In this document: positions 1 to 64,000 of the stretch, piece by piece
Position numbering within the stretch: the stretch's first letter is position 1
Layout: each line of letters begins with the position of its first letter
Source: Candidatus Cloacimonadales bacterium
GTDB taxonomy: Bacteria > Cloacimonadota > Cloacimonadia > Cloacimonadales > DAONDQ01
Assembly (NCBI GenBank): GCA_963662275.1
Contig: OY759316.1
Location: 480,001-544,000, forward strand
Length of the DNA stretch: 64,000 bases
Direction of reading: 5' to 3'
Translations under genes and position numbers: made by a program
The notes under the pieces: model-generated
Database searches by the model: none
Told to the model about the DNA's origin: nothing
The model's input: the letters and a program-made list of their open reading frames with translations, nothing else

Positions 1-789
1 ATTATCTATGGCTTCATTAACCTTGGAAGTAATTCCTATATTGATTGTCTGATCAAGTACCTGGATAATATCCGTGAGATTTTTCTTACTTCTCAGCTTG
101 GAATTGACTTTCAATCCAACTATATGATTCACATTTAAATCCGCCAGGATATCAGCAGGCATATTCTGGCTGATTCCACCATCAATGTAAAGCTGACCAT
201 CCAATTCATAAGGATGAAAAATACTGGGAATTGACATTGAGGCTCTAATTGCTTCATTGAGTGGACCTGAGGAGAATACTTTTTCCTTGCCTGTGACAAG
301 ATTCGTTGCTACACATCTGAATGGAATAGGAAGATCATCATAATTATTGATGTTTAAAGCTGGATAGAACAGTTTAAACAGTAATTCTTCAATCCGTTCC
401 CCGGGAATGAATCCAGAAGGTAGATTAGGTATAAATCCATTATTAATGGTGAATGAATAATTACCGTAAGGTGCCCAGCGTTTCTGGCTAACAGATAGAT
501 CAGCACGTGAAATTGAATCATCAAATAATTGATCCCAATCAACATGAACGCAGAGACTCTCAATCTCGGTCGCTGAATATCCCATCGCATAAAGTGCACC
601 AACAATAGCACCGATACTTGTTCCAGAGATAGCATCTATGGGAAGACCAACTTCATCGATCACTTTCAGCATCCCGATATGTGCAAATCCCCTTGCACCA
701 CCACCGCTTAGGGCGAGTCCAATTCGCTCAACTGCTCCTAAAGAACTTAGGTAGAGTAAAATCAAGACAAGAATAATGACTTTATTCAC
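1..789 (-). CDS. Patatin-like phospholipase with signal peptide (C-terminus runs off the window)
   Basis: Manual translation from GTG at 789 gives GLALSGGGARGFAHIG, GTSIGA (GxSxG) and YIDGGI (DGG) motifs. Not in the ORF track because it is truncated. Confidence 0.9.
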   Translation of the reverse strand, partial: MNKVIILVLILLYLSSLGAVERIGLALSGGGARGFAHIGMLKVIDEVGLPIDAISGTSIGAIVGALYAMGYSATEIESLCVHVDWDQLFDDSISRADLSVSQKRWAPYGNYSFTINNGFIPNLPSGFIPGERIEELLFKLFYPALNINNYDDLPIPFRCVATNLVTGKEKVFSSGPLNEAIRASMSIPSIFHPYELDGQLYIDGGISQNMPADILADLNVNHIVGLKVNSKLRSKKNLTDIIQVLDQTINIGITSKVNEAIDN

Positions 790-818
790 AATACCTACTT
801 CCTTGAAGAAGAAAACGA

Positions 819-1382
819 CTATCGTTTATCTTCTGTAGGGGGTTCATTGGTTGGCGTTTGAACCTTGAAATTTATTTCTCCAAATACTGCATTTGCTTCA
901 ATTCGCATGACTTTAAGCGAATCATTATCTGATTTGATCTTATAAGTATCCTGCCCAAAAAAGCTGATATCACGGGTAGGAAGATGAACTTGTCCAAAAA
1001 CGGTATTCACATCAATTTCCGTGGGAATATTCTCATTCAAAAGAACAGTACCTGAACCGAAGATAACATTGATCTCTCTTTTTTTAAATTGGTCTAATGC
1101 ATCTCCCTTTGTCAAATCGATTAAACCAGAACCAAACACAATATTAAAATCTCGGTTCATGCTTGAGCTTTCCCAGTGCCTGTCATCGAAAATAGTCGCA
1201 GAACGAATCTTAGCTCCAGACACTCCCATAATGATCTTGATACCAATGAGAATAATGATCAATCCAAAAAAGATTCGTAAGAGCGGTAAATTAATATTGA
1301 ATGCTCGCAGTATGATGCCGAGTCCTATTAATAAGATGATCATACCCCAAAAAAAGGAACCAAATACAAAATGCATCTTCAT
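819..1382 (-). CDS. LiaF/DUF2154-like membrane protein
   Basis: Two N-terminal TM helices (FWGMIILLIGLG), then repeated 'N.VFG' beta motifs. Confidence 0.7.
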   Translation of the reverse strand: MKMHFVFGSFFWGMIILLIGLGIILRAFNINLPLLRIFFGLIIILIGIKIIMGVSGAKIRSATIFDDRHWESSSMNRDFNIVFGSGLIDLTKGDALDQFKKREINVIFGSGTVLLNENIPTEIDVNTVFGQVHLPTRDISFFGQDTYKIKSDNDSLKVMRIEANAVFGEINFKVQTPTNEPPTEDKR

Positions 1383-1446
1383 TTCCTCTCCTGAATATTT
1401 GTTAGTGTGTGATCCCAGTTAACTCAAATAACCGGGTATTAACATA

Positions 1447-3657
1447 TTATAATGGAAGACCTTTCTCCCAGAGCTGTTTCATTTCTTCTACAGGAAGAAA
1501 TATATTGCTGTCAACAATTAGATTTGAAGTAATGACTTTACCAATAATTAAATATGGATATTCTAGTTCTTTAATCATGGTTTCAACCTTCTTTATATTC
1601 ACAGGATTTATTGATATGACAATCCTGCCGTGGGATTCGCCAAAATACTCGAGATCAGGACGATACACCGGATTCAATATGATTTCAGCACCCAGTATCG
1701 TACCATCAGCTTTCAGGCATGACTCAGCGATAGAAATAACAAGTCCTCCATCTGAACAGTCATGTGCAGATTGTAAAAGTCCTTCATGATTGAGAGATAT
1801 CACTAATTCATGTAACCTTTTTTCCTGTTCCAAATCAACAAAGGGCGGAAAACCAGCCACCATACCATGAATCGTTTTTAAATATTCTGAACCACCTACC
1901 TGATCATTTCTATTTCCCAAAAGAATGATCATATCACCCTCTTCCTTGAATTCCTGGGTTAGGATATGATCAATGTCTAAAATTAATCCCAACATTCCAA
2001 TCGTTGGTGTAGGGTAGATAGCTCCTTTTGGATTTTCGTTATAAAAAGATACATTCCCTCCAGTTACAGGCGTATTAAAAGCTCTACATGCATCTGACAT
2101 TCCTCTTATCGCTTCTGAGAATGTCCAGTATACTTCCGGCTTGTAAGGATTTCCAAAGTTAAGACAATTCGTGATTGCCAATGGTTTGGCACCACTACAT
2201 ACTACATTTCTTGCCGATTCAGCTACAGCTCCCTTCGTTCCTTCATAGGGATCAAGATAACAATGACGTCCATTACAATCCGTTGACATTGCTAATGCTT
2301 TACGAGTACCACTGACATGAACTACAGCAGCATCAGAACCAGGCTCAACCATTGTATTCACTTGCACCATGTGATCATATTGCCGGAAGATCGGACGTTT
2401 ACTTGCTAAATTGGCAGATGAAATTAATTGTTTTATAACAAGATTATAGTCCGCTGGTTCCGGAACATCCTGTACATTCAATTGGTTCACTATCTTTAAA
2501 TAGGAAGGCTTCTGCATCTCTCTCTGATATACGGGAGCATCACCACCCAGGACAAGCATTCTTGCCGGTAGTTCAGCTTTCATAATATCATTTTCCATGA
2601 TTCTCAGCATGCCATCATTCGTTACCTTTCCGATAACTACCGCTGATAAATCCCACTTATGAAAGATGGCTTCCAGAGCCTTGAATTTCTCTGGTTCAAC
2701 AATAATGAGCATCCTCTCCTGTGATTCAGAAAGCATGATTTCATAACTGCTCATGCCAGTTTCTCGTTTGGGGACTAGAGCTACATCAAGTTCAATTCCA
2801 ACTTCTGTCTTTCCAGCCATTTCGCTGCTGGAACAGGTAAGACCGGCTGCACCCATATCTTGGATTGCCACTACCAATCCCTGCTGTATGACTTCTAATG
2901 TAGCTTCCAATAGGAGCTTTTCCATAAAAGGATCACCCACTTGAACAGCGGTTCGCCTTTCTTCCGATTCCTCTGTTAACTCAACGGATGCAAATGTAGC
3001 TCCATGAATACCATCGCGTCCTGTTTTTGCACCAACGTAAACAACACTGTTACCTATTCCCTGTGCCGCTGACTTGGCAAGATGTCCTTGTTTAAGAATA
3101 CCCACAGCCATGGCGTTAACTAAGGGATTACCTTCATAACTATCTTCAAAATATACTTCACCACCAATAGTTGGTACACCGAAACAGTTACCGTAATCAG
3201 CAATACCATTCACAACTTCCCGAATCAGGTGTTTTACCTGCGGATCATTAGGATTACCAAAACGCAATGAATCCAAAACAGCGACTGGTCTTGCACCCAT
3301 TGTGAAGATATCCCTTAGAATGCCTCCAACACCAGTTGCTGCCCCATGATACGGTTCAACGGCAGAAGGATGGTTATGGCTTTCGATTTTAAATGAGACT
3401 GCCAATCCATCACCGATATCAACGACCCCTGCATTTTCTTCCCCTGCTTTTACTAAGATAGCAGACCCATCTTTGGGAAGGGTTTTTAGAAGACGAATTG
3501 AATTCTTATAACTTGCATGTTCTGACCACATGACAGAGATAATACCAAGTTCAGTAAATGTTGGCACACGTTTGATGGTGTTCAGTATTTTTGTATATTC
3601 TTCTGAATTGATACCATGTTCCCTGATCAATTCTTCGGTGATTGTGGGTTCTTGCAT
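1447..3657 (-). CDS. purL: Phosphoribosylformylglycinamidine synthase subunit PurL
   Basis: [33 protein letters not shown] and SESQERM motifs; 736 aa small-type PurL. Confidence 0.98.
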
Positions 3658-3667
3658 TGCCAGCCCT

Positions 3668-4747
3668 TTATTTCTGATCTATTTCAGTCAGCATTTTAAT
3701 GAGTACGTTAATCCTGTCACTGATGATATCATAAGTGATTCTGTAATCTTCAATTTCTTTTTGATAAGGATCATCAATATTACCTTCAAAGCCAGTAAAT
3801 TCATTGAGTGAAAAAATCTTATAAGCGTATTGCGGATAGAGATTGCGCAAAAATGTCTTCTGTTGTATTTCCATGGTTAGGATCAGCCAACTTGAACTGA
3901 GCTGGTCTATATCCAGTAGATGAGAAAAATGCTGGCTGGCATTGATCTGATTTTCCATAAGAACTTGAAGAGAGTTCCTGGAGATAGGAACTCCACTATT
4001 AATCATACCTGCTGAAGAGGTTCTATAGGGCATTCCTGTTCTTTCAAAAATCATTCTTGCCAAGTATTCTGCCATGGGGCTGCGGCAGATATTACCAGTA
4101 CAGGTAAATAGAATCTGGGGGTGCTGAAAAGATGCTTTTATCTCATAGTAGTGTACTGAACCTTCCCGATGACATTTCAACTGATTATTTTGGAACTCAA
4201 TGACGGTTGAAGGTTCATCTTCCGTGATAATTTCACGCTTTGAAGGTAGAAAACCAAGATCAAACCAGCCAGATACTTTTTTCCGAATTTCATTGATATC
4301 AGACATAAATGGCATACCGGCTTTATTTACACTTGTAGAGACTATTGGCTCTCCAATTGAATAGATGAGTTCCTGCAGCATAGGTTGATAAGGAACTCTT
4401 ATCGCCACCTTTCCATTTTCGGTCAGATAAGTTATCCTTTCATCTTCACAGGGGATAATAAATGTCACATTTCCAGGCCAATATTGTTCGATAAGTTTGG
4501 TTTCTTCATTTGTTCTCTTGATATTCAGTTTATCCAGCCATGTGATATCCGGAATCAGGATGATATATCCCTTACTAGAAGGTCTTTGTTTCAGCTTGTC
4601 AATCTTTTCTATACTTTCTTTATGAAATGCTGAACAACCGATGCCGAACAAATTTCCAGTATAATGCAGAAATATGGCGTCTGCAAACCATCTTTTTTTT
4701 AGCAGACCAGGTATTTCTTCGGGGGTTAAATTTTGAAATAGCTTCAA
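3668..4747 (-). CDS. Fusion of TsaC/Sua5 (YrdC) threonylcarbamoyl-AMP synthase domain and low-molecular-weight protein phosphatase
   Basis: N-terminal part has [25 protein letters not shown] and PSTVI; C-terminal part has the [13 protein letters not shown]-loop and DDPY. Confidence 0.88.
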
Positions 4748-4762
4748 CGCATCCCCTTTCTT

Positions 4763-5896
4763 TTATTGTAAATAGACCAAAGGATTAACGGGTTTACCGT
4801 TTTTTCTAAGCTCAAAATGCACAGATGGTTCTTTTGCTGAACCTGTTTTACCGGATAGGGCAATGGCTTGCCCTTTCTTAACTTGTTGACCCTTACTAAC
4901 ACTTAGGGAACTGTTGTAGGCATAAAGTGAATAAAAACCATTTTTATGATCAATAATAACGAGCTTCCCCTGTCCTCCAAACCGATCTGCAAATACAACT
5001 TCTCCATTATCGACCGATCCAACTGTGGATCCTTCAGGAACGGCAATATCAATGCCATTGCTGATAATACTTGTATCATACAATGCATTCTTTTCTTCCC
5101 CAAAATTCCGGATGATATTTCCTCTCACAGGCCAAGGTAGTCGATTCGAGCTAAACTTATATGTTTTCGGTTCATTACCGGCTTCAATATCCAGCTTTGA
5201 AATCAATCGCTCCAGTTCCCTGGCATCCTGGCGCAACTGATCTATTTTCTTCAAATACTGAGTTTTTTCTTTTTCCAGACGACCAACTTCTTTCTGGAGA
5301 TTTTTCATCTGAGCCATATACTGAATGCTTTTCTTCGTCTCTTTGATCTTAGATGAATGAATTTGAGTAAAGACTGCCTGCTTTTCCTGTTTTACTTCCA
5401 GAAGCTCATTGCGTTGCGTAGTCTTTTGATGTATTGATTTGACTGTCGCACTTGCCAACAGGGAAAGAAACATTTTATCAGTTGTCTTTGAAGATGAATA
5501 TCTATCCTGGTAATCCAGGTAGAATAATTTGATGAATTCTTCACTGCAAACACGCTGTAAAGATTCCAGTTCAGTCTCTGCAAATTGAAGTTCACGAGTA
5601 GATTGCACTAATGTTTTCTTGGCTTGATTCTCAACTACAGCTAACTGCTTCACTGTTTTATCAATGACCTGCTTCTGGTTTTTTACATCGGTCACTTTCT
5701 TGGAATTCAGTTTCTGCTTATCTTCAGCTTTCCTAATTGCCTCTTGATTTTTTTGTATTTGATTTTCAATCTCTTCCAGTTGACGCTTTTTGTCATCCAA
5801 ATCCAAGGCATAGAATGACTTGGATATTGACCATAAGAGAAGTATATAAAGAATCATTCGACATATAGAACGGAAAGACAAAGTGAAACTCCTCAT
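4763..5896 (-). CDS. EnvC-like coiled-coil M23 peptidase-domain protein
   Basis: Signal peptide, long coiled coil, and an M23 domain with degenerate Zn ligands (NGIDI, HFE) as in EnvC. Confidence 0.85.
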   Translation of the reverse strand: MRSFTLSFRSICRMILYILLLWSISKSFYALDLDDKKRQLEEIENQIQKNQEAIRKAEDKQKLNSKKVTDVKNQKQVIDKTVKQLAVVENQAKKTLVQSTRELQFAETELESLQRVCSEEFIKLFYLDYQDRYSSSKTTDKMFLSLLASATVKSIHQKTTQRNELLEVKQEKQAVFTQIHSSKIKETKKSIQYMAQMKNLQKEVGRLEKEKTQYLKKIDQLRQDARELERLISKLDIEAGNEPKTYKFSSNRLPWPVRGNIIRNFGEEKNALYDTSIISNGIDIAVPEGSTVGSVDNGEVVFADRFGGQGKLVIIDHKNGFYSLYAYNSSLSVSKGQQVKKGQAIALSGKTGSAKEPSVHFELRKNGKPVNPLVYLQ

Positions 5897-5951
5897 CAGG
5901 AGAACCTGAAATTTACCCGTAAATGGTTATTAACAACTATGATCTTAGTGA

Positions 5952-5977
5952 GTCATCCTTTGCAGAAGTAAGGATCT
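5952..5977. repeat. Short palindromic dispersed-repeat-like element (gtcatcct...aggatct)
   Basis: gtcatcctttgcagaagtaaggatct forms an atcctt/aaggat stem. Single copy in this window. Confidence 0.35.
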
Positions 5978-6023
5978 TCTGCTCTGCATCCAACCTGGCA
6001 CCTAGCCCCTTCTGCATTTGATT

Positions 6024-6476
6024 TTACATTTCCTTCAAGACGACTTCATCATAAAGCTGTTCAAAATAGAGCTTGTGCTGTTTTTCTTCTTGGGAAAGAC
6101 GTTGAAATAGCTTCTCCAATTCTGAATCCTGGAAACGTAATGCCATTTCTGAATATAATTTCAGAGAGTTCTCCTCACGCTTCATCGCCGTGATCAGGAT
6201 ACCTTGGTAATCAAGATTTTCCAGTCCTGGCTCAGCACTGATAAACTCGCTGATATGCAGGTCTTTCACATCCTGGAGATCAACTTTACTAATTCCCTTG
6301 TGTCGTAACCCTTCAATCATTTTGATATGACCCTGTTCCATTGTCTCCAGTTCTTTAAGCATTTGAATCATACCTTCAAATTTGGCTTTCTTCTGTAAAT
6401 CCTGGTAGAACTTCACTGCTTCTTTCTCACGATCAGAGGCAAAAGTAAGGATTTCATTAAATTGCTCTTGTGTCAT
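6024..6476 (-). CDS. Ferritin-like (rubrerythrin diiron domain) protein
   Basis: Duplicated E..A..FY and ExxH (EQGH, EKQH) motifs; RBS aaggag. Confidence 0.88.
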   Translation of the reverse strand: MTQEQFNEILTFASDREKEAVKFYQDLQKKAKFEGMIQMLKELETMEQGHIKMIEGLRHKGISKVDLQDVKDLHISEFISAEPGLENLDYQGILITAMKREENSLKLYSEMALRFQDSELEKLFQRLSQEEKQHKLYFEQLYDEVVLKEM

Positions 6477-6557
6477 TTTTACTCCTTATCGCTATTTATC
6501 TTTGTTTCATAGATTGAAAATGAGGGAATTTTGGGCAAGAAATTTCTCTGATTACTA

Positions 6558-6625
6558 TAACTCCACCTTAAGAAAGTTGGTAACTCCGCCATTAGAAAGT
6601 TGTTAGCTCCGCCTTGAGACGGTTG
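6558..6625 (+). repeat. Three degenerate tandem ~23-bp REP-like units
   Basis: taactccaccttaagaaagttg / gtaactccgccattagaaagttg / ttagctccgccttgagacggttg. Same family as gtagctccgcatttacgcggttg at 34420 and 34449. Confidence 0.65.
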
Positions 6626-6677
6626 AAAATTGGAGCGCTGATTTCTTATCGGCGGATATGTCGCATTCTTTGCGACC

Positions 6678-6909
6678 AAGTCTGGAACGCCTCACCCCGT
6701 GAGGTGGCAAAACGCACCCCGTGCGTTTCAATCTTTAGTAAATCACTCAGTTCTTTTCTCATCTACGAACTCTAAATCACCAGTCAATTCATCAAGATCT
6801 TTCAAAAAAATAAATCTAACGTATTGTTCACTTGCAGCAGTGGTACTCATCAGTCTCACAGCGCACGGGGTGCGCTGTGCCACCTCACGGGGTGAGGCGT
6901 TCCAAACTT
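6678..6909. repeat. Inverted pair of ~51-bp double-hairpin elements (REPIN-like doublet)
   Basis: 6678-6728 matches the reverse complement of 6857-6909. Each copy has hairpins cctcac-ccc-gtgagg and NNNcgcac-ccc-gtgcgNNN. Confidence 0.9.
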
Positions 6910-9900
6910 GCTTCCAACTTCCTCATATATCTCATCTATCTTCACCTGCACTTCCATGGTTTTATGTAAAGCGGTAATAACCTTCTCATAATGGATGATC
7001 TCATCTGTGGAAAGGATTCTATGCTTCCTGTCTTTCAGCCATTTCTCAGCCACATGGTAACCACCGATATGATATTCCCAAATCTCAGGACTAACAGGTT
7101 CGAAGTACTGCGTTGCATTGATATAAACTCGACTCTCTTTATAAACAACCTTATCTACGGTATTAGAACCGGATATTGGGTAAGTAGCAATTGTCTGATC
7201 TAATGAAGCATCTTTCAATAAATGCAGATTTGAAAGCTTCTCACCTAATTTGGATAACTGCATAAATACTTGATATGAATCTACGAAAGGTATACGAGGG
7301 AAATCCAGTCTAAGAAATTCAGAGTATTTGGTTCTATAAATTGTTGAATGCAAGATAGATACACAATAGTAGAAAATATCCTCTGGGTTAATATCCTTCC
7401 CGTATTTCGTTTTGAGACTATTTAAGAATGCTACAGGGATATTGGAATTGTCACTTGGATCTAAATCAGAAATGAAAGAACCTTCTTCTGCCTTATGGAA
7501 ATAAAGAGGAAAAATGTAGCTATACCCCTTATTGCTTAACGTTGTACGACTGTCAGCTATGTTCTCAGTGACAATTATGTGGTTAAAAATACCTTCTGCA
7601 ACCTGCCTAACAGTGAGAATAGCTAAATTCGGTTTTAGCATATGTTGCATTACTTCATTTCTTGGAGTACAATGAAAACCACGAGATTTGCCTGTGTAAT
7701 AAGTAAAGCGAATATCGAAAGGTCTGTATAATACAGGGACTATCTTTTTCCTGTCTAATCCCGATGATTTCAAATCCTTTTGAGCAAATTCAACTTTCCA
7801 GTCCCTAGTATCTTCTCCTAAATCATACGCTATTCTTGCTTGTTCTATTGGCATATTCGCAAATTGAAGAACAGTATTCCAAGCCTGTTCAGGTGTAAAT
7901 TGCATTGTGAGATGATCCCGAGCAGTTACTATGCCAACACCATTTACGTCGAAAATATCTGTAACACTCGGATATTTCATATATTCAGAATACAAGACCT
8001 GGTTCGTCTCTTGAAGCAGATAGAAAGGTGTAACAGGTACGATGTCAGTCCAAGTAGTTGAATTGATATTATTCTTCTCCAGATAGTCATATTTTGATTC
8101 ACGCAAACCAAACAGATCAGCATGCTTGATTGTTTTAGCCTTCAGAGGCTTTGGATATTTGATAAGAAAACAAATCGCTACTCCTTGCTGTATATCAAAG
8201 ACATTTTCATCTTTACTGCCATCAGGGCTTTTCTCTTTTTTCTTACTGTTTCCATGCAGATCAAGGAAAAACATTTCATCAAAGCTCTTCATCAGTGATT
8301 GTCTCATTCCTCTAAAAGTGGGGTTATCCAAATAAGCATGATTCGTAATGAAGCCAACAACACCCTGACCACTCTGATCTATTTTCCATTGAGCAAAACG
8401 AATGAATTTTACATAATCGTCCTGCAAGCCTTTTGAGTTAGTTTCTTTCAAAGGTTTACCATCTATCTGAAAATATGCTTGGATTTCAGTTTCAGTCCAA
8501 TCCGTAACATTATCTGATTGCCCGGAATACGGTGGATTTCCCAAAACAACTAATATTGGTAATTGCTCTTTTACCTCCAAAGCTAAATCAGATTCCTCTG
8601 CAATGGATTGCATGATATTACGCATATCCGACTTTATTTCTTTTGTATCAAGCGTATTAGTCAGATAATACTTGAATCTCTCATCTTCCTGCATTTCGTA
8701 ATCATGTTCTTTCAGAATAAAAGCCATCTTCAAATGACCCATGGCATAGGGAGCCATCATCAGTTCAAATCCGTGAAAATGAGGAAGGATATGCTCCTTC
8801 ATCAACCCTTTGACAAGCCCTTTGCCAAATGCCTTTTCCTGTTCTTCACATGCGACCTCAATAGCTTTCGATAAAAAACCAAGTGTCCCACCGGCAGGAT
8901 CTAACAAAGTAACTTGTTTATCTGCCAATCCTGTTTTCTTATTAAACTTTTCTTTTAAAATGAGATTCAATGATCTGACAATATAGGATACAACAGGTTC
9001 AGGAGTATAATAGACACCTTTCTGTTTTCTTTTATCAGGATCATAATGATAGAGGAAAGTCTCATAAAAATGAATAATAGGGTCTTTGCCTTTTCCCTGT
9101 TCATAGAATTTATCCAGAATCTTATTTACGTCAGTGACAGCCAATACTTCCGAAATATCATCAATAATGGATTCCAATTGCGGTGGTATCTTTGCCAGGG
9201 AGATAAAGCTGAAAATATCCTTTAACACACCTATCGTTTGAGGAATATAGGAATATGCTGAACGACGATCGAAATCTTTTGCCTTCGTTCTTGCTGCAAA
9301 AAGACCATATGCGACAGTTTGAGCATACAAATCACTGAATTCTTCTTTTTTCAGATTATGTAAAAGTAGTTGTTTGAAAGCATCATAAAAGCCATGAAGG
9401 GGTGAATCATCATTTGCCAGTTCTTCAATGACAATCTGATCTTTTAGGAACTTAGCACGATTTGCCAATTCAATTGCAAGCTGCTTGGAAGTGGTAATTT
9501 TGGGTAAGGAGAACGAGAAGTAGAATTTCATCAATTCAAGCCATTCTGCTTCATTCTTGACAATTGGTTTTATACTTTGCCAGGAATAGAAATCACCAAC
9601 TATCACTTGATTCACTCTTTTCCCGTTTCTATAAACCCTAAACTCTATGAAATTTGTGAGAATGAGATTAGGGAAGGTATCTAAGTATCGCTTTAGCTGT
9701 TCACTTCTTTCAATTACATTTAAATCAGTGCCCAATGTTTTTGACTCAATATACCCAAAATAATGCAGCTTTCCATCCCATACCCTGAAATCGGGATTAC
9801 CTGCCTCTGTTTTCTTGGGGAGAATTGTAATATCAAAGTGTTTAAGATGCAAATTATCAGCTACAGCTTTCATAAGATCTGCAAGTTCAGAGTAAAAGCT

Positions 9901-9963
9901 TTCTTCCCGAGCATCACCACGTATATAAATGGCATAGATATTATTGAAATATTCATTCAGCAT
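6856..9963 (-). CDS. Single-chain restriction-modification enzyme (type IIG-like): PD-(D/E)xK nuclease, N6-adenine MTase and type ISP-like C-terminal specificity domain
   Basis: NPDF...YIESK nuclease motif; GVYYTPEPVV, LDPAGGT (motif I) and GNPPY (motif IV); YRPFD and DFPRIP in the C-terminal domain. No helicase motifs. Confidence 0.88.
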   Translation of the reverse strand: MLNEYFNNIYAIYIRGDAREESFYSELADLMKAVADNLHLKHFDITILPKKTEAGNPDFRVWDGKLHYFGYIESKTLGTDLNVIERSEQLKRYLDTFPNLILTNFIEFRVYRNGKRVNQVIVGDFYSWQSIKPIVKNEAEWLELMKFYFSFSLPKITTSKQLAIELANRAKFLKDQIVIEELANDDSPLHGFYDAFKQLLLHNLKKEEFSDLYAQTVAYGLFAARTKAKDFDRRSAYSYIPQTIGVLKDIFSFISLAKIPPQLESIIDDISEVLAVTDVNKILDKFYEQGKGKDPIIHFYETFLYHYDPDKRKQKGVYYTPEPVVSYIVRSLNLILKEKFNKKTGLADKQVTLLDPAGGTLGFLSKAIEVACEEQEKAFGKGLVKGLMKEHILPHFHGFELMMAPYAMGHLKMAFILKEHDYEMQEDERFKYYLTNTLDTKEIKSDMRNIMQSIAEESDLALEVKEQLPILVVLGNPPYSGQSDNVTDWTETEIQAYFQIDGKPLKETNSKGLQDDYVKFIRFAQWKIDQSGQGVVGFITNHAYLDNPTFRGMRQSLMKSFDEMFFLDLHGNSKKKEKSPDGSKDENVFDIQQGVAICFLIKYPKPLKAKTIKHADLFGLRESKYDYLEKNNINSTTWTDIVPVTPFYLLQETNQVLYSEYMKYPSVTDIFDVNGVGIVTARDHLTMQFTPEQAWNTVLQFANMPIEQARIAYDLGEDTRDWKVEFAQKDLKSSGLDRKKIVPVLYRPFDIRFTYYTGKSRGFHCTPRNEVMQHMLKPNLAILTVRQVAEGIFNHIIVTENIADSRTTLSNKGYSYIFPLYFHKAEEGSFISDLDPSDNSNIPVAFLNSLKTKYGKDINPEDIFYYCVSILHSTIYRTKYSEFLRLDFPRIPFVDSYQVFMQLSKLGEKLSNLHLLKDASLDQTIATYPISGSNTVDKVVYKESRVYINATQYFEPVSPEIWEYHIGGYHVAEKWLKDRKHRILSTDEIIHYEKVITALHKTMEVQVKIDEIYEEVGSKFGTPHPVRWHSAPRAL

Positions 9964-10158
9964 ATTGCACTCCTGAAACTGAAAAAGAAATTAACTCTTT
10001 ATGATGGCAAGGAAAATTTTTTAAAATGTGTGAATGACGAAGTATGAAATTCGAACCGGTAGCTATTCCTTTAGGTTTTGCACGGAGAGACTTCTTATGC
10101 GAAAAATACCTTGACTGAAAATTAGTGTATGAATTGAAATAAAAGAAAAGGAGTCGAT

Positions 10159-11400
10159 ATGAAAAATCATTTACATTTGTTCTGTATTTTACTTGTTTTG
10201 TTTTTTAGTGCGTGTTCATCGATTCGGTCTGATTATTATAGTGCTAAAAAAATCAATTCAATAGAAGGATATAAACGATTTTTAAAAAAACACCATTACT
10301 ATGATATATATGATTACTTAAAGCAAAATGATAAATCCCAGGAATTACTAAATAATGATGAGGTTAAATATTCTGTTGAAGTACGATCGATTTTAGATAG
10401 TCTTGAGTGGATACAGGTTAAGTCAAATTGGGAAAATTCCATTGAAGCTTATAAACAATATATTACGGAACATGAATATTGTAATTTCAAACCAAAAATT
10501 GTAACATTGATAGATAGTCTGGAATGGAATCAGACCAAACAAAGCAATAACCTTACTCAAATCGATAGTTATATTATGAATCATCAAAAATCAGCTTACA
10601 TAAAACAGGCTGAAGAGTTTCGAGAAAAACTTGTTGAAACCACTGCTTGGAATGATTGTTTAAAAATTAAGTCTTTAGAAAGTTTCGGGCAATTTAAAAG
10701 GAATTATCCCAAATCATTTCATATCAAAGAAATAGATCAATATATTGGTTCTATGGAGAATTCTGAATGGGTTAGACTGTCTGTGAAAGGCAATATAAGA
10801 GATTTGTATTATTTCCTTGAGCTTTATCCCAATTCCAATCATATTAATGATATACAAAAAATAATTCAAGCTTTCAAACAAAAAACAAAAGAACAAATAC
10901 CAGATTATATGGATGCATTATCTCAAGCTTTACTGTCATCATTTTTTGCTATTGACATAATAGATCCAAATAATAAATATATTGGAGTAAATCATCCATT
11001 GATTTTAATTTTTAATTCAGTTTCTTTAGATAAACAGGATAATGAAAATGAACTTCCTTCTATTGGAATATTTCGAGATCTAAAAGTATGTGGCAACCCA
11101 TGGAAAGAAGGTATTGCACTGAAAGGAAGTCCCGTTGATTCTATGGGAAACTCTGTGGAAACTAGGGTATCTTTCAACTCTCAAAACGAGTTACAATTTT
11201 CAAAAAGTCTCACAACTATAGATGATCCAGTTAATATCAATAAAGCATATTCAGTGGATGGTAACTACATTCTTTTTTCTACAGGAAGCATAAAGTATTA
11301 TTCTAAGAACGGATTAGGTGATTTCAATATGGGTACAAAATGCCAAATTAACAATTTATCCATAGAAAAAACAGATAAAGGGTGGACAGTTATTGATTGA
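10159..11400 (+). CDS. Hypothetical lipoprotein with helical repeats
   Basis: Lipobox FSAC and repeated 'W...k...si..y..f...yP.S.h' units. Confidence 0.7.
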   Translation: MKNHLHLFCILLVLFFSACSSIRSDYYSAKKINSIEGYKRFLKKHHYYDIYDYLKQNDKSQELLNNDEVKYSVEVRSILDSLEWIQVKSNWENSIEAYKQYITEHEYCNFKPKIVTLIDSLEWNQTKQSNNLTQIDSYIMNHQKSAYIKQAEEFREKLVETTAWNDCLKIKSLESFGQFKRNYPKSFHIKEIDQYIGSMENSEWVRLSVKGNIRDLYYFLELYPNSNHINDIQKIIQAFKQKTKEQIPDYMDALSQALLSSFFAIDIIDPNNKYIGVNHPLILIFNSVSLDKQDNENELPSIGIFRDLKVCGNPWKEGIALKGSPVDSMGNSVETRVSFNSQNELQFSKSLTTIDDPVNINKAYSVDGNYILFSTGSIKYYSKNGLGDFNMGTKCQINNLSIEKTDKGWTVID

Positions 11401-11446
11401 TATCTCATTATTTAACAGAAAGATGAAATTTTCATTCAGCTCGTAA

Positions 11447-12268
11447 ATGGAGGAAAACATGTTGGTGAACTTTGTTGAAATCAGCAGTATCGACCTTGGA
11501 GATGAGCAGCATTACTGGGGCTTGATAGACGGGGGACAGCTTGTATTCCTGAATAAAGGAAAAGACTTATCCCCGTTAATAAAGAAAGAACCTACCCAGT
11601 GCCAGGAATTCACGATCATGGATGAGACTGTCAAAATATCTAAATGGATGCTGAAAAAGGTCAAAAATATGGCAATTCCCCAGGATAAGCTGTTAGAAAC
11701 GGCAAGACTGCTGATCTGCGACCGTAAGGGACTCTATACGCTGTTTCACCTCATCTATGCCAAACTGGATATGCCTCTCAACAAAGAAGAACTTTTCAAA
11801 CATAACAAAGATGACTGGTATAAATTCCTTTTTCATGAGCTTTATGAAGAATGGAAAGCCTATGATGAAGAAAAGGAACCTGACGAAAAACTGCGGATTT
11901 TGGAACTGGATGAATACTGGCAGCGGACAACCAAACCGGCTCTCTTTCAAAAGTGGATGAAAACAAACCCAGCATTTGTACTGCGTTGTGTGGGAGATAA
12001 ATATCACCTGGAAAAAGACCAGATCAAGCTGTTAACTCCAGGGCAAGCGATTAACCTTCTTTTAGAATCGCATAATGACATGGATAACCGCGCAATCAGC
12101 ATCTATTTACCAGATGGAAAACAACTTGGCTACTTGCGGAAACCTGTGGCACGTAAACTTTATGATCGCTTGAATTATGAAAAATGGACGGCTTCAATAT
12201 CCTGGGTGGATGCTGAACAATACGCAAATTACCGTATCATTGTGGCTTTGGATTTCTGTGTGGAGTAG
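11447..12268 (+). CDS. HIRAN-domain protein
   Basis: C-terminal ESHNDMDNRAI...GKQLGYL matches the HIRAN E..N..D..AI...GY pattern. Confidence 0.75.
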   Translation: MEENMLVNFVEISSIDLGDEQHYWGLIDGGQLVFLNKGKDLSPLIKKEPTQCQEFTIMDETVKISKWMLKKVKNMAIPQDKLLETARLLICDRKGLYTLFHLIYAKLDMPLNKEELFKHNKDDWYKFLFHELYEEWKAYDEEKEPDEKLRILELDEYWQRTTKPALFQKWMKTNPAFVLRCVGDKYHLEKDQIKLLTPGQAINLLLESHNDMDNRAISIYLPDGKQLGYLRKPVARKLYDRLNYEKWTASISWVDAEQYANYRIIVALDFCVE

Positions 12269-12283
12269 GATTCTGATCCTACT
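12259..12283 (+). repeat. GTGG-hairpin REP-like element overlapping the HIRAN gene stop codon
   Basis: tgtggagtaggattctgatcctact versus tgtggagtaagattccgatcttact (33807-33831), with a compensatory stem change. Confidence 0.75.
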
Positions 12284-12361
12284 AAACCTATCGTTCCTGT
12301 TAAAATGATCGTGAATGATGATTCATAATCATTATGCTGATTTGAAAAAAAGTAGTAAATA

Positions 12362-12510
12362 ACAATCCACTATCATTCCACATGAATTATACCAAGTTAA
12401 ATCCAAGTTCATACCAATCCCATACCAATCACATTCCTGTTTAACGAAACAGGAATGAAACTGGTATCAAACAGGATTGAAACAGGATTGAACAGGAATA
12501 AATTAAGTGG
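12362..12510. repeat. Palindromic array of 11-bp repeats (aaacaggattg family) with conserved flank
   Basis: Inverted arms of 11-mers. The flank acaatccactatcattccacatgaattataccaag matches the reverse complement of 34710-34747. Confidence 0.85.
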
Positions 12511-12564
12511 TTCATAAGAGTCGCTTGTTTATAATCGATTAATTATAGGCGATACGTACTTTAC

Positions 12565-12823
12565 ATGAAAGCTGAGGATTTGGAGTTCAAATGCCCTAAA
12601 CAAATTATCATTGAATACTTGATTAAAAGGGCATTCGGACTTCAAACCCGACCTTTCATCATCGGTAGCGAAAACCAGTTTTCAGGGAAGTTCAATATTA
12701 CATTTAACTAAACAATAGATTATTATCATTTTAAATCGTTAATTTTCGCTAATGCCGAAGTCCGCAATTCCTATAAATTGGTAGTAGTATGGTTGTTTTC
12801 GTAGGAATTTTGAACTCCGGCAT
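12565..12823. repeat. Two long imperfect inverted repeats (12565-12659 and 12752-12823)
   Basis: Stems of about 32 bp and 22 bp, both carrying a g(g/a)agt(t/c)c core. Confidence 0.6.
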
Positions 12824-12874
12824 GCTTGTCTGGACTTTTTTCCACAGAGTCGAATTTCATAATTTGTAATTATG

Positions 12875-12907
12875 AAAAAAGAGCAGACTTTTCAGTCTGC
12901 TCTTTTT
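12875..12907. terminator. Rho-independent terminator (bidirectional form)
   Basis: aaaaaagagcagac-tttt-cagtctgctcttttt, downstream of the rubredoxin gene. Confidence 0.88.
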
Positions 12908-12917
12908 ACATAATGAG

Positions 12918-13058
12918 TTAGTCTATCGGTACAAACATATCTTTTCCAACTCCACATTCCGGGCAAACCCAGTCTTCGGGAAGGCTATCAAAAGATACAT
13001 TAGCATGTTCTGCGGGATCGTAGATATAACCGCAAGCTTCGCATTGATATTTTTGCAT
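12918..13058 (-). CDS. Rubredoxin (46 aa, absent from the ORF track)
   Basis: [46 protein letters not shown]; two CxxC motifs; RBS aaggag. Confidence 0.95.
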
Positions 13059-13073
13059 AATATTCTCCTTGTG

Positions 13074-13667
13074 TTAATAATTTTCAATGAACATTTCAAA
13101 AAATGCTTGTGGATGTGCACATACAGGACAAGTGATTGGTGGTTCAGCACTTTCAAAGATATAACCGCATTCACGGCATCTCCAGAATACTTTCCCATCT
13201 TTCTTAAAGACTTCATGATTCATGACATTGTGCAAGAGTTTCTTATATCTGTTTTCGTGTTGCACTTCCACTTTCGCAACCATACGGAAAAGTACCGCAA
13301 CATCACGAAATCCTTCATCTTCTGCGATATCAGCAAACAGAGGATACAGATAAGACCATTCCTCATTCTCGCCTTTAACTGCAAATTCAAGATTTTTCTG
13401 TGTGCTATCAGGTGCCCAGAAAACGGGATAAGCTGCTGTGATTTCAATCCCTTCTCCGGTCATTCCGTATTCAACTAATTTGGAAAGAAAGAGTTTTGCA
13501 TGTACTCTTTCGTTATCAGCGGTTTCAAGAAAGATACCGGCGATGTGTTCAAAACCTTCTTTTTGGGCTGTTCTTGCTGCATAAGTGTAACGATTTCGAG
13601 CTTGAGATTCTCCGGCAAACGCTTTTAATAAGTTTTCCGCAGTTCTTGTTCCTTTCAGATCTGACAT
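13074..13667 (-). CDS. rbr: Rubrerythrin
   Basis: AFAGESQARNRY, ExxH motifs, and a C-terminal CRECG...CPVC rubredoxin domain. Confidence 0.96.
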   Translation of the reverse strand: MSDLKGTRTAENLLKAFAGESQARNRYTYAARTAQKEGFEHIAGIFLETADNERVHAKLFLSKLVEYGMTGEGIEITAAYPVFWAPDSTQKNLEFAVKGENEEWSYLYPLFADIAEDEGFRDVAVLFRMVAKVEVQHENRYKKLLHNVMNHEVFKKDGKVFWRCRECGYIFESAEPPITCPVCAHPQAFFEMFIENY

Positions 13668-13680
13668 ATATGATTACCTC

Positions 13681-14061
13681 CTATGAGTTGATCCATAATC
13701 CGTGTACGGTACAGTATTCACGTGCATTTTTTACATCTTTCATTTCGATAGGGAAAAAAGCTTCAGGTTTCATTCCGGGTTTCAAATCTTCACGTAGCGT
13801 CAGTAGTTCTGTTGTAACTTCGATCCAGGCAATATAATGTTCAGCCAGCATCGGGTGTTCTTGGGAGCCAACCTTAACCAAGATTCCACCTGGGGCAATT
13901 TCGATGACGGGAATGTGTTTTTCTTTAGAAGCTTCAACAGTATTTTCCACTAAAAGATGCATTTCTTCACCGCAGCAAACCGGTATAGGTCCTCCGGCGA
14001 CAAGTATTTCTATTACATTCCCACAGTGTTTACATTGATAGACTTGTTTGATTGCGTTCAT
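13681..14061 (-). CDS. dfx: Desulfoferrodoxin (superoxide reductase)
   Basis: CKHCGN...CCG, EKHIP, HPM, HYI and YCTVHGLW motifs. Confidence 0.96.
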   Translation of the reverse strand: MNAIKQVYQCKHCGNVIEILVAGGPIPVCCGEEMHLLVENTVEASKEKHIPVIEIAPGGILVKVGSQEHPMLAEHYIAWIEVTTELLTLREDLKPGMKPEAFFPIEMKDVKNAREYCTVHGLWINS

Positions 14062-14158
14062 TGTTCCTCCATTTTTTAGTCTTTTTAATAAAATATGCTA
14101 TTCTTGAGGAATATGCCAACCTAATTTTGAATTTAAAAATCTTATTTTATTCTTTCAT

Positions 14159-14182
14159 TGTCAATGAGAATTATTCATGATT
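14159..14182 (-). promoter_or_regulatory. Possible Fur/PerR-like box overlapping a TTGACA -35 element upstream of dfx-rbr-rubredoxin
   Basis: aatgagaattattcatgatt resembles the Fur-family consensus; TTGACA on the minus strand at 14164-14159. Confidence 0.35.
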
Positions 14183-14387
14183 CTTCGAAATCCATGTGTA
14201 TGAATCTGTATAGTCTTCGAGAAAAAGAGGAAATATAGAAAGAATGAACAACAAACCAATAGAGTTCGTATATATTTTTTCATGTAATAAAACCATAAAA
14301 ATACTTGACTAATTTAATGCAATTACTAAAAATAAATTTGTTTCTATGTAGGGATAATATAACAGAATATACTAGGAGGGAGTTAAA

Positions 14388-15746
14388 ATGGATAGTCTTA
14401 TCAATCTTACCGCGTTTCTTTTAATTCTAAGCTTAATCACAGAAAAGATTTCTGATTTCATCAAACTTCATTTTAAAGACTTGGCAATGGAAAAGACAGA
14501 CCCCGTAGCGGAAAACGAACGTCAAAGAACAATCCAGAGAGTCACCATCCTCATAGGAATAGGTGTCTCTTTGACTGCAAACGCAAATTTCTTTTCCTTT
14601 TTCAAGGAGATCATCAGTCTTTCCTGGTATCAGTTTGCACCTGTTAATCACATATTGAATGTCATTGCTTCTCTAATAGGTTGCATCCTGACTGGGTTTT
14701 TTCTAAGTACAGGATCCGTATTCTTTCATGACTTGTTGAGTATGTTGTTTGAGGTGAAGAATTTGAAGAAAAAACTCAATACTCAAGCAGCAGAAGAATT
14801 CAAGAATATTAAGGAGGTCGACCAATTTATTCAAAGAGATGAATTCGAATTTCTCCAAAAAGTTACTGAAGATTTTCAGAAAAAACTAATGAAAATCGAA
14901 AATGTCGGAAGTGTGACTTTACCTTATTGTGAAGATAAACCATCTATCAACGTCTATGTAAACAGCCAGTTCAATACAGACACTCTGATACCTAAGAAAT
15001 TCCCTTATGCTGATTTGAATGGAAAACTCAAACAAATTGATGTCGTCATTATCAAAGACTTTGAACCTGTTTTACATGCAACTATTTTAAACCCGGGTGA
15101 TCGTATTATGAATCAGGTTCCCTATCCCAAGAATGCCGGTTCGCTGGGAGGGAGAGTTTTTCATAACGCAACAAATGATGCCTTATTTTTGACTTGTTAC
15201 CATGTCGTAAAATCTCCAAATCAATTATGGAATAATTTTAATCCAAAATGCGCCCCCAATGTTGTAGATAATAATGTGAATATAGCTTCCTGTGGGCGCA
15301 TTGTATTTGCTTTACGAGATATGTATCTGGATGTTGCTGTTGTTCAACCTGCACCAGATGTTGTGATTTCTGATTTGGTAAATGGAATTGGTATTCCAAT
15401 TCATACCCGCCAACTCAATGGTAATGATAGGTTCTATCACACAAGAGTCAAAATGTTTGGAATGATGTCAGGATTGAAAGAAGGGATTATCTATGACTTT
15501 GGTAAATCAGTTGAATTACCCTATCAGGCAGATCCTGTCACACCCAGTCATAAACATACTTTATACAACGTCATTGTTATCCAGGGGAAAAATGGTCAGT
15601 TTTTCTCTCAAGGTGGTGATTCAGGTTCGTTTATTATCGATGATCATAATTATCTAATTGGAATTTTGGTCGGAGGCTATGGTAATTTAAGTTTCGCAAT
15701 GCCAATAGAAACTATATTGACTGAGACTAATACGAAAATCATTTAG
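14388..15746 (+). CDS. Membrane-anchored trypsin-like (S1/Nal1-like) serine protease
   Basis: About 3 N-terminal TM segments; triad motifs LTCYHV, DVAVV and GGDSGS; RBS aggagg. Confidence 0.82.
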   Translation: MDSLINLTAFLLILSLITEKISDFIKLHFKDLAMEKTDPVAENERQRTIQRVTILIGIGVSLTANANFFSFFKEIISLSWYQFAPVNHILNVIASLIGCILTGFFLSTGSVFFHDLLSMLFEVKNLKKKLNTQAAEEFKNIKEVDQFIQRDEFEFLQKVTEDFQKKLMKIENVGSVTLPYCEDKPSINVYVNSQFNTDTLIPKKFPYADLNGKLKQIDVVIIKDFEPVLHATILNPGDRIMNQVPYPKNAGSLGGRVFHNATNDALFLTCYHVVKSPNQLWNNFNPKCAPNVVDNNVNIASCGRIVFALRDMYLDVAVVQPAPDVVISDLVNGIGIPIHTRQLNGNDRFYHTRVKMFGMMSGLKEGIIYDFGKSVELPYQADPVTPSHKHTLYNVIVIQGKNGQFFSQGGDSGSFIIDDHNYLIGILVGGYGNLSFAMPIETILTETNTKII

Positions 15747-15754
15747 GAGGATCT

Positions 15755-17074
15755 ATGAAACACTATCTCTCTTTTATCCTTTTATTTAGTTTATGTTCTT
15801 TTTGCTTTGCTGTTTCGAATATGTTTGAAGTACAAATTGTGAAAAAAGGAACTCCACAAGAATTCAGCCTATTAGGTAATCCATATTGGTACGCTGATTT
15901 TGGGTCAAATATCACCGTGAAGAATGTTGGTGATATCAAAGCAGAATTCACAGTAAAGAGTGAAAACATCACTAACGTACAATTTAATCAAAAAGATAAC
16001 AGTGTTACCTTTAAAGTGAAGGATGATATTAAGGATCCAATTGAAGTAACATTAGAAGCAAATGGTGTAAAAACATATCAAAACAAGATAACAAATACGA
16101 ACGTTGACAAGCCTGATCCTGATAAACCACCTGTGACAGAAAATCAGCTATATATTGATGACACTGTCATCAATAGCTTTGGATTATCTTGGAGCAATTA
16201 CCAAATAGAAAATAACAGAGCTACCTATCTTTTTGATATGAATGGTCAATTATGGGGTAGAGCTCCTGTAAATGTCGATGCGGATGATAGTATTGATGTG
16301 TATTTGATAGTTCCCGATACAACATATGCGATCAAGATAAATGGTGAATATTGTGCAACTCCAATATCCATTCAGCCACATGCTGCTTATAATGCCAATC
16401 TTGAGGGTACCGGTGATGAGCCTATTGTTGTAAATGGGTTCAAATGCTTACATCACACATACGGTCCATATACATCAGACCAGATTGACATAATTTTGAT
16501 TCATAATAAGAAGCAGTTTTTACAATTTCCAGTAAAAATCAACAAATTGTACAATGTGGCTATGGGAGTTTCATTTGTTTCATCGAATCTACACAGACCT
16601 AAGTTTGTCATTGAATCTCTGACAACTACTTCAAACACTATCAACAAAATAGATGCCAGCAGCAGATCATTAACGATTTTGAACATTATATTCTACTGGA
16701 AACCAACATATGATTGTGTTCATGATTGGTTTAGCCATAATCGTCGAGATAGAAGTATCACTAGAGGCAGAGATGTTTTGAAGGAACCTCGCTTCATGGA
16801 AAGAATAAACCCCACATTTGGAGTACCCATAAGCAAGGAATGGAAAAATGGATTATTTACTGGTTTTACATTGGAATTTGCACGCGGAGGTTCATTCATT
16901 GCAGGTGGACATTATGGTGAGATTGAACAACTAGCTAATCAGGATTTTAAACTCGGAGAGGATGAATTCATAGGAACAAAAGATGATATTCAACTCACTC
17001 ATGTATATAAATGGAGTGGTTTTATTGGCATTTCTCTCGATACAAGTGTGTTGAAATTACTTTTCGAAAAATAA
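15755..17074 (+). CDS. Secreted hypothetical protein with Ig-like N-terminus and beta-rich C-terminus
   Basis: Signal peptide and a PDPDKPP linker; starts 8 bp after the protease stop with RBS aggagg. Confidence 0.7.
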   Translation: MKHYLSFILLFSLCSFCFAVSNMFEVQIVKKGTPQEFSLLGNPYWYADFGSNITVKNVGDIKAEFTVKSENITNVQFNQKDNSVTFKVKDDIKDPIEVTLEANGVKTYQNKITNTNVDKPDPDKPPVTENQLYIDDTVINSFGLSWSNYQIENNRATYLFDMNGQLWGRAPVNVDADDSIDVYLIVPDTTYAIKINGEYCATPISIQPHAAYNANLEGTGDEPIVVNGFKCLHHTYGPYTSDQIDIILIHNKKQFLQFPVKINKLYNVAMGVSFVSSNLHRPKFVIESLTTTSNTINKIDASSRSLTILNIIFYWKPTYDCVHDWFSHNRRDRSITRGRDVLKEPRFMERINPTFGVPISKEWKNGLFTGFTLEFARGGSFIAGGHYGEIEQLANQDFKLGEDEFIGTKDDIQLTHVYKWSGFIGISLDTSVLKLLFEK

Positions 17075-17345
17075 GCAATTCTGAAATCAACATAATATAG
17101 CAGCGTGTAATAAGGTGAGTCGGAGGGCAATTTAATGTAAATATTCTCATCTTTTACATGTGCAATTCCTGTGTATTCAGAAGTTCTTTTCAGTATATTC
17201 TAGATTAAGATAATTTTTCTTTACAAAAGTGTGAAATTCATTATTATTCATTTCGTATTAACTTATTATGTTTTAAGTAAGTAGTATTTATGATACTCAC
17301 AGGAGTGAATAAAAGATTCTTTTAAACAAGAAGAATGGAGGTCAC

Positions 17346-20231
17346 ATGTTACAAAAGAGTATATTGATTACGGATATTGGTAGTACGACAACAAAAACAC
17401 TTCTTTTTGAGAAAGAAAAAAACGATTATGTTCTTCGGGGATTAGCGAATTCTCCGACTACTGTGGAAAAACCTGACGAGGATGTTAAAATTGGGATATA
17501 CCAATCGATTCGGCAACTGGAGAAATCCACAGGTTCAGAACTGTTAAGTTCGGATTCCAATCCACAACAAATGAAAATATCAAAGGAAGTAACTTTCCTT
17601 GCTACCAGCAGCGCCGGGGGTGGATTGCAGATATTGGTGATCGGTCTGACTCTTTTCGAATCCGGAGGAAGTGCAGAACGAGCAGCATTCGGCGCCGGAG
17701 GCGTTCTCCTGGATACAATTGCAATCGATGATAAGCGTTCTGCCTTGGAACAGATGCAACTGATGGAATTCCTGCATCCGGATATCATTCTGTTTTCCGG
17801 GGGAATAGACGGTGGAGCACTTGCAGGTGTGATTCGTTTGGCAGAGATTCTCTCCATTGCTGATCCAAAACCCAAATATAGCATTAAAAACCAAATTCCC
17901 CTGATATTTGCAGGAAATAAGGATGCTCATGAATTCATTGAATCTGTTCTCGCGGGTAAGTTTGACGTGCAGTTGCTACCCAATGTAAGACCCACGATGG
18001 AAGTTGAGAACCTTGAACCTGTCACAGACAAGATTCATGAGATATTCCTGGAAAATGTGATGGAACAGGCTCCCGGCTATGCAGCCGTGAAACAACTGAC
18101 ATCGGCTCCAATCATTCCAACACCCTCAGGAGTACTGAATGATATGCGTTTACTTCAACGCTTTGAAGGAGAAAACATATTGACGGTCGATATTGGTGGT
18201 GCGACAACAGATGTGTTCTCTACCATACTGGGAACATGCTATCGAACTGTTAGTGCTAATTATGGACTCAGTTACAGCATTGCCAATGTTTTAAAAAACT
18301 GTGGAATTGAGAAAATATCACGGTGGCTTCCTGCCGATTTATCCCCAGTGATTATTCGTAATTATATCTACAATAAAATGCTGTTTCCCACTCACATCCC
18401 AACCGATGACCTGGAACTTGCCATTGAACAGGCAACTGCCATTGAAGCGATCAGGATGTCCGTTGAACAGCATCTGACAATGCATTTCAATATCCAGAAT
18501 TTGGGTTTCTTGGATAAACTGAAAAATAGGGATGTCGATCCGTTCGTAGAGCAGATGTACGTTGAGAAATCCTTGGAACACCGTTCTTTCCATTTAAGAG
18601 AAATACATAAACTTATTGGGTCGGGAGGAATCATTTCCCATGCTCCTGTTAAAGAACAGGCAATGGCAATGCTGATCTGTGGTTTCCAACCGGGCGGGAT
18701 CACTGAATTATGGAGAGATAAGGATTTCATCTCTCCACACTTGGGAATCCTAAGCAATCTTGATCCCGAATTAGCGTATCAGCTATTAAAGAAAGACTGT
18801 TATGAAAAGCTTGCGATTCATGTAAAACCATATATGAAACAAGGTCACTCAAATAAAACTATTCTTACACTTGAAAGCAAGAGCAATGGCAAATCATTGA
18901 AAAGAGATTTCGGTGTTGGGTGTTTTGAGATCATCTATACTGAAAACGAAACTATATATGCAATTCATACACATGAAGGTAACTATCTGGATGAAAAGAA
19001 GCATGATTCAGAAATTAAAACTACGTTACCACTGATCATCGATACCAGGCTGGAAAAAGACCAGGATTCCTGGAATTATCTGAAACTTCTTGGTAAATAC
19101 AATATTGCTGATTCGAAATCAATAAATGTCGGATTCCATGAAGTAAAGAATGATCAAATCAAAATTACAACAGGTATTCAAAGTTTGGAATCTTCTTTAC
19201 CCTATCCTGGTGATATCATGGTTAATTCTGGAGTGAAAGTGAAACCAGACACTGTGTTGGGACAGAATTCCTATGGACCACCCCGGTTATTTGTTGTTCA
19301 AATCATGTCACTCCTTGGACCTGTCTTCACTCCTGAAATGATGGAATCGGGTTTAAAAGTCCAAAGAAATGACAAGGTGGAAGTCGGACAGGTGATTTAT
19401 AAACTCACGGTCGATGGATTTATCACTGGACATACGTATGTATATGATTCAAATGTGAGAGGAACCATTGTTAATATCGATACTAGTACAGGAACAATCA
19501 TCATACGTGAAATTCAAGATTATTCTACCAAGCCATACACGATCAATATCGCAGAGCATCTTTGCATGATGCCGAAATATGTAAAACCATATCTGAAAAA
19601 ACACCTGGGTGATTTTGTAAATGCCGGAGAAAAGCTGGCTGTTGATATAAAACGTGGTGTTTGGGTAGAGTCCACTCATACAGGAACAATAACGAATATT
19701 GACTGGAAGAAAGGGACGATGACAATTCAATACCTCCATGATCCGCATGTCTTGATGGCGAATATTCATGGTGTTGTGAAGAATATCGAAAATGAACGTC
19801 ACTTCCTGTTGGAATATGAAGGAACGAGTATCACAGGAATTATTGGATTCGGTCAGGATGCCGGTGGTCCTATTTTCTATACAGAGACACCTACAATCAC
19901 AGAATATTGTGAGGATGGCATTCTTGTCTATACAGGAAAGCCAACTCATGCTGATATTGATGAGTTTGCCCGGAAAGGAATCAACGGACTTATCATACCA
20001 GCAATTGATGGGGATGTTCTCTCCAAATACATTGATGGAGAGATTGGCGTTGCTTTGACAGGGAATGAAAAAATACCATTCCCGATCATTGTCATGGATG
20101 GCTTCGGTGATATGAAGTTTGCAGAAGATGTACAAGGGATGCTGATGAAAAATCAGGGCAAACATGCTTATATGAGACCAAAAACTCAAATACGGGCTGG
20201 AGTGATAAGACCTCAAATAATTATCACATAA
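17346..20231 (+). CDS. GlmL/MutL (glutamate mutase L)-like ASKHA protein fused to a C-terminal barrel-sandwich-hybrid-like region
   Basis: DIGSTTTK, SSAGGGL, DIGGATTDVFS and RTVSANYG motifs; roughly 350 extra C-terminal residues ending TQIRAGVIRPQIII. Confidence 0.8.
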   Translation: MLQKSILITDIGSTTTKTLLFEKEKNDYVLRGLANSPTTVEKPDEDVKIGIYQSIRQLEKSTGSELLSSDSNPQQMKISKEVTFLATSSAGGGLQILVIGLTLFESGGSAERAAFGAGGVLLDTIAIDDKRSALEQMQLMEFLHPDIILFSGGIDGGALAGVIRLAEILSIADPKPKYSIKNQIPLIFAGNKDAHEFIESVLAGKFDVQLLPNVRPTMEVENLEPVTDKIHEIFLENVMEQAPGYAAVKQLTSAPIIPTPSGVLNDMRLLQRFEGENILTVDIGGATTDVFSTILGTCYRTVSANYGLSYSIANVLKNCGIEKISRWLPADLSPVIIRNYIYNKMLFPTHIPTDDLELAIEQATAIEAIRMSVEQHLTMHFNIQNLGFLDKLKNRDVDPFVEQMYVEKSLEHRSFHLREIHKLIGSGGIISHAPVKEQAMAMLICGFQPGGITELWRDKDFISPHLGILSNLDPELAYQLLKKDCYEKLAIHVKPYMKQGHSNKTILTLESKSNGKSLKRDFGVGCFEIIYTENETIYAIHTHEGNYLDEKKHDSEIKTTLPLIIDTRLEKDQDSWNYLKLLGKYNIADSKSINVGFHEVKNDQIKITTGIQSLESSLPYPGDIMVNSGVKVKPDTVLGQNSYGPPRLFVVQIMSLLGPVFTPEMMESGLKVQRNDKVEVGQVIYKLTVDGFITGHTYVYDSNVRGTIVNIDTSTGTIIIREIQDYSTKPYTINIAEHLCMMPKYVKPYLKKHLGDFVNAGEKLAVDIKRGVWVESTHTGTITNIDWKKGTMTIQYLHDPHVLMANIHGVVKNIENERHFLLEYEGTSITGIIGFGQDAGGPIFYTETPTITEYCEDGILVYTGKPTHADIDEFARKGINGLIIPAIDGDVLSKYIDGEIGVALTGNEKIPFPIIVMDGFGDMKFAEDVQGMLMKNQGKHAYMRPKTQIRAGVIRPQIIIT

Positions 20232-20241
20232 CTTGTTCCCC

Positions 20242-20276
20242 AATTCCCCTCACTTGCTTTCAGGTGAGGGGAAATT
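20242..20276 (+). terminator. Terminator-like hairpin
   Basis: ttcccctcactt-gctttc-aggtgaggggaa just after the stop; weak U-tract. Confidence 0.55.
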
Positions 20277-20402
20277 AAAGCAATTTAGACTAAAATATCT
20301 ACTGTGATGATGATTTCTCTTAAAAAAGGAAAATAAAACTTGTCACTTAAATAAGGTTATAATTTGATAACTTATTCAAAAAAATAGAGAATCCTGTTTG
20401 AA

Positions 20403-20840
20403 ATGGAGAAGAAATTAATGAAATGGATAACACATACGCATATTCATGTTGATAGAGCTGCCTGTCCTTGGCTGATCCAGAGGTTTGTTGATGCTCAAGC
20501 TGAATTTCTCTTTGTGGCAAAAGATATTCTCCTTGAAATGGCGGAAAAGGAAGATGCTATTCCGTACGATATTACGGGAGTGGATTTGGGGCACAAGGAT
20601 GGTCACTGTAGTTTTATTTCGATTATGAAAAAATACAGGATCAATGATCCAGCAGTTCTTAAGATTGCAGAAATTGTTAATGCTGCTGATACTCATGCTT
20701 TGGAATCAAATCCTTACGCACCAGGTTTGGAAGCAATCGCTTCGGGCTTTTCACTTTTGTTTCCTGATGACCATATGAATCTTGAACAACAATTTATTGT
20801 ATACGATGCCCTATATGCAATATTTAAAACGAAGCAATGA
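20403..20840 (+). CDS. Chromate resistance protein ChrB-like domain (stand-alone)
   Basis: MKWIT...HVDRAACPWLIQRFVD, H...CSF and YDALY. The true start may be the second Met. Confidence 0.85.
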   Translation: MEKKLMKWITHTHIHVDRAACPWLIQRFVDAQAEFLFVAKDILLEMAEKEDAIPYDITGVDLGHKDGHCSFISIMKKYRINDPAVLKIAEIVNAADTHALESNPYAPGLEAIASGFSLLFPDDHMNLEQQFIVYDALYAIFKTKQ

Positions 20841-20888
20841 TCTGTTAAGTTGCGGAGCTTGATGGAATTTGATATAAATTTTTAAGGG

Positions 20889-22190
20889 ATGTTTATGCAC
20901 GAATTGACACCACTTCAAAAGCAGGCTAATGAGTTTAGAATTGTCGGTAATTATCGACAAGCCTGTATTATTTATGGAAAATTATGGAATGATACATCCC
21001 AGGACGCAGGTGATTGGGATGGCTGGGGTTTTGCTTTTTGCCTTCTTAAGTTAAAAAAATACGCTGATGCACTTACCATTTGTAAGCAGGTTCGTAGACG
21101 CTTCCCGGAATTCAATGGTATCCGCGGTGTCTATGCTTGGTCAATTTATCATACAGAATTGAAGAATCCTGAAATTAATGATGAGGAAAGATTTCTCAGC
21201 GCAGCGGACATGATCACGAAAATCACTACCCAGGATGATACCTTTTCACCTTACACTCACACGGTTCTGCATGTTTTACACTATCTTAGTGAAAGGAAAC
21301 CCTATCCTTCGGAAATGATTATCAATTGGACTGATAGATTGAATCCTGAGGCTCTCAGTATTGAACCATTCAAGTTTAAATCTGCTACTGGAAAACAAAG
21401 AGAACATTCTTCCCAGCGTGAAAAGTATTATTTATATCGGACAAAAGCTCTAAATCTTCTTCATAAGCATGATGAATGTATTGATGCATGTATCAAAGCT
21501 CTGCAGGAAATTACTAATTACCATGATGGTAATAAATTTTGGATACTGCGCCAGGAAGCAATTGCTCTACGAACGAAAGGTATGTTACAGGAAGCTGTGA
21601 TACGTTACCTGGAAATACTCAGAGATAAAAAAGATTGGTATGTTTTGAAAGATCTGGCAGAAATTCATATGACCTGGGAAATATGGGATGAAGCTCTTCA
21701 TTATGCGGTATCTGCTGCCATGGCTACCGGAGATGGAGATAGAAAAGCCATCGTATATGATCTCATTTCCAATATTCTTCAAAAGCTGGATAAACAATCC
21801 TTATCAGATAAACATATGGCATTAGCTTATATGATCAGAACCAGGAACCGTTGGAACATTATACCTGAAGTACAAAAAAAGTTTGCACCGATAATTTCTA
21901 GCTTCCCACCTGAAAAATCATTATATTCAGAACTTAGGAATTACTGGGAATCAATTCTGTATGGTAGTTCAAGTCGGATGAAAGGTAAAATTATCAACAT
22001 CCTTGCTAATGGGAAATCAGGCTTTATTGAAACTTCTGATGAAAAAACCTATTATTTCTCTTTCTTGAATGTCCAGGCACGAAAATATGAGATTCAGGCA
22101 GGGAAAACAGTTTCATTCAACCTGGAGGATAGCTTCGACAAAAAGAAAAAAGAGCCTTCTGTCGTTGCGGTTAATGTAAGGTTGGGATAA
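20889..22190 (+). CDS. TPR-repeat protein with C-terminal cold-shock/OB domain
   Basis: Helical repeats, then SGFI...YYF...V.F...AVNV of a cold-shock fold. Confidence 0.75.
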   Translation: MFMHELTPLQKQANEFRIVGNYRQACIIYGKLWNDTSQDAGDWDGWGFAFCLLKLKKYADALTICKQVRRRFPEFNGIRGVYAWSIYHTELKNPEINDEERFLSAADMITKITTQDDTFSPYTHTVLHVLHYLSERKPYPSEMIINWTDRLNPEALSIEPFKFKSATGKQREHSSQREKYYLYRTKALNLLHKHDECIDACIKALQEITNYHDGNKFWILRQEAIALRTKGMLQEAVIRYLEILRDKKDWYVLKDLAEIHMTWEIWDEALHYAVSAAMATGDGDRKAIVYDLISNILQKLDKQSLSDKHMALAYMIRTRNRWNIIPEVQKKFAPIISSFPPEKSLYSELRNYWESILYGSSSRMKGKIINILANGKSGFIETSDEKTYYFSFLNVQARKYEIQAGKTVSFNLEDSFDKKKKEPSVVAVNVRLG

Positions 22191-22215
22191 GAATACTAAC
22201 AGATTTGGAGCTATT

Positions 22216-23202
22216 ATGTTAAAAATTGGTGTCGTCGGAGTTGGTCATTTAGGTCAGCACCATGCCCGAATATTTAAATCTATTGCATTTTGTGAACTCA
22301 CTGGAATTTACGATAAAAATGAAGAACGTGCCAGGGAAATTGCTGGTAAACTTGGGATAAAAGCCTTTCCCACTTATGAAGCATTACTTGATTCAATTGA
22401 AGCCGTCGATATTGCTGCCACAACAATTTATCACTATGATTTAGCTAAACAAGCCTTGGAACACGGGAAACACGTATTTGTGGAAAAGCCAATCACAGCA
22501 ACAGTAGAACAGGGACGTGAACTCGTTGCTTTAGCAAAAGCAAATGATCTCAAAATTCAAGTCGGTCATATTGAAAGATTCAATCCGGTTGTGCTCAAAG
22601 TGGAAAAAGAAATTGATGAACCTATGTTTATCGAGTCTCATCGGCTTGCACCATTTAATCCGAGGGGAACAGATGTACCCGTAGTTTTTGATTTGATGAT
22701 CCATGACATTGATCTCATCCTTAGCTTTGTGAATAGTCCTTTAGTCGATATTCGTGCCAGCGGTGTGGGAGTATTAACGCCGAGTATTGATATAGCAAAT
22801 GCGAGATTGGAATTTAAGAATGGAGCAATTGCAAATGTTACTTCCAGTCGTATTTCTATGAAACGGGAAAGAAAGTTACGCTTCTTCCAAAAGGATGCCT
22901 ACATTTCTATGGATTTCCAAGGACAGAAGGTTTCTGTTTTGCGTAAAGCAGAAGGATTAAATAAAATACTTCCGGAGATATTATTAGGAAATACTGACTT
23001 TTCACCTGAAGACCTTGTGGATATGCAACAATATGATTGTTCAAAACCAGAAAAAGATGCTCTGACCATGGAATTGGAATCATTCGTTGATGCCGTTTCC
23101 AATAATAAACAACCCATAATCAGCGGTGAAGATGGACTACGTGCATTAGAAGTAGCGATGCTGATCATGGATAAAATCAATGCAAATTTGAAATTGTTAT
23201 AA
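22216..23202 (+). CDS. Gfo/Idh/MocA oxidoreductase (GnnA-like)
   Basis: GVGHLG, VEKP, GHIERFNP and DLMIHDID motifs. Confidence 0.9.
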   Translation: MLKIGVVGVGHLGQHHARIFKSIAFCELTGIYDKNEERAREIAGKLGIKAFPTYEALLDSIEAVDIAATTIYHYDLAKQALEHGKHVFVEKPITATVEQGRELVALAKANDLKIQVGHIERFNPVVLKVEKEIDEPMFIESHRLAPFNPRGTDVPVVFDLMIHDIDLILSFVNSPLVDIRASGVGVLTPSIDIANARLEFKNGAIANVTSSRISMKRERKLRFFQKDAYISMDFQGQKVSVLRKAEGLNKILPEILLGNTDFSPEDLVDMQQYDCSKPEKDALTMELESFVDAVSNNKQPIISGEDGLRALEVAMLIMDKINANLKLL

Positions 23203-23215
23203 ATGAGGTAATCTA

Positions 23216-24511
23216 ATGCAAACAGCATTTGTAAAAGACTTGGCTCAATATATTGGACAGGAAGTAGAATTGAAGGGTTGGGTGCGTAACGTACGCAGCA
23301 GCGGTAAATTACTATTTATCATCTTTCGAGATGGTACCGGTGATGTCCAGGCAGTTGTATTTGGTCCCGGTATCGGGGAAGTGAAATTCAATGAAGCCAA
23401 AAAGCTAACTCTTGAATCTTCTGTTATCATTCATGGTCATGTAAAAAAGCACCAAAAGCTTGAAAGTGAATACGAGATTGATGTTACAGATGTGAAGATT
23501 GTCCAGATTGCTGAAGATTATCCCATTGCCAAAAAAGAGCATGGACCAGATTTCCTTCTTTCCAACCGGCATCTATGGCTGCGTTCATCAAAGCAATGGG
23601 CAAACCTCAGAATACGACATACCGTCTATTTTGCTATCTGTGAGTATCTGAATCAGAACAATTTCATCCGCTTTGATTCACCTATTCTTACTCCGAATGC
23701 TTGCGAAGGTACAACCACCCTTTTCGAACTTGATTATTTTGATGAAGGCAAAGCCTATTTATCACAATCCGGTCAATTATACCTGGAAACAGGTATCATG
23801 AGTTTTGGTCGTGTCTATGACTTCGGTCCTGTCTTTCGAGCAGAACGCTCTAAAACACGTAAACATCTCACTGAATTCTGGATGATGGATGCAGAAGCTG
23901 CCTATGTTGAACATGCAGAGAATATGCAGATACAAGAAGGTTTGATTCGCTTTGTGATTCGAACAGTACTGGAGAAATGTGCTAAAGAACTGGCAATTTT
24001 AGAGCGTGATGTTGAACAATTGAAGAAAGCTGATGCACCTTTCAAGATCATGACCCATTATGATGTGGTTGAATACCTGCGTTCCAAGGGTTCTGAAATC
24101 TCTCACGGTGATGATATGGGTGCGGCAGATGAAGCAATGCTGACAGAAGGTTCCGATGTACCAATCTTCATAGAGAAATGGCCCAAAGAAATAAAAGCTT
24201 TTTATATGAAGCGTGATCCAGACAATCCGAATGTTGTTCTAGGTTCCGATCTAATCGCACCGGAAGGCTTTGGAGAAATCATCGGTGGTTCCCAGCGCGA
24301 AGATGATCACGATCTGCTCCTCGGTCGTATGCAGGATGATAATATGTGTATTGAAGATTACCAGTGGTTTCTTGATCTCCGCAAATACGGCTCTGTCCCT
24401 CACAGCGGATTTGGTATTGGACTGGAACGCCTGACCCAGTGGATGAGCGGAACTCAGCATATTAGGGAAGTAATTCCCTTCCCCAGGATGATCTATAGGA
24501 TTTATCCATAA
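23216..24511 (+). CDS. asnS: Asparagine--tRNA ligase
   Basis: OB anticodon domain; YLSQSGQLY, FRAE...RKHLTEFW and PHSGFGIGLER motifs. Confidence 0.95.
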   Translation: MQTAFVKDLAQYIGQEVELKGWVRNVRSSGKLLFIIFRDGTGDVQAVVFGPGIGEVKFNEAKKLTLESSVIIHGHVKKHQKLESEYEIDVTDVKIVQIAEDYPIAKKEHGPDFLLSNRHLWLRSSKQWANLRIRHTVYFAICEYLNQNNFIRFDSPILTPNACEGTTTLFELDYFDEGKAYLSQSGQLYLETGIMSFGRVYDFGPVFRAERSKTRKHLTEFWMMDAEAAYVEHAENMQIQEGLIRFVIRTVLEKCAKELAILERDVEQLKKADAPFKIMTHYDVVEYLRSKGSEISHGDDMGAADEAMLTEGSDVPIFIEKWPKEIKAFYMKRDPDNPNVVLGSDLIAPEGFGEIIGGSQREDDHDLLLGRMQDDNMCIEDYQWFLDLRKYGSVPHSGFGIGLERLTQWMSGTQHIREVIPFPRMIYRIYP

Positions 24512-24555
24512 ATGTAAGGGTAAACTTATAAGTTTACCTAATAAGTAAGTTCGAT

Positions 24556-25092
24556 ATGAAATTACTGATCCATACTTGTTGCGCACCCTGTCTTGCAGCC
24601 CCCCTGAAGCATGTGCAGGAGCAAAAGAACATTGATTTCACCATATTCTGGTATAACCCAAACATACATCCTTATTTGGAATACAAGCATCGATTAGATA
24701 CACTCAAACAATTTGTAGAAAAATACAACCTTCCTGTGATATATGAAGATGTGTATGGTCTTGTGCAATTCACACGTGCCGTGTCCGGTGCTGAAGCAGA
24801 ACGTTGTGATTATTGCTATGAATCAAGGCTGCAGGAAACAGCTAAGCTAGCAAAAGATAAGCAATACGAGGCGTTCACTACCACGCTTTTATACAGTAGA
24901 TACCAAAAGCATGATCGTATCAAGGAAATTGCAGAATCAGTGGCTAAACAGTATGGTCTTCAGTTTTATTACCAGGACTGGCGGATATACTGGCAGGAAG
25001 GGATTACCATCTCCAAAGCTGAGGAGATGTATCGTCAGCAATATTGCGGATGCATCTATAGCGAAATGGATAGATATAAACCCTCAAAGTGA
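24556..25092 (+). CDS. queH: Epoxyqueuosine reductase QueH
   Basis: HTCCAPC, YNPNIHP, RCDYCY and YRQQYCGC motifs. Confidence 0.93.
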   Translation: MKLLIHTCCAPCLAAPLKHVQEQKNIDFTIFWYNPNIHPYLEYKHRLDTLKQFVEKYNLPVIYEDVYGLVQFTRAVSGAEAERCDYCYESRLQETAKLAKDKQYEAFTTTLLYSRYQKHDRIKEIAESVAKQYGLQFYYQDWRIYWQEGITISKAEEMYRQQYCGCIYSEMDRYKPSK

Positions 25093-25152
25093 ATGTTTAT
25101 TCATAACCATTAGATCGAGATTTGGGTAAATCTTAGGAATAAGATTTTATGA

Positions 25153-26532
25153 TTAGTTTTTCAACTTTTCCAGTAACTCTGGTAGGATACTATCCTTCAC
25201 ATGTTCCAGGGCATTCTCATATGCTTTGATACCTGCTTTTGGTACATCGAGATTAATGCCCTTAACATTAGAAAGAGCATTCTTATATATTTCTGCATCG
25301 GCAGCAAGGGAAACCAGTGAGATATTCACATCCACAAACGCAATATACATAGTGTTTGTTGGAGTTGGATGAATTGCAGAACCTTCCCTGGTATTCGCAG
25401 TTATTTTAATTATATAATCAGCATCTTTTATTGAATTTGAAAAGTGATAGCCTCTTGCTGCTAATGTTTCTTTTACTTTAGGCTCAATGATGGGCATAGC
25501 TAGGGGTTTATCAAACATGGATTCATTCGTTTGGATGCAGATGATCAATGGACTGACGGAAAGGTAAACCATTTGTTCGGGAACCGGCATTGTTTTCAGG
25601 ATGGCTTTGAAGATAACTGAACTGCTGTCAGCATTAATCAGTTTTGGCATATCAATTGCAGTTTTCAGGATTTGGACATTATCTTCAGTTCTTACTTTAT
25701 TAATACGAATTTGAGCGATCCCCTTCTCATCCGTGATTGAATTAGGAATGAAATCCAATTCACCTTTATTCAGTATGGATATGAGGGGTAGGTTTTGGAT
25801 GTAGACAATTTTATTATCTTTAGAGAGAAAACGTGCAATAACGGCTGGACTCGGGCTTACAGCTAATCCTATTTTTGCTGCCCAGCTTTTTTTATCAACT
25901 GCAAGTTGTATTTTGGAGATTGTATTCTGTAATGAAGAATAAATCTCATTTCCCAGGTAGATGGATTTTCCCTCATACTCTGTTTGCAATGACTCACCAA
26001 AGTAATCTTCAATCGGTCTGATTGCTTGGTAATAGTAGCGGATTGCTTGGGTAATATCACCGTCTTTTTCACTATTTTTTGCTTTCGTGTAAAAATCGAG
26101 AGCTAAGTTCATGGCTTTTTGTCGAATATCAAGCATTTGCCTTACATAGACAGGTTTCGATAAGTCGTAATATACCCAGTATTCTGTTTTGCTTTCATAT
26201 GTATCAATCAGTTCATAACCCGTTAATTGTGCTTGAGTACTTGTACGGATTTGAGATTCGATCTCTTCTTTGACGATACCGGATTTCTCCATGACTTCAC
26301 TGAGTACTTCACTGTTTACCGTTACTTGTATTCCTGATGAAAGATCCTTGAGAGCATTATCCTGGGCGATTTGCAGATAATCCCGATTCTTTGAACTCTT
26401 CATTGACATGCCAATACCAATATAGTATCCTTCCTTTACAGGTCTCTTCTTTACCCAATCGGGAATACTCTCCGCACATAAAAAAGAGATCATTATCAAT
26501 ATCATGCTAATAAGAGTTATTCGTAGAGACAT
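25153..26532 (-). CDS. LPP20-family exported protein
   Basis: Signal peptide, then PDWV...YYIGIG...A..NAL.DL...I.V.V typical of LPP20. Confidence 0.75.
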   Translation of the reverse strand: MSLRITLISMILIMISFLCAESIPDWVKKRPVKEGYYIGIGMSMKSSKNRDYLQIAQDNALKDLSSGIQVTVNSEVLSEVMEKSGIVKEEIESQIRTSTQAQLTGYELIDTYESKTEYWVYYDLSKPVYVRQMLDIRQKAMNLALDFYTKAKNSEKDGDITQAIRYYYQAIRPIEDYFGESLQTEYEGKSIYLGNEIYSSLQNTISKIQLAVDKKSWAAKIGLAVSPSPAVIARFLSKDNKIVYIQNLPLISILNKGELDFIPNSITDEKGIAQIRINKVRTEDNVQILKTAIDMPKLINADSSSVIFKAILKTMPVPEQMVYLSVSPLIICIQTNESMFDKPLAMPIIEPKVKETLAARGYHFSNSIKDADYIIKITANTREGSAIHPTPTNTMYIAFVDVNISLVSLAADAEIYKNALSNVKGINLDVPKAGIKAYENALEHVKDSILPELLEKLKN

Positions 26533-26542
26533 CGAGTTCTCC

Positions 26543-26574
26543 TTGTGGAGCAGGAACAGCGTCCTGCTCTACAA
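26543..26574. repeat. Intercistronic GTGG/GTAG palindrome (REP-like)
   Basis: ttgtggagcagga-acagcg-tcctgctctacaa. Confidence 0.75.
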
Positions 26575-26584
26575 TCAATCAATT

Positions 26585-27739
26585 TTATTTAAAATACACA
26601 ATTCCTGATAAATACATGGTCGAATTGGAGTATTGGGATTTAAAATAGTTTCCTATTTTTTGCTCATAAGCTCTTCCAGTGATTGTTAAATCAAAGGAAA
26701 AACGATCTGTAATAAAACCGGTACCAATGGCAACTCCTGATCCAATAACCTGATCCTTGCGTGAAGAAGTCTCCGTATCTAAATCAGATTCCCAATTGCT
26801 GTATATCGTAGGAACTGATTGGAGTCCTAATCGTAAGGGTATCCGAAAATTTGAGAAGAGCAGCAGGTATTCTCCACCCAACCGTAACTGATTTAAATCG
26901 TATTCTGATATTTTTGAAGATTCCTCGTCAATATCTTTGTTTACTAATTTGCTCTTCGAATACTGGCGATTTTCTATATCTAATGCTAATGTGAAAGTAT
27001 CTCCAAAACGGTAGGAAGTACCTATACCAACCATCAATGGCATGGAAAGCTTATAATTAGAATCCGTTTCACCAGTAGCTGTGGTTTTTTCATTCAAGTC
27101 AAAAGGAGTGCGGATTGTCAGTCCTAGTTTTAAGGGAAGAGGTTTTGAACTTGAAGAAAAATCAGCCATTCCTCCAACAACAAAATTAAAACCGGAATAC
27201 TTACTTGTCCCATTATACAGATCCTCTGGATCAGTATTTTTGCTTTTCATACTTCCTGTCCAAACATTCCCGGTCAATCCAAAGGAAAAAAGCTTGCCCA
27301 GTGGCATTGCAGCACCAATAGAGATAGCGTTAATTCCACCTGAACGTTCTTGTGTATCTTGCTTGTAATAGCCGTCGATTTCCTGTTGCCAAGCCAATGC
27401 TCCCACGATTTTATTCTTGTTCAAGGGAGAGGCAAAACTGAGAAAATCCAAAGCGCCATGTGTCTGAGTTAAAGTAGCAGAATATAATGTTCCTTTGTTA
27501 TCGATCTTTGTCTCTTCTGATACTAGTTTACTTACAATGGATGCTTCTGGCTTTTCCAGTTGAGTCAATCCCGCCGGATTCCAAACAATTGCAGTAGCAT
27601 CGTCAGCAACACCAATAAAAGCACCACCAAAACCAGCAGCACGAGCACCTGCACCTGTGATATTCCAATCAATTTCTTGAGCTGCAAGTAGAGAAATACT
27701 CATGATGCAGAAAATGAAAACATACATCCTGATTTTCAT
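26585..27739 (-). CDS. FadL/PorV-like outer-membrane beta-barrel
   Basis: GAGARAAGFGGAFIGVADDATAIVWNPAGL, amphipathic strands and an aromatic C-terminus. Confidence 0.82.
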   Translation of the reverse strand: MKIRMYVFIFCIMSISLLAAQEIDWNITGAGARAAGFGGAFIGVADDATAIVWNPAGLTQLEKPEASIVSKLVSEETKIDNKGTLYSATLTQTHGALDFLSFASPLNKNKIVGALAWQQEIDGYYKQDTQERSGGINAISIGAAMPLGKLFSFGLTGNVWTGSMKSKNTDPEDLYNGTSKYSGFNFVVGGMADFSSSSKPLPLKLGLTIRTPFDLNEKTTATGETDSNYKLSMPLMVGIGTSYRFGDTFTLALDIENRQYSKSKLVNKDIDEESSKISEYDLNQLRLGGEYLLLFSNFRIPLRLGLQSVPTIYSNWESDLDTETSSRKDQVIGSGVAIGTGFITDRFSFDLTITGRAYEQKIGNYFKSQYSNSTMYLSGIVYFK

Positions 27740-27760
27740 AATATCTCCTTATAATTTGGT

Positions 27761-29188
27761 TTATTTTACGACGACTTTATCTCCTATCTGAATAGTACCT
27801 TCTTTATTTAGAATCTTGGCAATTGCCATCTTTTCCTGTACTTCTGCTACACTGATCTCTCCCATTTTCGTGACTTTTTTCCCGATAACCTCACCTGTTT
27901 TCGGATGCTTGATGACTTCTCCTTCCCTGAAAACGATCAATTTTGTGCCTTTTCGAAGACCATGAGCACTGCCGATATCCAAGTAGACCTGGTCATCTTC
28001 TGTATTGATGATACCACCTTCCACTAATGGAAGTGCATTATAGATCATAATAGCTACATTTTCGACAAGATGGTCAACATTACTCATTTCAGTATTTTGT
28101 GTGGAAGCATCCTTTGCGACAATTGTTTCTGCTGTTTCTGTGTCTATACAGCGTGCCGTCACTTTCACAAACCCCGTGGAATACGTGATACTGCCTAGAA
28201 TTATCATATCTGCTCCTACTAATTTACCTACTCTGGCAGCCGTATTCTCATCCACAACCCCCGACATTCCGAGGGTTTGTTCATTCATTATTTTATCCAT
28301 TGCATTTCTTTCTATCACCCGGAATCTGCGTAAGTTTACAAATTGGGTAATTAACTTCTCTGTCAATGAATTGGTAATATTCTGCCCTTCACCATTCATA
28401 GTGAACGGCATCACTGCAACTGCAAGTCGCGATCCAGCCTGTGTGACTTTAGAAGGATCATATGTAAGGGCACCTGCGGGTAGTTTTTCAGAAGCATTGA
28501 TTCTCTGTCTTTGGTCAGCAAGACTCTTTTTCTGTTTTTCCAAGTCTGCCTTTTGTCGATCCAAATCTGCTTGTTGCTTTTTCAGCTCTTTTTGTTCATC
28601 TGTGTTTATGGGTTTTGACTCACTTTTAGGTAATTTGGAAACTTCCGGTTTCATCTCTTTGGGGTTTTCTTCCACTTTGGGCTTTTCTATTTTGGAAGGT
28701 TTATTTAGGACAACGATCTTCTCGTCTGTAACACCTGCCCCAGGAGGTCTTGTAGCAACCACTTCAGCGGGTAAATCCGATGCTCCAAATACTTTTTGAT
28801 AGTATTGCTCAGCCTCAGGTGTTCTATAATAAGCAAGGGAAAGATCTAATTCTTTTTTTGCCAGAGATGATTCACCCAAGTAGTAATATGCAATCCCCAT
28901 TTGTTGATGAGGAAAATACTTTATGAAATGAGTTCCATAAGTACGTTTGGATACTTTATCTTCAAATTCGAGTGAAGCTGCACTTTTGAACTCAGTGATG
29001 GCACGTTCCCAATCCTGTTGCTGCATATACTTTAATCCACGATCATAATAAGTATAGAACTTGTCTTGAGCATTCAATGTCCCAAGGAAAAATGTAAAAA
29101 GCAGAATGAAAAAAAGTATATAAGACAATCTGTGAAACAGGTACCTGTGTGAGAAAATAACCATATTATTCCCCTTCATTACCAGCAT
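27761..29188 (-). CDS. TPR + CsgG/HfaB-like + FlgT C-terminal-like exported protein
   Basis: TPRs; RFRVIER...GKLVGAD; LDIGSAHGLRKG...HPKTGEVIG...GDKV. Confidence 0.78.
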   Translation of the reverse strand: MLVMKGNNMVIFSHRYLFHRLSYILFFILLFTFFLGTLNAQDKFYTYYDRGLKYMQQQDWERAITEFKSAASLEFEDKVSKRTYGTHFIKYFPHQQMGIAYYYLGESSLAKKELDLSLAYYRTPEAEQYYQKVFGASDLPAEVVATRPPGAGVTDEKIVVLNKPSKIEKPKVEENPKEMKPEVSKLPKSESKPINTDEQKELKKQQADLDRQKADLEKQKKSLADQRQRINASEKLPAGALTYDPSKVTQAGSRLAVAVMPFTMNGEGQNITNSLTEKLITQFVNLRRFRVIERNAMDKIMNEQTLGMSGVVDENTAARVGKLVGADMIILGSITYSTGFVKVTARCIDTETAETIVAKDASTQNTEMSNVDHLVENVAIMIYNALPLVEGGIINTEDDQVYLDIGSAHGLRKGTKLIVFREGEVIKHPKTGEVIGKKVTKMGEISVAEVQEKMAIAKILNKEGTIQIGDKVVVK

Positions 29189-29246
29189 GTATAATTTATG
29201 GAGATATTCTGATTATATTTTTATGAGTCAAGAAAAAAGACAAAAT

Positions 29247-29275
29247 AAAAACGCCGCATTACTGCGGCGTTTTAT
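29247..29275 (-). terminator. Rho-independent terminator
   Basis: aaaaacgccgca-ttac-tgcggcgtttt, just after the 526-aa gene. Confidence 0.8.
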
Positions 29276-29284
29276 TAGATGGTT

Positions 29285-30865
29285 TTATTTTACTATAATT
29301 TTATCCCCGACATGAAAGCGTCCGTTTCTGCTAATGAATCTTGCCGTGGAATTATTTGGCAGGAGATTATCGATATATACTTCACCGACTTTATAAATCT
29401 TTTGACCCAGGTATTCTCCTGTATAGGGATGGCGAACTGCAACACCTTCACGGTACACCACACATCTTGTACCAAGAAGAAGTCCATCATCGCTGCCAAT
29501 GTTCACATCAACTTCTTCTCCGTTAATATCTGTGATTGTACCTTCCGCTAACGGTAAGTCATTATAAATGAGAACTGCAAGATATTTCACTAAACGGTCA
29601 ATACTGTCAGAGTCAGTGTAATCTGATGTTGCCGTTTCAGTGATGATCGTTTCTCCTGTTATTGGGTCTATACCTTGGATAGTTAAAGTAAAATGATCTG
29701 AAGTCTCATCGATTGAACTCATCAGTACCATATCTGCACCTGCATATTTACCAAGACTTTTCGCAGAATATTGATCTGTAAGATCGTTTTCATTTATGTC
29801 ATTTCGAGACATAATCAGGTTGACAGTCCTGCTTGAAATGATATTAAAACGATGCAGATCAGTCAATGCAGCAATCAGATTATCTGCCAGGTTGCTATCG
29901 AAGTGTGTATTATCATTTTCATCAGTGAAAGGCAAAACAACTATAGAAAGACGTGAATCGACAATCACATAGTCTGTGGGATAATAGTAGAGATAATTAT
30001 GTGGGAAAGAATAATCTTCATTAAAACCTAAGCGAAATGAGAAGAATGGATAACGGTCATGCCAGTCATGTCTGCGTCTCCCGAAGTCATGCTGGTTGTA
30101 ATCATGATAATAGCCTCCTGAAACGATATGTTCGTGATTGTGGTTCCCGTGATTTTCATACCAGTTATAACCGTGATCATCAGGTATTTGAACGCCATGT
30201 GCATGAGGAGAAACATTTTCATCATGATGCTGTACTATTGCATCAGGTACCAGCGTACCCTGGTTAGACTGCTGCACACGATCTAAAGGTTTAGGAGAGA
30301 TCACATGTGGTCGTTGGTTTTGGTCACTTTGGATTTTTGTCTTGTTATCCTTCGTTTCTGGAACGGGAGTATTTACTTCAGTTTTCGGTTCGACCCGTGT
30401 TTTGTTATTGATGGAGTTATTTTGTTTCTCAGGAACTGATGTACTTGGTTTTACATTACTATTTGTTCGGCTGCTGTTACTTGGTTGTTCTTTTTGTGGT
30501 TCAATCTTTTTTGTACTTTCCCCGACAGCTTTTTGTGATTCTATCTTTTTTGTATTCTGTTCATCTGCTTTTTCCGAACTATTAGAGTTTTCCTTTACTT
30601 TAGCCTTCTTTCCAGCTTGTTCTAAAGCTTTGTCTTCCTTTTCCTGCTTTTTATCCTTTATTTGCTGCTGGTCACTTTTATTAGACTTGGCGATGATTTG
30701 CATATTATCGCTGGAATTTGATTTAGGTGCAGATGAGACATTGTTCTTATCACTCTGCGCGTATAATGAATTATATAGAAATAAGGTCACTAATATGATC
30801 ATGACAGTCATATATAGCTTGATCATATTCATTGAACGCACTTCAATCAAATTTGAGGTAAACAT
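29285..30865 (-). CDS. Low-complexity/His-rich + CsgG-like + FlgT C-terminal-like exported protein
   Basis: C-terminal half is paralogous to 27761-29188 (IYNDLPLAEG versus IYNALPLVEG; HPYTGE versus HPKTGE). Confidence 0.72.
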   Translation of the reverse strand: MFTSNLIEVRSMNMIKLYMTVMIILVTLFLYNSLYAQSDKNNVSSAPKSNSSDNMQIIAKSNKSDQQQIKDKKQEKEDKALEQAGKKAKVKENSNSSEKADEQNTKKIESQKAVGESTKKIEPQKEQPSNSSRTNSNVKPSTSVPEKQNNSINNKTRVEPKTEVNTPVPETKDNKTKIQSDQNQRPHVISPKPLDRVQQSNQGTLVPDAIVQHHDENVSPHAHGVQIPDDHGYNWYENHGNHNHEHIVSGGYYHDYNQHDFGRRRHDWHDRYPFFSFRLGFNEDYSFPHNYLYYYPTDYVIVDSRLSIVVLPFTDENDNTHFDSNLADNLIAALTDLHRFNIISSRTVNLIMSRNDINENDLTDQYSAKSLGKYAGADMVLMSSIDETSDHFTLTIQGIDPITGETIITETATSDYTDSDSIDRLVKYLAVLIYNDLPLAEGTITDINGEEVDVNIGSDDGLLLGTRCVVYREGVAVRHPYTGEYLGQKIYKVGEVYIDNLLPNNSTARFISRNGRFHVGDKIIVK

Positions 30866-31085
30866 AATTACTCCTTTATTATAATAACATTTATATTTAA
30901 GACATCCAAATCAGCAGAATACTTCAAATAAAGTTTATACTCTATATTCTAGTCTTTATTTCCCAGTTTCAAAGATAAATTGATTTTTGTGAATCCATAA
31001 CATAGAGCAAGAAGTATTTTTAATTTTGTTTTTCTTGCTTGTCAGGACATAATGAGGATTTTGGTCTTTGAAAGTGAGGATTTTC

Positions 31086-33746
31086 ATGAAATTTGATAAA
31101 ATAGAATTCCAGTCATTGCTGTTTAATGTTAATAAACCTTCCAGATATATCGATCACGAGATCAATACCTGTCATAAAACTCCTGGACTTGGTTCCGTTA
31201 ATTTTTGCCTGGCTTTCCCCGATGTTTATGAAGTCGGGATGTCACATCTGGGTTTGAAGATACTCTATAGCATACTGAATGCTGAGAATGATGCCATGGC
31301 AGATAGAGTATATGCTCCCTGGGTTGATTTTGGTGATGCTTTAAAGAAAAATAATATTCCATTGTTCGGTGTGGAAAGTAAAGTGGCTGTATCTGATTTT
31401 GATATTTTAGGTTTCACTCTTCAATCGGAATTAAATTTCTCCAATATTCTTTATATGCTGGATTTGGCTAAGATTCCCCTGCTATCTAAAGATAGAAGAG
31501 ACCATGATCCAGTTGTTATTACCGGTGGTCCTTGCGCTACAAATCCCGGAACCCTTTCTCCCTTCATTGATGCGTTCCTGATTGGAGAAGGGGAAGAGGC
31601 AATTATTGAAATCAAGGATGCGATGGCTGCTCATAAAAATGGCAGCAGGTCAGATAAACTGCTGGCATTAGAAAAGATAGAAGGAATGTATGTTCCCTCA
31701 GTTGTAGAGAGGAACTCCTATCCAGCGGTTGCACCTACTTCAGGAGGTTCTTCCCCGAAGTTCGAAGTTCGAAGTGCGAAGTGTGAAGTACAGAACCAGA
31801 ATAATGTAGCACTCACTACAGCAGGTTCTTATGTAGTACCTACTCTAGGAGGTTCTTCTAAACATACTGTGAAGATAAGAAAATATGCAGGATTTCCCGA
31901 TTATGAGAATACTCATGACAAGCAATTGATTGCCTGGCAGCATGCTACTCATGACCGTTATGTAGCAGAGATCATGCGTGGTTGTACACGAGGCTGCCGT
32001 TTCTGTCATGCTGGTTTTTTCTATCGTCCGGTGCGGGAAAGAACACCTGAACAAATCATAGAGCATATCCTGGAAGAAGTGAAAGAAGCTGGATGGGAAG
32101 AAGCTGCCCTGGTTTCCCTTTCTTCCAGTGACTATACTTGTATCAGACCACTCCTTTTAGCATTGCATAATCGATTAAAGGACAATAAAGCTACAATCTC
32201 ATTACCTTCTTTACGTGTTGATTCCTTGGATAACGAACTGGTGCAGTTGATCAATGCCGTAGGCAAAGGCGGGCTGACTGTAGCTCCGGAAGCGGGTTCT
32301 CAACGGCTGCGTGACAGTATCAATAAAAACATTACAGAAGAGGAAATCCTACACGGAGTTCATATCGCATTAGAGAATGGCTGGCAACTTATGAAGCTGT
32401 ATTTCATGGTTGGATTGCCTGGGGAGGAAGACAGTGATATTGAAGCTATCATTGATTTGGTTGAGGATATTATCGCTGTTTCCAGGAAGAAGCTTCAAAT
32501 CAATGTTTCCTTATCTCCATTTGTACCTAAACCATTTACACCATTCCAATGGGCTGGTATGCTGAGTCCTGAAATGCTCTTGAAGCGAGTGTTGAATGTG
32601 AAACATGCCCTGTCCCGTTATCGCTTTGTTAAGGTCAAATATCATGAGATTGAATCTTCCATGATGGAAGCTATCCTCTGCAGAGGAGATGCTGATACTG
32701 GTATGTGGATGCTGGAAGCATACAAGCTTGGCGCTAAATTTGATGGCTGGCATGAATACTTTGATTTCGCATATTATGAACAAGCTGGGATCAATCTCAA
32801 TTACGATTGGCATAAAATACTCCAACCAATACCGACTGACCAAAAACTACCTTGGGACAATATTCATATCGGTGTGACTAATGAGTATCTTTTACGGGAA
32901 TGGGAAAAGTCACAATCCGGCATCAAAACAGGTGATTGCAAAGAAACAGCATGCCTCGACTGCGGTGTCTGTGATTCCCATATTCACATGCATCTTGCCC
33001 GTGAAGAGCAGGATGCCAATCCTGCTGCTCCTGTAGTTCCTGTGGTGCTTCCTTCAGTAATCGAACCTACTTCAGTAAGCAAATCCATCCCCACACCCGG
33101 CGGTACTCCTCCCAGCCCTACAACTACCCAATACCGTGTCTTCTACAGCAAAATGGGCGATCTTCGTTTCATTTCTCATCTCGATTTAATGCGCATGATT
33201 TTCCGTCTTGTCCGCAGACATCATCTGCCTGTCGTCTATACCCAGGGATACAATCCGCATCCGAAGATCAGTCTCGGTCCACCATTACCTCTTGGCACTG
33301 AAGGAGAAATGGAATTCTTTGACATCACTTTTGCTTATGAAATCCCTCATGATGAACTAGCAACATTATTCCAAAAGAACTTCGAGGGAGCTATAGAATT
33401 TCGTGAAGTACAGAAAATGGAAGATTCAGATAAAATAAATTGGGAAGCTGATGGCATAGAGATGCTGGAAATCACGCCTTCATCAGATATGCATGATACT
33501 TTCAATGAGAAAACCAGATTATTTAATGAATCCGGATCTTTCCCCATTACCAGGATAAAGAAGGAAAAGGAAACTACTTCGGAACTGAAAGAGATCATCC
33601 TTGAGATGCATTGGAAGAATGGAGTCCTGCATCTGAAAAAGAAACTCAAGGGTGCTGGAGTCTATGATGTTTTGAAGCAAGTCTTTGGTTTAGAACGTTC
33701 CGAAACTTTCGGGATGCGAATTTGTAGAAAGTGTTTCAGTATTTGA
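31086..33746 (+). CDS. TIGR03960-family radical SAM protein fused to a TIGR03936 radical SAM-linked domain
   Basis: FPDVYEVGMSHLG and RGCTRGCRFC; C-terminal FISHLDL...YTQGYNPHPK. ATG at 31086 follows RBS gagga. Confidence 0.92.
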   Translation: MKFDKIEFQSLLFNVNKPSRYIDHEINTCHKTPGLGSVNFCLAFPDVYEVGMSHLGLKILYSILNAENDAMADRVYAPWVDFGDALKKNNIPLFGVESKVAVSDFDILGFTLQSELNFSNILYMLDLAKIPLLSKDRRDHDPVVITGGPCATNPGTLSPFIDAFLIGEGEEAIIEIKDAMAAHKNGSRSDKLLALEKIEGMYVPSVVERNSYPAVAPTSGGSSPKFEVRSAKCEVQNQNNVALTTAGSYVVPTLGGSSKHTVKIRKYAGFPDYENTHDKQLIAWQHATHDRYVAEIMRGCTRGCRFCHAGFFYRPVRERTPEQIIEHILEEVKEAGWEEAALVSLSSSDYTCIRPLLLALHNRLKDNKATISLPSLRVDSLDNELVQLINAVGKGGLTVAPEAGSQRLRDSINKNITEEEILHGVHIALENGWQLMKLYFMVGLPGEEDSDIEAIIDLVEDIIAVSRKKLQINVSLSPFVPKPFTPFQWAGMLSPEMLLKRVLNVKHALSRYRFVKVKYHEIESSMMEAILCRGDADTGMWMLEAYKLGAKFDGWHEYFDFAYYEQAGINLNYDWHKILQPIPTDQKLPWDNIHIGVTNEYLLREWEKSQSGIKTGDCKETACLDCGVCDSHIHMHLAREEQDANPAAPVVPVVLPSVIEPTSVSKSIPTPGGTPPSPTTTQYRVFYSKMGDLRFISHLDLMRMIFRLVRRHHLPVVYTQGYNPHPKISLGPPLPLGTEGEMEFFDITFAYEIPHDELATLFQKNFEGAIEFREVQKMEDSDKINWEADGIEMLEITPSSDMHDTFNEKTRLFNESGSFPITRIKKEKETTSELKEIILEMHWKNGVLHLKKKLKGAGVYDVLKQVFGLERSETFGMRICRKCFSI
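31728..31857 (+). repeat. In-frame REP-like units plus 7-bp tandem repeats inside the radical SAM gene
   Basis: 25-mers at 31728, 31806 and 31833 (gtWgYacYYactNNagNNggttctt); cgaagtt-type 7-mer x5 at 31756-31790. Confidence 0.8.
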
Positions 33747-34251
33747 CGTTGAGTCCAACTCAGATTGTGGAATATGATTCCGATCTTACTGTATTGTAGT
33801 TTCTGTTGTGGAGTAAGATTCCGATCTTACTGAAAATAATAAAAGAAATACCTCGTGAAAATTTCAAAACCCAAGCATTTTAAATTGAGAATCATTACGA
33901 ATTCCATTTTCTCTTCAGTCTATCACGTTTTGGTTAATTTCATAGCTGTTTCTGGAGCGCCATCTATCTGATGGTGCTACGTGCTCTTTTAGAGGACGTA
34001 TTCTCTTCATCGGCATTTCGACACTTCGACACAGCTCAGTGGAACCTTCGCACAATGACCGAATGCGATGCTGAACGTTGCAACGAATTTATTCTTTTGC
34101 TGATTAATGGTTATTGAGCGAAGTCGAAATACATCAAATCAGCCCATTTAAATGGGTAAAAATCTAACAGTAGGGGCTGACGTCCCGGCAGCCTTATATC
34201 ACGCCCGGAGGTCGCGAACTACGGCAGTTGATCCAACGACTGAAGTTGTTG

Positions 34252-34288
34252 CTACCGAATCACCGTTATCTTCTGTTTCTGCTGTGCT
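34252..34288 (-). pseudogene. Orphan 3' tail of an FG-GAP/CTD gene (AQQKQKITVIR*)
   Basis: Nearly identical to the last codons of 35006-36652 and 51071-52715. Confidence 0.85.
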
Positions 34289-34391
34289 CTCCACCTCACT
34301 TCGCAGTGACGCAGTTACATTCAGCTATAAGGCTTGACGATGCCTTAGAATGGGACTTGCACTCTCTGATTTCTGTCTATCGCTATCGCAC
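34285..34391 (-). mobile_element. Truncated 5' end (domain I) of a group II intron
   Basis: Minus strand begins GTGCGATAGCG and continues gagagtgcaagtccc...tagctgaatgtaactgcgtcactgcgaagtgaggtggagagca. No RT ORF or domain V present. Confidence 0.7.
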
Positions 34392-34589
34392 TTGCTCCGC
34401 ATTTACGCGGTTGGTTTTTGTAGCTCCGCATTTACGCGGTTGGTCTTCGTAGCTCCGCATTTACGCGGTTGTAGAGCTGGATGCCGATCAAACTGTCTGC
34501 TATACAATCCGTAGGACGTAACCCCATTTCGAAATTCGACATCCGAAATTCGTTATATAGATCTCCGCTCTTCAACCAAAATCATTCCC

Positions 34590-34747
34590 CTTTATATATA
34601 CCTGGTCAAAACCAAGTTCAAACAAATACTAATCCTGTTTCATTTCAATTTCCCGAAACAGGATTGAAACAGGTATGAAACAGGATTGAAACAGGTATGA
34701 AACAGGATTGAACTTGGTATAATATACGTGGAATCATAGTGGATTGT
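34590..34747. repeat. Palindromic array of 11-bp repeats (aaacagg(at/ta)tg x5), inverted homolog of 12362-12510
   Basis: Five tandem 11-mers, a degenerate opposite arm and a shared ~38-bp flank. Confidence 0.88.
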
Positions 34748-34753
34748 GCAGGC

Positions 34754-34907
34754 GCAACGCCTTTTTTCAAAAGGTGGATAGGTCGTATCTAGTACGATAC
34801 AAGCTGATGTAACTCCATTATGTTATTGCATTAAGAAAGACTGGATTTGTTTGGTATTATGCATCATTTAAAAAATGACCTATCCACCTCACAAGATGAG
34901 GCGTTGC
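34754..34907. repeat. Inverted pair of 31-bp hairpin elements (same family as 6678-6909)
   Basis: gcaacgccttttttcaaaaggtggataggtc versus the reverse complement of 34877-34907, gcaacgcctcatcttgtgaggtggataggtc. Confidence 0.78.
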
Positions 34908-35005
34908 TGTGCCGTTGCACCTGTAGTGATTACTTCAGGAATCGTGTCAGCATGGTTTACCTTGCTTTTCGGAACGCTGTTTTCAAACGGCTTGCAATTT
35001 GGCAG

Positions 35006-36652
35006 CTACCGAATCACCGTAATTTTCTGTTTCTGCTGTGCTTCACCGCTGGTGAATACACACACATAAATCCCTGATGAAAGATCATTTAAATTGTAAG
35101 TCGCAGAACCGGATTTTGCTTGTTCTGCGTTCATAGAAAACGACTTGACTTTCTGTCCCCGGATATTATAGATTTCGAATGTAGAAGCTCCCCCCTTGGG
35201 AAGGGGGGTAGGGGGGTCAACAGTGAATCTGACGTTAAGTTCAGAATTCCAAGACTGCAGCGGGTTTGGATACAACTGCAGTTTGGAGATAGCAGGTGTA
35301 TTTGTATTATCCGATATGGGGGTTGGGTCATCCAGTTGCGTGTTTCCGGCATAGACAAATATACGACCAGGTGTAGGAAAACCAGCATAATCAAACGGTG
35401 CCGAAATAGCAGCATCGCAGCAGCCGTCTCCATTGTAATCGCCCATGGTCAGGCAGAAACCATACATGTCGGTTTCCACATCAAGATATGGTGGTGTCAA
35501 ATGCAGATCAGGACCTCCGTTCATAGGAATGCCTCCTATCCACAGGTAGGCGTCTCCATAACCGCTAAACTGGGTAACACTGGTGCCCATCAGATCATCT
35601 GTGCCATTACCATTCACATCGCCATGACCAAAGCCCTCACCGGCCGGATCGCCGCTGTACGGAGGAGCTATATTTACAAAGTCCGTTCCGTTAAAACCAG
35701 GACCTCCAAATATTAGTTTAGCATCTGAACCGGAGAAGGCACTCACGAAATCAGAATAACCATCGCCATTTACATCACCAGCGGGATATGTGAACGGATT
35801 TCTTAAGTTCGAACCATCACAGATAACTAAACTATCCTGAAAAACTCCAGATATGGAACCAAAATAAATGATATCTTTGCGATAAGTAGTATTACTTACA
35901 AAATACGTATAACAAAGACTGAAATCATCAATACCATCTGCATTCACATCTCCTACACCGCATATACTTGACCAGTCCCATGAAGAACCGGCTTCCATGA
36001 AAACAGTATTCATCATGTTTCCGCCATAAATAATACCAAAAGAGTTTGGAGCCTGATAATAATCTTTATCCAATATATATCCAAGATCTGCGAAACCATC
36101 GTGATTGATATCCCCCAAACCACGAACGTAATAAAAGGTATTATCCCATTCCTCCCTCGGGAAAGTAAGCACATAATCGGGGACAGTATCGGGATTCGCA
36201 CCGCCGTAAAAGACGCAGAGCTGCAAGTCATAGTACTGATCTATATTCTCTTCATACATCGTCGCCCGAAACAATGCCAGGTCATCTATCCCATCACCAT
36301 TCATATCGCCCGCATTGCACATGGAATATGAAAGTCCATATTCTATCTCATGGTGACCGGTGATTTCCATTTCAGGCACATTATCAAAATTGGGACCGCC
36401 AAAATAAAAGTATAGTTTACCATATGGATATGGTGGATAAGAAGGTGTATAACCTCTGGGATCCCAATTAGGTGATGCAATAACTAAATCATCGTTGCCA
36501 TCTCCATTCCAATCAAGAGTTGTCATGATTAATCCCATTCCGAAGAAATCATCTTCCCCTGTCATAGTGGTCATGATATCCATGTGGTTCAAGGCAGGGA
36601 GAATGCTGGTGAAAAGAAGAACAGCAAAAACAACTAAAATACCTTTATACAT
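35006..36652 (-). CDS. Secreted FG-GAP-repeat beta-propeller protein with T9SS/FlgD-Ig-like C-terminal domain (copy 1)
   Basis: Signal peptide, seven (G)DxNxDGxxD repeats, and YPNP...EIYNIRGQKV. Confidence 0.92.
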   Translation of the reverse strand: MYKGILVVFAVLLFTSILPALNHMDIMTTMTGEDDFFGMGLIMTTLDWNGDGNDDLVIASPNWDPRGYTPSYPPYPYGKLYFYFGGPNFDNVPEMEITGHHEIEYGLSYSMCNAGDMNGDGIDDLALFRATMYEENIDQYYDLQLCVFYGGANPDTVPDYVLTFPREEWDNTFYYVRGLGDINHDGFADLGYILDKDYYQAPNSFGIIYGGNMMNTVFMEAGSSWDWSSICGVGDVNADGIDDFSLCYTYFVSNTTYRKDIIYFGSISGVFQDSLVICDGSNLRNPFTYPAGDVNGDGYSDFVSAFSGSDAKLIFGGPGFNGTDFVNIAPPYSGDPAGEGFGHGDVNGNGTDDLMGTSVTQFSGYGDAYLWIGGIPMNGGPDLHLTPPYLDVETDMYGFCLTMGDYNGDGCCDAAISAPFDYAGFPTPGRIFVYAGNTQLDDPTPISDNTNTPAISKLQLYPNPLQSWNSELNVRFTVDPPTPLPKGGASTFEIYNIRGQKVKSFSMNAEQAKSGSATYNLNDLSSGIYVCVFTSGEAQQKQKITVIR

Positions 36653-36973
36653 TGGTACTCCTTATTTCTACAACCCACAGAATATAAAATATAATATTCA
36701 CACGTAATTTTCATTCCATAGCAAGTTTTATCCAGTATCTTGCCGGATATTATCCATTTTCTCTTTCATCTATCACGTTTCTGTTAATTGCATAGCTGTT
36801 TCTGGGTCGCCATCTATTTGATGGTGCTACGTGCTCTTTTAGAGGACGTATTCTCTTCATTGGCATTTCGATGGGGAAAATCTAACAGTAGTGGCTGACG
36901 TCCCGGCAGCCTTATATCACGCCCGGAGGTCGCGAACTACAGCAGTTGATCCAACGACTGAAGTGGTTGCTGC
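36653..36973 (-). repeat. Leader/spacer block shared with the second FG-GAP locus and with 33903-34253
   Basis: 36653-36760 is identical to the reverse complement of 50963-51070; similarity extends to 36904/50820. Confidence 0.93.
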
Positions 36974-37177
36974 TTAAATACGGTTATTTTTTGATTCTGC
37001 ATTCTATCTGTTCCCTGTCCTCTTCTAAAAATTAGATGAACTAATCCTTGACATCTGCTATTATCCTTTTAAATAATAACTCGTTAGCATTGTGTTCATA
37101 GAAAGTAGAGATTCCACATAAAATTTATAAAGTATATATTTATCAATAAAATAGAGTTTAAACTAACGAGGGGAGAG

Positions 37178-39262
37178 ATGTTTCATTATATTAAGAAACG
37201 CAATCAGCAATTAGAGAAATTTGATAAGGAAAAAATCGTCCAAGCCATGGCTAAAGCTGGAGAAGCGTCAGGTGAATTCGGAAGAGATACTGCCGAGAAA
37301 CTGACTCTTCGTGTCTTGAATCTAGCCCAGCAGGCAATAGACAAAGAACTGCCGGATGTGGAAGAGATCCAGGATATTGTGGAGGACGTTCTTCTTGCTT
37401 CTCCTTATCTGAAAACTGCTAAAGCTTATATCATTTATCGTGATCAACATGCCAAGATGCGTGAAGTTGTTTCTTCAGCGAATGTCAATATGATCGATCA
37501 GTATCTGCAGAAACTGGATTGGCAGGTGAACGAAAACAGCAATATGGCGTATTCTCTCCAAGGACTGAATAACTATATCGCCTCAGAAGTCTCAAAAGTC
37601 TATTGGCTGAACAAAGTCTATCCACCGCAAGTACGGCAATCACACTTGGAAGGAGCACTTCATATTCATGACCTGGGGCAAATATCAGTTTATTGTGTAG
37701 GCTGGGATTTGTATGACCTGCTGATGACAGGTTTCAAAGGTGCCTCAGCAAAAGTTGAGAGTGGTCCGGCAAGACATTTCCGAAGTGCTTTAGGGCAAAT
37801 TGTAAATTTCTTCTACACGCTCCAGGGTGAAGCTGCGGGTGCACAGGCATTTTCTCATTTTGATACACTGCTGGCTCCTTTCATCAGGCAGGATAATTTA
37901 AAATATACCGATGTGAAACAAGCAATGCAGGAATTTATCTTTAATATTAATGTACCTACAAGAGTTGGGTTCCAGACACCTTTCACCAATATTACTCTCG
38001 ATCTGAATCCACCCTCTATCTATGCTAACCAGCCAGTTGTGCTTGGAGGTGAGATATTGGAAACAACATATGCCGATTACCAGGTGGAAATGGATATGAT
38101 CAATCGGGCTTTCCTGGAAGTGATGATCGAAGGTGACAATAAAGGAAGAGTCTTCACTTTCCCCATTCCGACCTATAATATTACGAAAGATTTTGATTGG
38201 GATAATCCCGATCTTGAATATCTTTGGGATGTAACAGCTAAATATGGAATCCCTTATTTTTCCAATTTTGTGAATTCAGACCTCAGCCCGGAAGATTCAC
38301 GTTCCATGTGCTGTCGTTTGAGATTGGATACACGGAAATTACAGGCAAGGGGAGGAGGTCTTTTTGGTGCCAATCCACTCACAGGTTCAATAGGGGTAGT
38401 GACAATCAATCTTCCGCGTTTGGGATATCTTTCTTCAACGGAAGAAGAATTCTATACAAATTTGGAAAAGATCGTAAATATAGCAAAGAGCAGTTTGGAG
38501 ATCAAACGTAAGATCCTCGAACTCTGGACAGGCAACGGACTTTATCCCTATACGAAATTCTATCTGAAACAAGTGTATTCACATAATCATCAATACTGGT
38601 GCAATCACTTTTCCACGATTGGGATCATTGGTATGAATGAAGCATGTTTAAACTTGGTTGGACAGGATATCGGTACAGAGAAAGGCAGGATATTTGCCCT
38701 GAAGACAATGGATTTTCTCCGTGCTCTCTTACTCAAATTCCAGGAGGAAACCGGTAATAATTATAACCTGGAAGCAACTCCCGCAGAAGGAACAAGTTAT
38801 CGTCTTGCCAAGATAGATCGGGATAAGTATCCGGAAATACGTGTGGCTAATCGCGACGGAAGCAGTGATTCACCATTTTATACGAATTCCACCCAGCTTC
38901 CTGTTGATTATACAGATGATGTGTTTGAAATGCTGGATAAGCAGGATGAGCTTCAATCACGCTATACAGGCGGAACAGTGCTTCATTTATTTGCCGGTGA
39001 AAGAATAACAAACCCGGAAACTGTAAAAAAACTTGTACAAAAAATCTGTCATAATTATCGTTTACCATATTTTACGATAACACCGACATTCAGTATATGC
39101 CAAAATCACGGGTATATCACAGGTGAACACGAGAGATGTCCGATCTGTGATACAGAATGTGAAGTATATTCACGTATTGTTGGTTATTTAAGACCCGTTT
39201 CCCAGTGGAATGAAGGAAAAAGGGAAGAGTTCAAACAACGTAAGAATTTTGCTATTTCATAG
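37178..39262 (+). CDS. nrdD: Anaerobic ribonucleoside-triphosphate reductase with ATP cone
   Basis: ATP cone, SMCCRL, EATPAEG and the glycyl-radical motif YSRIVGYLRP. Confidence 0.97.
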   Translation: MFHYIKKRNQQLEKFDKEKIVQAMAKAGEASGEFGRDTAEKLTLRVLNLAQQAIDKELPDVEEIQDIVEDVLLASPYLKTAKAYIIYRDQHAKMREVVSSANVNMIDQYLQKLDWQVNENSNMAYSLQGLNNYIASEVSKVYWLNKVYPPQVRQSHLEGALHIHDLGQISVYCVGWDLYDLLMTGFKGASAKVESGPARHFRSALGQIVNFFYTLQGEAAGAQAFSHFDTLLAPFIRQDNLKYTDVKQAMQEFIFNINVPTRVGFQTPFTNITLDLNPPSIYANQPVVLGGEILETTYADYQVEMDMINRAFLEVMIEGDNKGRVFTFPIPTYNITKDFDWDNPDLEYLWDVTAKYGIPYFSNFVNSDLSPEDSRSMCCRLRLDTRKLQARGGGLFGANPLTGSIGVVTINLPRLGYLSSTEEEFYTNLEKIVNIAKSSLEIKRKILELWTGNGLYPYTKFYLKQVYSHNHQYWCNHFSTIGIIGMNEACLNLVGQDIGTEKGRIFALKTMDFLRALLLKFQEETGNNYNLEATPAEGTSYRLAKIDRDKYPEIRVANRDGSSDSPFYTNSTQLPVDYTDDVFEMLDKQDELQSRYTGGTVLHLFAGERITNPETVKKLVQKICHNYRLPYFTITPTFSICQNHGYITGEHERCPICDTECEVYSRIVGYLRPVSQWNEGKREEFKQRKNFAIS

Positions 39263-39270
39263 GATGGAAG

Positions 39271-39960
39271 ATGAAAATAGGCGGATTTCGTAAGTTCTCG
39301 ATGATCGATTACCCCAATCATTTGAGTGCTGTTATTTTCACACAGGGATGCAATTTTCGCTGTCCTTATTGCCATAATCCAGAACTCGTTGACCCGGCAC
39401 GTATGAAATCAGTGTTGGATACAGAAAAAATACTTTCTTTTCTTAAAATGAGAAGATTGAAACTGGATGCAGTCTGTATCACAGGGGGAGAGCCAACGAT
39501 TCAATCAGATATTGTGGAGTTTTGCCAGAGTATCAAGGATATGGGCTATCTAATCAAATTAGATACAAATGGCTCTTATCCGGATGTGCTTGAAAAGTTA
39601 TGCGCAAGCAAGTTAATTGATTTTGTGGCGATGGATATTAAAGCGCCACTGGACCGCTATGAATGGGTAACACAAGTACCCATTGATCCAAAAGTAATTG
39701 AGCAAAGTATTCAGATTTTGAGAAAATATAAGAAAGAACGAGAATTTCGGACGACTGTTGTTCATCCTCTATTAGGTCTGGCAGATATTGAGAAAATCAT
39801 GAGTATGTTTATTCGAGGTGAAACATATTGTCTGCAAAGATATGCCGGGAAGCAGACCTTGGATGCTAATCCAAAACAGTATTCTCCTTTTTCTTTTATG
39901 CTGATGCATACTGTTTCACAGAAAGCAGTACCTCAGGGAGTGAATTTGATATTGAGGTAA
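39271..39960 (+). CDS. nrdG: Anaerobic RNR activating radical SAM protein
   Basis: GCNFRCPYCHN; adjacent to nrdD. Confidence 0.93.
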   Translation: MKIGGFRKFSMIDYPNHLSAVIFTQGCNFRCPYCHNPELVDPARMKSVLDTEKILSFLKMRRLKLDAVCITGGEPTIQSDIVEFCQSIKDMGYLIKLDTNGSYPDVLEKLCASKLIDFVAMDIKAPLDRYEWVTQVPIDPKVIEQSIQILRKYKKEREFRTTVVHPLLGLADIEKIMSMFIRGETYCLQRYAGKQTLDANPKQYSPFSFMLMHTVSQKAVPQGVNLILR

Positions 39961-39976
39961 AGCTCCAACACAAGGA

Positions 39977-40001
39977 CTTACCCGCTGAAGTGGGGTGCTA
40001 C
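39977..40001 (-). repeat. GTAG REP-like element overlapping the ispF stop codon
   Basis: gtagcaccccacttcagcgggtaag on the minus strand; acttcag family. Confidence 0.7.
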
Positions 40002-40471
40002 TTCTCAAGCAGAACAACTGCGTGTGCTGTCATTCCTTCTTTAGTACCTGTTATTCCCATACCTTCTTCTGTTTTTGCCTTAATGGAAATATTGGCAATA
40101 TCCGTAAGTAAATCAACTGCAAGGAAACTGCGCATGGAATCAATATACGGTCTAAGTTTTGGTTCCTGGGCACAGATAGTGGAATCAAGATTCCCCACTT
40201 GATATCCTTTGGAAAGAACTAAAGCTATTGTTTCACGTAGCAACATACGGCTATCGCATCCCAGGTACTTCGGATCTGTATCCGGAAAAGCTTTTCCAAT
40301 ATCACCTTCACCGATAGCTCCAAGCAAAGCATCAATAATGGCATGGATTAGAACATCTGCATCTGAATGACCATCCAGACCTTTTTCGTAAGGAACAGCA
40401 ACACCACCAAGGATAAGAGGTCTTCCCTCTATAAGGCGATGTGCATCATATCCAAAACCAATCCGGAACAT
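39998..40471 (-). CDS. ispF: 2-C-methyl-D-erythritol 2,4-cyclodiphosphate synthase
   Basis: RIGFGYDAH, GHSDADV and GDIG..FPDTD motifs. Confidence 0.97.
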   Translation of the reverse strand: MFRIGFGYDAHRLIEGRPLILGGVAVPYEKGLDGHSDADVLIHAIIDALLGAIGEGDIGKAFPDTDPKYLGCDSRMLLRETIALVLSKGYQVGNLDSTICAQEPKLRPYIDSMRSFLAVDLLTDIANISIKAKTEEGMGITGTKEGMTAHAVVLLEK

Positions 40472-40479
40472 AGTAACCT

Positions 40480-43215
40480 CTAATCAACCGTAATAGATTT
40501 TGATACATTCTTAGGAACATCAGGATGAACCCCATGTTCCATAATACCTAAGCGGTCAAGATACTGCATTTTCTTCACACTCATCCTGAGAGCCAATAAT
40601 TGCAATACCACGGAAGATGAAAAGACGGTCATCAGACAATCTCCGGTACTGGGAAGAACAATATATCCCCAGCCATAATAAGCGGTTGCATCCGGGGAAG
40701 AGTTGGCATTTTTGCGAAGTTTGTCATTTTCTTCAGCGATAATGAACGTATCTGCTCCCCTGATTTTATGCGTGTTAATTTGTGAAATCGTCAGATTAAT
40801 ATCTCTTTCATCAGGACCAGTGACGTAGATTAGCGGGTAATTGCGGTACAAAGGCTCAAAGAAATCATTTTCAGAGACAATCTGCTTGAAAAGAGAAGTT
40901 GCTTCCTTGGATAGATTGAAGGGGAATGTTCGTGTAAACATATAGCTGCCTAATGCCTTGATGATTCGTCTGGATTCCTGCATGGGAATTCCCTTTTCCA
41001 TCGATCTTTCATCAATCATATCGATAAGAAGACTGAAATTGTTAACGACAGCTTTGATACTCTTCATTCCATACACGGTGTTCTTTCCCAAAATTGTGTT
41101 TGGTCCATGCTTAAACTCAGAGGCTTCACGTCCTTCTGAATGACACAACACCGTTTCCCTGATTTTCAGAGAACCTTCCATCGCAACACCACTGATCTTT
41201 GTTGCCAGGATATGCATCGATGGTTCCATATATACTTTATGAGCAACAGATTCGATTAAATCAGCAGTTGTATCAATCGTTTCCTTCAGTAAAAGAGGAA
41301 TATCATACATGGATTTATACCGCTTCTCCAGGCTATCTTCAAGTTCTTTGATAAGGGACTTATTTGCATTCTGGTTATGAAGACAGTCGATCTTAACTTC
41401 CAAGGAACGAACTGCTAAGTAATAGAATAAAGTTAACTGGTTCATGAAACTCTTGGTTGCCGGTACAGCGATTTCAGGACCGCAGAGTATTGGGATCGCC
41501 ACATCGCTCTTTTCCTGACCAAGTGTGGAATTCATGTTATTTACGAGAACCACTTTGTTGATACTCAGGTCAAGACCATCAAGGTCATCAAAGATATCGA
41601 TGAGGTCTTTTGTTTCACCACTCTGGGAAACTCCAATGATAAGATCATGATCTTTCATTGTATTTGAGTATTCACCACGAAAATCACCTGGTAATATGGG
41701 AATAATTTCAATCCTGGCAATCTCATTGAAGAAGAGAGCTGCCACTTTTGTGGCGTGGAAAGAAGTACCGCAGGCAATCGTATAGGTCAAACGATTATGG
41801 AGAATTGTATCCCGAATCAATTCCAGGAAGTGATCAATACAGCTATTGAAATCACTGACATCAGCGGTTTCCGTGATGGCATCCAGTGCTTTTGCCGTAA
41901 TGAGCTTATTCTTATCAAATTCTTCACCAATCAAATCGATAAAGGTATTCTTCTCGCTAGAGAAGAAGTACTTCTTTTCAAAATTCTCTTTCACAAGTTC
42001 AGCAAAGATACTGTTATATTCATTCTCAACCTTGCCTAAGAAAAACTTGGCGGTATCTGTTTGCATGAATTGATTGAAGACAGATTCACGCTGTTCAAAA
42101 TTCTCTGTATCAAGTATTGCCTGGGTTAGTTCTTCAAGATTCTTCAGTATGCCTTCCTGTTTTAACAAGCTGATCATGTGTTTTCCGGTATTGGAACCAC
42201 CCTGGAATAGCTTAATCAATTTTCCTGTTGACTCAGGCTGGGCATGGATTTCCTGTTCCATGAAATAATCGAATTCAGGCAGGAGCTCAGTATCTTCTGC
42301 ACGTAGTTTTGATCGTACCGGTTTGGATTCGATCATATCACCTTCGTTGTAGGATTCATCCTCTTGATTCAGTTTCTTGAAGCATAATTTCTTTTGGGCA
42401 TAGAGTTGGTAATGATCTGCAACAAACTCTACAAATTCACCCTCCCGCAATTTCACGAGCATTTTTGTAAATCTTAATACAGCCGTGAGATCTGAAGAAG
42501 CTAGACAAAACTGCATTCCTTCAATTTCTCCAACTCCAAAATAGAGACTGCTTCCAGATTTAATAGCATAACTAATCTCTGTTTCAGGGTCAACTACAAC
42601 TGCTGCGTAAGAACCAACAAGCTTTGATGATGCCTGGATAATCGCCTTTCTCATACATTTTCTGCGTATATCATGATTTTTATGATGATCCTTGTGTTCT
42701 TTATCAAGTTCAATATCAAAATAGTGTTCTATGGTATGAACAAGCATTTCACCATCATTATCTGAAAGAACTGTATGTCCTTCGCTCACCAGCCAGGTCT
42801 TTAACTCACGTGTATTGGTGATATTACCGTTATGAGCACCATACATGTGCCTTTTACATTTCACTTCATGAGGCTGGGCATTTGTCTGGGTCACATTTCC
42901 GAAAGTCGCCCATCGTACTTGACCGCAGAATATCTTTCCTTCCTGTTTATCAATTCCCAAGGTTTTAACCAAAGTACTGGGAGCGCCGACATCCTTAAGT
43001 AGAGTAATTTTTTTATTTTCATCCTGGAATGCCGCACCTGTGGAATCATAACCTCTATATTCAAGAGCTTTTAACAAAGTGGAAGCAAATTTGCCCATGT
43101 TGACAGAAGACTTGCTCAAACTTAAACCGAGAACACCACAGCCAATTCCAAATATTGGGATTCGTACCGTGAATGTCATTGAATCAAGAAATCGAATCAG
43201 CTTTTCTCTATTCAT
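40480..43215 (-). CDS. glmS: Atypical, long glutamine--fructose-6-phosphate aminotransferase
   Basis: CG..., LEYRGYDSTG, RWAT, HNGNI, ACGTS, SQSGET, EFKHGP and PKNVSKSITVD motifs; 911 aa. Confidence 0.85.
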   Translation of the reverse strand: MNREKLIRFLDSMTFTVRIPIFGIGCGVLGLSLSKSSVNMGKFASTLLKALEYRGYDSTGAAFQDENKKITLLKDVGAPSTLVKTLGIDKQEGKIFCGQVRWATFGNVTQTNAQPHEVKCKRHMYGAHNGNITNTRELKTWLVSEGHTVLSDNDGEMLVHTIEHYFDIELDKEHKDHHKNHDIRRKCMRKAIIQASSKLVGSYAAVVVDPETEISYAIKSGSSLYFGVGEIEGMQFCLASSDLTAVLRFTKMLVKLREGEFVEFVADHYQLYAQKKLCFKKLNQEDESYNEGDMIESKPVRSKLRAEDTELLPEFDYFMEQEIHAQPESTGKLIKLFQGGSNTGKHMISLLKQEGILKNLEELTQAILDTENFEQRESVFNQFMQTDTAKFFLGKVENEYNSIFAELVKENFEKKYFFSSEKNTFIDLIGEEFDKNKLITAKALDAITETADVSDFNSCIDHFLELIRDTILHNRLTYTIACGTSFHATKVAALFFNEIARIEIIPILPGDFRGEYSNTMKDHDLIIGVSQSGETKDLIDIFDDLDGLDLSINKVVLVNNMNSTLGQEKSDVAIPILCGPEIAVPATKSFMNQLTLFYYLAVRSLEVKIDCLHNQNANKSLIKELEDSLEKRYKSMYDIPLLLKETIDTTADLIESVAHKVYMEPSMHILATKISGVAMEGSLKIRETVLCHSEGREASEFKHGPNTILGKNTVYGMKSIKAVVNNFSLLIDMIDERSMEKGIPMQESRRIIKALGSYMFTRTFPFNLSKEATSLFKQIVSENDFFEPLYRNYPLIYVTGPDERDINLTISQINTHKIRGADTFIIAEENDKLRKNANSSPDATAYYGWGYIVLPSTGDCLMTVFSSSVVLQLLALRMSVKKMQYLDRLGIMEHGVHPDVPKNVSKSITVD

Positions 43216-43898
43216 AATCTATCTCCTTTCGAAATGATCAATTCTGCAATTCTGATATCTTCCGGTTCTGTAATTTTAATATTCCATGGAGAGACAACAA
43301 GGGCAAACACAGGAATGTCGAAGAATTCTAATATGGAAGCATCATCTGTAAATTGCAAATTTAAATTCTGTATTTTATCATGACAGGATTTCAGGATATC
43401 ATAAGCAAAGACTTGGGGTGTAAATACTTGATATAAGTCTTTCCTGGGTACAGTCCCTATCACTTTTCCATCAATTACTGTCTTTAAAGTATGATTCTCA
43501 GGACTAACCGGAACTACAGCTTTTTTCTCATAAGCAAGATTGAGCATTCTCGAGATGTCCTGCTTCGATATGAATGGTCTTACACCATCATGTACAAGAA
43601 CATATTCAGTGTCAGATGGACATAGTTGAAGTGCATTATAGACTGAATTCTGACGTTCCTGTCCACCTGCAATGCATCTAATCCTATCAGAGGCAAACTC
43701 AGTTGAGATAGCCTCTTGCATACTTTCGAGATCATCAGGGGGGAGAGTGATAATAATTTGATGAATCTCAGGATGATGCAGGAAAGGATCTAACGTCCAA
43801 AATAACAAGGGGCGACCGGATATACTGATATATTGTTTTTTTATTGTACCTGGTAAGCGTTTTCCTGCACCTGCGGCTGTTATGATTGCAACATTCAT
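43212..43898 (-). CDS. ispD: 2-C-methyl-D-erythritol 4-phosphate cytidylyltransferase
   Basis: AAGAGKR, GGQERQNSV, VHDGVRP, TDDAS and NIKIT motifs. Confidence 0.96.
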   Translation of the reverse strand: MNVAIITAAGAGKRLPGTIKKQYISISGRPLLFWTLDPFLHHPEIHQIIITLPPDDLESMQEAISTEFASDRIRCIAGGQERQNSVYNALQLCPSDTEYVLVHDGVRPFISKQDISRMLNLAYEKKAVVPVSPENHTLKTVIDGKVIGTVPRKDLYQVFTPQVFAYDILKSCHDKIQNLNLQFTDDASILEFFDIPVFALVVSPWNIKITEPEDIRIAELIISKGDRL

Positions 43899-44902
43899 GA
43901 TCTATCTGTCTTCCGAATTCGGTAGAAGATACCCCGTGTAAGTGTTTCAGATTCAAGGATACATTCTTCACACATTTCATTGAGAACCAGGTTAATTTCC
44001 TTCTCGTTATAGGAAAGAAACCCAACAATATCTTCTAAAGTGGATGGACGCCTCGCCAGGAGAGTCAGTATTTTCTCCTTTAAGTCACCTGTATGTAATT
44101 CAGATTGATGATTTTCTTTTGATTTTGCAATAATGTTCACAATGGTTTTATACTGCATTTTATTCAATTCTGAAGTATCAGGTTGTAATTGTGATGCTAT
44201 TTCATGAAGACGATTTCGATCTTCCGGTTCTACCCAATCTTCTGTTCCAGGTCTATCCAGAGAATTCAGTTGTACTTGGTCGGGTTGGATACGAAGTATG
44301 GCATCCCTGAACAGTTGTATCTCCTTTTCTGTATCATTGATACCAGGAACGATGAAAATCTCTAACCACATCAGTTGTTTGTATCGTTTTCGTAAGGCGA
44401 CTAAACCATCAATCATTGAAGCAGCGGAGATACCTGGGCAAGGTCGGTTAATTTGTTGGAATACATCTTCTGATACAGCATCAAGTGAAGGTAGGATAAC
44501 ATCTGCAGATAAGACATCCATAATAACTTGAGGATTCCTGAACATCGTACTATTAGTGATCAGACAAATCTTATATTGGGGATACTTTTCTTTGATATAT
44601 TGAATCAGTTCACCTAAACGACTGAACAATGTTGGTTCACCGGCACCGGAAAAGGTAATAAAATCTAAATGTGGGAGTGATTGAAGATAATCATCCAACT
44701 CAAGCAGGAGATCGCCAAATTTTACATATTCCAAGCGTGCTTCAGTGAAGTTGGTTGTAACACCGGCTTCACAGTAAATACAATTCAAAGAACATGTCTT
44801 TGGTGGAACAAGGTCAACCCCAAGAGATATACCTAATCTTCGTGAGTTGACAGGACCGAATAAATGTTTATAGTTCATGCTAAAATCCTGTTTTGCATAC
44901 AA
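43895..44902 (-). CDS. Radical SAM protein (COG0731-like)
   Basis: FGPVNSRRLGISLG, CSLNCIYC and GEPTL motifs. Confidence 0.88.
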   Translation of the reverse strand: MYAKQDFSMNYKHLFGPVNSRRLGISLGVDLVPPKTCSLNCIYCEAGVTTNFTEARLEYVKFGDLLLELDDYLQSLPHLDFITFSGAGEPTLFSRLGELIQYIKEKYPQYKICLITNSTMFRNPQVIMDVLSADVILPSLDAVSEDVFQQINRPCPGISAASMIDGLVALRKRYKQLMWLEIFIVPGINDTEKEIQLFRDAILRIQPDQVQLNSLDRPGTEDWVEPEDRNRLHEIASQLQPDTSELNKMQYKTIVNIIAKSKENHQSELHTGDLKEKILTLLARRPSTLEDIVGFLSYNEKEINLVLNEMCEECILESETLTRGIFYRIRKTDRS

Positions 44903-44942
44903 TAAGCATGTGTCAGATCACCAGTACACGATTTTTCAAATA

Positions 44943-47177
44943 TTAAAATGTAGTACCGAATTGAAAATGAGGTTCCCAAGTATGCTTATCCAGGGCATAA
45001 GCATAATCAAAACCAATCAATCCAAAGGGGCTGCGGATACGAACTCCAGGTCCAATACCTTTCTTAAATAACAGAAAATTGACATCTTTCAAAGAAATAT
45101 AGCTGTTTCCGGCATCGAAGAACAACAGACCGGTTACGGTATCACCACCGATGGGATATGCCAATTCGGAAGAGAAAATGACAGCGCGTGTTCCGCCATC
45201 TGATGGTCCAATTGAACGATCAGCATATCCGCGTATACCATCCAAGCCTGTACCGCCTAAATAAAATCTTTCGTCAGGAGGTACTTCCTTTGTTCCAGCG
45301 AATGCTCTCACAAAGCTGGCACGCCATTTTGCCCTTAATGCTAATTTCATATAGGTTTGTGTATACCAGTTAACTTGCGCGATTTCCTTCATATAATTGA
45401 AATCACCACCAAAAGGACCACCGGCAACTTCTGTGTAAAATGTGATTTGTGAACCGGAAGTTGGGAAGAAGACATTATCTCGTGTATCCCTTGAATAAGT
45501 AAGAGAACCTGAACTGGTGTGTGTCCATCCTAATTTATCCAAGGCAATCAAATTTTGATTGGATACGGAATCTATCGATGACCAGTCGTTAATTCGATAT
45601 TTCTTTGTGTAATAGGAATAACTGCCGACGATTCGTGAGCGGTTGATTTGGTAAAGTGGAAAACCTAATCGAATAGATGCACCTTGGGTTGCTACTTCAT
45701 AATAGAAAGATGTCCATTCCTTTCTCGTGTTATATAAATTGAAACCGAAGAGCATATCACTATCATAGAGATTTGGATTCGTAAAATCATATTCGAAATT
45801 CTGCGTCGTTCCCCCAAATTCCCATTTAATACTCGTAGACCAGTTATTACCAAAGAGATTGTTTTGAGATACGCTGAATTGACCTACAAATTTATCTGTG
45901 CTATTATAACCAACACCGCCATTCGCAGTTCCGGAAGCTTTGTCTTTGACATTTACCGTTAAATCGATATCTCCATTATTATTGATTGGTTTATAAGATG
46001 GAACCATATCAGGTTCGAAGAAACCCAGGTTATAAATGTTCTGCTGAGACCTGATTACACGTGATTGCTGGAAATAATCACCTGGGGCAATCTCTAATTG
46101 TCTTCTCAGGACTTTTTCCTTTGTTTTCAAGTTTCCTGTAAGTAGTATTTTATGAATCTTGGCACGAGTGTTTTCAGTGATATTCAGATTGATATTTACT
46201 TTATCTCCGACTTTCTCAATTTCATGATCAAATTGAGAATAGATGTAGCCTTCTTCATAATAGAGCGAGGATACTGTCTGAAGCTGTTTGTCAAATTTCT
46301 CTAAGTTAAATACGTCATTTTCCTTGAACTTGAATTTGCTTTTTATCATTTCATCAGTAAAACGAATGTTGCCATGAACTTTTATCACACCAAATTTATA
46401 CTTCTGACCTTCAAATATGTTAATCTCGACTTGCATGTATTTCTGGTCAAGCTGGACCGTGTCCGCTGATACAATATGAGCATCGATATAACCTAAAGTA
46501 TTGTAATATTTAACGATATTATCCAAATCTGTATCCAGTTTTTCCTGTTCATATCGACCGGAGCGGAGCAGATTTGCCGATTTGGTTTTCATCTTCTTGA
46601 ACAGGTTTTTCGATGTTACTTCCTCGTTACCTCGAAAGACGATATGCTTGATCACAACTTTCTCACCTTCATGAACCAGGAGCGTGATATCTACTTTATT
46701 ACTAGGCAACGGATTTTCCTTGAACTTAACATTGGCTAGATTATACCCTTTTTTGACATAATCTGCAACTATCTTTGCCCGTGCTTGAGATGCGAGGAAT
46801 GGTGAATAATAGCTTCCCTTCTTCAAAGTGATCATGTCTTCTAATTTGGAATCTTTTCCTACCTTGTTCCCTGAGAATTCAACACTATTCACAATCGGAT
46901 ATTCCTTCACCTTCACAATCAATATGATCCCATCCTTATAAGGTTCGGAATCTAAAGAAACATCATCAAAAACACTCAAGTTATATAAATCTTTAATGGT
47001 CTTTGCTACAGCATCTTGAGAGACTGCATCTCCCACACCAATTGACATCGAAGAGATGATCAATGACTTCTGAACATTCTGATTTCCAACGATACGTATT
47101 TCATAAATTGTCTCATTTTCTGCCCAAAGAAAACAGGTGGCTAGCAGGATGATGATCATAATGATCCAACGGGGCAT
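44943..47177 (-). CDS. bamA: Outer membrane protein assembly factor BamA
   Basis: POTRA domains, IRGY motif, SPFGLIGFDY and a terminal Phe. Confidence 0.95.
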   Translation of the reverse strand: MPRWIIMIIILLATCFLWAENETIYEIRIVGNQNVQKSLIISSMSIGVGDAVSQDAVAKTIKDLYNLSVFDDVSLDSEPYKDGIILIVKVKEYPIVNSVEFSGNKVGKDSKLEDMITLKKGSYYSPFLASQARAKIVADYVKKGYNLANVKFKENPLPSNKVDITLLVHEGEKVVIKHIVFRGNEEVTSKNLFKKMKTKSANLLRSGRYEQEKLDTDLDNIVKYYNTLGYIDAHIVSADTVQLDQKYMQVEINIFEGQKYKFGVIKVHGNIRFTDEMIKSKFKFKENDVFNLEKFDKQLQTVSSLYYEEGYIYSQFDHEIEKVGDKVNINLNITENTRAKIHKILLTGNLKTKEKVLRRQLEIAPGDYFQQSRVIRSQQNIYNLGFFEPDMVPSYKPINNNGDIDLTVNVKDKASGTANGGVGYNSTDKFVGQFSVSQNNLFGNNWSTSIKWEFGGTTQNFEYDFTNPNLYDSDMLFGFNLYNTRKEWTSFYYEVATQGASIRLGFPLYQINRSRIVGSYSYYTKKYRINDWSSIDSVSNQNLIALDKLGWTHTSSGSLTYSRDTRDNVFFPTSGSQITFYTEVAGGPFGGDFNYMKEIAQVNWYTQTYMKLALRAKWRASFVRAFAGTKEVPPDERFYLGGTGLDGIRGYADRSIGPSDGGTRAVIFSSELAYPIGGDTVTGLLFFDAGNSYISLKDVNFLLFKKGIGPGVRIRSPFGLIGFDYAYALDKHTWEPHFQFGTTF

Positions 47178-47480
47178 ATTTCCTCCATGAAACGAACGAG
47201 TCAGCTACAATTTTTTCAGTATCTGCAAAGGGAAGGGATATACAATTTCCCATACTTAACAATCTTAGACTAAATGTGTAGGAACATATAATTCGTAAAG
47301 AATTTTTTCAGGATATTCATAGGAAACGTGATATATATCCTTATCAGCTTTCATAGTGAGTTCCTATATTGATGGAAAAAGAAAATTTGTTTCTCCTGTT
47401 ATTCATAATATTATATCTCTGGAATGATGCATAGAGTTAACCGAATCAACTGCGAATAAATATAAAAAGGGTCTGATTAC

Positions 47481-47509
47481 AAGGGCAACCATTTAAGGTT
47501 GCCCTTTTT
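47481..47509 (+). terminator. Terminator-like hairpin in the divergent bamA/peptidase gap
   Basis: aagggcaacc-atttaa-ggttgcccttttt. Confidence 0.65.
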
Positions 47510-47601
47510 CTCTTCTCAACAGCTTTTACGTTATAAATTTCTTGCTAGATTCGAATTGCTAAGGAGACTTGATTCTACTTCAGATGAGGGTGGTATAATT
47601 C

Positions 47602-50505
47602 ATGAAAATAAAACACATTTACTTGATATTTCTAATCAACCTAGGCTTATTCAGTATCGCTTGGGCACATCCCAAATTCTATCAACCTCAATCTTTACCT
47701 TCCTATGAAGAAAGTTGTGAACGTGCTGATTCCCTGCATGGCTTTGATGTTCAAAAATATACTATCACATTGAATATCAACGATACATCACATTATATTT
47801 CGGGGAACGTTGTTGCTGATGTCCGTGCAACTTCCAATCTCGATGCTATTGATTATAACCTTGTCGGATTGAATGTCACCCAAGTCCTGGTCAATGACTT
47901 GGCAAACGCATATACAGTGGCAAATGGATTAGTTCATATCCCTCTCAGCGGAATATCCAATGACATGAATTTTACAACCAAAGTGGTATATTCCGGTACA
48001 CCTTCACTCAGCCCGACGATTTATCAAATTGGCATAATCTTCTCTTCTACAATGGTATTCACTCTTTCTGATCCTGATGCCAGCAGGAATTGGTGGCCCT
48101 GTTATGACCACCCTTGGGATAAGGCTGTTATTGACCTTCATATTACGATGCGAAGTGATTGGCTGGTGGCTTGCAATGGCATTCGCGATTCTATCATTGA
48201 TAATGGTGATGGCACAAAGACAACCAACTGGCTTGGTTCCAACCCTATGATTCCATATTTGGCATGTATAACAGCATCTAATTATCGTGAAATTAACCAA
48301 AACTATGGGACTATTCCCATCATGAATTTTGTCTCCAATGCCCAATATAACAATGCTGTCGCAGATTTTGCCAGCCTGCCTGCAATGATGAGTGTCTTTT
48401 CTCAGAAATATGGTAATTATCCCTTTGAAAAATATGGAAATGCTGTCGTCAATATGACCACTTTTGGAGCCATGGAACACCAGACGATGACGACAATGGG
48501 CAGCAGTTTCATCACAGGAAATCAATCCGGTCAATACACGATTGCCCATGAGTTAGCTCACAGTTGGTATGGAAACTGCCTTTCTCCCCTGACATTCAGG
48601 GATGTCTGGCTATCGGAAGGATTTGCTACGTATTCCGAAGCAGTATGGGAAGAAAGCCAACGTGGTTTTGGTTCAATGAGTAACTATATTGAATCACAAT
48701 TCCATAGTGTGTATTTAAACTGGGAGTCGGTTTCCAGTCCCCGTACGATATACAATCCTTCATTCAATAATTATTTCAGTCCACCTTCTTATGAAAAATC
48801 AGCTTCTGTTCTTCACATGCTGAGACTGCAAGTAGGTAATGCCAATTTCTGGAATATCATGCAGACCTGGTTTAGCAGTCATCATAACGGAAATGTTACT
48901 ACAGAGGAATTTGAAGCTCTTTGCGAATCTATCAGCGGACAGGATTTGCACCAGTTCTTCCAGCAATGGATCTATTCAGCAGGGATTCCTTCTATACAAT
49001 ATGCTTATTTTTTTGGACCGGCGGATTTCGAAAATATGCGAGTACCAGTGAAGATATTTGCAAAAACCACATGTCTATCGGGTGGAGAGTTCTATATGAA
49101 ACTCCCCATGTTGTTTGATGCCTATGATATAACCGATTCATTAGTTGTCGATGCTGTTCCAAATCCAGTGAATCCTCCTACTCAAATGATATCATATAGT
49201 GCGAATAATTCATGGTTTGATGTGGATATTAATCATTGGACACTAAATCGTGGTCTAACTCAAATGATGCCTTCCACACCACAGGTATTTCCTTCAAATA
49301 ATAGCGTCTATGTGTCTTGGCAGCCATTCTGGTCACAAGTACCGAATATCCGCTACAACATTTATCGCGTACAGGAAGGTGATTTGATTATTCGCAAGAT
49401 TCATACGACAGGAATCAATGAAACATATTACCTGGATACAACTGCTCAGAATGGGCAAAGCTATCAATACAGGATTACAGCCTTGTATAATAACGTGTAT
49501 GAATCGAATTATACGCAATGGGTTACAGCCATCCCTACCGACTTTGCCATGGACCAGGGACTGCTTGTTATTGATGAAACCCGTGATGGTGCAGGTACTG
49601 CCATTTCTCCAACGGATGTTACGGTTGATGATTTCTATAATTCTGTTTTAAGCATCGTTACTCATACGAACTATGACATAAATACTTCCGGCACACCTGC
49701 CTTGGAATTACTCAGTCATTATTCTACAGTGCTTTATCATGATGATGATTTCAGCAGTCATTCCATCCAGAATATAACCGATATTCTTGGAAGCTATGTG
49801 ATTGGAGGTGGAAACCTGATCATATCCGGTTGGAAAACTGCCGGGCAAATTCCCCAATCCTTCCTGGATATCTTTTTTCCTGGTATCCAAGTGAATTATG
49901 ATGGAACAGCAGATTTCATCTCTGCTCAATCTTCGACCTACCCCAGTTTGGTTCTCAATCCTGTTAAACTATCAAGTGTTTGGAATGGACATTTAAGTAT
50001 GGTGGAGACATTCACCAATATAACGAATCCAATTTATACCGGTAATTTCGTAGAAGGCAGTACATTCCAGGGACAGGCAATGGTAATTCAAACTGAACAA
50101 AATGGTCATCTTATCCTCTTGGGTTTTCCTCTATTTGTCATGATGAATGATGGAGTACAAGGTTTTCTAAATCAACTTCTCATGGAAATTGACCCCGCTG
50201 TTTCCAACAACGATATCTCTCAACCACAATTTACGGCTTCTCTCTCCATATACCCAAATCCTTTTTGCAGTAGCGCTTCAATTAAATATTCAACTCCAAA
50301 AGAGGGAAGGATAGAGATTTCTGTCTATAACCTTCGTGGCCAGAAAGTGAAAACCCTACTGAATGGAGATTCTCGTTACGGTATCAACACTCTTTCCTGG
50401 AAGGGACTGGATGATAATGGTAACCAGGTTGCAACAGGTATCTATTTCTGCAAAATGATAGTAAATGGGCAAAAACTCACGAAAAGAATGTTATTCATTA
50501 AGTAG
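47602..50505 (+). CDS. Secreted M1 aminopeptidase with FN3-like and T9SS/FlgD-Ig C-terminal domains
   Basis: GAMEH and HELAH-x18-E; YPNPF...VYNLRGQKV. Confidence 0.92.
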   Translation: MKIKHIYLIFLINLGLFSIAWAHPKFYQPQSLPSYEESCERADSLHGFDVQKYTITLNINDTSHYISGNVVADVRATSNLDAIDYNLVGLNVTQVLVNDLANAYTVANGLVHIPLSGISNDMNFTTKVVYSGTPSLSPTIYQIGIIFSSTMVFTLSDPDASRNWWPCYDHPWDKAVIDLHITMRSDWLVACNGIRDSIIDNGDGTKTTNWLGSNPMIPYLACITASNYREINQNYGTIPIMNFVSNAQYNNAVADFASLPAMMSVFSQKYGNYPFEKYGNAVVNMTTFGAMEHQTMTTMGSSFITGNQSGQYTIAHELAHSWYGNCLSPLTFRDVWLSEGFATYSEAVWEESQRGFGSMSNYIESQFHSVYLNWESVSSPRTIYNPSFNNYFSPPSYEKSASVLHMLRLQVGNANFWNIMQTWFSSHHNGNVTTEEFEALCESISGQDLHQFFQQWIYSAGIPSIQYAYFFGPADFENMRVPVKIFAKTTCLSGGEFYMKLPMLFDAYDITDSLVVDAVPNPVNPPTQMISYSANNSWFDVDINHWTLNRGLTQMMPSTPQVFPSNNSVYVSWQPFWSQVPNIRYNIYRVQEGDLIIRKIHTTGINETYYLDTTAQNGQSYQYRITALYNNVYESNYTQWVTAIPTDFAMDQGLLVIDETRDGAGTAISPTDVTVDDFYNSVLSIVTHTNYDINTSGTPALELLSHYSTVLYHDDDFSSHSIQNITDILGSYVIGGGNLIISGWKTAGQIPQSFLDIFFPGIQVNYDGTADFISAQSSTYPSLVLNPVKLSSVWNGHLSMVETFTNITNPIYTGNFVEGSTFQGQAMVIQTEQNGHLILLGFPLFVMMNDGVQGFLNQLLMEIDPAVSNNDISQPQFTASLSIYPNPFCSSASIKYSTPKEGRIEISVYNLRGQKVKTLLNGDSRYGINTLSWKGLDDNGNQVATGIYFCKMIVNGQKLTKRMLFIK

Positions 50506-50630
50506 CCACCACTTCAGTGAGTATTCCGTAGCAACAACTTCAGTCGTTGGATCAACTGCTTCAGCAGTTATAATGTTTTAACATTATCTGACATCTGGTG
50601 GTTTCCCCATTTAAATGGGCTGATTTGATG
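50502..50630 (+). repeat. REP mosaic starting at the peptidase stop codon
   Basis: gtagccaccacttcagtg (50502) and gtagcaacaacttcagtcgttgg (50528). 50521-50610 recurs at 52707 and 52871. Confidence 0.88.
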
Positions 50631-50746
50631 CACAAAGATCGGCATCTTACTTCAGAAGAAAGACAAGGGAAATTCGACTGGAACATAAAGCAACAATGAA
50701 CCAGCCCTAAGTACACATTGAACGAAACACTGTATAATTGCTATAT

Positions 50747-50815
50747 CATTACGGTAGCATTACGGTTTTTTACCGTAATGCTACCGTATTGCTACCGTAT
50801 TGGTACCGTAGTGCT
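50747..50815. repeat. Palindromic array of 11-bp repeats (accgtaNtgct family)
   Basis: cattacggtag cattacggt - ttttt - accgtaatgct accgtattgct accgtattggt accgtagtgct. Confidence 0.88.
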
Positions 50816-50819
50816 CTTA

Positions 50820-51070
50820 GGGACGTCAGCCCCTACTGTTAGATTTTCCCCATCGAAATGCCGATGAAGAGAATACGTCCTCTAAAAGAGCACGTAGCAC
50901 CATCAGATAGATAGCGCCCCAGAAACAGCTATGAAATTAACAAAACGTGATAGACTAAAGTGAAAATGGATAATATCCGGCAAGATACTGGATAAAACTT
51001 GCTATGGAATGAAAATTACGTGTGAATATTATATTTTATATTCTGTGGGTTGTAGAAATAAGGAGTACCA
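50820..51070 (+). repeat. Leader/spacer block of FG-GAP copy 2
   Basis: Inverted homolog of 36653-36904; contains the triple-hairpin module at 50851-50917. Confidence 0.93.
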
Positions 51071-52715
51071 ATGTATAAAGGTATTTTAGTTGTTTTAGCT
51101 GTTCTTCTTTTCACCAGCATTCTCCCTGCGTTGAACCACATGGATATATGACCACCATGACAGGGGAATTTGATTTTGCAGAAATGGGTTGGATCATGAC
51201 CACGCTCGACTGGAATGGTGATGGTTTTGATGATCTCGTTGCAGTTGAGAATCAATGGAGTCCAAATGGATTTACTCCAACACCTCCTCCATTCCCATAT
51301 GGCAAACTTTATGTCTATTTTGGTGGACCGAATTTTGATAGTATCCCGGAAATGGAAATACCTGGAACGCATGAGATCGAATATGGGCATACTGCCTCTA
51401 TGTGCAATGCGGGCGATATGAATGGCGATGGTATTGATGATCTGGCATTATTCAGAGCCACGATGTATGAAGGAACAAGTGACCAGAATTATGATTTGCA
51501 GCTCTGCGTCTTTTACGGCGGTGCCACACCCGATACAATCCCCGATTATGTCCTCACTTTCCCAAGAGAGGAATGGAACAACCAATATTGCTTTGTACGG
51601 GGACTCGGAGACATTAATCTTGATGGTCACGATGAATTAGGATATGACATGGTAAGAATAGGATATCCATGTCGGATTAAATTTGGTATCATCTATGGTG
51701 GAAGCATGGAAAATACCGATTTTAGAGAAATCAGTAATATACAGGATACTCCAAATATTACAGGTATAGGCGATATAAATGGAGATGGAATCAGTGACTT
51801 CACCATTGGGTATTGCTATGGCTCAAGCATAAATCCGCTTTATAGGATTATTGCTTATTATGGAAATTCATCCAGTGCCTATGATGATAGTTTGGTTATT
51901 CATGATTCAGAAGTTTCATGCAGCTCATTTTCATATCCTGCAGGCGATGTTAATGGTGATGGTTATTCTGATTTTATCAGCGTTTTTACTGGGTCAAGTG
52001 CCAATCTTTACTTTGGAGGACCAGGTATAGATGGGACTAATTTCGTGAATATCTCACCACCTTATCATGGCGATGCTGGCGGTGAAGGTTTTGCCCATGG
52101 TGACGTGAACGGCAATGGCACAGATGATCTGATGGGTTCATTTTGTTCCCAAGCTAACGGTTATGGTGATGCTTACCTGTGGATGGGAGGAGTACCCATG
52201 AACGGTACACCCGATCTGCATATTACACCTCCAACCCTGGATATGAATACAGATATGTTCGGTTTCTGCCTAACCATGGGAGATTACAATGGAGACGGCT
52301 GCTGCGATGCTGCTATTTCAGCTCCCTTTGATTATGCTGCTTTTGGAACTCCAGGACGTGTATTTGTCTATGCTGGAAACCAGCAACTCAACGATCCCAC
52401 TCCTATTGCAGATAATACAGAGACACCTGTCATTTCCAAACTGCAGTTGTACCCGAATCCGCTGCAGTCTTGGAATTCTGAACTTAATGTCAGATTCACT
52501 GTTGACCCCCCTACCCCCCTTCCCAAGGGGGGGGTATTAGTTTTGAAATCTACAACATCAGGGGACAAAAAGTCAAGTCGTATACCATCACAGCAGAGCA
52601 AGTTAAAGCCGGTTCTGCGAGTTACAATCTGAACGATCTTTCATCGGGGGTTTATGTGTGTGTATTCACCAGCAGTGAAGCACAGCAGAAACAGAAGATA
52701 ACGGTGATTCCGTAG
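51071..52715 (+). pseudogene. FG-GAP beta-propeller/CTD protein copy 2 with two single-base frameshifts
   Basis: A C is missing at 51147/8 (gatat-atg versus gatatcatg), and a G8 run at 52527-52534 shifts the CTD out of frame. 1645 bp + 2 equals 1647 bp, the length of copy 1. Confidence 0.88.
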
Positions 52716-53027
52716 CAACAACTTCAGTCGTTGGATCAACAGCTTTAGCCGTTATAATGTTTTAACATTATCTGACATCCGGTGGTTTCCCCATCGAAAT
52801 GCCGATGAAGAGAATACGTCCTCTAAAAGAGCACGTAGCACCATCAAATAGATGGCGCCCCCTGAAACAGGTATTCCGTAGCAACAACTTCAGTTGTTAG
52901 ATCAACAGCTTTAGCCGTTATAATGTTTTAACATGATCTGACATCCGGTGGTTTCCCCATCGAAATGCCGATGAAGAGAATACGTCCTCTAAAAGAGGAC
53001 GTAGCACTATCAAACAGATGGCGCCCC
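52707..53027 (+). repeat. Tandem duplication of a 166-bp REP mosaic unit
   Basis: gtagcaacaacttcag..., ataatgtt-tt-aacattat, and the triple-hairpin module at 52792 and 52958. Confidence 0.92.
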
Positions 53028-53174
53028 AATGGCACTCAATTTAGCTTCATTCAGTCATCTCTTACATGCTACAAGCTATTAGCTATAAGCTTCTTCCCTC
53101 CATTTTCTTTGACAAAACATGATTACTTTTATAAAAATGGTATTCATATCATCAAACCTTGATAAGGAGTTTTC

Positions 53175-56100
53175 ATGAATATCCGCATTCTCCTCATTAT
53201 CACATTAGTGGCAATAACAGCGTTATGTTATTCAGTCGCATCCACCTTTTATTTATATGATGGAGCCTGGCTGGAAGTCGATCGGCTTCAGCAGCAGGGA
53301 TTACCCAAATCCATGCAGGAGAAGGTGGATGAGATATATGCTGCTGCTTCAAGGGAAGGTAACTCCAACCAGCAGATCAAAGCATTAATCTATCAACTGA
53401 AATATCTGCAGGATGTGGAGGAGAATTCCGGTCAGAAGACAATTAATACTGTCCAGGAAGAACTGAAAAAAACTGTATTTCCGACGACAGCTATCTTACA
53501 TTCGATGCTGGCTCAACTGTATTGGTCTTATTATGAAAGTAACCGCTGGAAGTTCCAGGGGAGGACTGAAACAGTCAATTTCCAGGCAGATGATATTTCC
53601 ACATGGGATTTAAAGACTCTTACGAGGAAAACGATTTCGGAATATCAAATTTCATTGGCACAAGCGAATAATCTCAAAGTATTAACGATCAAGGATTTCG
53701 ATCTTGTGATTACGCCAGGGGAGGAAGATTTACAAATTCAAAGACCGACATTATATGATTTCCTGGCACATCGTGCCTTGGATTTTTACATGAATGATGA
53801 ATCGGGTTTAGCTGCACCAGCCGATGAATTTAAATTATCTGATAATCTCTATTTTCAATCTGCAGATATGTTTTCAAAGATGAAGATCGTTACTTCTGAT
53901 TCTTTGTCTATGAAATTTCTCTCCATTCAACTTCTTCAAGACCTGGTCAAGTTTCATCTCAATGATAAAAAACCAGACGCCCTAGTGGCAATAGATATAG
54001 ATCGTCTGCAATTCGTTTATGATAACTCCACGCTGAAAGAGCGAGAAGTCTTATTTGAATCAGCTCTGCGGAATCAAATGGTGTTATATGAGGAATCAAC
54101 TATCTCTGCGCTTTCTGCCTATACTCTTGCTTCCCTGTTGAGTGAATTGGCAGCAGAATATAAACCGGATATAGGTGAAAAGTATCGCTGGTATAATAAA
54201 AATGCCTTAGAACTGTGCAATACAACACTGGAAAAGTACAAAACAGATCCTTCCTTTATGACAAGTTATGCTAGAAAATGCCTGGATATCTTAAAAACTC
54301 AGATAATGGATGAAACAACTGAAATCCAAGTTGAAAGCACAGTCCCTAAAAATCAAGCTATCAAAGCCATGGTAAGAATTAAAAACCTATCTCAAATCCA
54401 GGTTCGTCTCTATAAACTAAATTTCTCGGATCAAATCAAAAAAGATATAGATCGTTCACTATACGATTATAAATCCTACCTAGTCCAACTTATACAACAA
54501 ACTCCGCTGCTTGAAAAGATTTACTCTTTCAAGGATGAAGGTGATTACCGTTCACATTCAAATGAAATTGCCCTACCCGGTATGCCCTATGGCAGATATT
54601 TAATCGTGGCATCGGATGATTTCTCCAAATCATTTGATGAGCAGAATCTTAGCTATAATATATTCTGTTGTTCTGATCTATCATATATCGTACAAAACAT
54701 TAAGAAATCGACAATTTTAATTGCCTCCCGTCAATTCGGAACACCAACTCCAAATGTAAGTATAGCCAGGTATATCCAGAAATGGAATGCTTCCCAGAAG
54801 AAGAATATCTTTCAATTAGACTGGAAGGGAAAGGGTGACGCTTTTGGTAAACTCGTGATCCAGGAAAGTAAAGGAGACTACTGGAGCAGTTTATACCTAT
54901 TATCATTAGACAGCGATACGCTGCTGATAAGCAATCTATATTCAGCCCCATTTGATGATCAAATGCCCAGGGTTATCAGCCGCTGCCTGTTATTTACAGA
55001 TAGAGCTATTTATCGTCCAGGGCAGACGATTTTCTACAAAGGGCTTCTCTATGAAACCGACATGTCTAAACAAAATAAAATCCTCTCGCGTAAAACGATT
55101 GCTGTCACATTTTATGATGTGAACGGACAGCAAGTCAGTACTCAAAATTTAATTTCGAATGAATTTGGTACATTCAATGGTTCTCTCACAGCACCGAAAA
55201 ACTCATTAACCGGTGTGATGCAGATTTCCACACCATTTGGATCAACATCGGTTAGTGTTGAAGAGTATAAACGACCTTCTTTTGAAGTAACATTGGATAA
55301 ACCGAAGGACACATATCAACTTGGTCAATCCGTTTCAATCCATGGAAAAGTACTATCTTACGCTGGTTTTCCAATTGATCAGGCAAAGATAACCTATCGG
55401 ATCATAAGACAGCCCCGGTGGTATTTCTGGTATTGGTGGTGGGGGTCAAATTCATCGTCCGGTGATAAGGAAATAGCACAAGGCTCAGTGATTACAAATG
55501 CCAAAGGTGAGTTCGACCTCAGCTTTATAGCCCAGGATGATGAAACAATATCTGATATTGGTGATCCCTATTTCATGTTTAACATCAATGCTGATGCAAC
55601 AGACCAGAATGGAGAAACAAGAAGCGGTTCACTTGGACTGGCAATAGGAAAGACGAATCTTATTATTGATCCTGGTATCAGTGAGATTTTAAACCAGGAT
55701 GTGAAGCAATTAGATTTGCGCATCAAGACAACGAATCTCAGCGGTGAACCTATTCCCGCAAGGGGTTCTGTAACAATAACACGGCTTAAATCACCAAGTC
55801 ATGTCCAGAAAAACAGAATCTGGGACAAACCGGATCGGGCATATTTAGCTCGTGATGATTTCTATAAATTATTCCCTAATGATGTATATGCAGATGATAA
55901 TACAATGTCCAAATGGGATAAGGAAAAGCAGGTTTATAACGGTCAGTTTGACACATCGCAAAACATTCCACTCCAAGTATCCAAAATAGAAGACTGGGAA
56001 TCGGGAGTTTATGTTCTGGAAGCACTGACGCAAGATAAATTCCAGAAAGAAGTGAAAGTTACCCGATATTTTACTCTTTATTCAGCAAAAAGCAATCGAT

Positions 56101-59100
56101 TACCTTATCCGATGGCAGATTGGTTTGTTCCTATCAAGACATCAGGAGAACCTGGTGAAACGGCATCTTTTCTCATTGGAAGCGGCTATGACAAAGTATC
56201 TGTCTTGTATGAAGTTGAACGGAACAATAAAATTGTAGATAGTCTTCGATTCAATTTGAATAATGAACAAAAGCTGTTCAAAATCCCTATTCTCGAAACA
56301 GACAGAGGGAATTTCTCTGTTCATTTTACGTTTATTCGGGATAACAGAGTATATCTTCATAGCCAGGATATCATGGTTCCCTGGACGAATAAAATGCTTG
56401 ATTTCGAGTATATGACTTTCAGAAACAAACTCTTACCCGGGCAGAAAGAGGAATGGCGTTTGAAGATTAAGGATCATACCGGAGGAAAGGCAACGGCTGA
56501 AGTTCTTGCCACTATGTATGATGCTTCCCTGGATGCTTTTCGCAGTAATGATTGGAGGGTAGATTTATACCATACGCTTTATCATAGAGGCGGATGGATT
56601 GCCTATGATTTTGTTACTCCCATGACACTTCTTGTGGTTAATCCTCATAGTCTGCCGGGTTATCCTAACCAGGAATTCAGCTCTTTGAATTGGTATGGAT
56701 ATCAACTGATGTATTATTCACATAGAATGTTTAAAGGGATGCGTTATAAAGCTGATGGAAGAGGAGAGAGTGATTTTGCTGCTGCAGAAGCACCTATGAT
56801 GATTGAGAAGATGTCTGCTGGAGCCGGAAGTGCAAGAGGTGCAAGATCCCATACTGCGACAATGGCGATGGATGAACAAACGGCTGTCAGTAATGGTATG
56901 GGACAAGGTAGTTCGGAACCAAATGCTGATCTAACAAGCATCCAGGCTCGTTCAAATTTTGCTGAAACAGCTTTCTTTTATCCTGAATTACGGACGGATG
57001 AGAAAGGAGAAGTCAGCATTGTATTTACCACACCTGAATCAATAACACGTTTTAAGTTCAGAGCATTAGCCCTGACAAAAGATTTGAAATACGGGATGAC
57101 GGACAGCACTATGGTGACTCAGAAGCCATTGATGGTTATTCCCAACGCCCCGAGATTCTTCAGAGAAGGAGATAAACTCACATTTTCTTCTAAAATCACA
57201 AGTATGGATGAAAAAGACCAATCCGGTGTTTGCCGGTTATTTCTCTTTGATGCCATGACGATGCAGCCAATTGAAAGTACTTTCAAACTGAAGAATACTC
57301 AACAAAACTTTGTGGTAAAAAGAGGTGAAAGCACAGTATTAGAATGGGATCTATTCATTCCCTTCGGGATTGATGCTGTAACCTATCGCGTTGTGGCAAA
57401 AGCGGGTGATTTCTCCGATGGGGAAGAGAAAACAATACCTGTACTTACCAACCGGATGATGGTTACCGAAAGCCTGCCATTACCCGTGAGAGGACATTCC
57501 AGCAAATCATTTGTTTTTGAGAAGTTCAAGAATAGCGGTACATCTACTTCCATCAAGAATTTCAAATTGACTTTGGAATTTACATCCAATCCAGCCTGGT
57601 ATGCTGTGCAAGCGCTGCCGTATATGATGGAATATCCTTACGACTGCAATGAACAGGTATTCTCACGCTTTTATGCCAATAGCATAGCCGTCTTCATAGC
57701 CAATTCGAATCTTCGCATAAAACGAGTTTTTGATGCTTGGAAGAACACACCAACTTCTGAGGCTTTACTTTCCAATTTAGAAAAAAACCAGGAACTGAAA
57801 TCCGTTATGCTCCAGGAAACACCCTGGGTGTTGGATGCTAAGAATGAAGCAGAAAGAAAACATAGGATAGGTTTGCTCTTTGATATGAATAAAATGGCAG
57901 ATGAATTCGAGAGGAATCAGAATAAACTCCTTCAAGCCCAATTACCAAGTGGTGCCTGGTCCTGGTTTAGCGGTATGCCTGATTCCTGGTGGGTGACACA
58001 GTATATTGTGGAAGGTTTTGGACACCTGGATAGACTGGGTATCAAATCTGTCCGTTCAGATACCAGGACTTGGGGTATGAACCTAAGAGCAATTGCTTAC
58101 CTGGATCGGAAGATAGTTGAAGATTATGACAATATTCTTAAGTATGGACATGAAAAAGATGATCATCTGGGCTATATGGAAATTCATTATTTATATACCC
58201 GCTCCTATTTCCCGGATATCACAATGGATGTATCCGTGAAGAAAGCAGTTGATTATTTTAAGGGACAAGCAGAGACATACTGGCTAAGTAAAGGAAAGTA
58301 CGGCCAAGGGATGTTGGCATTGGCAATGAAGAGATTAGGCAATAAAACGCTACCGGTAAAGATAATCGCCTCTCTCAAGGAGCATGCTCTCAATTTTGAA
58401 GAAATGGGTATGTACTGGAAGGAAAACGCCTATGGCTGGTTCTGGTATGAAGCTCCGATTGAAACACAGTCTCTTTTGATTGAAGCATTCAATGATGTCA
58501 CACAGGATACGACATCTGTTGATGGAATGCGTACCTGGTTATTAAAACAAAAACAAACAACGAACTGGAAGACAACAAAAGCGACTGCAGAAGCATGTTA
58601 TGCTCTCCTGCTTTCAGGTACTGAATGGCTTGTGACAGATAAATTATCGGAAATCAAACTAGGTGAAGAGATCATTGATCCGAAAAAACTGGATGGCGTA
58701 CACGTCGAAGCAGGAACAGGTTATTTTAAAACTTCATGGTCAGGCGGCGATATTAAACCTTCCATGGGAGATGTGACCATAACCAATCCGAACGATGTAC
58801 CTGCTTGGGGTGCTCTCTATTGGCAGTACTTCGAGAACCTGGATAAGATCACACCTGCTGAAACACCTCTCAAGCTGATTAAGAAGCTTTTCATAGAAAG
58901 ACAGACTGCAACAGGCTTGGTACTTGATCCAATCTCTACAACAACAATACTTCATGTAGGAGATAAAGTCAAAGTTCGTATAGAATTACATTCAGATCGC
59001 GATATGGAATATGTACATATGAAAGATATGCGCAGTTCCGGCTTCGAACCTATCAATGTGATATCGCAATACAAATGGCAGGATGGATTGGGGTATTATG

Positions 59101-59285
59101 AAGCTACCGGTGATGCTGCGACAAACTTCTTCATCGAGTATCTTCGAAAAGGTACATATGTGTTTGAATATCCGCTCTGGGTGACCAATAAAGGTGACTT
59201 CTCCAATGGGATTACAACCATCCAGTGCATGTACGCACCTGAATTCACGGCGCATTCAGAAGGAATACGGGTGGAAGTTAAATAA
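53175..59285 (+). CDS. Bacterial alpha-2-macroglobulin
   Basis: FTDRAIYRPGQ, VEEYKRP, RSNFAETAFF and thioester motif YPYDCNEQ; CMYAPEF near the C-terminus. Confidence 0.95.
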   Translation: MNIRILLIITLVAITALCYSVASTFYLYDGAWLEVDRLQQQGLPKSMQEKVDEIYAAASREGNSNQQIKALIYQLKYLQDVEENSGQKTINTVQEELKKTVFPTTAILHSMLAQLYWSYYESNRWKFQGRTETVNFQADDISTWDLKTLTRKTISEYQISLAQANNLKVLTIKDFDLVITPGEEDLQIQRPTLYDFLAHRALDFYMNDESGLAAPADEFKLSDNLYFQSADMFSKMKIVTSDSLSMKFLSIQLLQDLVKFHLNDKKPDALVAIDIDRLQFVYDNSTLKEREVLFESALRNQMVLYEESTISALSAYTLASLLSELAAEYKPDIGEKYRWYNKNALELCNTTLEKYKTDPSFMTSYARKCLDILKTQIMDETTEIQVESTVPKNQAIKAMVRIKNLSQIQVRLYKLNFSDQIKKDIDRSLYDYKSYLVQLIQQTPLLEKIYSFKDEGDYRSHSNEIALPGMPYGRYLIVASDDFSKSFDEQNLSYNIFCCSDLSYIVQNIKKSTILIASRQFGTPTPNVSIARYIQKWNASQKKNIFQLDWKGKGDAFGKLVIQESKGDYWSSLYLLSLDSDTLLISNLYSAPFDDQMPRVISRCLLFTDRAIYRPGQTIFYKGLLYETDMSKQNKILSRKTIAVTFYDVNGQQVSTQNLISNEFGTFNGSLTAPKNSLTGVMQISTPFGSTSVSVEEYKRPSFEVTLDKPKDTYQLGQSVSIHGKVLSYAGFPIDQAKITYRIIRQPRWYFWYWWWGSNSSSGDKEIAQGSVITNAKGEFDLSFIAQDDETISDIGDPYFMFNINADATDQNGETRSGSLGLAIGKTNLIIDPGISEILNQDVKQLDLRIKTTNLSGEPIPARGSVTITRLKSPSHVQKNRIWDKPDRAYLARDDFYKLFPNDVYADDNTMSKWDKEKQVYNGQFDTSQNIPLQVSKIEDWESGVYVLEALTQDKFQKEVKVTRYFTLYSAKSNRLPYPMADWFVPIKTSGEPGETASFLIGSGYDKVSVLYEVERNNKIVDSLRFNLNNEQKLFKIPILETDRGNFSVHFTFIRDNRVYLHSQDIMVPWTNKMLDFEYMTFRNKLLPGQKEEWRLKIKDHTGGKATAEVLATMYDASLDAFRSNDWRVDLYHTLYHRGGWIAYDFVTPMTLLVVNPHSLPGYPNQEFSSLNWYGYQLMYYSHRMFKGMRYKADGRGESDFAAAEAPMMIEKMSAGAGSARGARSHTATMAMDEQTAVSNGMGQGSSEPNADLTSIQARSNFAETAFFYPELRTDEKGEVSIVFTTPESITRFKFRALALTKDLKYGMTDSTMVTQKPLMVIPNAPRFFREGDKLTFSSKITSMDEKDQSGVCRLFLFDAMTMQPIESTFKLKNTQQNFVVKRGESTVLEWDLFIPFGIDAVTYRVVAKAGDFSDGEEKTIPVLTNRMMVTESLPLPVRGHSSKSFVFEKFKNSGTSTSIKNFKLTLEFTSNPAWYAVQALPYMMEYPYDCNEQVFSRFYANSIAVFIANSNLRIKRVFDAWKNTPTSEALLSNLEKNQELKSVMLQETPWVLDAKNEAERKHRIGLLFDMNKMADEFERNQNKLLQAQLPSGAWSWFSGMPDSWWVTQYIVEGFGHLDRLGIKSVRSDTRTWGMNLRAIAYLDRKIVEDYDNILKYGHEKDDHLGYMEIHYLYTRSYFPDITMDVSVKKAVDYFKGQAETYWLSKGKYGQGMLALAMKRLGNKTLPVKIIASLKEHALNFEEMGMYWKENAYGWFWYEAPIETQSLLIEAFNDVTQDTTSVDGMRTWLLKQKQTTNWKTTKATAEACYALLLSGTEWLVTDKLSEIKLGEEIIDPKKLDGVHVEAGTGYFKTSWSGGDIKPSMGDVTITNPNDVPAWGALYWQYFENLDKITPAETPLKLIKKLFIERQTATGLVLDPISTTTILHVGDKVKVRIELHSDRDMEYVHMKDMRSSGFEPINVISQYKWQDGLGYYEATGDAATNFFIEYLRKGTYVFEYPLWVTNKGDFSNGITTIQCMYAPEFTAHSEGIRVEVK

Positions 59286-59363
59286 ATTCAAGGATTTAAA
59301 GTTGCAGAATAGGGGAGTGCGGTAGTTCACCCGTTTGAAATAACATTCCATTTCATACAATAG

Positions 59364-59440
59364 TGGCGTCCCTGAGACGATTTGAACGTCCGACCTTCAC
59401 CTTCGGAGGGTGCCACTCTATCCAGCTGAGCTACAGGGAC
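59364..59440 (-). tRNA. tRNA-Arg(CCG)
   Basis: gtccctg tagctcagctggatagagt ... ct-CCG-aa ... gttcaaatc ... cagggac g CCA cloverleaf; 77 nt. Confidence 0.96.
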
Positions 59441-59586
59441 GCAGATAATGCTAAGATTCAATTGATACAGACAATGTCAAGGTTCAATTTATGCCTATAA
59501 AAACTGAAAATATTTATTGCTAAATTTAAATGTAATTGTAAAATGCATACAGATGTTCATAAAGATGTCATACGAGGGAGGTTTTC

Positions 59587-60804
59587 ATGAAATATTCTGT
59601 TATTCTGCTTGTCTTGTTATTCACAGTGAGTCTTCTTTCTGCCTATTCCTGGTCACCTTGGGGTCCACCAAATGTTCCGATTTCCAAAGCAGATTGGAAT
59701 ATTCCGGCAGTTCTTTCTAATGGGAGTATCGGTCTGAATGAATCAAATACTTGGAACTATTACACCCACTCGAACTTGAATGTCGTTGATTTTACCCGAT
59801 ACGATTCAAATAGCTTGATCGTCTTGTTGGGATCAGGCAGTAACAGTGATGGAGTGTATTTCTTTAACGTGAATGACCATACATTTGAACTCATGCGATG
59901 GACCATGAGTCCTTTTTTTGTAAAATACTGTTCCTCAGACTCCATGTTCTATGTGGGAGGATTAGACGGTCTGTGGAAAACACCTGATGGTTCACAATGG
60001 ACTGAAGTCGAAATACCGGGGTTTGGAGCTGTTACTGATTTTGCTTACCAGGGCAGTCATTTTGTTGTTTCGAAGAATGAAGAAACCTGGTATTCATCAG
60101 ATGGTGGTACTGTCTGGAATCAATCACAAACAGGAACCAGGCGTCAAGGTTATCGTTTTGACAGTGAAGGTGTCGTGTATTCCTATTTGAAAGAAGGTTC
60201 TTATTCAGATGGGATATGGATTTCTTCGGATTATGGAGAAACCTGGACTGTTGTGATTTGGGCATTTAATCTTTCATGTATAGGTCCTAAATTCAACAAT
60301 AATCTGTGTTTTGGTTGTCTCAACGGAACAAATGACCATCTCGGAGTGGGCATGACAGTTCCCGGTGGTGATTACATTACACTCAATGAAGGACTTCCAA
60401 ATCTCAATATCAATTGCATGGAGATGTTTGATATAATCAATACTCCATCTTTCTGGGTAGGTACGGATAATGGTGCTTACTTCTGCACAGGCTTCCTTGA
60501 GCCGATTCCCATTGACGACCAGGTTGTAAACCCAGCTTCCATGATGCTTAAGAATTACCCTAATCCATTTTCGAAATCGACTACAATTTGTTTCAACACT
60601 CCGAAAAATGCGAAAGAAACCAGGCTGGAAATCTATAATATAAAAGGCGAACTAGTCTATTCTGAGAATGCTAACCAACAAAACAACATCACATGGAATG
60701 GAAACAGTTCAACAGGAATCCCTACTGCAGCCGGTATTTATCTCTGCAAGCTGGTATCACAAAGTAAAATACTGACAGCAAAATCGATAATTCGTATCAA
60801 ATAA
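59587..60804 (+). CDS. Secreted BNR/Asp-box beta-propeller protein with T9SS/FlgD-Ig-like CTD
   Basis: SSDGGTVW and SSDYGETW Asp-boxes; NYPNPF...IYNIKGELV. Confidence 0.85.
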   Translation: MKYSVILLVLLFTVSLLSAYSWSPWGPPNVPISKADWNIPAVLSNGSIGLNESNTWNYYTHSNLNVVDFTRYDSNSLIVLLGSGSNSDGVYFFNVNDHTFELMRWTMSPFFVKYCSSDSMFYVGGLDGLWKTPDGSQWTEVEIPGFGAVTDFAYQGSHFVVSKNEETWYSSDGGTVWNQSQTGTRRQGYRFDSEGVVYSYLKEGSYSDGIWISSDYGETWTVVIWAFNLSCIGPKFNNNLCFGCLNGTNDHLGVGMTVPGGDYITLNEGLPNLNINCMEMFDIINTPSFWVGTDNGAYFCTGFLEPIPIDDQVVNPASMMLKNYPNPFSKSTTICFNTPKNAKETRLEIYNIKGELVYSENANQQNNITWNGNSSTGIPTAAGIYLCKLVSQSKILTAKSIIRIK

Positions 60805-60823
60805 TGTACTTCCATGATAAACG

Positions 60824-60854
60824 AAAAAGCCGTGGTAAAACCACGGCTTTTTTT
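60824..60854. terminator. Bidirectional rho-independent terminator
   Basis: aaaaagccgtgg-taaaa-ccacggctttttt between convergent genes. Confidence 0.92.
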
Positions 60855-60865
60855 AGCAGATCAGG

Positions 60866-61297
60866 TTATTCAACGATAATCTGTTTTTGAGGTTTGGTTT
60901 CTTTTTTGGGAATACTGAGAATTAGAATTCCGTCCTCGAGTTTAGCTGTGATTTTATCTCCATCACATGTTTCAGGAAGATAAAGGGAACGGATAAAATT
61001 ACCACTATATCTTTCACAGCGATGTATGGTTCCGACATTTTCTTCCTTTGTTTCATCTTGGTTTGCTGCGATAGTTAATTGGTTGTCTTGAAGGGAAATC
61101 CTGATGTTTTCCTTTTTGATTCCAGGTACATTCGCTTTAATGATAAATTCACCATCTTTTTCAATGGCATCAATGGTCATACTGCGTGTTTCCTGCTTTA
61201 CGTTTGTTTCTTCAGAGAAGAAGTTATTCATGAATTCATCAAACATGGATAACACTGGATAGAACTCTCTGCTTTTCTTCAAAGGTACGATCTTCAT
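60866..61297 (-). CDS. Hsp20/alpha-crystallin small heat-shock protein
   Basis: PGIKKENI, ERYSGNFIRS and AKLEDGIL..IPK. ATG at 61297 follows ggagg; the ORF-track start at 61363 is likely too long. Confidence 0.93.
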   Translation of the reverse strand: MKIVPLKKSREFYPVLSMFDEFMNNFFSEETNVKQETRSMTIDAIEKDGEFIIKANVPGIKKENIRISLQDNQLTIAANQDETKEENVGTIHRCERYSGNFIRSLYLPETCDGDKITAKLEDGILILSIPKKETKPQKQIIVE

Positions 61298-61376
61298 AAT
61301 AACCTCCATTATTTTGTTTTTTTCGATCGAAGACAAAGATAAAATAAAAGAGCATGGTAACATGTCAAGTATTATA

Positions 61377-61403
61377 TTAGCAGACTTTATGTTTGATTGC
61401 TAA
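61377..61403. promoter_or_regulatory. CIRCE-like HrcA operator upstream of hsp20
   Basis: TTAGCAGAC-N9-GATTGCTAA versus consensus TTAGCACTC-N9-GAGTGCTAA; next to a minus-strand TTGACA at 61368-61363. Confidence 0.8.
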
Positions 61404-61775
61404 TTATATAAAAGAATAGGTATTAGGTACAGAGCAGAACAAGCTCTACATACAAAGAAGCTTATTTTGTTAATGAAATGGAGTTAATTGAAAAGACAGA
61501 ACAAGTACTCTTTATCACACGAGCGGAGAACGAGACGATTCTAATGCTGAGAATTCTTTCAATTAACATGATGAACACTATTATCTACTTCAGAATCACA
61601 ACCCCAAGAATGTGCTCATTTACCTGTAAGAAAACGAAGCTTCATTACTCGTCTTTTCTTCCCTGTAACCTAGCACCTAGTCTCTAGAACCTTCCAACCA
61701 TGCAATTACATTTGACAAAAAAAATCACATGGTATTTTGGTTCTTACATCTAGTCAGTTTTGATTTGGTGGTAAT

Positions 61776-62792
61776 ATGAATAAGATTATTCTTGTCACAG
61801 GTGGAGCAGGATTTATTGGCTCCAATTTTATCCGTTATATATTAGCGAAATATCCGGATTATAAGATTATTAATTTTGATAATCTTACGGTTTCCAGTAA
61901 CTTGAATAATTTGATAGATGTCAGCCGTAATCCTCATTATTTCTTTTATCATGGGGATATTACCAATCATAGGGATGTGCATGATGTCTTTGAGCAGTTC
62001 ACACCTCACATCCTGATTAATTTTGCTGCCGAGACACAGATTTTTACTAATAATATTGAACCTGACATCTTTGCAAAAACCAATATCATGGGAACTCAGT
62101 TATTATTATTTGAAGCCCAGAAAATGAAGCTTGAGAAGTTCATCCATATTTCGTCTGGTGAAGTATATGGATCAGGAAAAGAGACATCTCTTACAGAAGA
62201 TCTTCCCTTGCTTCCTGAAAATCCTTTTTCTGCGACAAAAGCAGCAGCCGATTTACTGGTTATGTCATTTAATAAATCATTCAATTTGGATTTGAATATT
62301 ATCAGGAGTTCAAATCTATATGGACCTTATCAATTTCCTCATAAATTGATTCCTATGACCATTCTTCAAGCAAAGCAAGACAAATCTGTACCTCTAACAG
62401 GTGATGGTTCTGATATTCGCAATTGGCTGCATGTGGATGATTATTCATCAGCAATTGATCTTGTTATTCACAAGGGTAAATCAGGTGATATTTATCATGT
62501 ATCATCTGATGAAATATGGTACAATATAGATCTGGTTAAATTGATCCTTTCTAAAATGAACAAACCGACGGATATGTATCATTTCTTAAATAATAAGAAC
62601 AAACATAAAGATACTTATTTATTGAATTCTGCAAAAATTAAAAATACTTTAGGCTGGAAGCCGGAGATCAATATTCAGCAAGGGTTGGATTTAACGATAC
62701 AATGGTATTTAACCCAGGAACAGTGGTTGGAAGAAATCATATCCGGAGAATATACAAATTATTACCGAAAAATCTATTATGAAGAAACTTGA
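61776..62792 (+). CDS. dTDP-glucose 4,6-dehydratase (RfbB/RmlB)-like SDR with altered catalytic residues
   Basis: TGGAGFIGSNF and YGPYQFP present, but SSGEVYG and PFSATK replace STDEVYG and PYSASK. Confidence 0.85.
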   Translation: MNKIILVTGGAGFIGSNFIRYILAKYPDYKIINFDNLTVSSNLNNLIDVSRNPHYFFYHGDITNHRDVHDVFEQFTPHILINFAAETQIFTNNIEPDIFAKTNIMGTQLLLFEAQKMKLEKFIHISSGEVYGSGKETSLTEDLPLLPENPFSATKAAADLLVMSFNKSFNLDLNIIRSSNLYGPYQFPHKLIPMTILQAKQDKSVPLTGDGSDIRNWLHVDDYSSAIDLVIHKGKSGDIYHVSSDEIWYNIDLVKLILSKMNKPTDMYHFLNNKNKHKDTYLLNSAKIKNTLGWKPEINIQQGLDLTIQWYLTQEQWLEEIISGEYTNYYRKIYYEET

Positions 62793-63267
62793 TCCGGTAA
62801 CGAGAGAAACCATTTTAAATAAATATGTAATAAGAAAGATGACTGCTAAAGATTTAGCTGAAGTCATGGAAATTGAAAGCAGTCTTTTCACTGATCCATG
62901 GACGGAAGAGTTTTTTTTTGAAGAATTTGAACGTCATGATGCATTTGTACTAGAGAATCAGCAAACGCCAATAATTGCTGGTTATTTATGTGGGTGGCAT
63001 GTCCTTGATGAATTTATGATTACTAATTTTGGTATCAGAACAGATGAGCAAGGAAAAGGCTTAGGAGAATATCTGATTAGAGAAACTTTATCTGAAAAAG
63101 CAAAAAGCGGTGTTATCTATTGTTATCTGGAAGTAAGGGAAACGAATCTACCAGCAATCAATCTTTATAAAAAACTAGGTTTTAACATGATCGGGAAAAG
63201 AATGAATTATTATCAGCATCCAGAGGAAAATGCATTGGTTATGAGTTTCATGCTGGACTCCCAATAA
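62779..63267 (+). CDS. rimI: Ribosomal protein alanine N-acetyltransferase RimI-like GNAT
   Basis: QGKGLG, LEVRETNLPAINLYKKLGF and R.NYY...ENA motifs. Confidence 0.88.
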   Translation: MKKLDPVTRETILNKYVIRKMTAKDLAEVMEIESSLFTDPWTEEFFFEEFERHDAFVLENQQTPIIAGYLCGWHVLDEFMITNFGIRTDEQGKGLGEYLIRETLSEKAKSGVIYCYLEVRETNLPAINLYKKLGFNMIGKRMNYYQHPEENALVMSFMLDSQ

Positions 63268-63274
63268 GGATATT

Positions 63275-64000
63275 ATGAAGAAATTCGATTATATAGTCAT
63301 AGGAAGTGGTATTGCGGGTCTCGTGTATGCATTGGAATCTGCAAAGAAAGGAACTGTTGCCATTATTACCAAGAAATCACTTCGCGACTGTAATACTGAT
63401 TATGCACAAGGTGGTATTGCTGCAGTACTAGATGAGCACGATTCCTACGAAGAACATATCCATGATACATTTATTGCCGGTGGAGAATTAGGAAAAAAAG
63501 AAGTCATAGAAACCATTGTGAAACTAGGTCCACAATTAATTCAATACTTGATTGACCTGGGGACAAAGTTCACAACAGAAGATCCAAAGCAGGATAAAAG
63601 CCTGGAAAACTTATCTCTCGCTCGAGAAGGCGGTCATTCACACAGCAGGATTGCTTTTGGTGCAGATTCGACCGGACATCACATTATGGATGCCTTAATT
63701 GCCAATTGTCAGGCACATTCTAATATCAGTATCTTTGAAAACCATATGGCTGTAGATTTGATTACACAGCATCATATCCTTCAAACAAAAGGATTTGTAC
63801 CTGGAATTGCCTGTTGGGGTGCTTATATATTAAATATTGTAACGAATGAGATCGAAATATTTCGTTCCCATAAAACCATGCTGGCAACAGGTGGTGCATC
63901 ACAAGTATATGCCTTGAATACAAATCCGGATATAGCAACCGGTGATGGAATGGCAATGGCTCGCCTTGCAGGAGCCAGGTTGGTGAACATGGAATTTGTA
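63275..64000 (+). CDS. nadB: L-aspartate oxidase (partial, runs off the window)
   Basis: Manual translation gives IGSGIAGL, NTDYAQGGIA, REGGHSHSRI, LATGG, TNP..ATGDG and NMEFV. Confidence 0.92.
   Translation, partial: MKKFDYIVIGSGIAGLVYALESAKKGTVAIITKKSLRDCNTDYAQGGIAAVLDEHDSYEEHIHDTFIAGGELGKKEVIETIVKLGPQLIQYLIDLGTKFTTEDPKQDKSLENLSLAREGGHSHSRIAFGADSTGHHIMDALIANCQAHSNISIFENHMAVDLITQHHILQTKGFVPGIACWGAYILNIVTNEIEIFRSHKTMLATGGASQVYALNTNPDIATGDGMAMARLAGARLVNMEFV

Follow-up and report, generated by a model that had tools for sequence, protein, structure and literature searches.

A mosaic family of predicted secreted FG-GAP propeller genes bordered by RAYT-associated REP repeats in a Candidatus Cloacimonadales genome

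Background

How genes with constant ends and divergent middles come to be copied, placed and diversified is the question raised by two paralogous FG-GAP propeller genes in the 64,000-nt stretch of DNA analysed here (the window). In a first-pass annotation, these genes and the repeat-rich spacers beside them were read as a cassette-like system, in which units of gene plus spacer are gained, lost and shuffled through REP mosaics to give a diversifying repertoire.

Several known systems bear on this reading. Integron cassettes repeat a gene and a hairpin as one unit in tandem arrays, and Rickettsia palindromic elements are inserted in-frame in genes. Integrin-type seven-bladed beta-propellers are represented by five bacterial examples in the abstract of Chouhan et al. 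2011 (PMC3192720). Antigenic variation by segmental gene conversion is described in excerpts of PMC4534519 for Borrelia vlsE and vmp, Anaplasma msp2 and Treponema tprK, with conversion in relapsing-fever Borrelia started by flanking homology blocks with inverted repeats. REP, BIME and REPIN sequences with their RAYT (TnpA-REP) are covered in excerpts on the E. coli REPtron (PMC3333891) and Pseudomonas REPINs (PMC3116915); the former reports cleavage over >400 nt around a REP and strand transfer in vitro, and an excerpt of PMC11708052 describes REP clusters as recombination hot spots.

Results

Gene family and window copies

The window genes (Table 1) are outlying members of a 23-copy predicted secreted propeller family. 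A census of the closed genome returned 23 full copies and one half gene at nine loci, which disposed of the possibility, raised in the first-pass annotation, that only two copies exist genome-wide. Homologues carry the Cloacimonadota label.

Table 1 Features of the window
Feature	Position	Strand	Description
Downstream spacer of copy 1	33903..34255	-	Leads to no gene; REP1 foot (34232-34255), second hairpin, further REPs, triple-hairpin and leader-proximal modules
Orphan family-gene 3' tail	34252..34324	-	TAG is the REP1 foot; 34-nt block before tail
Other REP/REPIN mosaic 3' of copy 1	34330..35005	.	Piecewise 90-97% identical to genome 2538914-2539789
Copy 1	35006..36652	-	Intact 548-aa ORF, subfamily A; signal peptide, seven-bladed propeller of FG-GAP repeats, T9SS-type tail (Por_Secre_tail domain)
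In-frame REP-like palindrome in copy 1	35189..35218	-	111 genome copies
Leader of copy 1	36653..36760	-	108 nt with ribosome-binding site
Upstream spacer of copy 1	36761..36973	-	REP1 (36950-36973), hairpin (36881-36904), triple-hairpin (36803-36879) and leader-proximal modules
Decayed tail of diverged tail-domain gene	36972..37000	-	Fused to REP1 foot
M1 peptidase host gene, T9SS-type tail	47602..50505	+	TAG stop opens degenerate REP1 half-copy
Upstream spacer of copy 2	50503..50962	+	Degenerate REP1, REP1 (50528-50551), terminator-like hairpin, ~220 nt of other repeats, hairpin (50820-50843), triple-hairpin (50845-50920), leader-proximal module
Leader of copy 2	50963..51070	+	108 nt, identical to copy 1 leader
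Copy 2	51071..52715	+	Subfamily A; two 1-nt frameshifts as assembled
Two tandem 166-nt units 3' of copy 2	52712..53027	+	REP1 + linker + triple hairpin

The two copies had been described as equal in corrected length, and measure 1647 nt and, with its frameshifts, 1645 nt. The frameshifts lie near 51146, where contigs collapse paralogues and a real change and an artefact look alike, and in a G-run (52527-52534) inside an in-frame REP; the latter was spanned gaplessly by one single-depth contig of run X1, with just 23 nt on one side, and X1 may be the source sample itself. Nucleotide identity between the copies was 73% overall. In 60-nt windows it began at 0.97 at the 5' end, fell to 0.53-0.67 mid-gene and reached as much as 0.92-1.0 towards the 3' end, so that divergence is not uniform and the description of differing propeller loops between like ends held. 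The C-terminal domain was constant as claimed in subfamily A (9% pairwise amino acid difference) but not in subfamily B (33%). Copy 1 is a near-complete patchwork of segments common to other copies, and the middle of copy 2 has no close match among them.

Predicted fold and export

The family protein is predicted to be an integrin-type seven-bladed FG-GAP propeller. Seven calcium motifs were found, one DxNGDGxxD-type motif per blade; the AlphaFold2 model had a mean pLDDT of 89, and its top Foldseek matches were all integrin alpha (E 4e-13, whole-chain TM 0.33-0.50). Profile comparison likewise pointed to integrin alpha heads. Predicted top-face loops differ at 34-42% of residues, compared to 10-16% for the calcium loops. 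With a hydrophobic N-terminal helix in the predicted model and a tail above cut-off for PF18962 (39 bits, cut-off 27) and TIGR04183 (35 bits, cut-off 23), the sequences fit T9SS cargo with a signal peptide and a type A C-terminal sorting domain, and export is predicted. Two components of the T9SS machinery were searched for (SprA_N and PorV), and both were above cut-off.

The in-frame palindrome of copy 1 encodes a low-confidence loop between two tail-domain strands of the model. Across homologues this one tail loop is empty or holds any of four different palindrome-type peptides. Pfam and NCBIfam gave the tail alone for the giant neighbour of ~1500 aa, and an atlas search with its N-terminal part returned unnamed clusters and weak glycoside-hydrolase leads, under 0.9. 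By analogy, the most likely role of the propellers would be calcium-dependent adhesion or partnering with this giant protein, and the products are likely surface or secreted binders. Literature searches found no paper on FG-GAP proteins in Cloacimonadota and none on a Cloacimonetes type IX secretion C-terminal domain.

Leaders, spacers and remnants

The identity of the two 108-nt leaders, noted earlier, was confirmed. Genome-wide the leader occurs nine times, in every case directly 5' of a family gene, and it may act as a promoter. A promoter scan of 50500-51100 was uninformative (2 sites, 1.8 expected). Folding of the leader and of the copy-1 spacer was no better than shuffles, the triple-hairpin module folded better than shuffles (z -3.1), and an Rfam scan of 33000-54000 gave three matches, all well under the gathering score.

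The view that one modular spacer lies upstream of both genes stood in that the modules recur, but between the hairpin of copy 2 and its REP stands a block of other repeats of ~220 nt. Two modules occur exclusively near family genes (9/9 and 8/8 clusters). Repeats within the window comprised direct (D2-D6) and inverted (I3-I12) pairs. Copy 2 has the same modules on both sides as direct repeats (D2, D3), as had been reported, and the gene-less third spacer directly repeats parts of the spacer upstream of copy 1 (D4, 124 nt, 90%; D5, 119 nt, 92%). The orphan tail beside it, also recognised at first pass, is 95% identical to the copy 1 tail over 34251-34288; together with its 34-nt block it recurs at genome 2539063 and 3889022. 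Genome 2538914-2539789, the counterpart of the other REP/REPIN mosaic, lies within a nine-gene array of the family. Downstream of copy 2, the tandem units match the sequence 3' of the copy at genome 3888474, with 94% identity across 322 nt.

The proposed decayed tail before the copy-1 spacer proved sound: 19/27 nt match in REP register, a score that 0/300,000 random positions reach and that compares with a maximum of 14 among the other 28 REP copies, and 5/8 changed codons differ at the third position alone.

REPs, RAYT and unit edges

No transposase, tyrosine recombinase or reverse transcriptase (RT) was found in the window ORFs scanned (six proteins in Pfam), in agreement with the first-pass annotation; all three kinds are abundant in the rest of the genome. 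The search for a RAYT suggested there located an intact 228-aa RAYT at genome 2272298-2273017 (NF047646, 92.7 bits, cut-off 80), with a REP1 doublet ~300 nt upstream, and three other flank modules adjoin other Y1 transposase genes. In the spacer, RAYT-associated REPs form a mosaic.

Free REP1 copies start exactly at the GTAG foot. At 6/9 loci no more than ~35 nt separate the upstream end of the shared unit from the REP1 foot, and downstream ends differ at every locus. At copy 2 the upstream edge is marked by the M1 peptidase stop, and the TAG stop of the copy itself is a REP1 foot. Overlap of the foot with a tail remnant, or with the TAG at the end of a T9SS-tailed gene, is seen in 8/11 family-linked clusters and 0/17 free ones (nominal Fisher p 5e-5, the loci sharing ancestry). 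This edge at the REP1 foot and its overlap with tail-gene stops are new findings of the present analysis. The placing of edges in REPs rests partly on junctions called by eye, because a strict k-mer test put just 3/18 outer edges in or beside genome-wide repeats; repeats make up 28% of intergenic DNA outside the family. Genome-wide, repeats start at the stops of 4/29 tail-domain genes and 18/182 other GTAG-ending genes, compared to 0-6% of other stops, a general trend too mild to explain the family pattern.

A gene-less REP1-to-triple-hairpin composite at 3666545 and the 17/28 REP1 clusters free of family genes indicate that landing pads exist. Other fragments include the half gene at 961.5 kb, whose joint with the spacer is an 8-nt microhomology, and a scrap of tail, 50 nt long, that lies within a REP mosaic with no copy nearer than 39 kb. 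No in-register empty-site joint was present in contigs of the sequencing runs; the joints listed were rejected for unknown letters between the sides, short sides or a skip of the wrong length, and are consistent with other copies of the repeats.

Mosaicism and selection

The family copies are recombinant patchworks of one another. Overall they are 66-96% alike, with 51 identical tracts in subfamily A and 40 in B (80-1284 nt). PHI was 0.28 compared to 0.55 (A) and 0.45 compared to 0.63 (B), at 0/1000 permutations each, and the silent-site run statistic gave 0/500 for each subfamily. A short-read-type contig over a tract common to copy 1 and the 3696075 copy had a depth of 63.5, compared to 35-38 for unique DNA. 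The genome encodes RecA and RuvB. Segmental exchange among paralogues, a hallmark of antigenic variation by gene conversion, is thus present.

Gene-plus-spacer units are present, as are spacers with no gene, orphan tails and the half gene, as the shuffling of gene plus spacer would have it; most shuffling, however, occurs within genes and not as whole units. Tract ends are scattered inside genes (42 different 10-residue bins in A, 37 in B) and downstream unit ends differ per locus. Pooled pN/pS gave no sign of fast diversifying selection, with pN<pS in 28/28 windows and every loop class. This pattern throughout indicates that old alleles are being recombined. Silent divergence between alleles is high (pS 0.45-0.62). 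Variation extends over 1.3 kb with silent changes exceeding replacements, and the body of copy 2 was identical in four runs from four samples, in contigs, which drop rare variants.

Comparison with related genomes

Synteny at the window sites is not fixed: in G001, the one congener compared (DNA ~64-79% alike), neither holds a family gene and the syntenic sites carry other genes. Family copies in G001 have none of these spacer modules nearby. The distant relative G021 has 15 family copies at 11 loci without a shared long leader, and 36 tracts of 80-563 nt were found among 14 aligned copies. Because the family is dispersed there without that leader, the spacer is not required for dispersal. The hairpins near the family in G021 are other than those described here; one of them has 6/7 of its copies immediately 3' of family genes.

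Discussion

Starting from the observed copy number, mosaicism, fold prediction, module census and site differences from G001, we consider it probable that the copies diversify and spread by recombination of the RecA or microhomology type, with REP mosaics and similar gene tails as the likely handles. The family may have begun as one or two genes before a ~1500-aa tail-domain partner, as in G001. In this lineage, RAYT-associated REPs would then have come to lie 5' of a gene of subfamily A as well as at gene stops, and tandem amplification would have produced a junction of tail, TAG, REP1, spacer, leader and gene. Copies of that junction could have recombined with REP clusters already in place, or else with other tail-domain genes through their similar 3' ends, either as integrating circles or by a copying process like conversion, and might have left direct repeats (at both window loci), orphan tails and the half gene behind. 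Segmental gene conversion would continue to recombine old alleles of the loops on the predicted ligand face, and the outcome would be a standing repertoire of what are likely binders, secreted or at the surface.

Recombination is supported by direct repeats on both sides of both window genes. Against it are the unexpectedly fixed upstream end (6/9 loci), the loci at 961 kb, 1855 kb and 2642 kb, which are without the downstream REP1 expected after a single crossover, and the short and imperfect homology between donor and host tails (17/24 nt for the M1 peptidase tail), which is thin for RecA.

That fixed start would also be accounted for if the RAYT at 2272298-2273017, or a relative, cut REP1 and transferred a single strand with spacer, leader and gene, with a variable end and a preference for TAG stops of tail-domain genes. 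We regard this as unlikely, and give equally little weight to its fuller form, in which a domesticated RAYT would move a 2-3 kb unit (REP mosaic, promoter, propeller gene) to secreted-gene stops, with in-frame palindromes swapped in the tail as well, so that REPs would drive the building and redistribution of a surface-binder repertoire. REP1 beside an intact RAYT, the exact GTAG foot of free copies, the unit edges, the stop overlap, the activities of E. coli TnpA-REP in vitro (excerpt of PMC3333891) and the hairpins beside G021 family genes argue for it. Homology-driven landing, however, predicts the same fixed end, and free REP1 copies are never at stops, so the enzyme alone is without such a target preference. 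Furthermore, the joints made with host stops are imprecise, with 1-2 mismatches over 8 nt, there is no strand bias (five leading and four lagging loci by GC skew), the hairpin in G021 lies 3' of the genes and was linked to no RAYT, and a literature search found no paper on a RAYT moving passenger genes. The junction pattern is compatible with mobilisation but not diagnostic of it.

Old duplications with later gene conversion, to which the REP mosaics came later or passively and took no part in placing copies, seem slightly less probable again. High silent divergence, the commonness of REPs in this genome and the module-free surroundings of the G001 copies agree with such a history. The flanks at distant loci, however, are 87-97% identical, colinear with the gene and far younger than the alleles, two modules are confined to the neighbourhood of family genes, unit edges coincide with the REP1 foot, and G001 has other genes at the window sites.

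That a programmed system dedicated to the purpose generates the repertoire (a DGR, cassettes like those of integrons, or an expression site with silent donors) is very improbable and largely refuted: the constant leader and ends of subfamily A, the orphan tails, the one frameshifted copy and the tyrosine recombinases and RTs of the genome would suit it, but a genome search with TIGR02249 found no IntI above cut-off (best 106 bits, cut-off 265), an attC core pattern gave 0 core pairs behind 23 family stops, so that the cassette reading fails in the integron sense, 22/23 copies are intact with their own upstream leaders, unlike one expression site with silent donors, and the breadth, silent excess and stability of the variation described above oppose it. 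A DGR, which would confine adenine-specific variation to a short C-terminal region, is disfavoured since variation spans the propeller, the subfamily-A tail is the most constant part and pS exceeds pN.

Integron cassettes share the repeated gene and hairpin and the tandem arrays with this family, in which IntI and attC cores were not found, leaders are individual, the cargo is one family and edges are imprecise. As in Rickettsia palindromic elements, a dispersed palindrome is read in-frame as a surface loop, here at one loop of one domain. The seven FG-GAP blades with one calcium motif each and the integrin alpha match resemble the integrin-type propellers of PMC3192720; a T9SS-type tail and 23 recombining copies are found here, and the abstract of that paper reports no such family dynamics. 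Mosaic genes built from paralogue tracts with constant ends recall the antigenic-variation systems in the excerpts of PMC4534519, but no single expression site or silent archive is present and pN<pS; the tandem full-copy arrangement of Ehrlichia, from the same excerpts, is a closer match. GTAG-footed hairpins flanking a RAYT gene, and clusters whose mosaic structure comes from REPs inserting inside or next to one another, agree with the REP/RAYT systems in the excerpts of PMC3333891 and PMC3116915, whereas here a REP mosaic goes with a family of protein-coding genes and borders the duplicated unit on one side.

Conclusions

The family is a well-resolved case of a non-archived repertoire of predicted surface proteins, with nearly all copies intact, that recombination shuffles in an anaerobic lineage on which little work exists; elsewhere in the order, other families show this gene family behaving likewise. 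The open question of the function of RAYTs and REPs in their hosts also gains a concrete substrate. If a RAYT does move the unit, REP systems would be extended to gene mobilisation; if it is not the mover, the family would be a tidy example of REPs as recombination handles.

Family census and predicted structure

The source genome (G000) is closed, 4.38 Mb long and 39% GC, and the window covers positions 480001-544000 of its contig C1. The family to which the first-pass annotation had assigned two window paralogs was found by tblastn to have 23 full-length members, and a half gene besides, spread over nine loci. Four loci are arrays of nine, six, two and two genes, four carry single copies (two of these lie within the window), and one has only the half gene. 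Protein identity between subfamilies A (n = 10) and B (n = 13) is 34-41%; 22 of the 23 copies are intact, and TAG is the stop codon of every one of the 23. The 108-nt leader occurs nine times in the genome, each time directly 5′ of a family gene (seven A, two B). All four arrays are closed by a tail-domain partner of ~1500 aa, broken into two ORFs at one locus and missing from the single copies. The partner has no assigned family and likewise comes after each array of the congener G001; its N-terminal part gave weak glycoside-hydrolase-like leads only.

The predicted model (pLDDT 89) is a seven-bladed propeller plus tail, carries a calcium motif in each of the seven blades and matches integrin alpha heads. 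Homologues bearing names are mostly from Candidatus Cloacimonadota. Fold and loop variation together suggest that these proteins may be variable secreted binders. Using our own profile, a T9SS-type tail was detected in 266 of 2936 called ORFs, and the T9SS components SprA and PorV are encoded. TAG closes 115 of these 266 genes versus 738 of the 2936 overall.

Positions of family genes and associated features
Feature	Sequence	Position	Strand
Copy 1 (subfamily A)	window	35006-36652	minus
Copy 2 (subfamily A)	window	51071-52715	plus
In-frame REP-like elements	window	35189-35218; 52504-52534	
Nine-copy array	source genome	2535-2554 kb	
Six-copy array	source genome	3690-3702 kb	
~1500-aa tail-domain partner	source genome	1848575; 2530561; 2895405; 3701823	
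~1500-aa tail-domain partner	L028	7434-11891	

Window copies and mosaic variation

The elements described in the first-pass annotation were located where it had placed them: both window genes with their identical leader, the modules of the spacer, and the two gene tails, one orphan and one decayed. Copy 1 is intact, and copy 2 is 2 nt shorter, with two frameshifts as assembled. The second of these, in the G-run of its in-frame REP-like element, was crossed gap-free by one contig of sequencing run X1. The body of copy 2 was identical wherever covered in four runs.

The earlier proposal of diversification by shuffling was borne out in part. The copies are patchworks of one another, and clonal descent is rejected (PHI, 0/1000; silent-site run test, 0/500). 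Identical tracts of at least 80 nt were shared between copies 51 times in A and 40 times in B, with tract ends scattered along the gene. When copy 1 was cut into 90-nt windows, every one could be paired with another copy at 80 or more matching positions, and the partner switches along the gene; the middle of copy 2 is without a close partner among the copies. In run X1 one shared tract was covered at roughly twice the usual depth, which makes an assembly chimaera unlikely.

When faces were assigned by predicted strand order and the integrin convention, 34-42% of residues differed in top-face loops and 10-16% in calcium loops. Because pN was below pS in 28 of 28 windows and in every loop class, and propeller dN/dS was 0.25 in A and 0.14 in B, the variation reflects recombination of old alleles; rapid mutagenesis was not seen in these windows or loop classes.

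A tail loop (residues 481-489, pLDDT ~56) is palindrome-encoded in A genes: a palindrome with 111 genomic copies encodes it in seven and a different one in three, and close homologues (P0010-P0025) show two additional peptides of palindrome type or lack any. A loop that is empty in some homologues and filled in-frame by one of four such peptides in others implies that REP-like elements were inserted or exchanged more than once at a single coding site. Within the radical SAM gene (window 31068-33746), three in-frame 26-nt repeats (D10, ~31720-31870) resemble a REP beside a Y1 transposase at genome 2410 kb; D10 is another in-frame REP insertion.

Spacer modules, unit edges and mechanism

REP1, the acttcag REP of the spacer, forms 28 clusters in the genome (11 near the family) and the triple hairpin 14 (10 near the family); two linker modules are confined to family surroundings (9/9 and 8/8). 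At 3666545 a composite spans REP1 through the triple hairpin without any gene, and a REP mosaic at 3928 kb contains a scrap of tail sequence. An 8-nt microhomology marks the junction between the half gene and the spacer, and flanks of distant loci share colinear pieces 87-97% identical, themselves patchworks.

The upstream edge of family-shared DNA lies at the GTAG foot of REP1 at six of nine loci, and downstream edges differ at all loci. The first foot, often degenerate, overlaps a tail-domain TAG or decayed tail in 8 of 11 family-linked clusters (five intact genes, copy 2, the orphan tail and, added by hand, the decayed one) and in none of 17 free clusters; the nominal p of 5e-5 overstates significance because loci share ancestry. 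Three of the hosts, the M1 peptidase of the window among them, are unrelated genes with a tail domain. Outer edges fell inside genome-wide repeats in only 3 of 18 cases by a strict k-mer test, which counts against an edges-in-REP pattern. By replication strand, the nine loci divide into five leading and four lagging.

RecA and RuvB are encoded, and recombination by RecA and microhomology probably drives the variation and spread of the family. Gene conversion would mix loop alleles, and REP mosaics and similar tail ends would allow entire units to settle at other positions. Of the enzymes considered earlier as possible movers elsewhere in the genome, a REP-associated transposase (RAYT) was found above the NCBIfam cut-off and flanked by REP1, among 15 Y1 transposase matches; three further flank modules adjoin other Y1 genes. 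Transfer of the unit by RAYT fits the constancy of the upstream end, and also the cleavage over long distances and the strand transfer reported for the enzyme (PMC3333891), but is not needed to explain the pattern and is unlikely. Marginally less likely still are passive REPs lying on old duplicates, which the youth and colinearity of the flanks make a poor fit. A programmed cassette system is highly improbable, since no IntI integrase in the genome reached the cut-off and no attC core pair was found behind the 23 gene stops.

The genome also holds 13 identical tyrosine-recombinase frames (294 codons), 17 RT frames (412-465 codons) that fall into sets of several copies, and a single 896-codon RT frame at 3093771. 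In the window, a Type ISP-like restriction-modification gene (6856-9963; methylase and specificity domain) is overlapped at its start by a long inverted repeat (6670-6917).

Relatives

Homologues at E ≤ 1e-20 were detected in 15 of 40 relatives, among up to 34 candidates scored per genome. G001 keeps the order bamA, M1 peptidase, slot, alpha-2-macroglobulin, with two other genes in the slot. One of these is an FG-GAP/tail-domain gene unlike the window's, the other encodes 220 aa (L025; window 50506-53174). The gap between peptidase and macroglobulin is a variable slot for secreted-protein genes. At the copy-1 site, compared on the nrdD side, G001 has another gene upstream of nrdD; its contig carrying the radical SAM gene stops inside that gene. 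Its family copies precede the giant partner wherever the downstream side was assembled (C22, C84, C141, C166), and none of the source genome's spacer modules was found near any of them.

In G021, a relative of another family, 15 copies with mosaic tracts occupy 11 loci, and no long leader is common to them. Of the seven copies of one hairpin there, six lie no more than 300 nt beyond the downstream end of a family gene. Compared with its congeners G027 and G039, two of the 11 loci are at the site of a family locus, three share nearby DNA only and six share nothing. Across the whole G021 chromosome (C1), the minus strand carries all but one of the 15 family copies (10 of the 11 loci) and all seven copies of the downstream hairpin, a bias not seen in G000, G027 or G039.

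The component parts are of known kinds; new are the satellite copies, the unit edge where REP1 meets a stop codon, the exchange of in-frame REPs and the parallel in G021. Our literature search found nothing on this propeller family in Cloacimonadota or on genes moved by a RAYT. Taken across these relatives, dispersal and mosaicism are a trait of the family itself, and the window spacer is the version of a single lineage.
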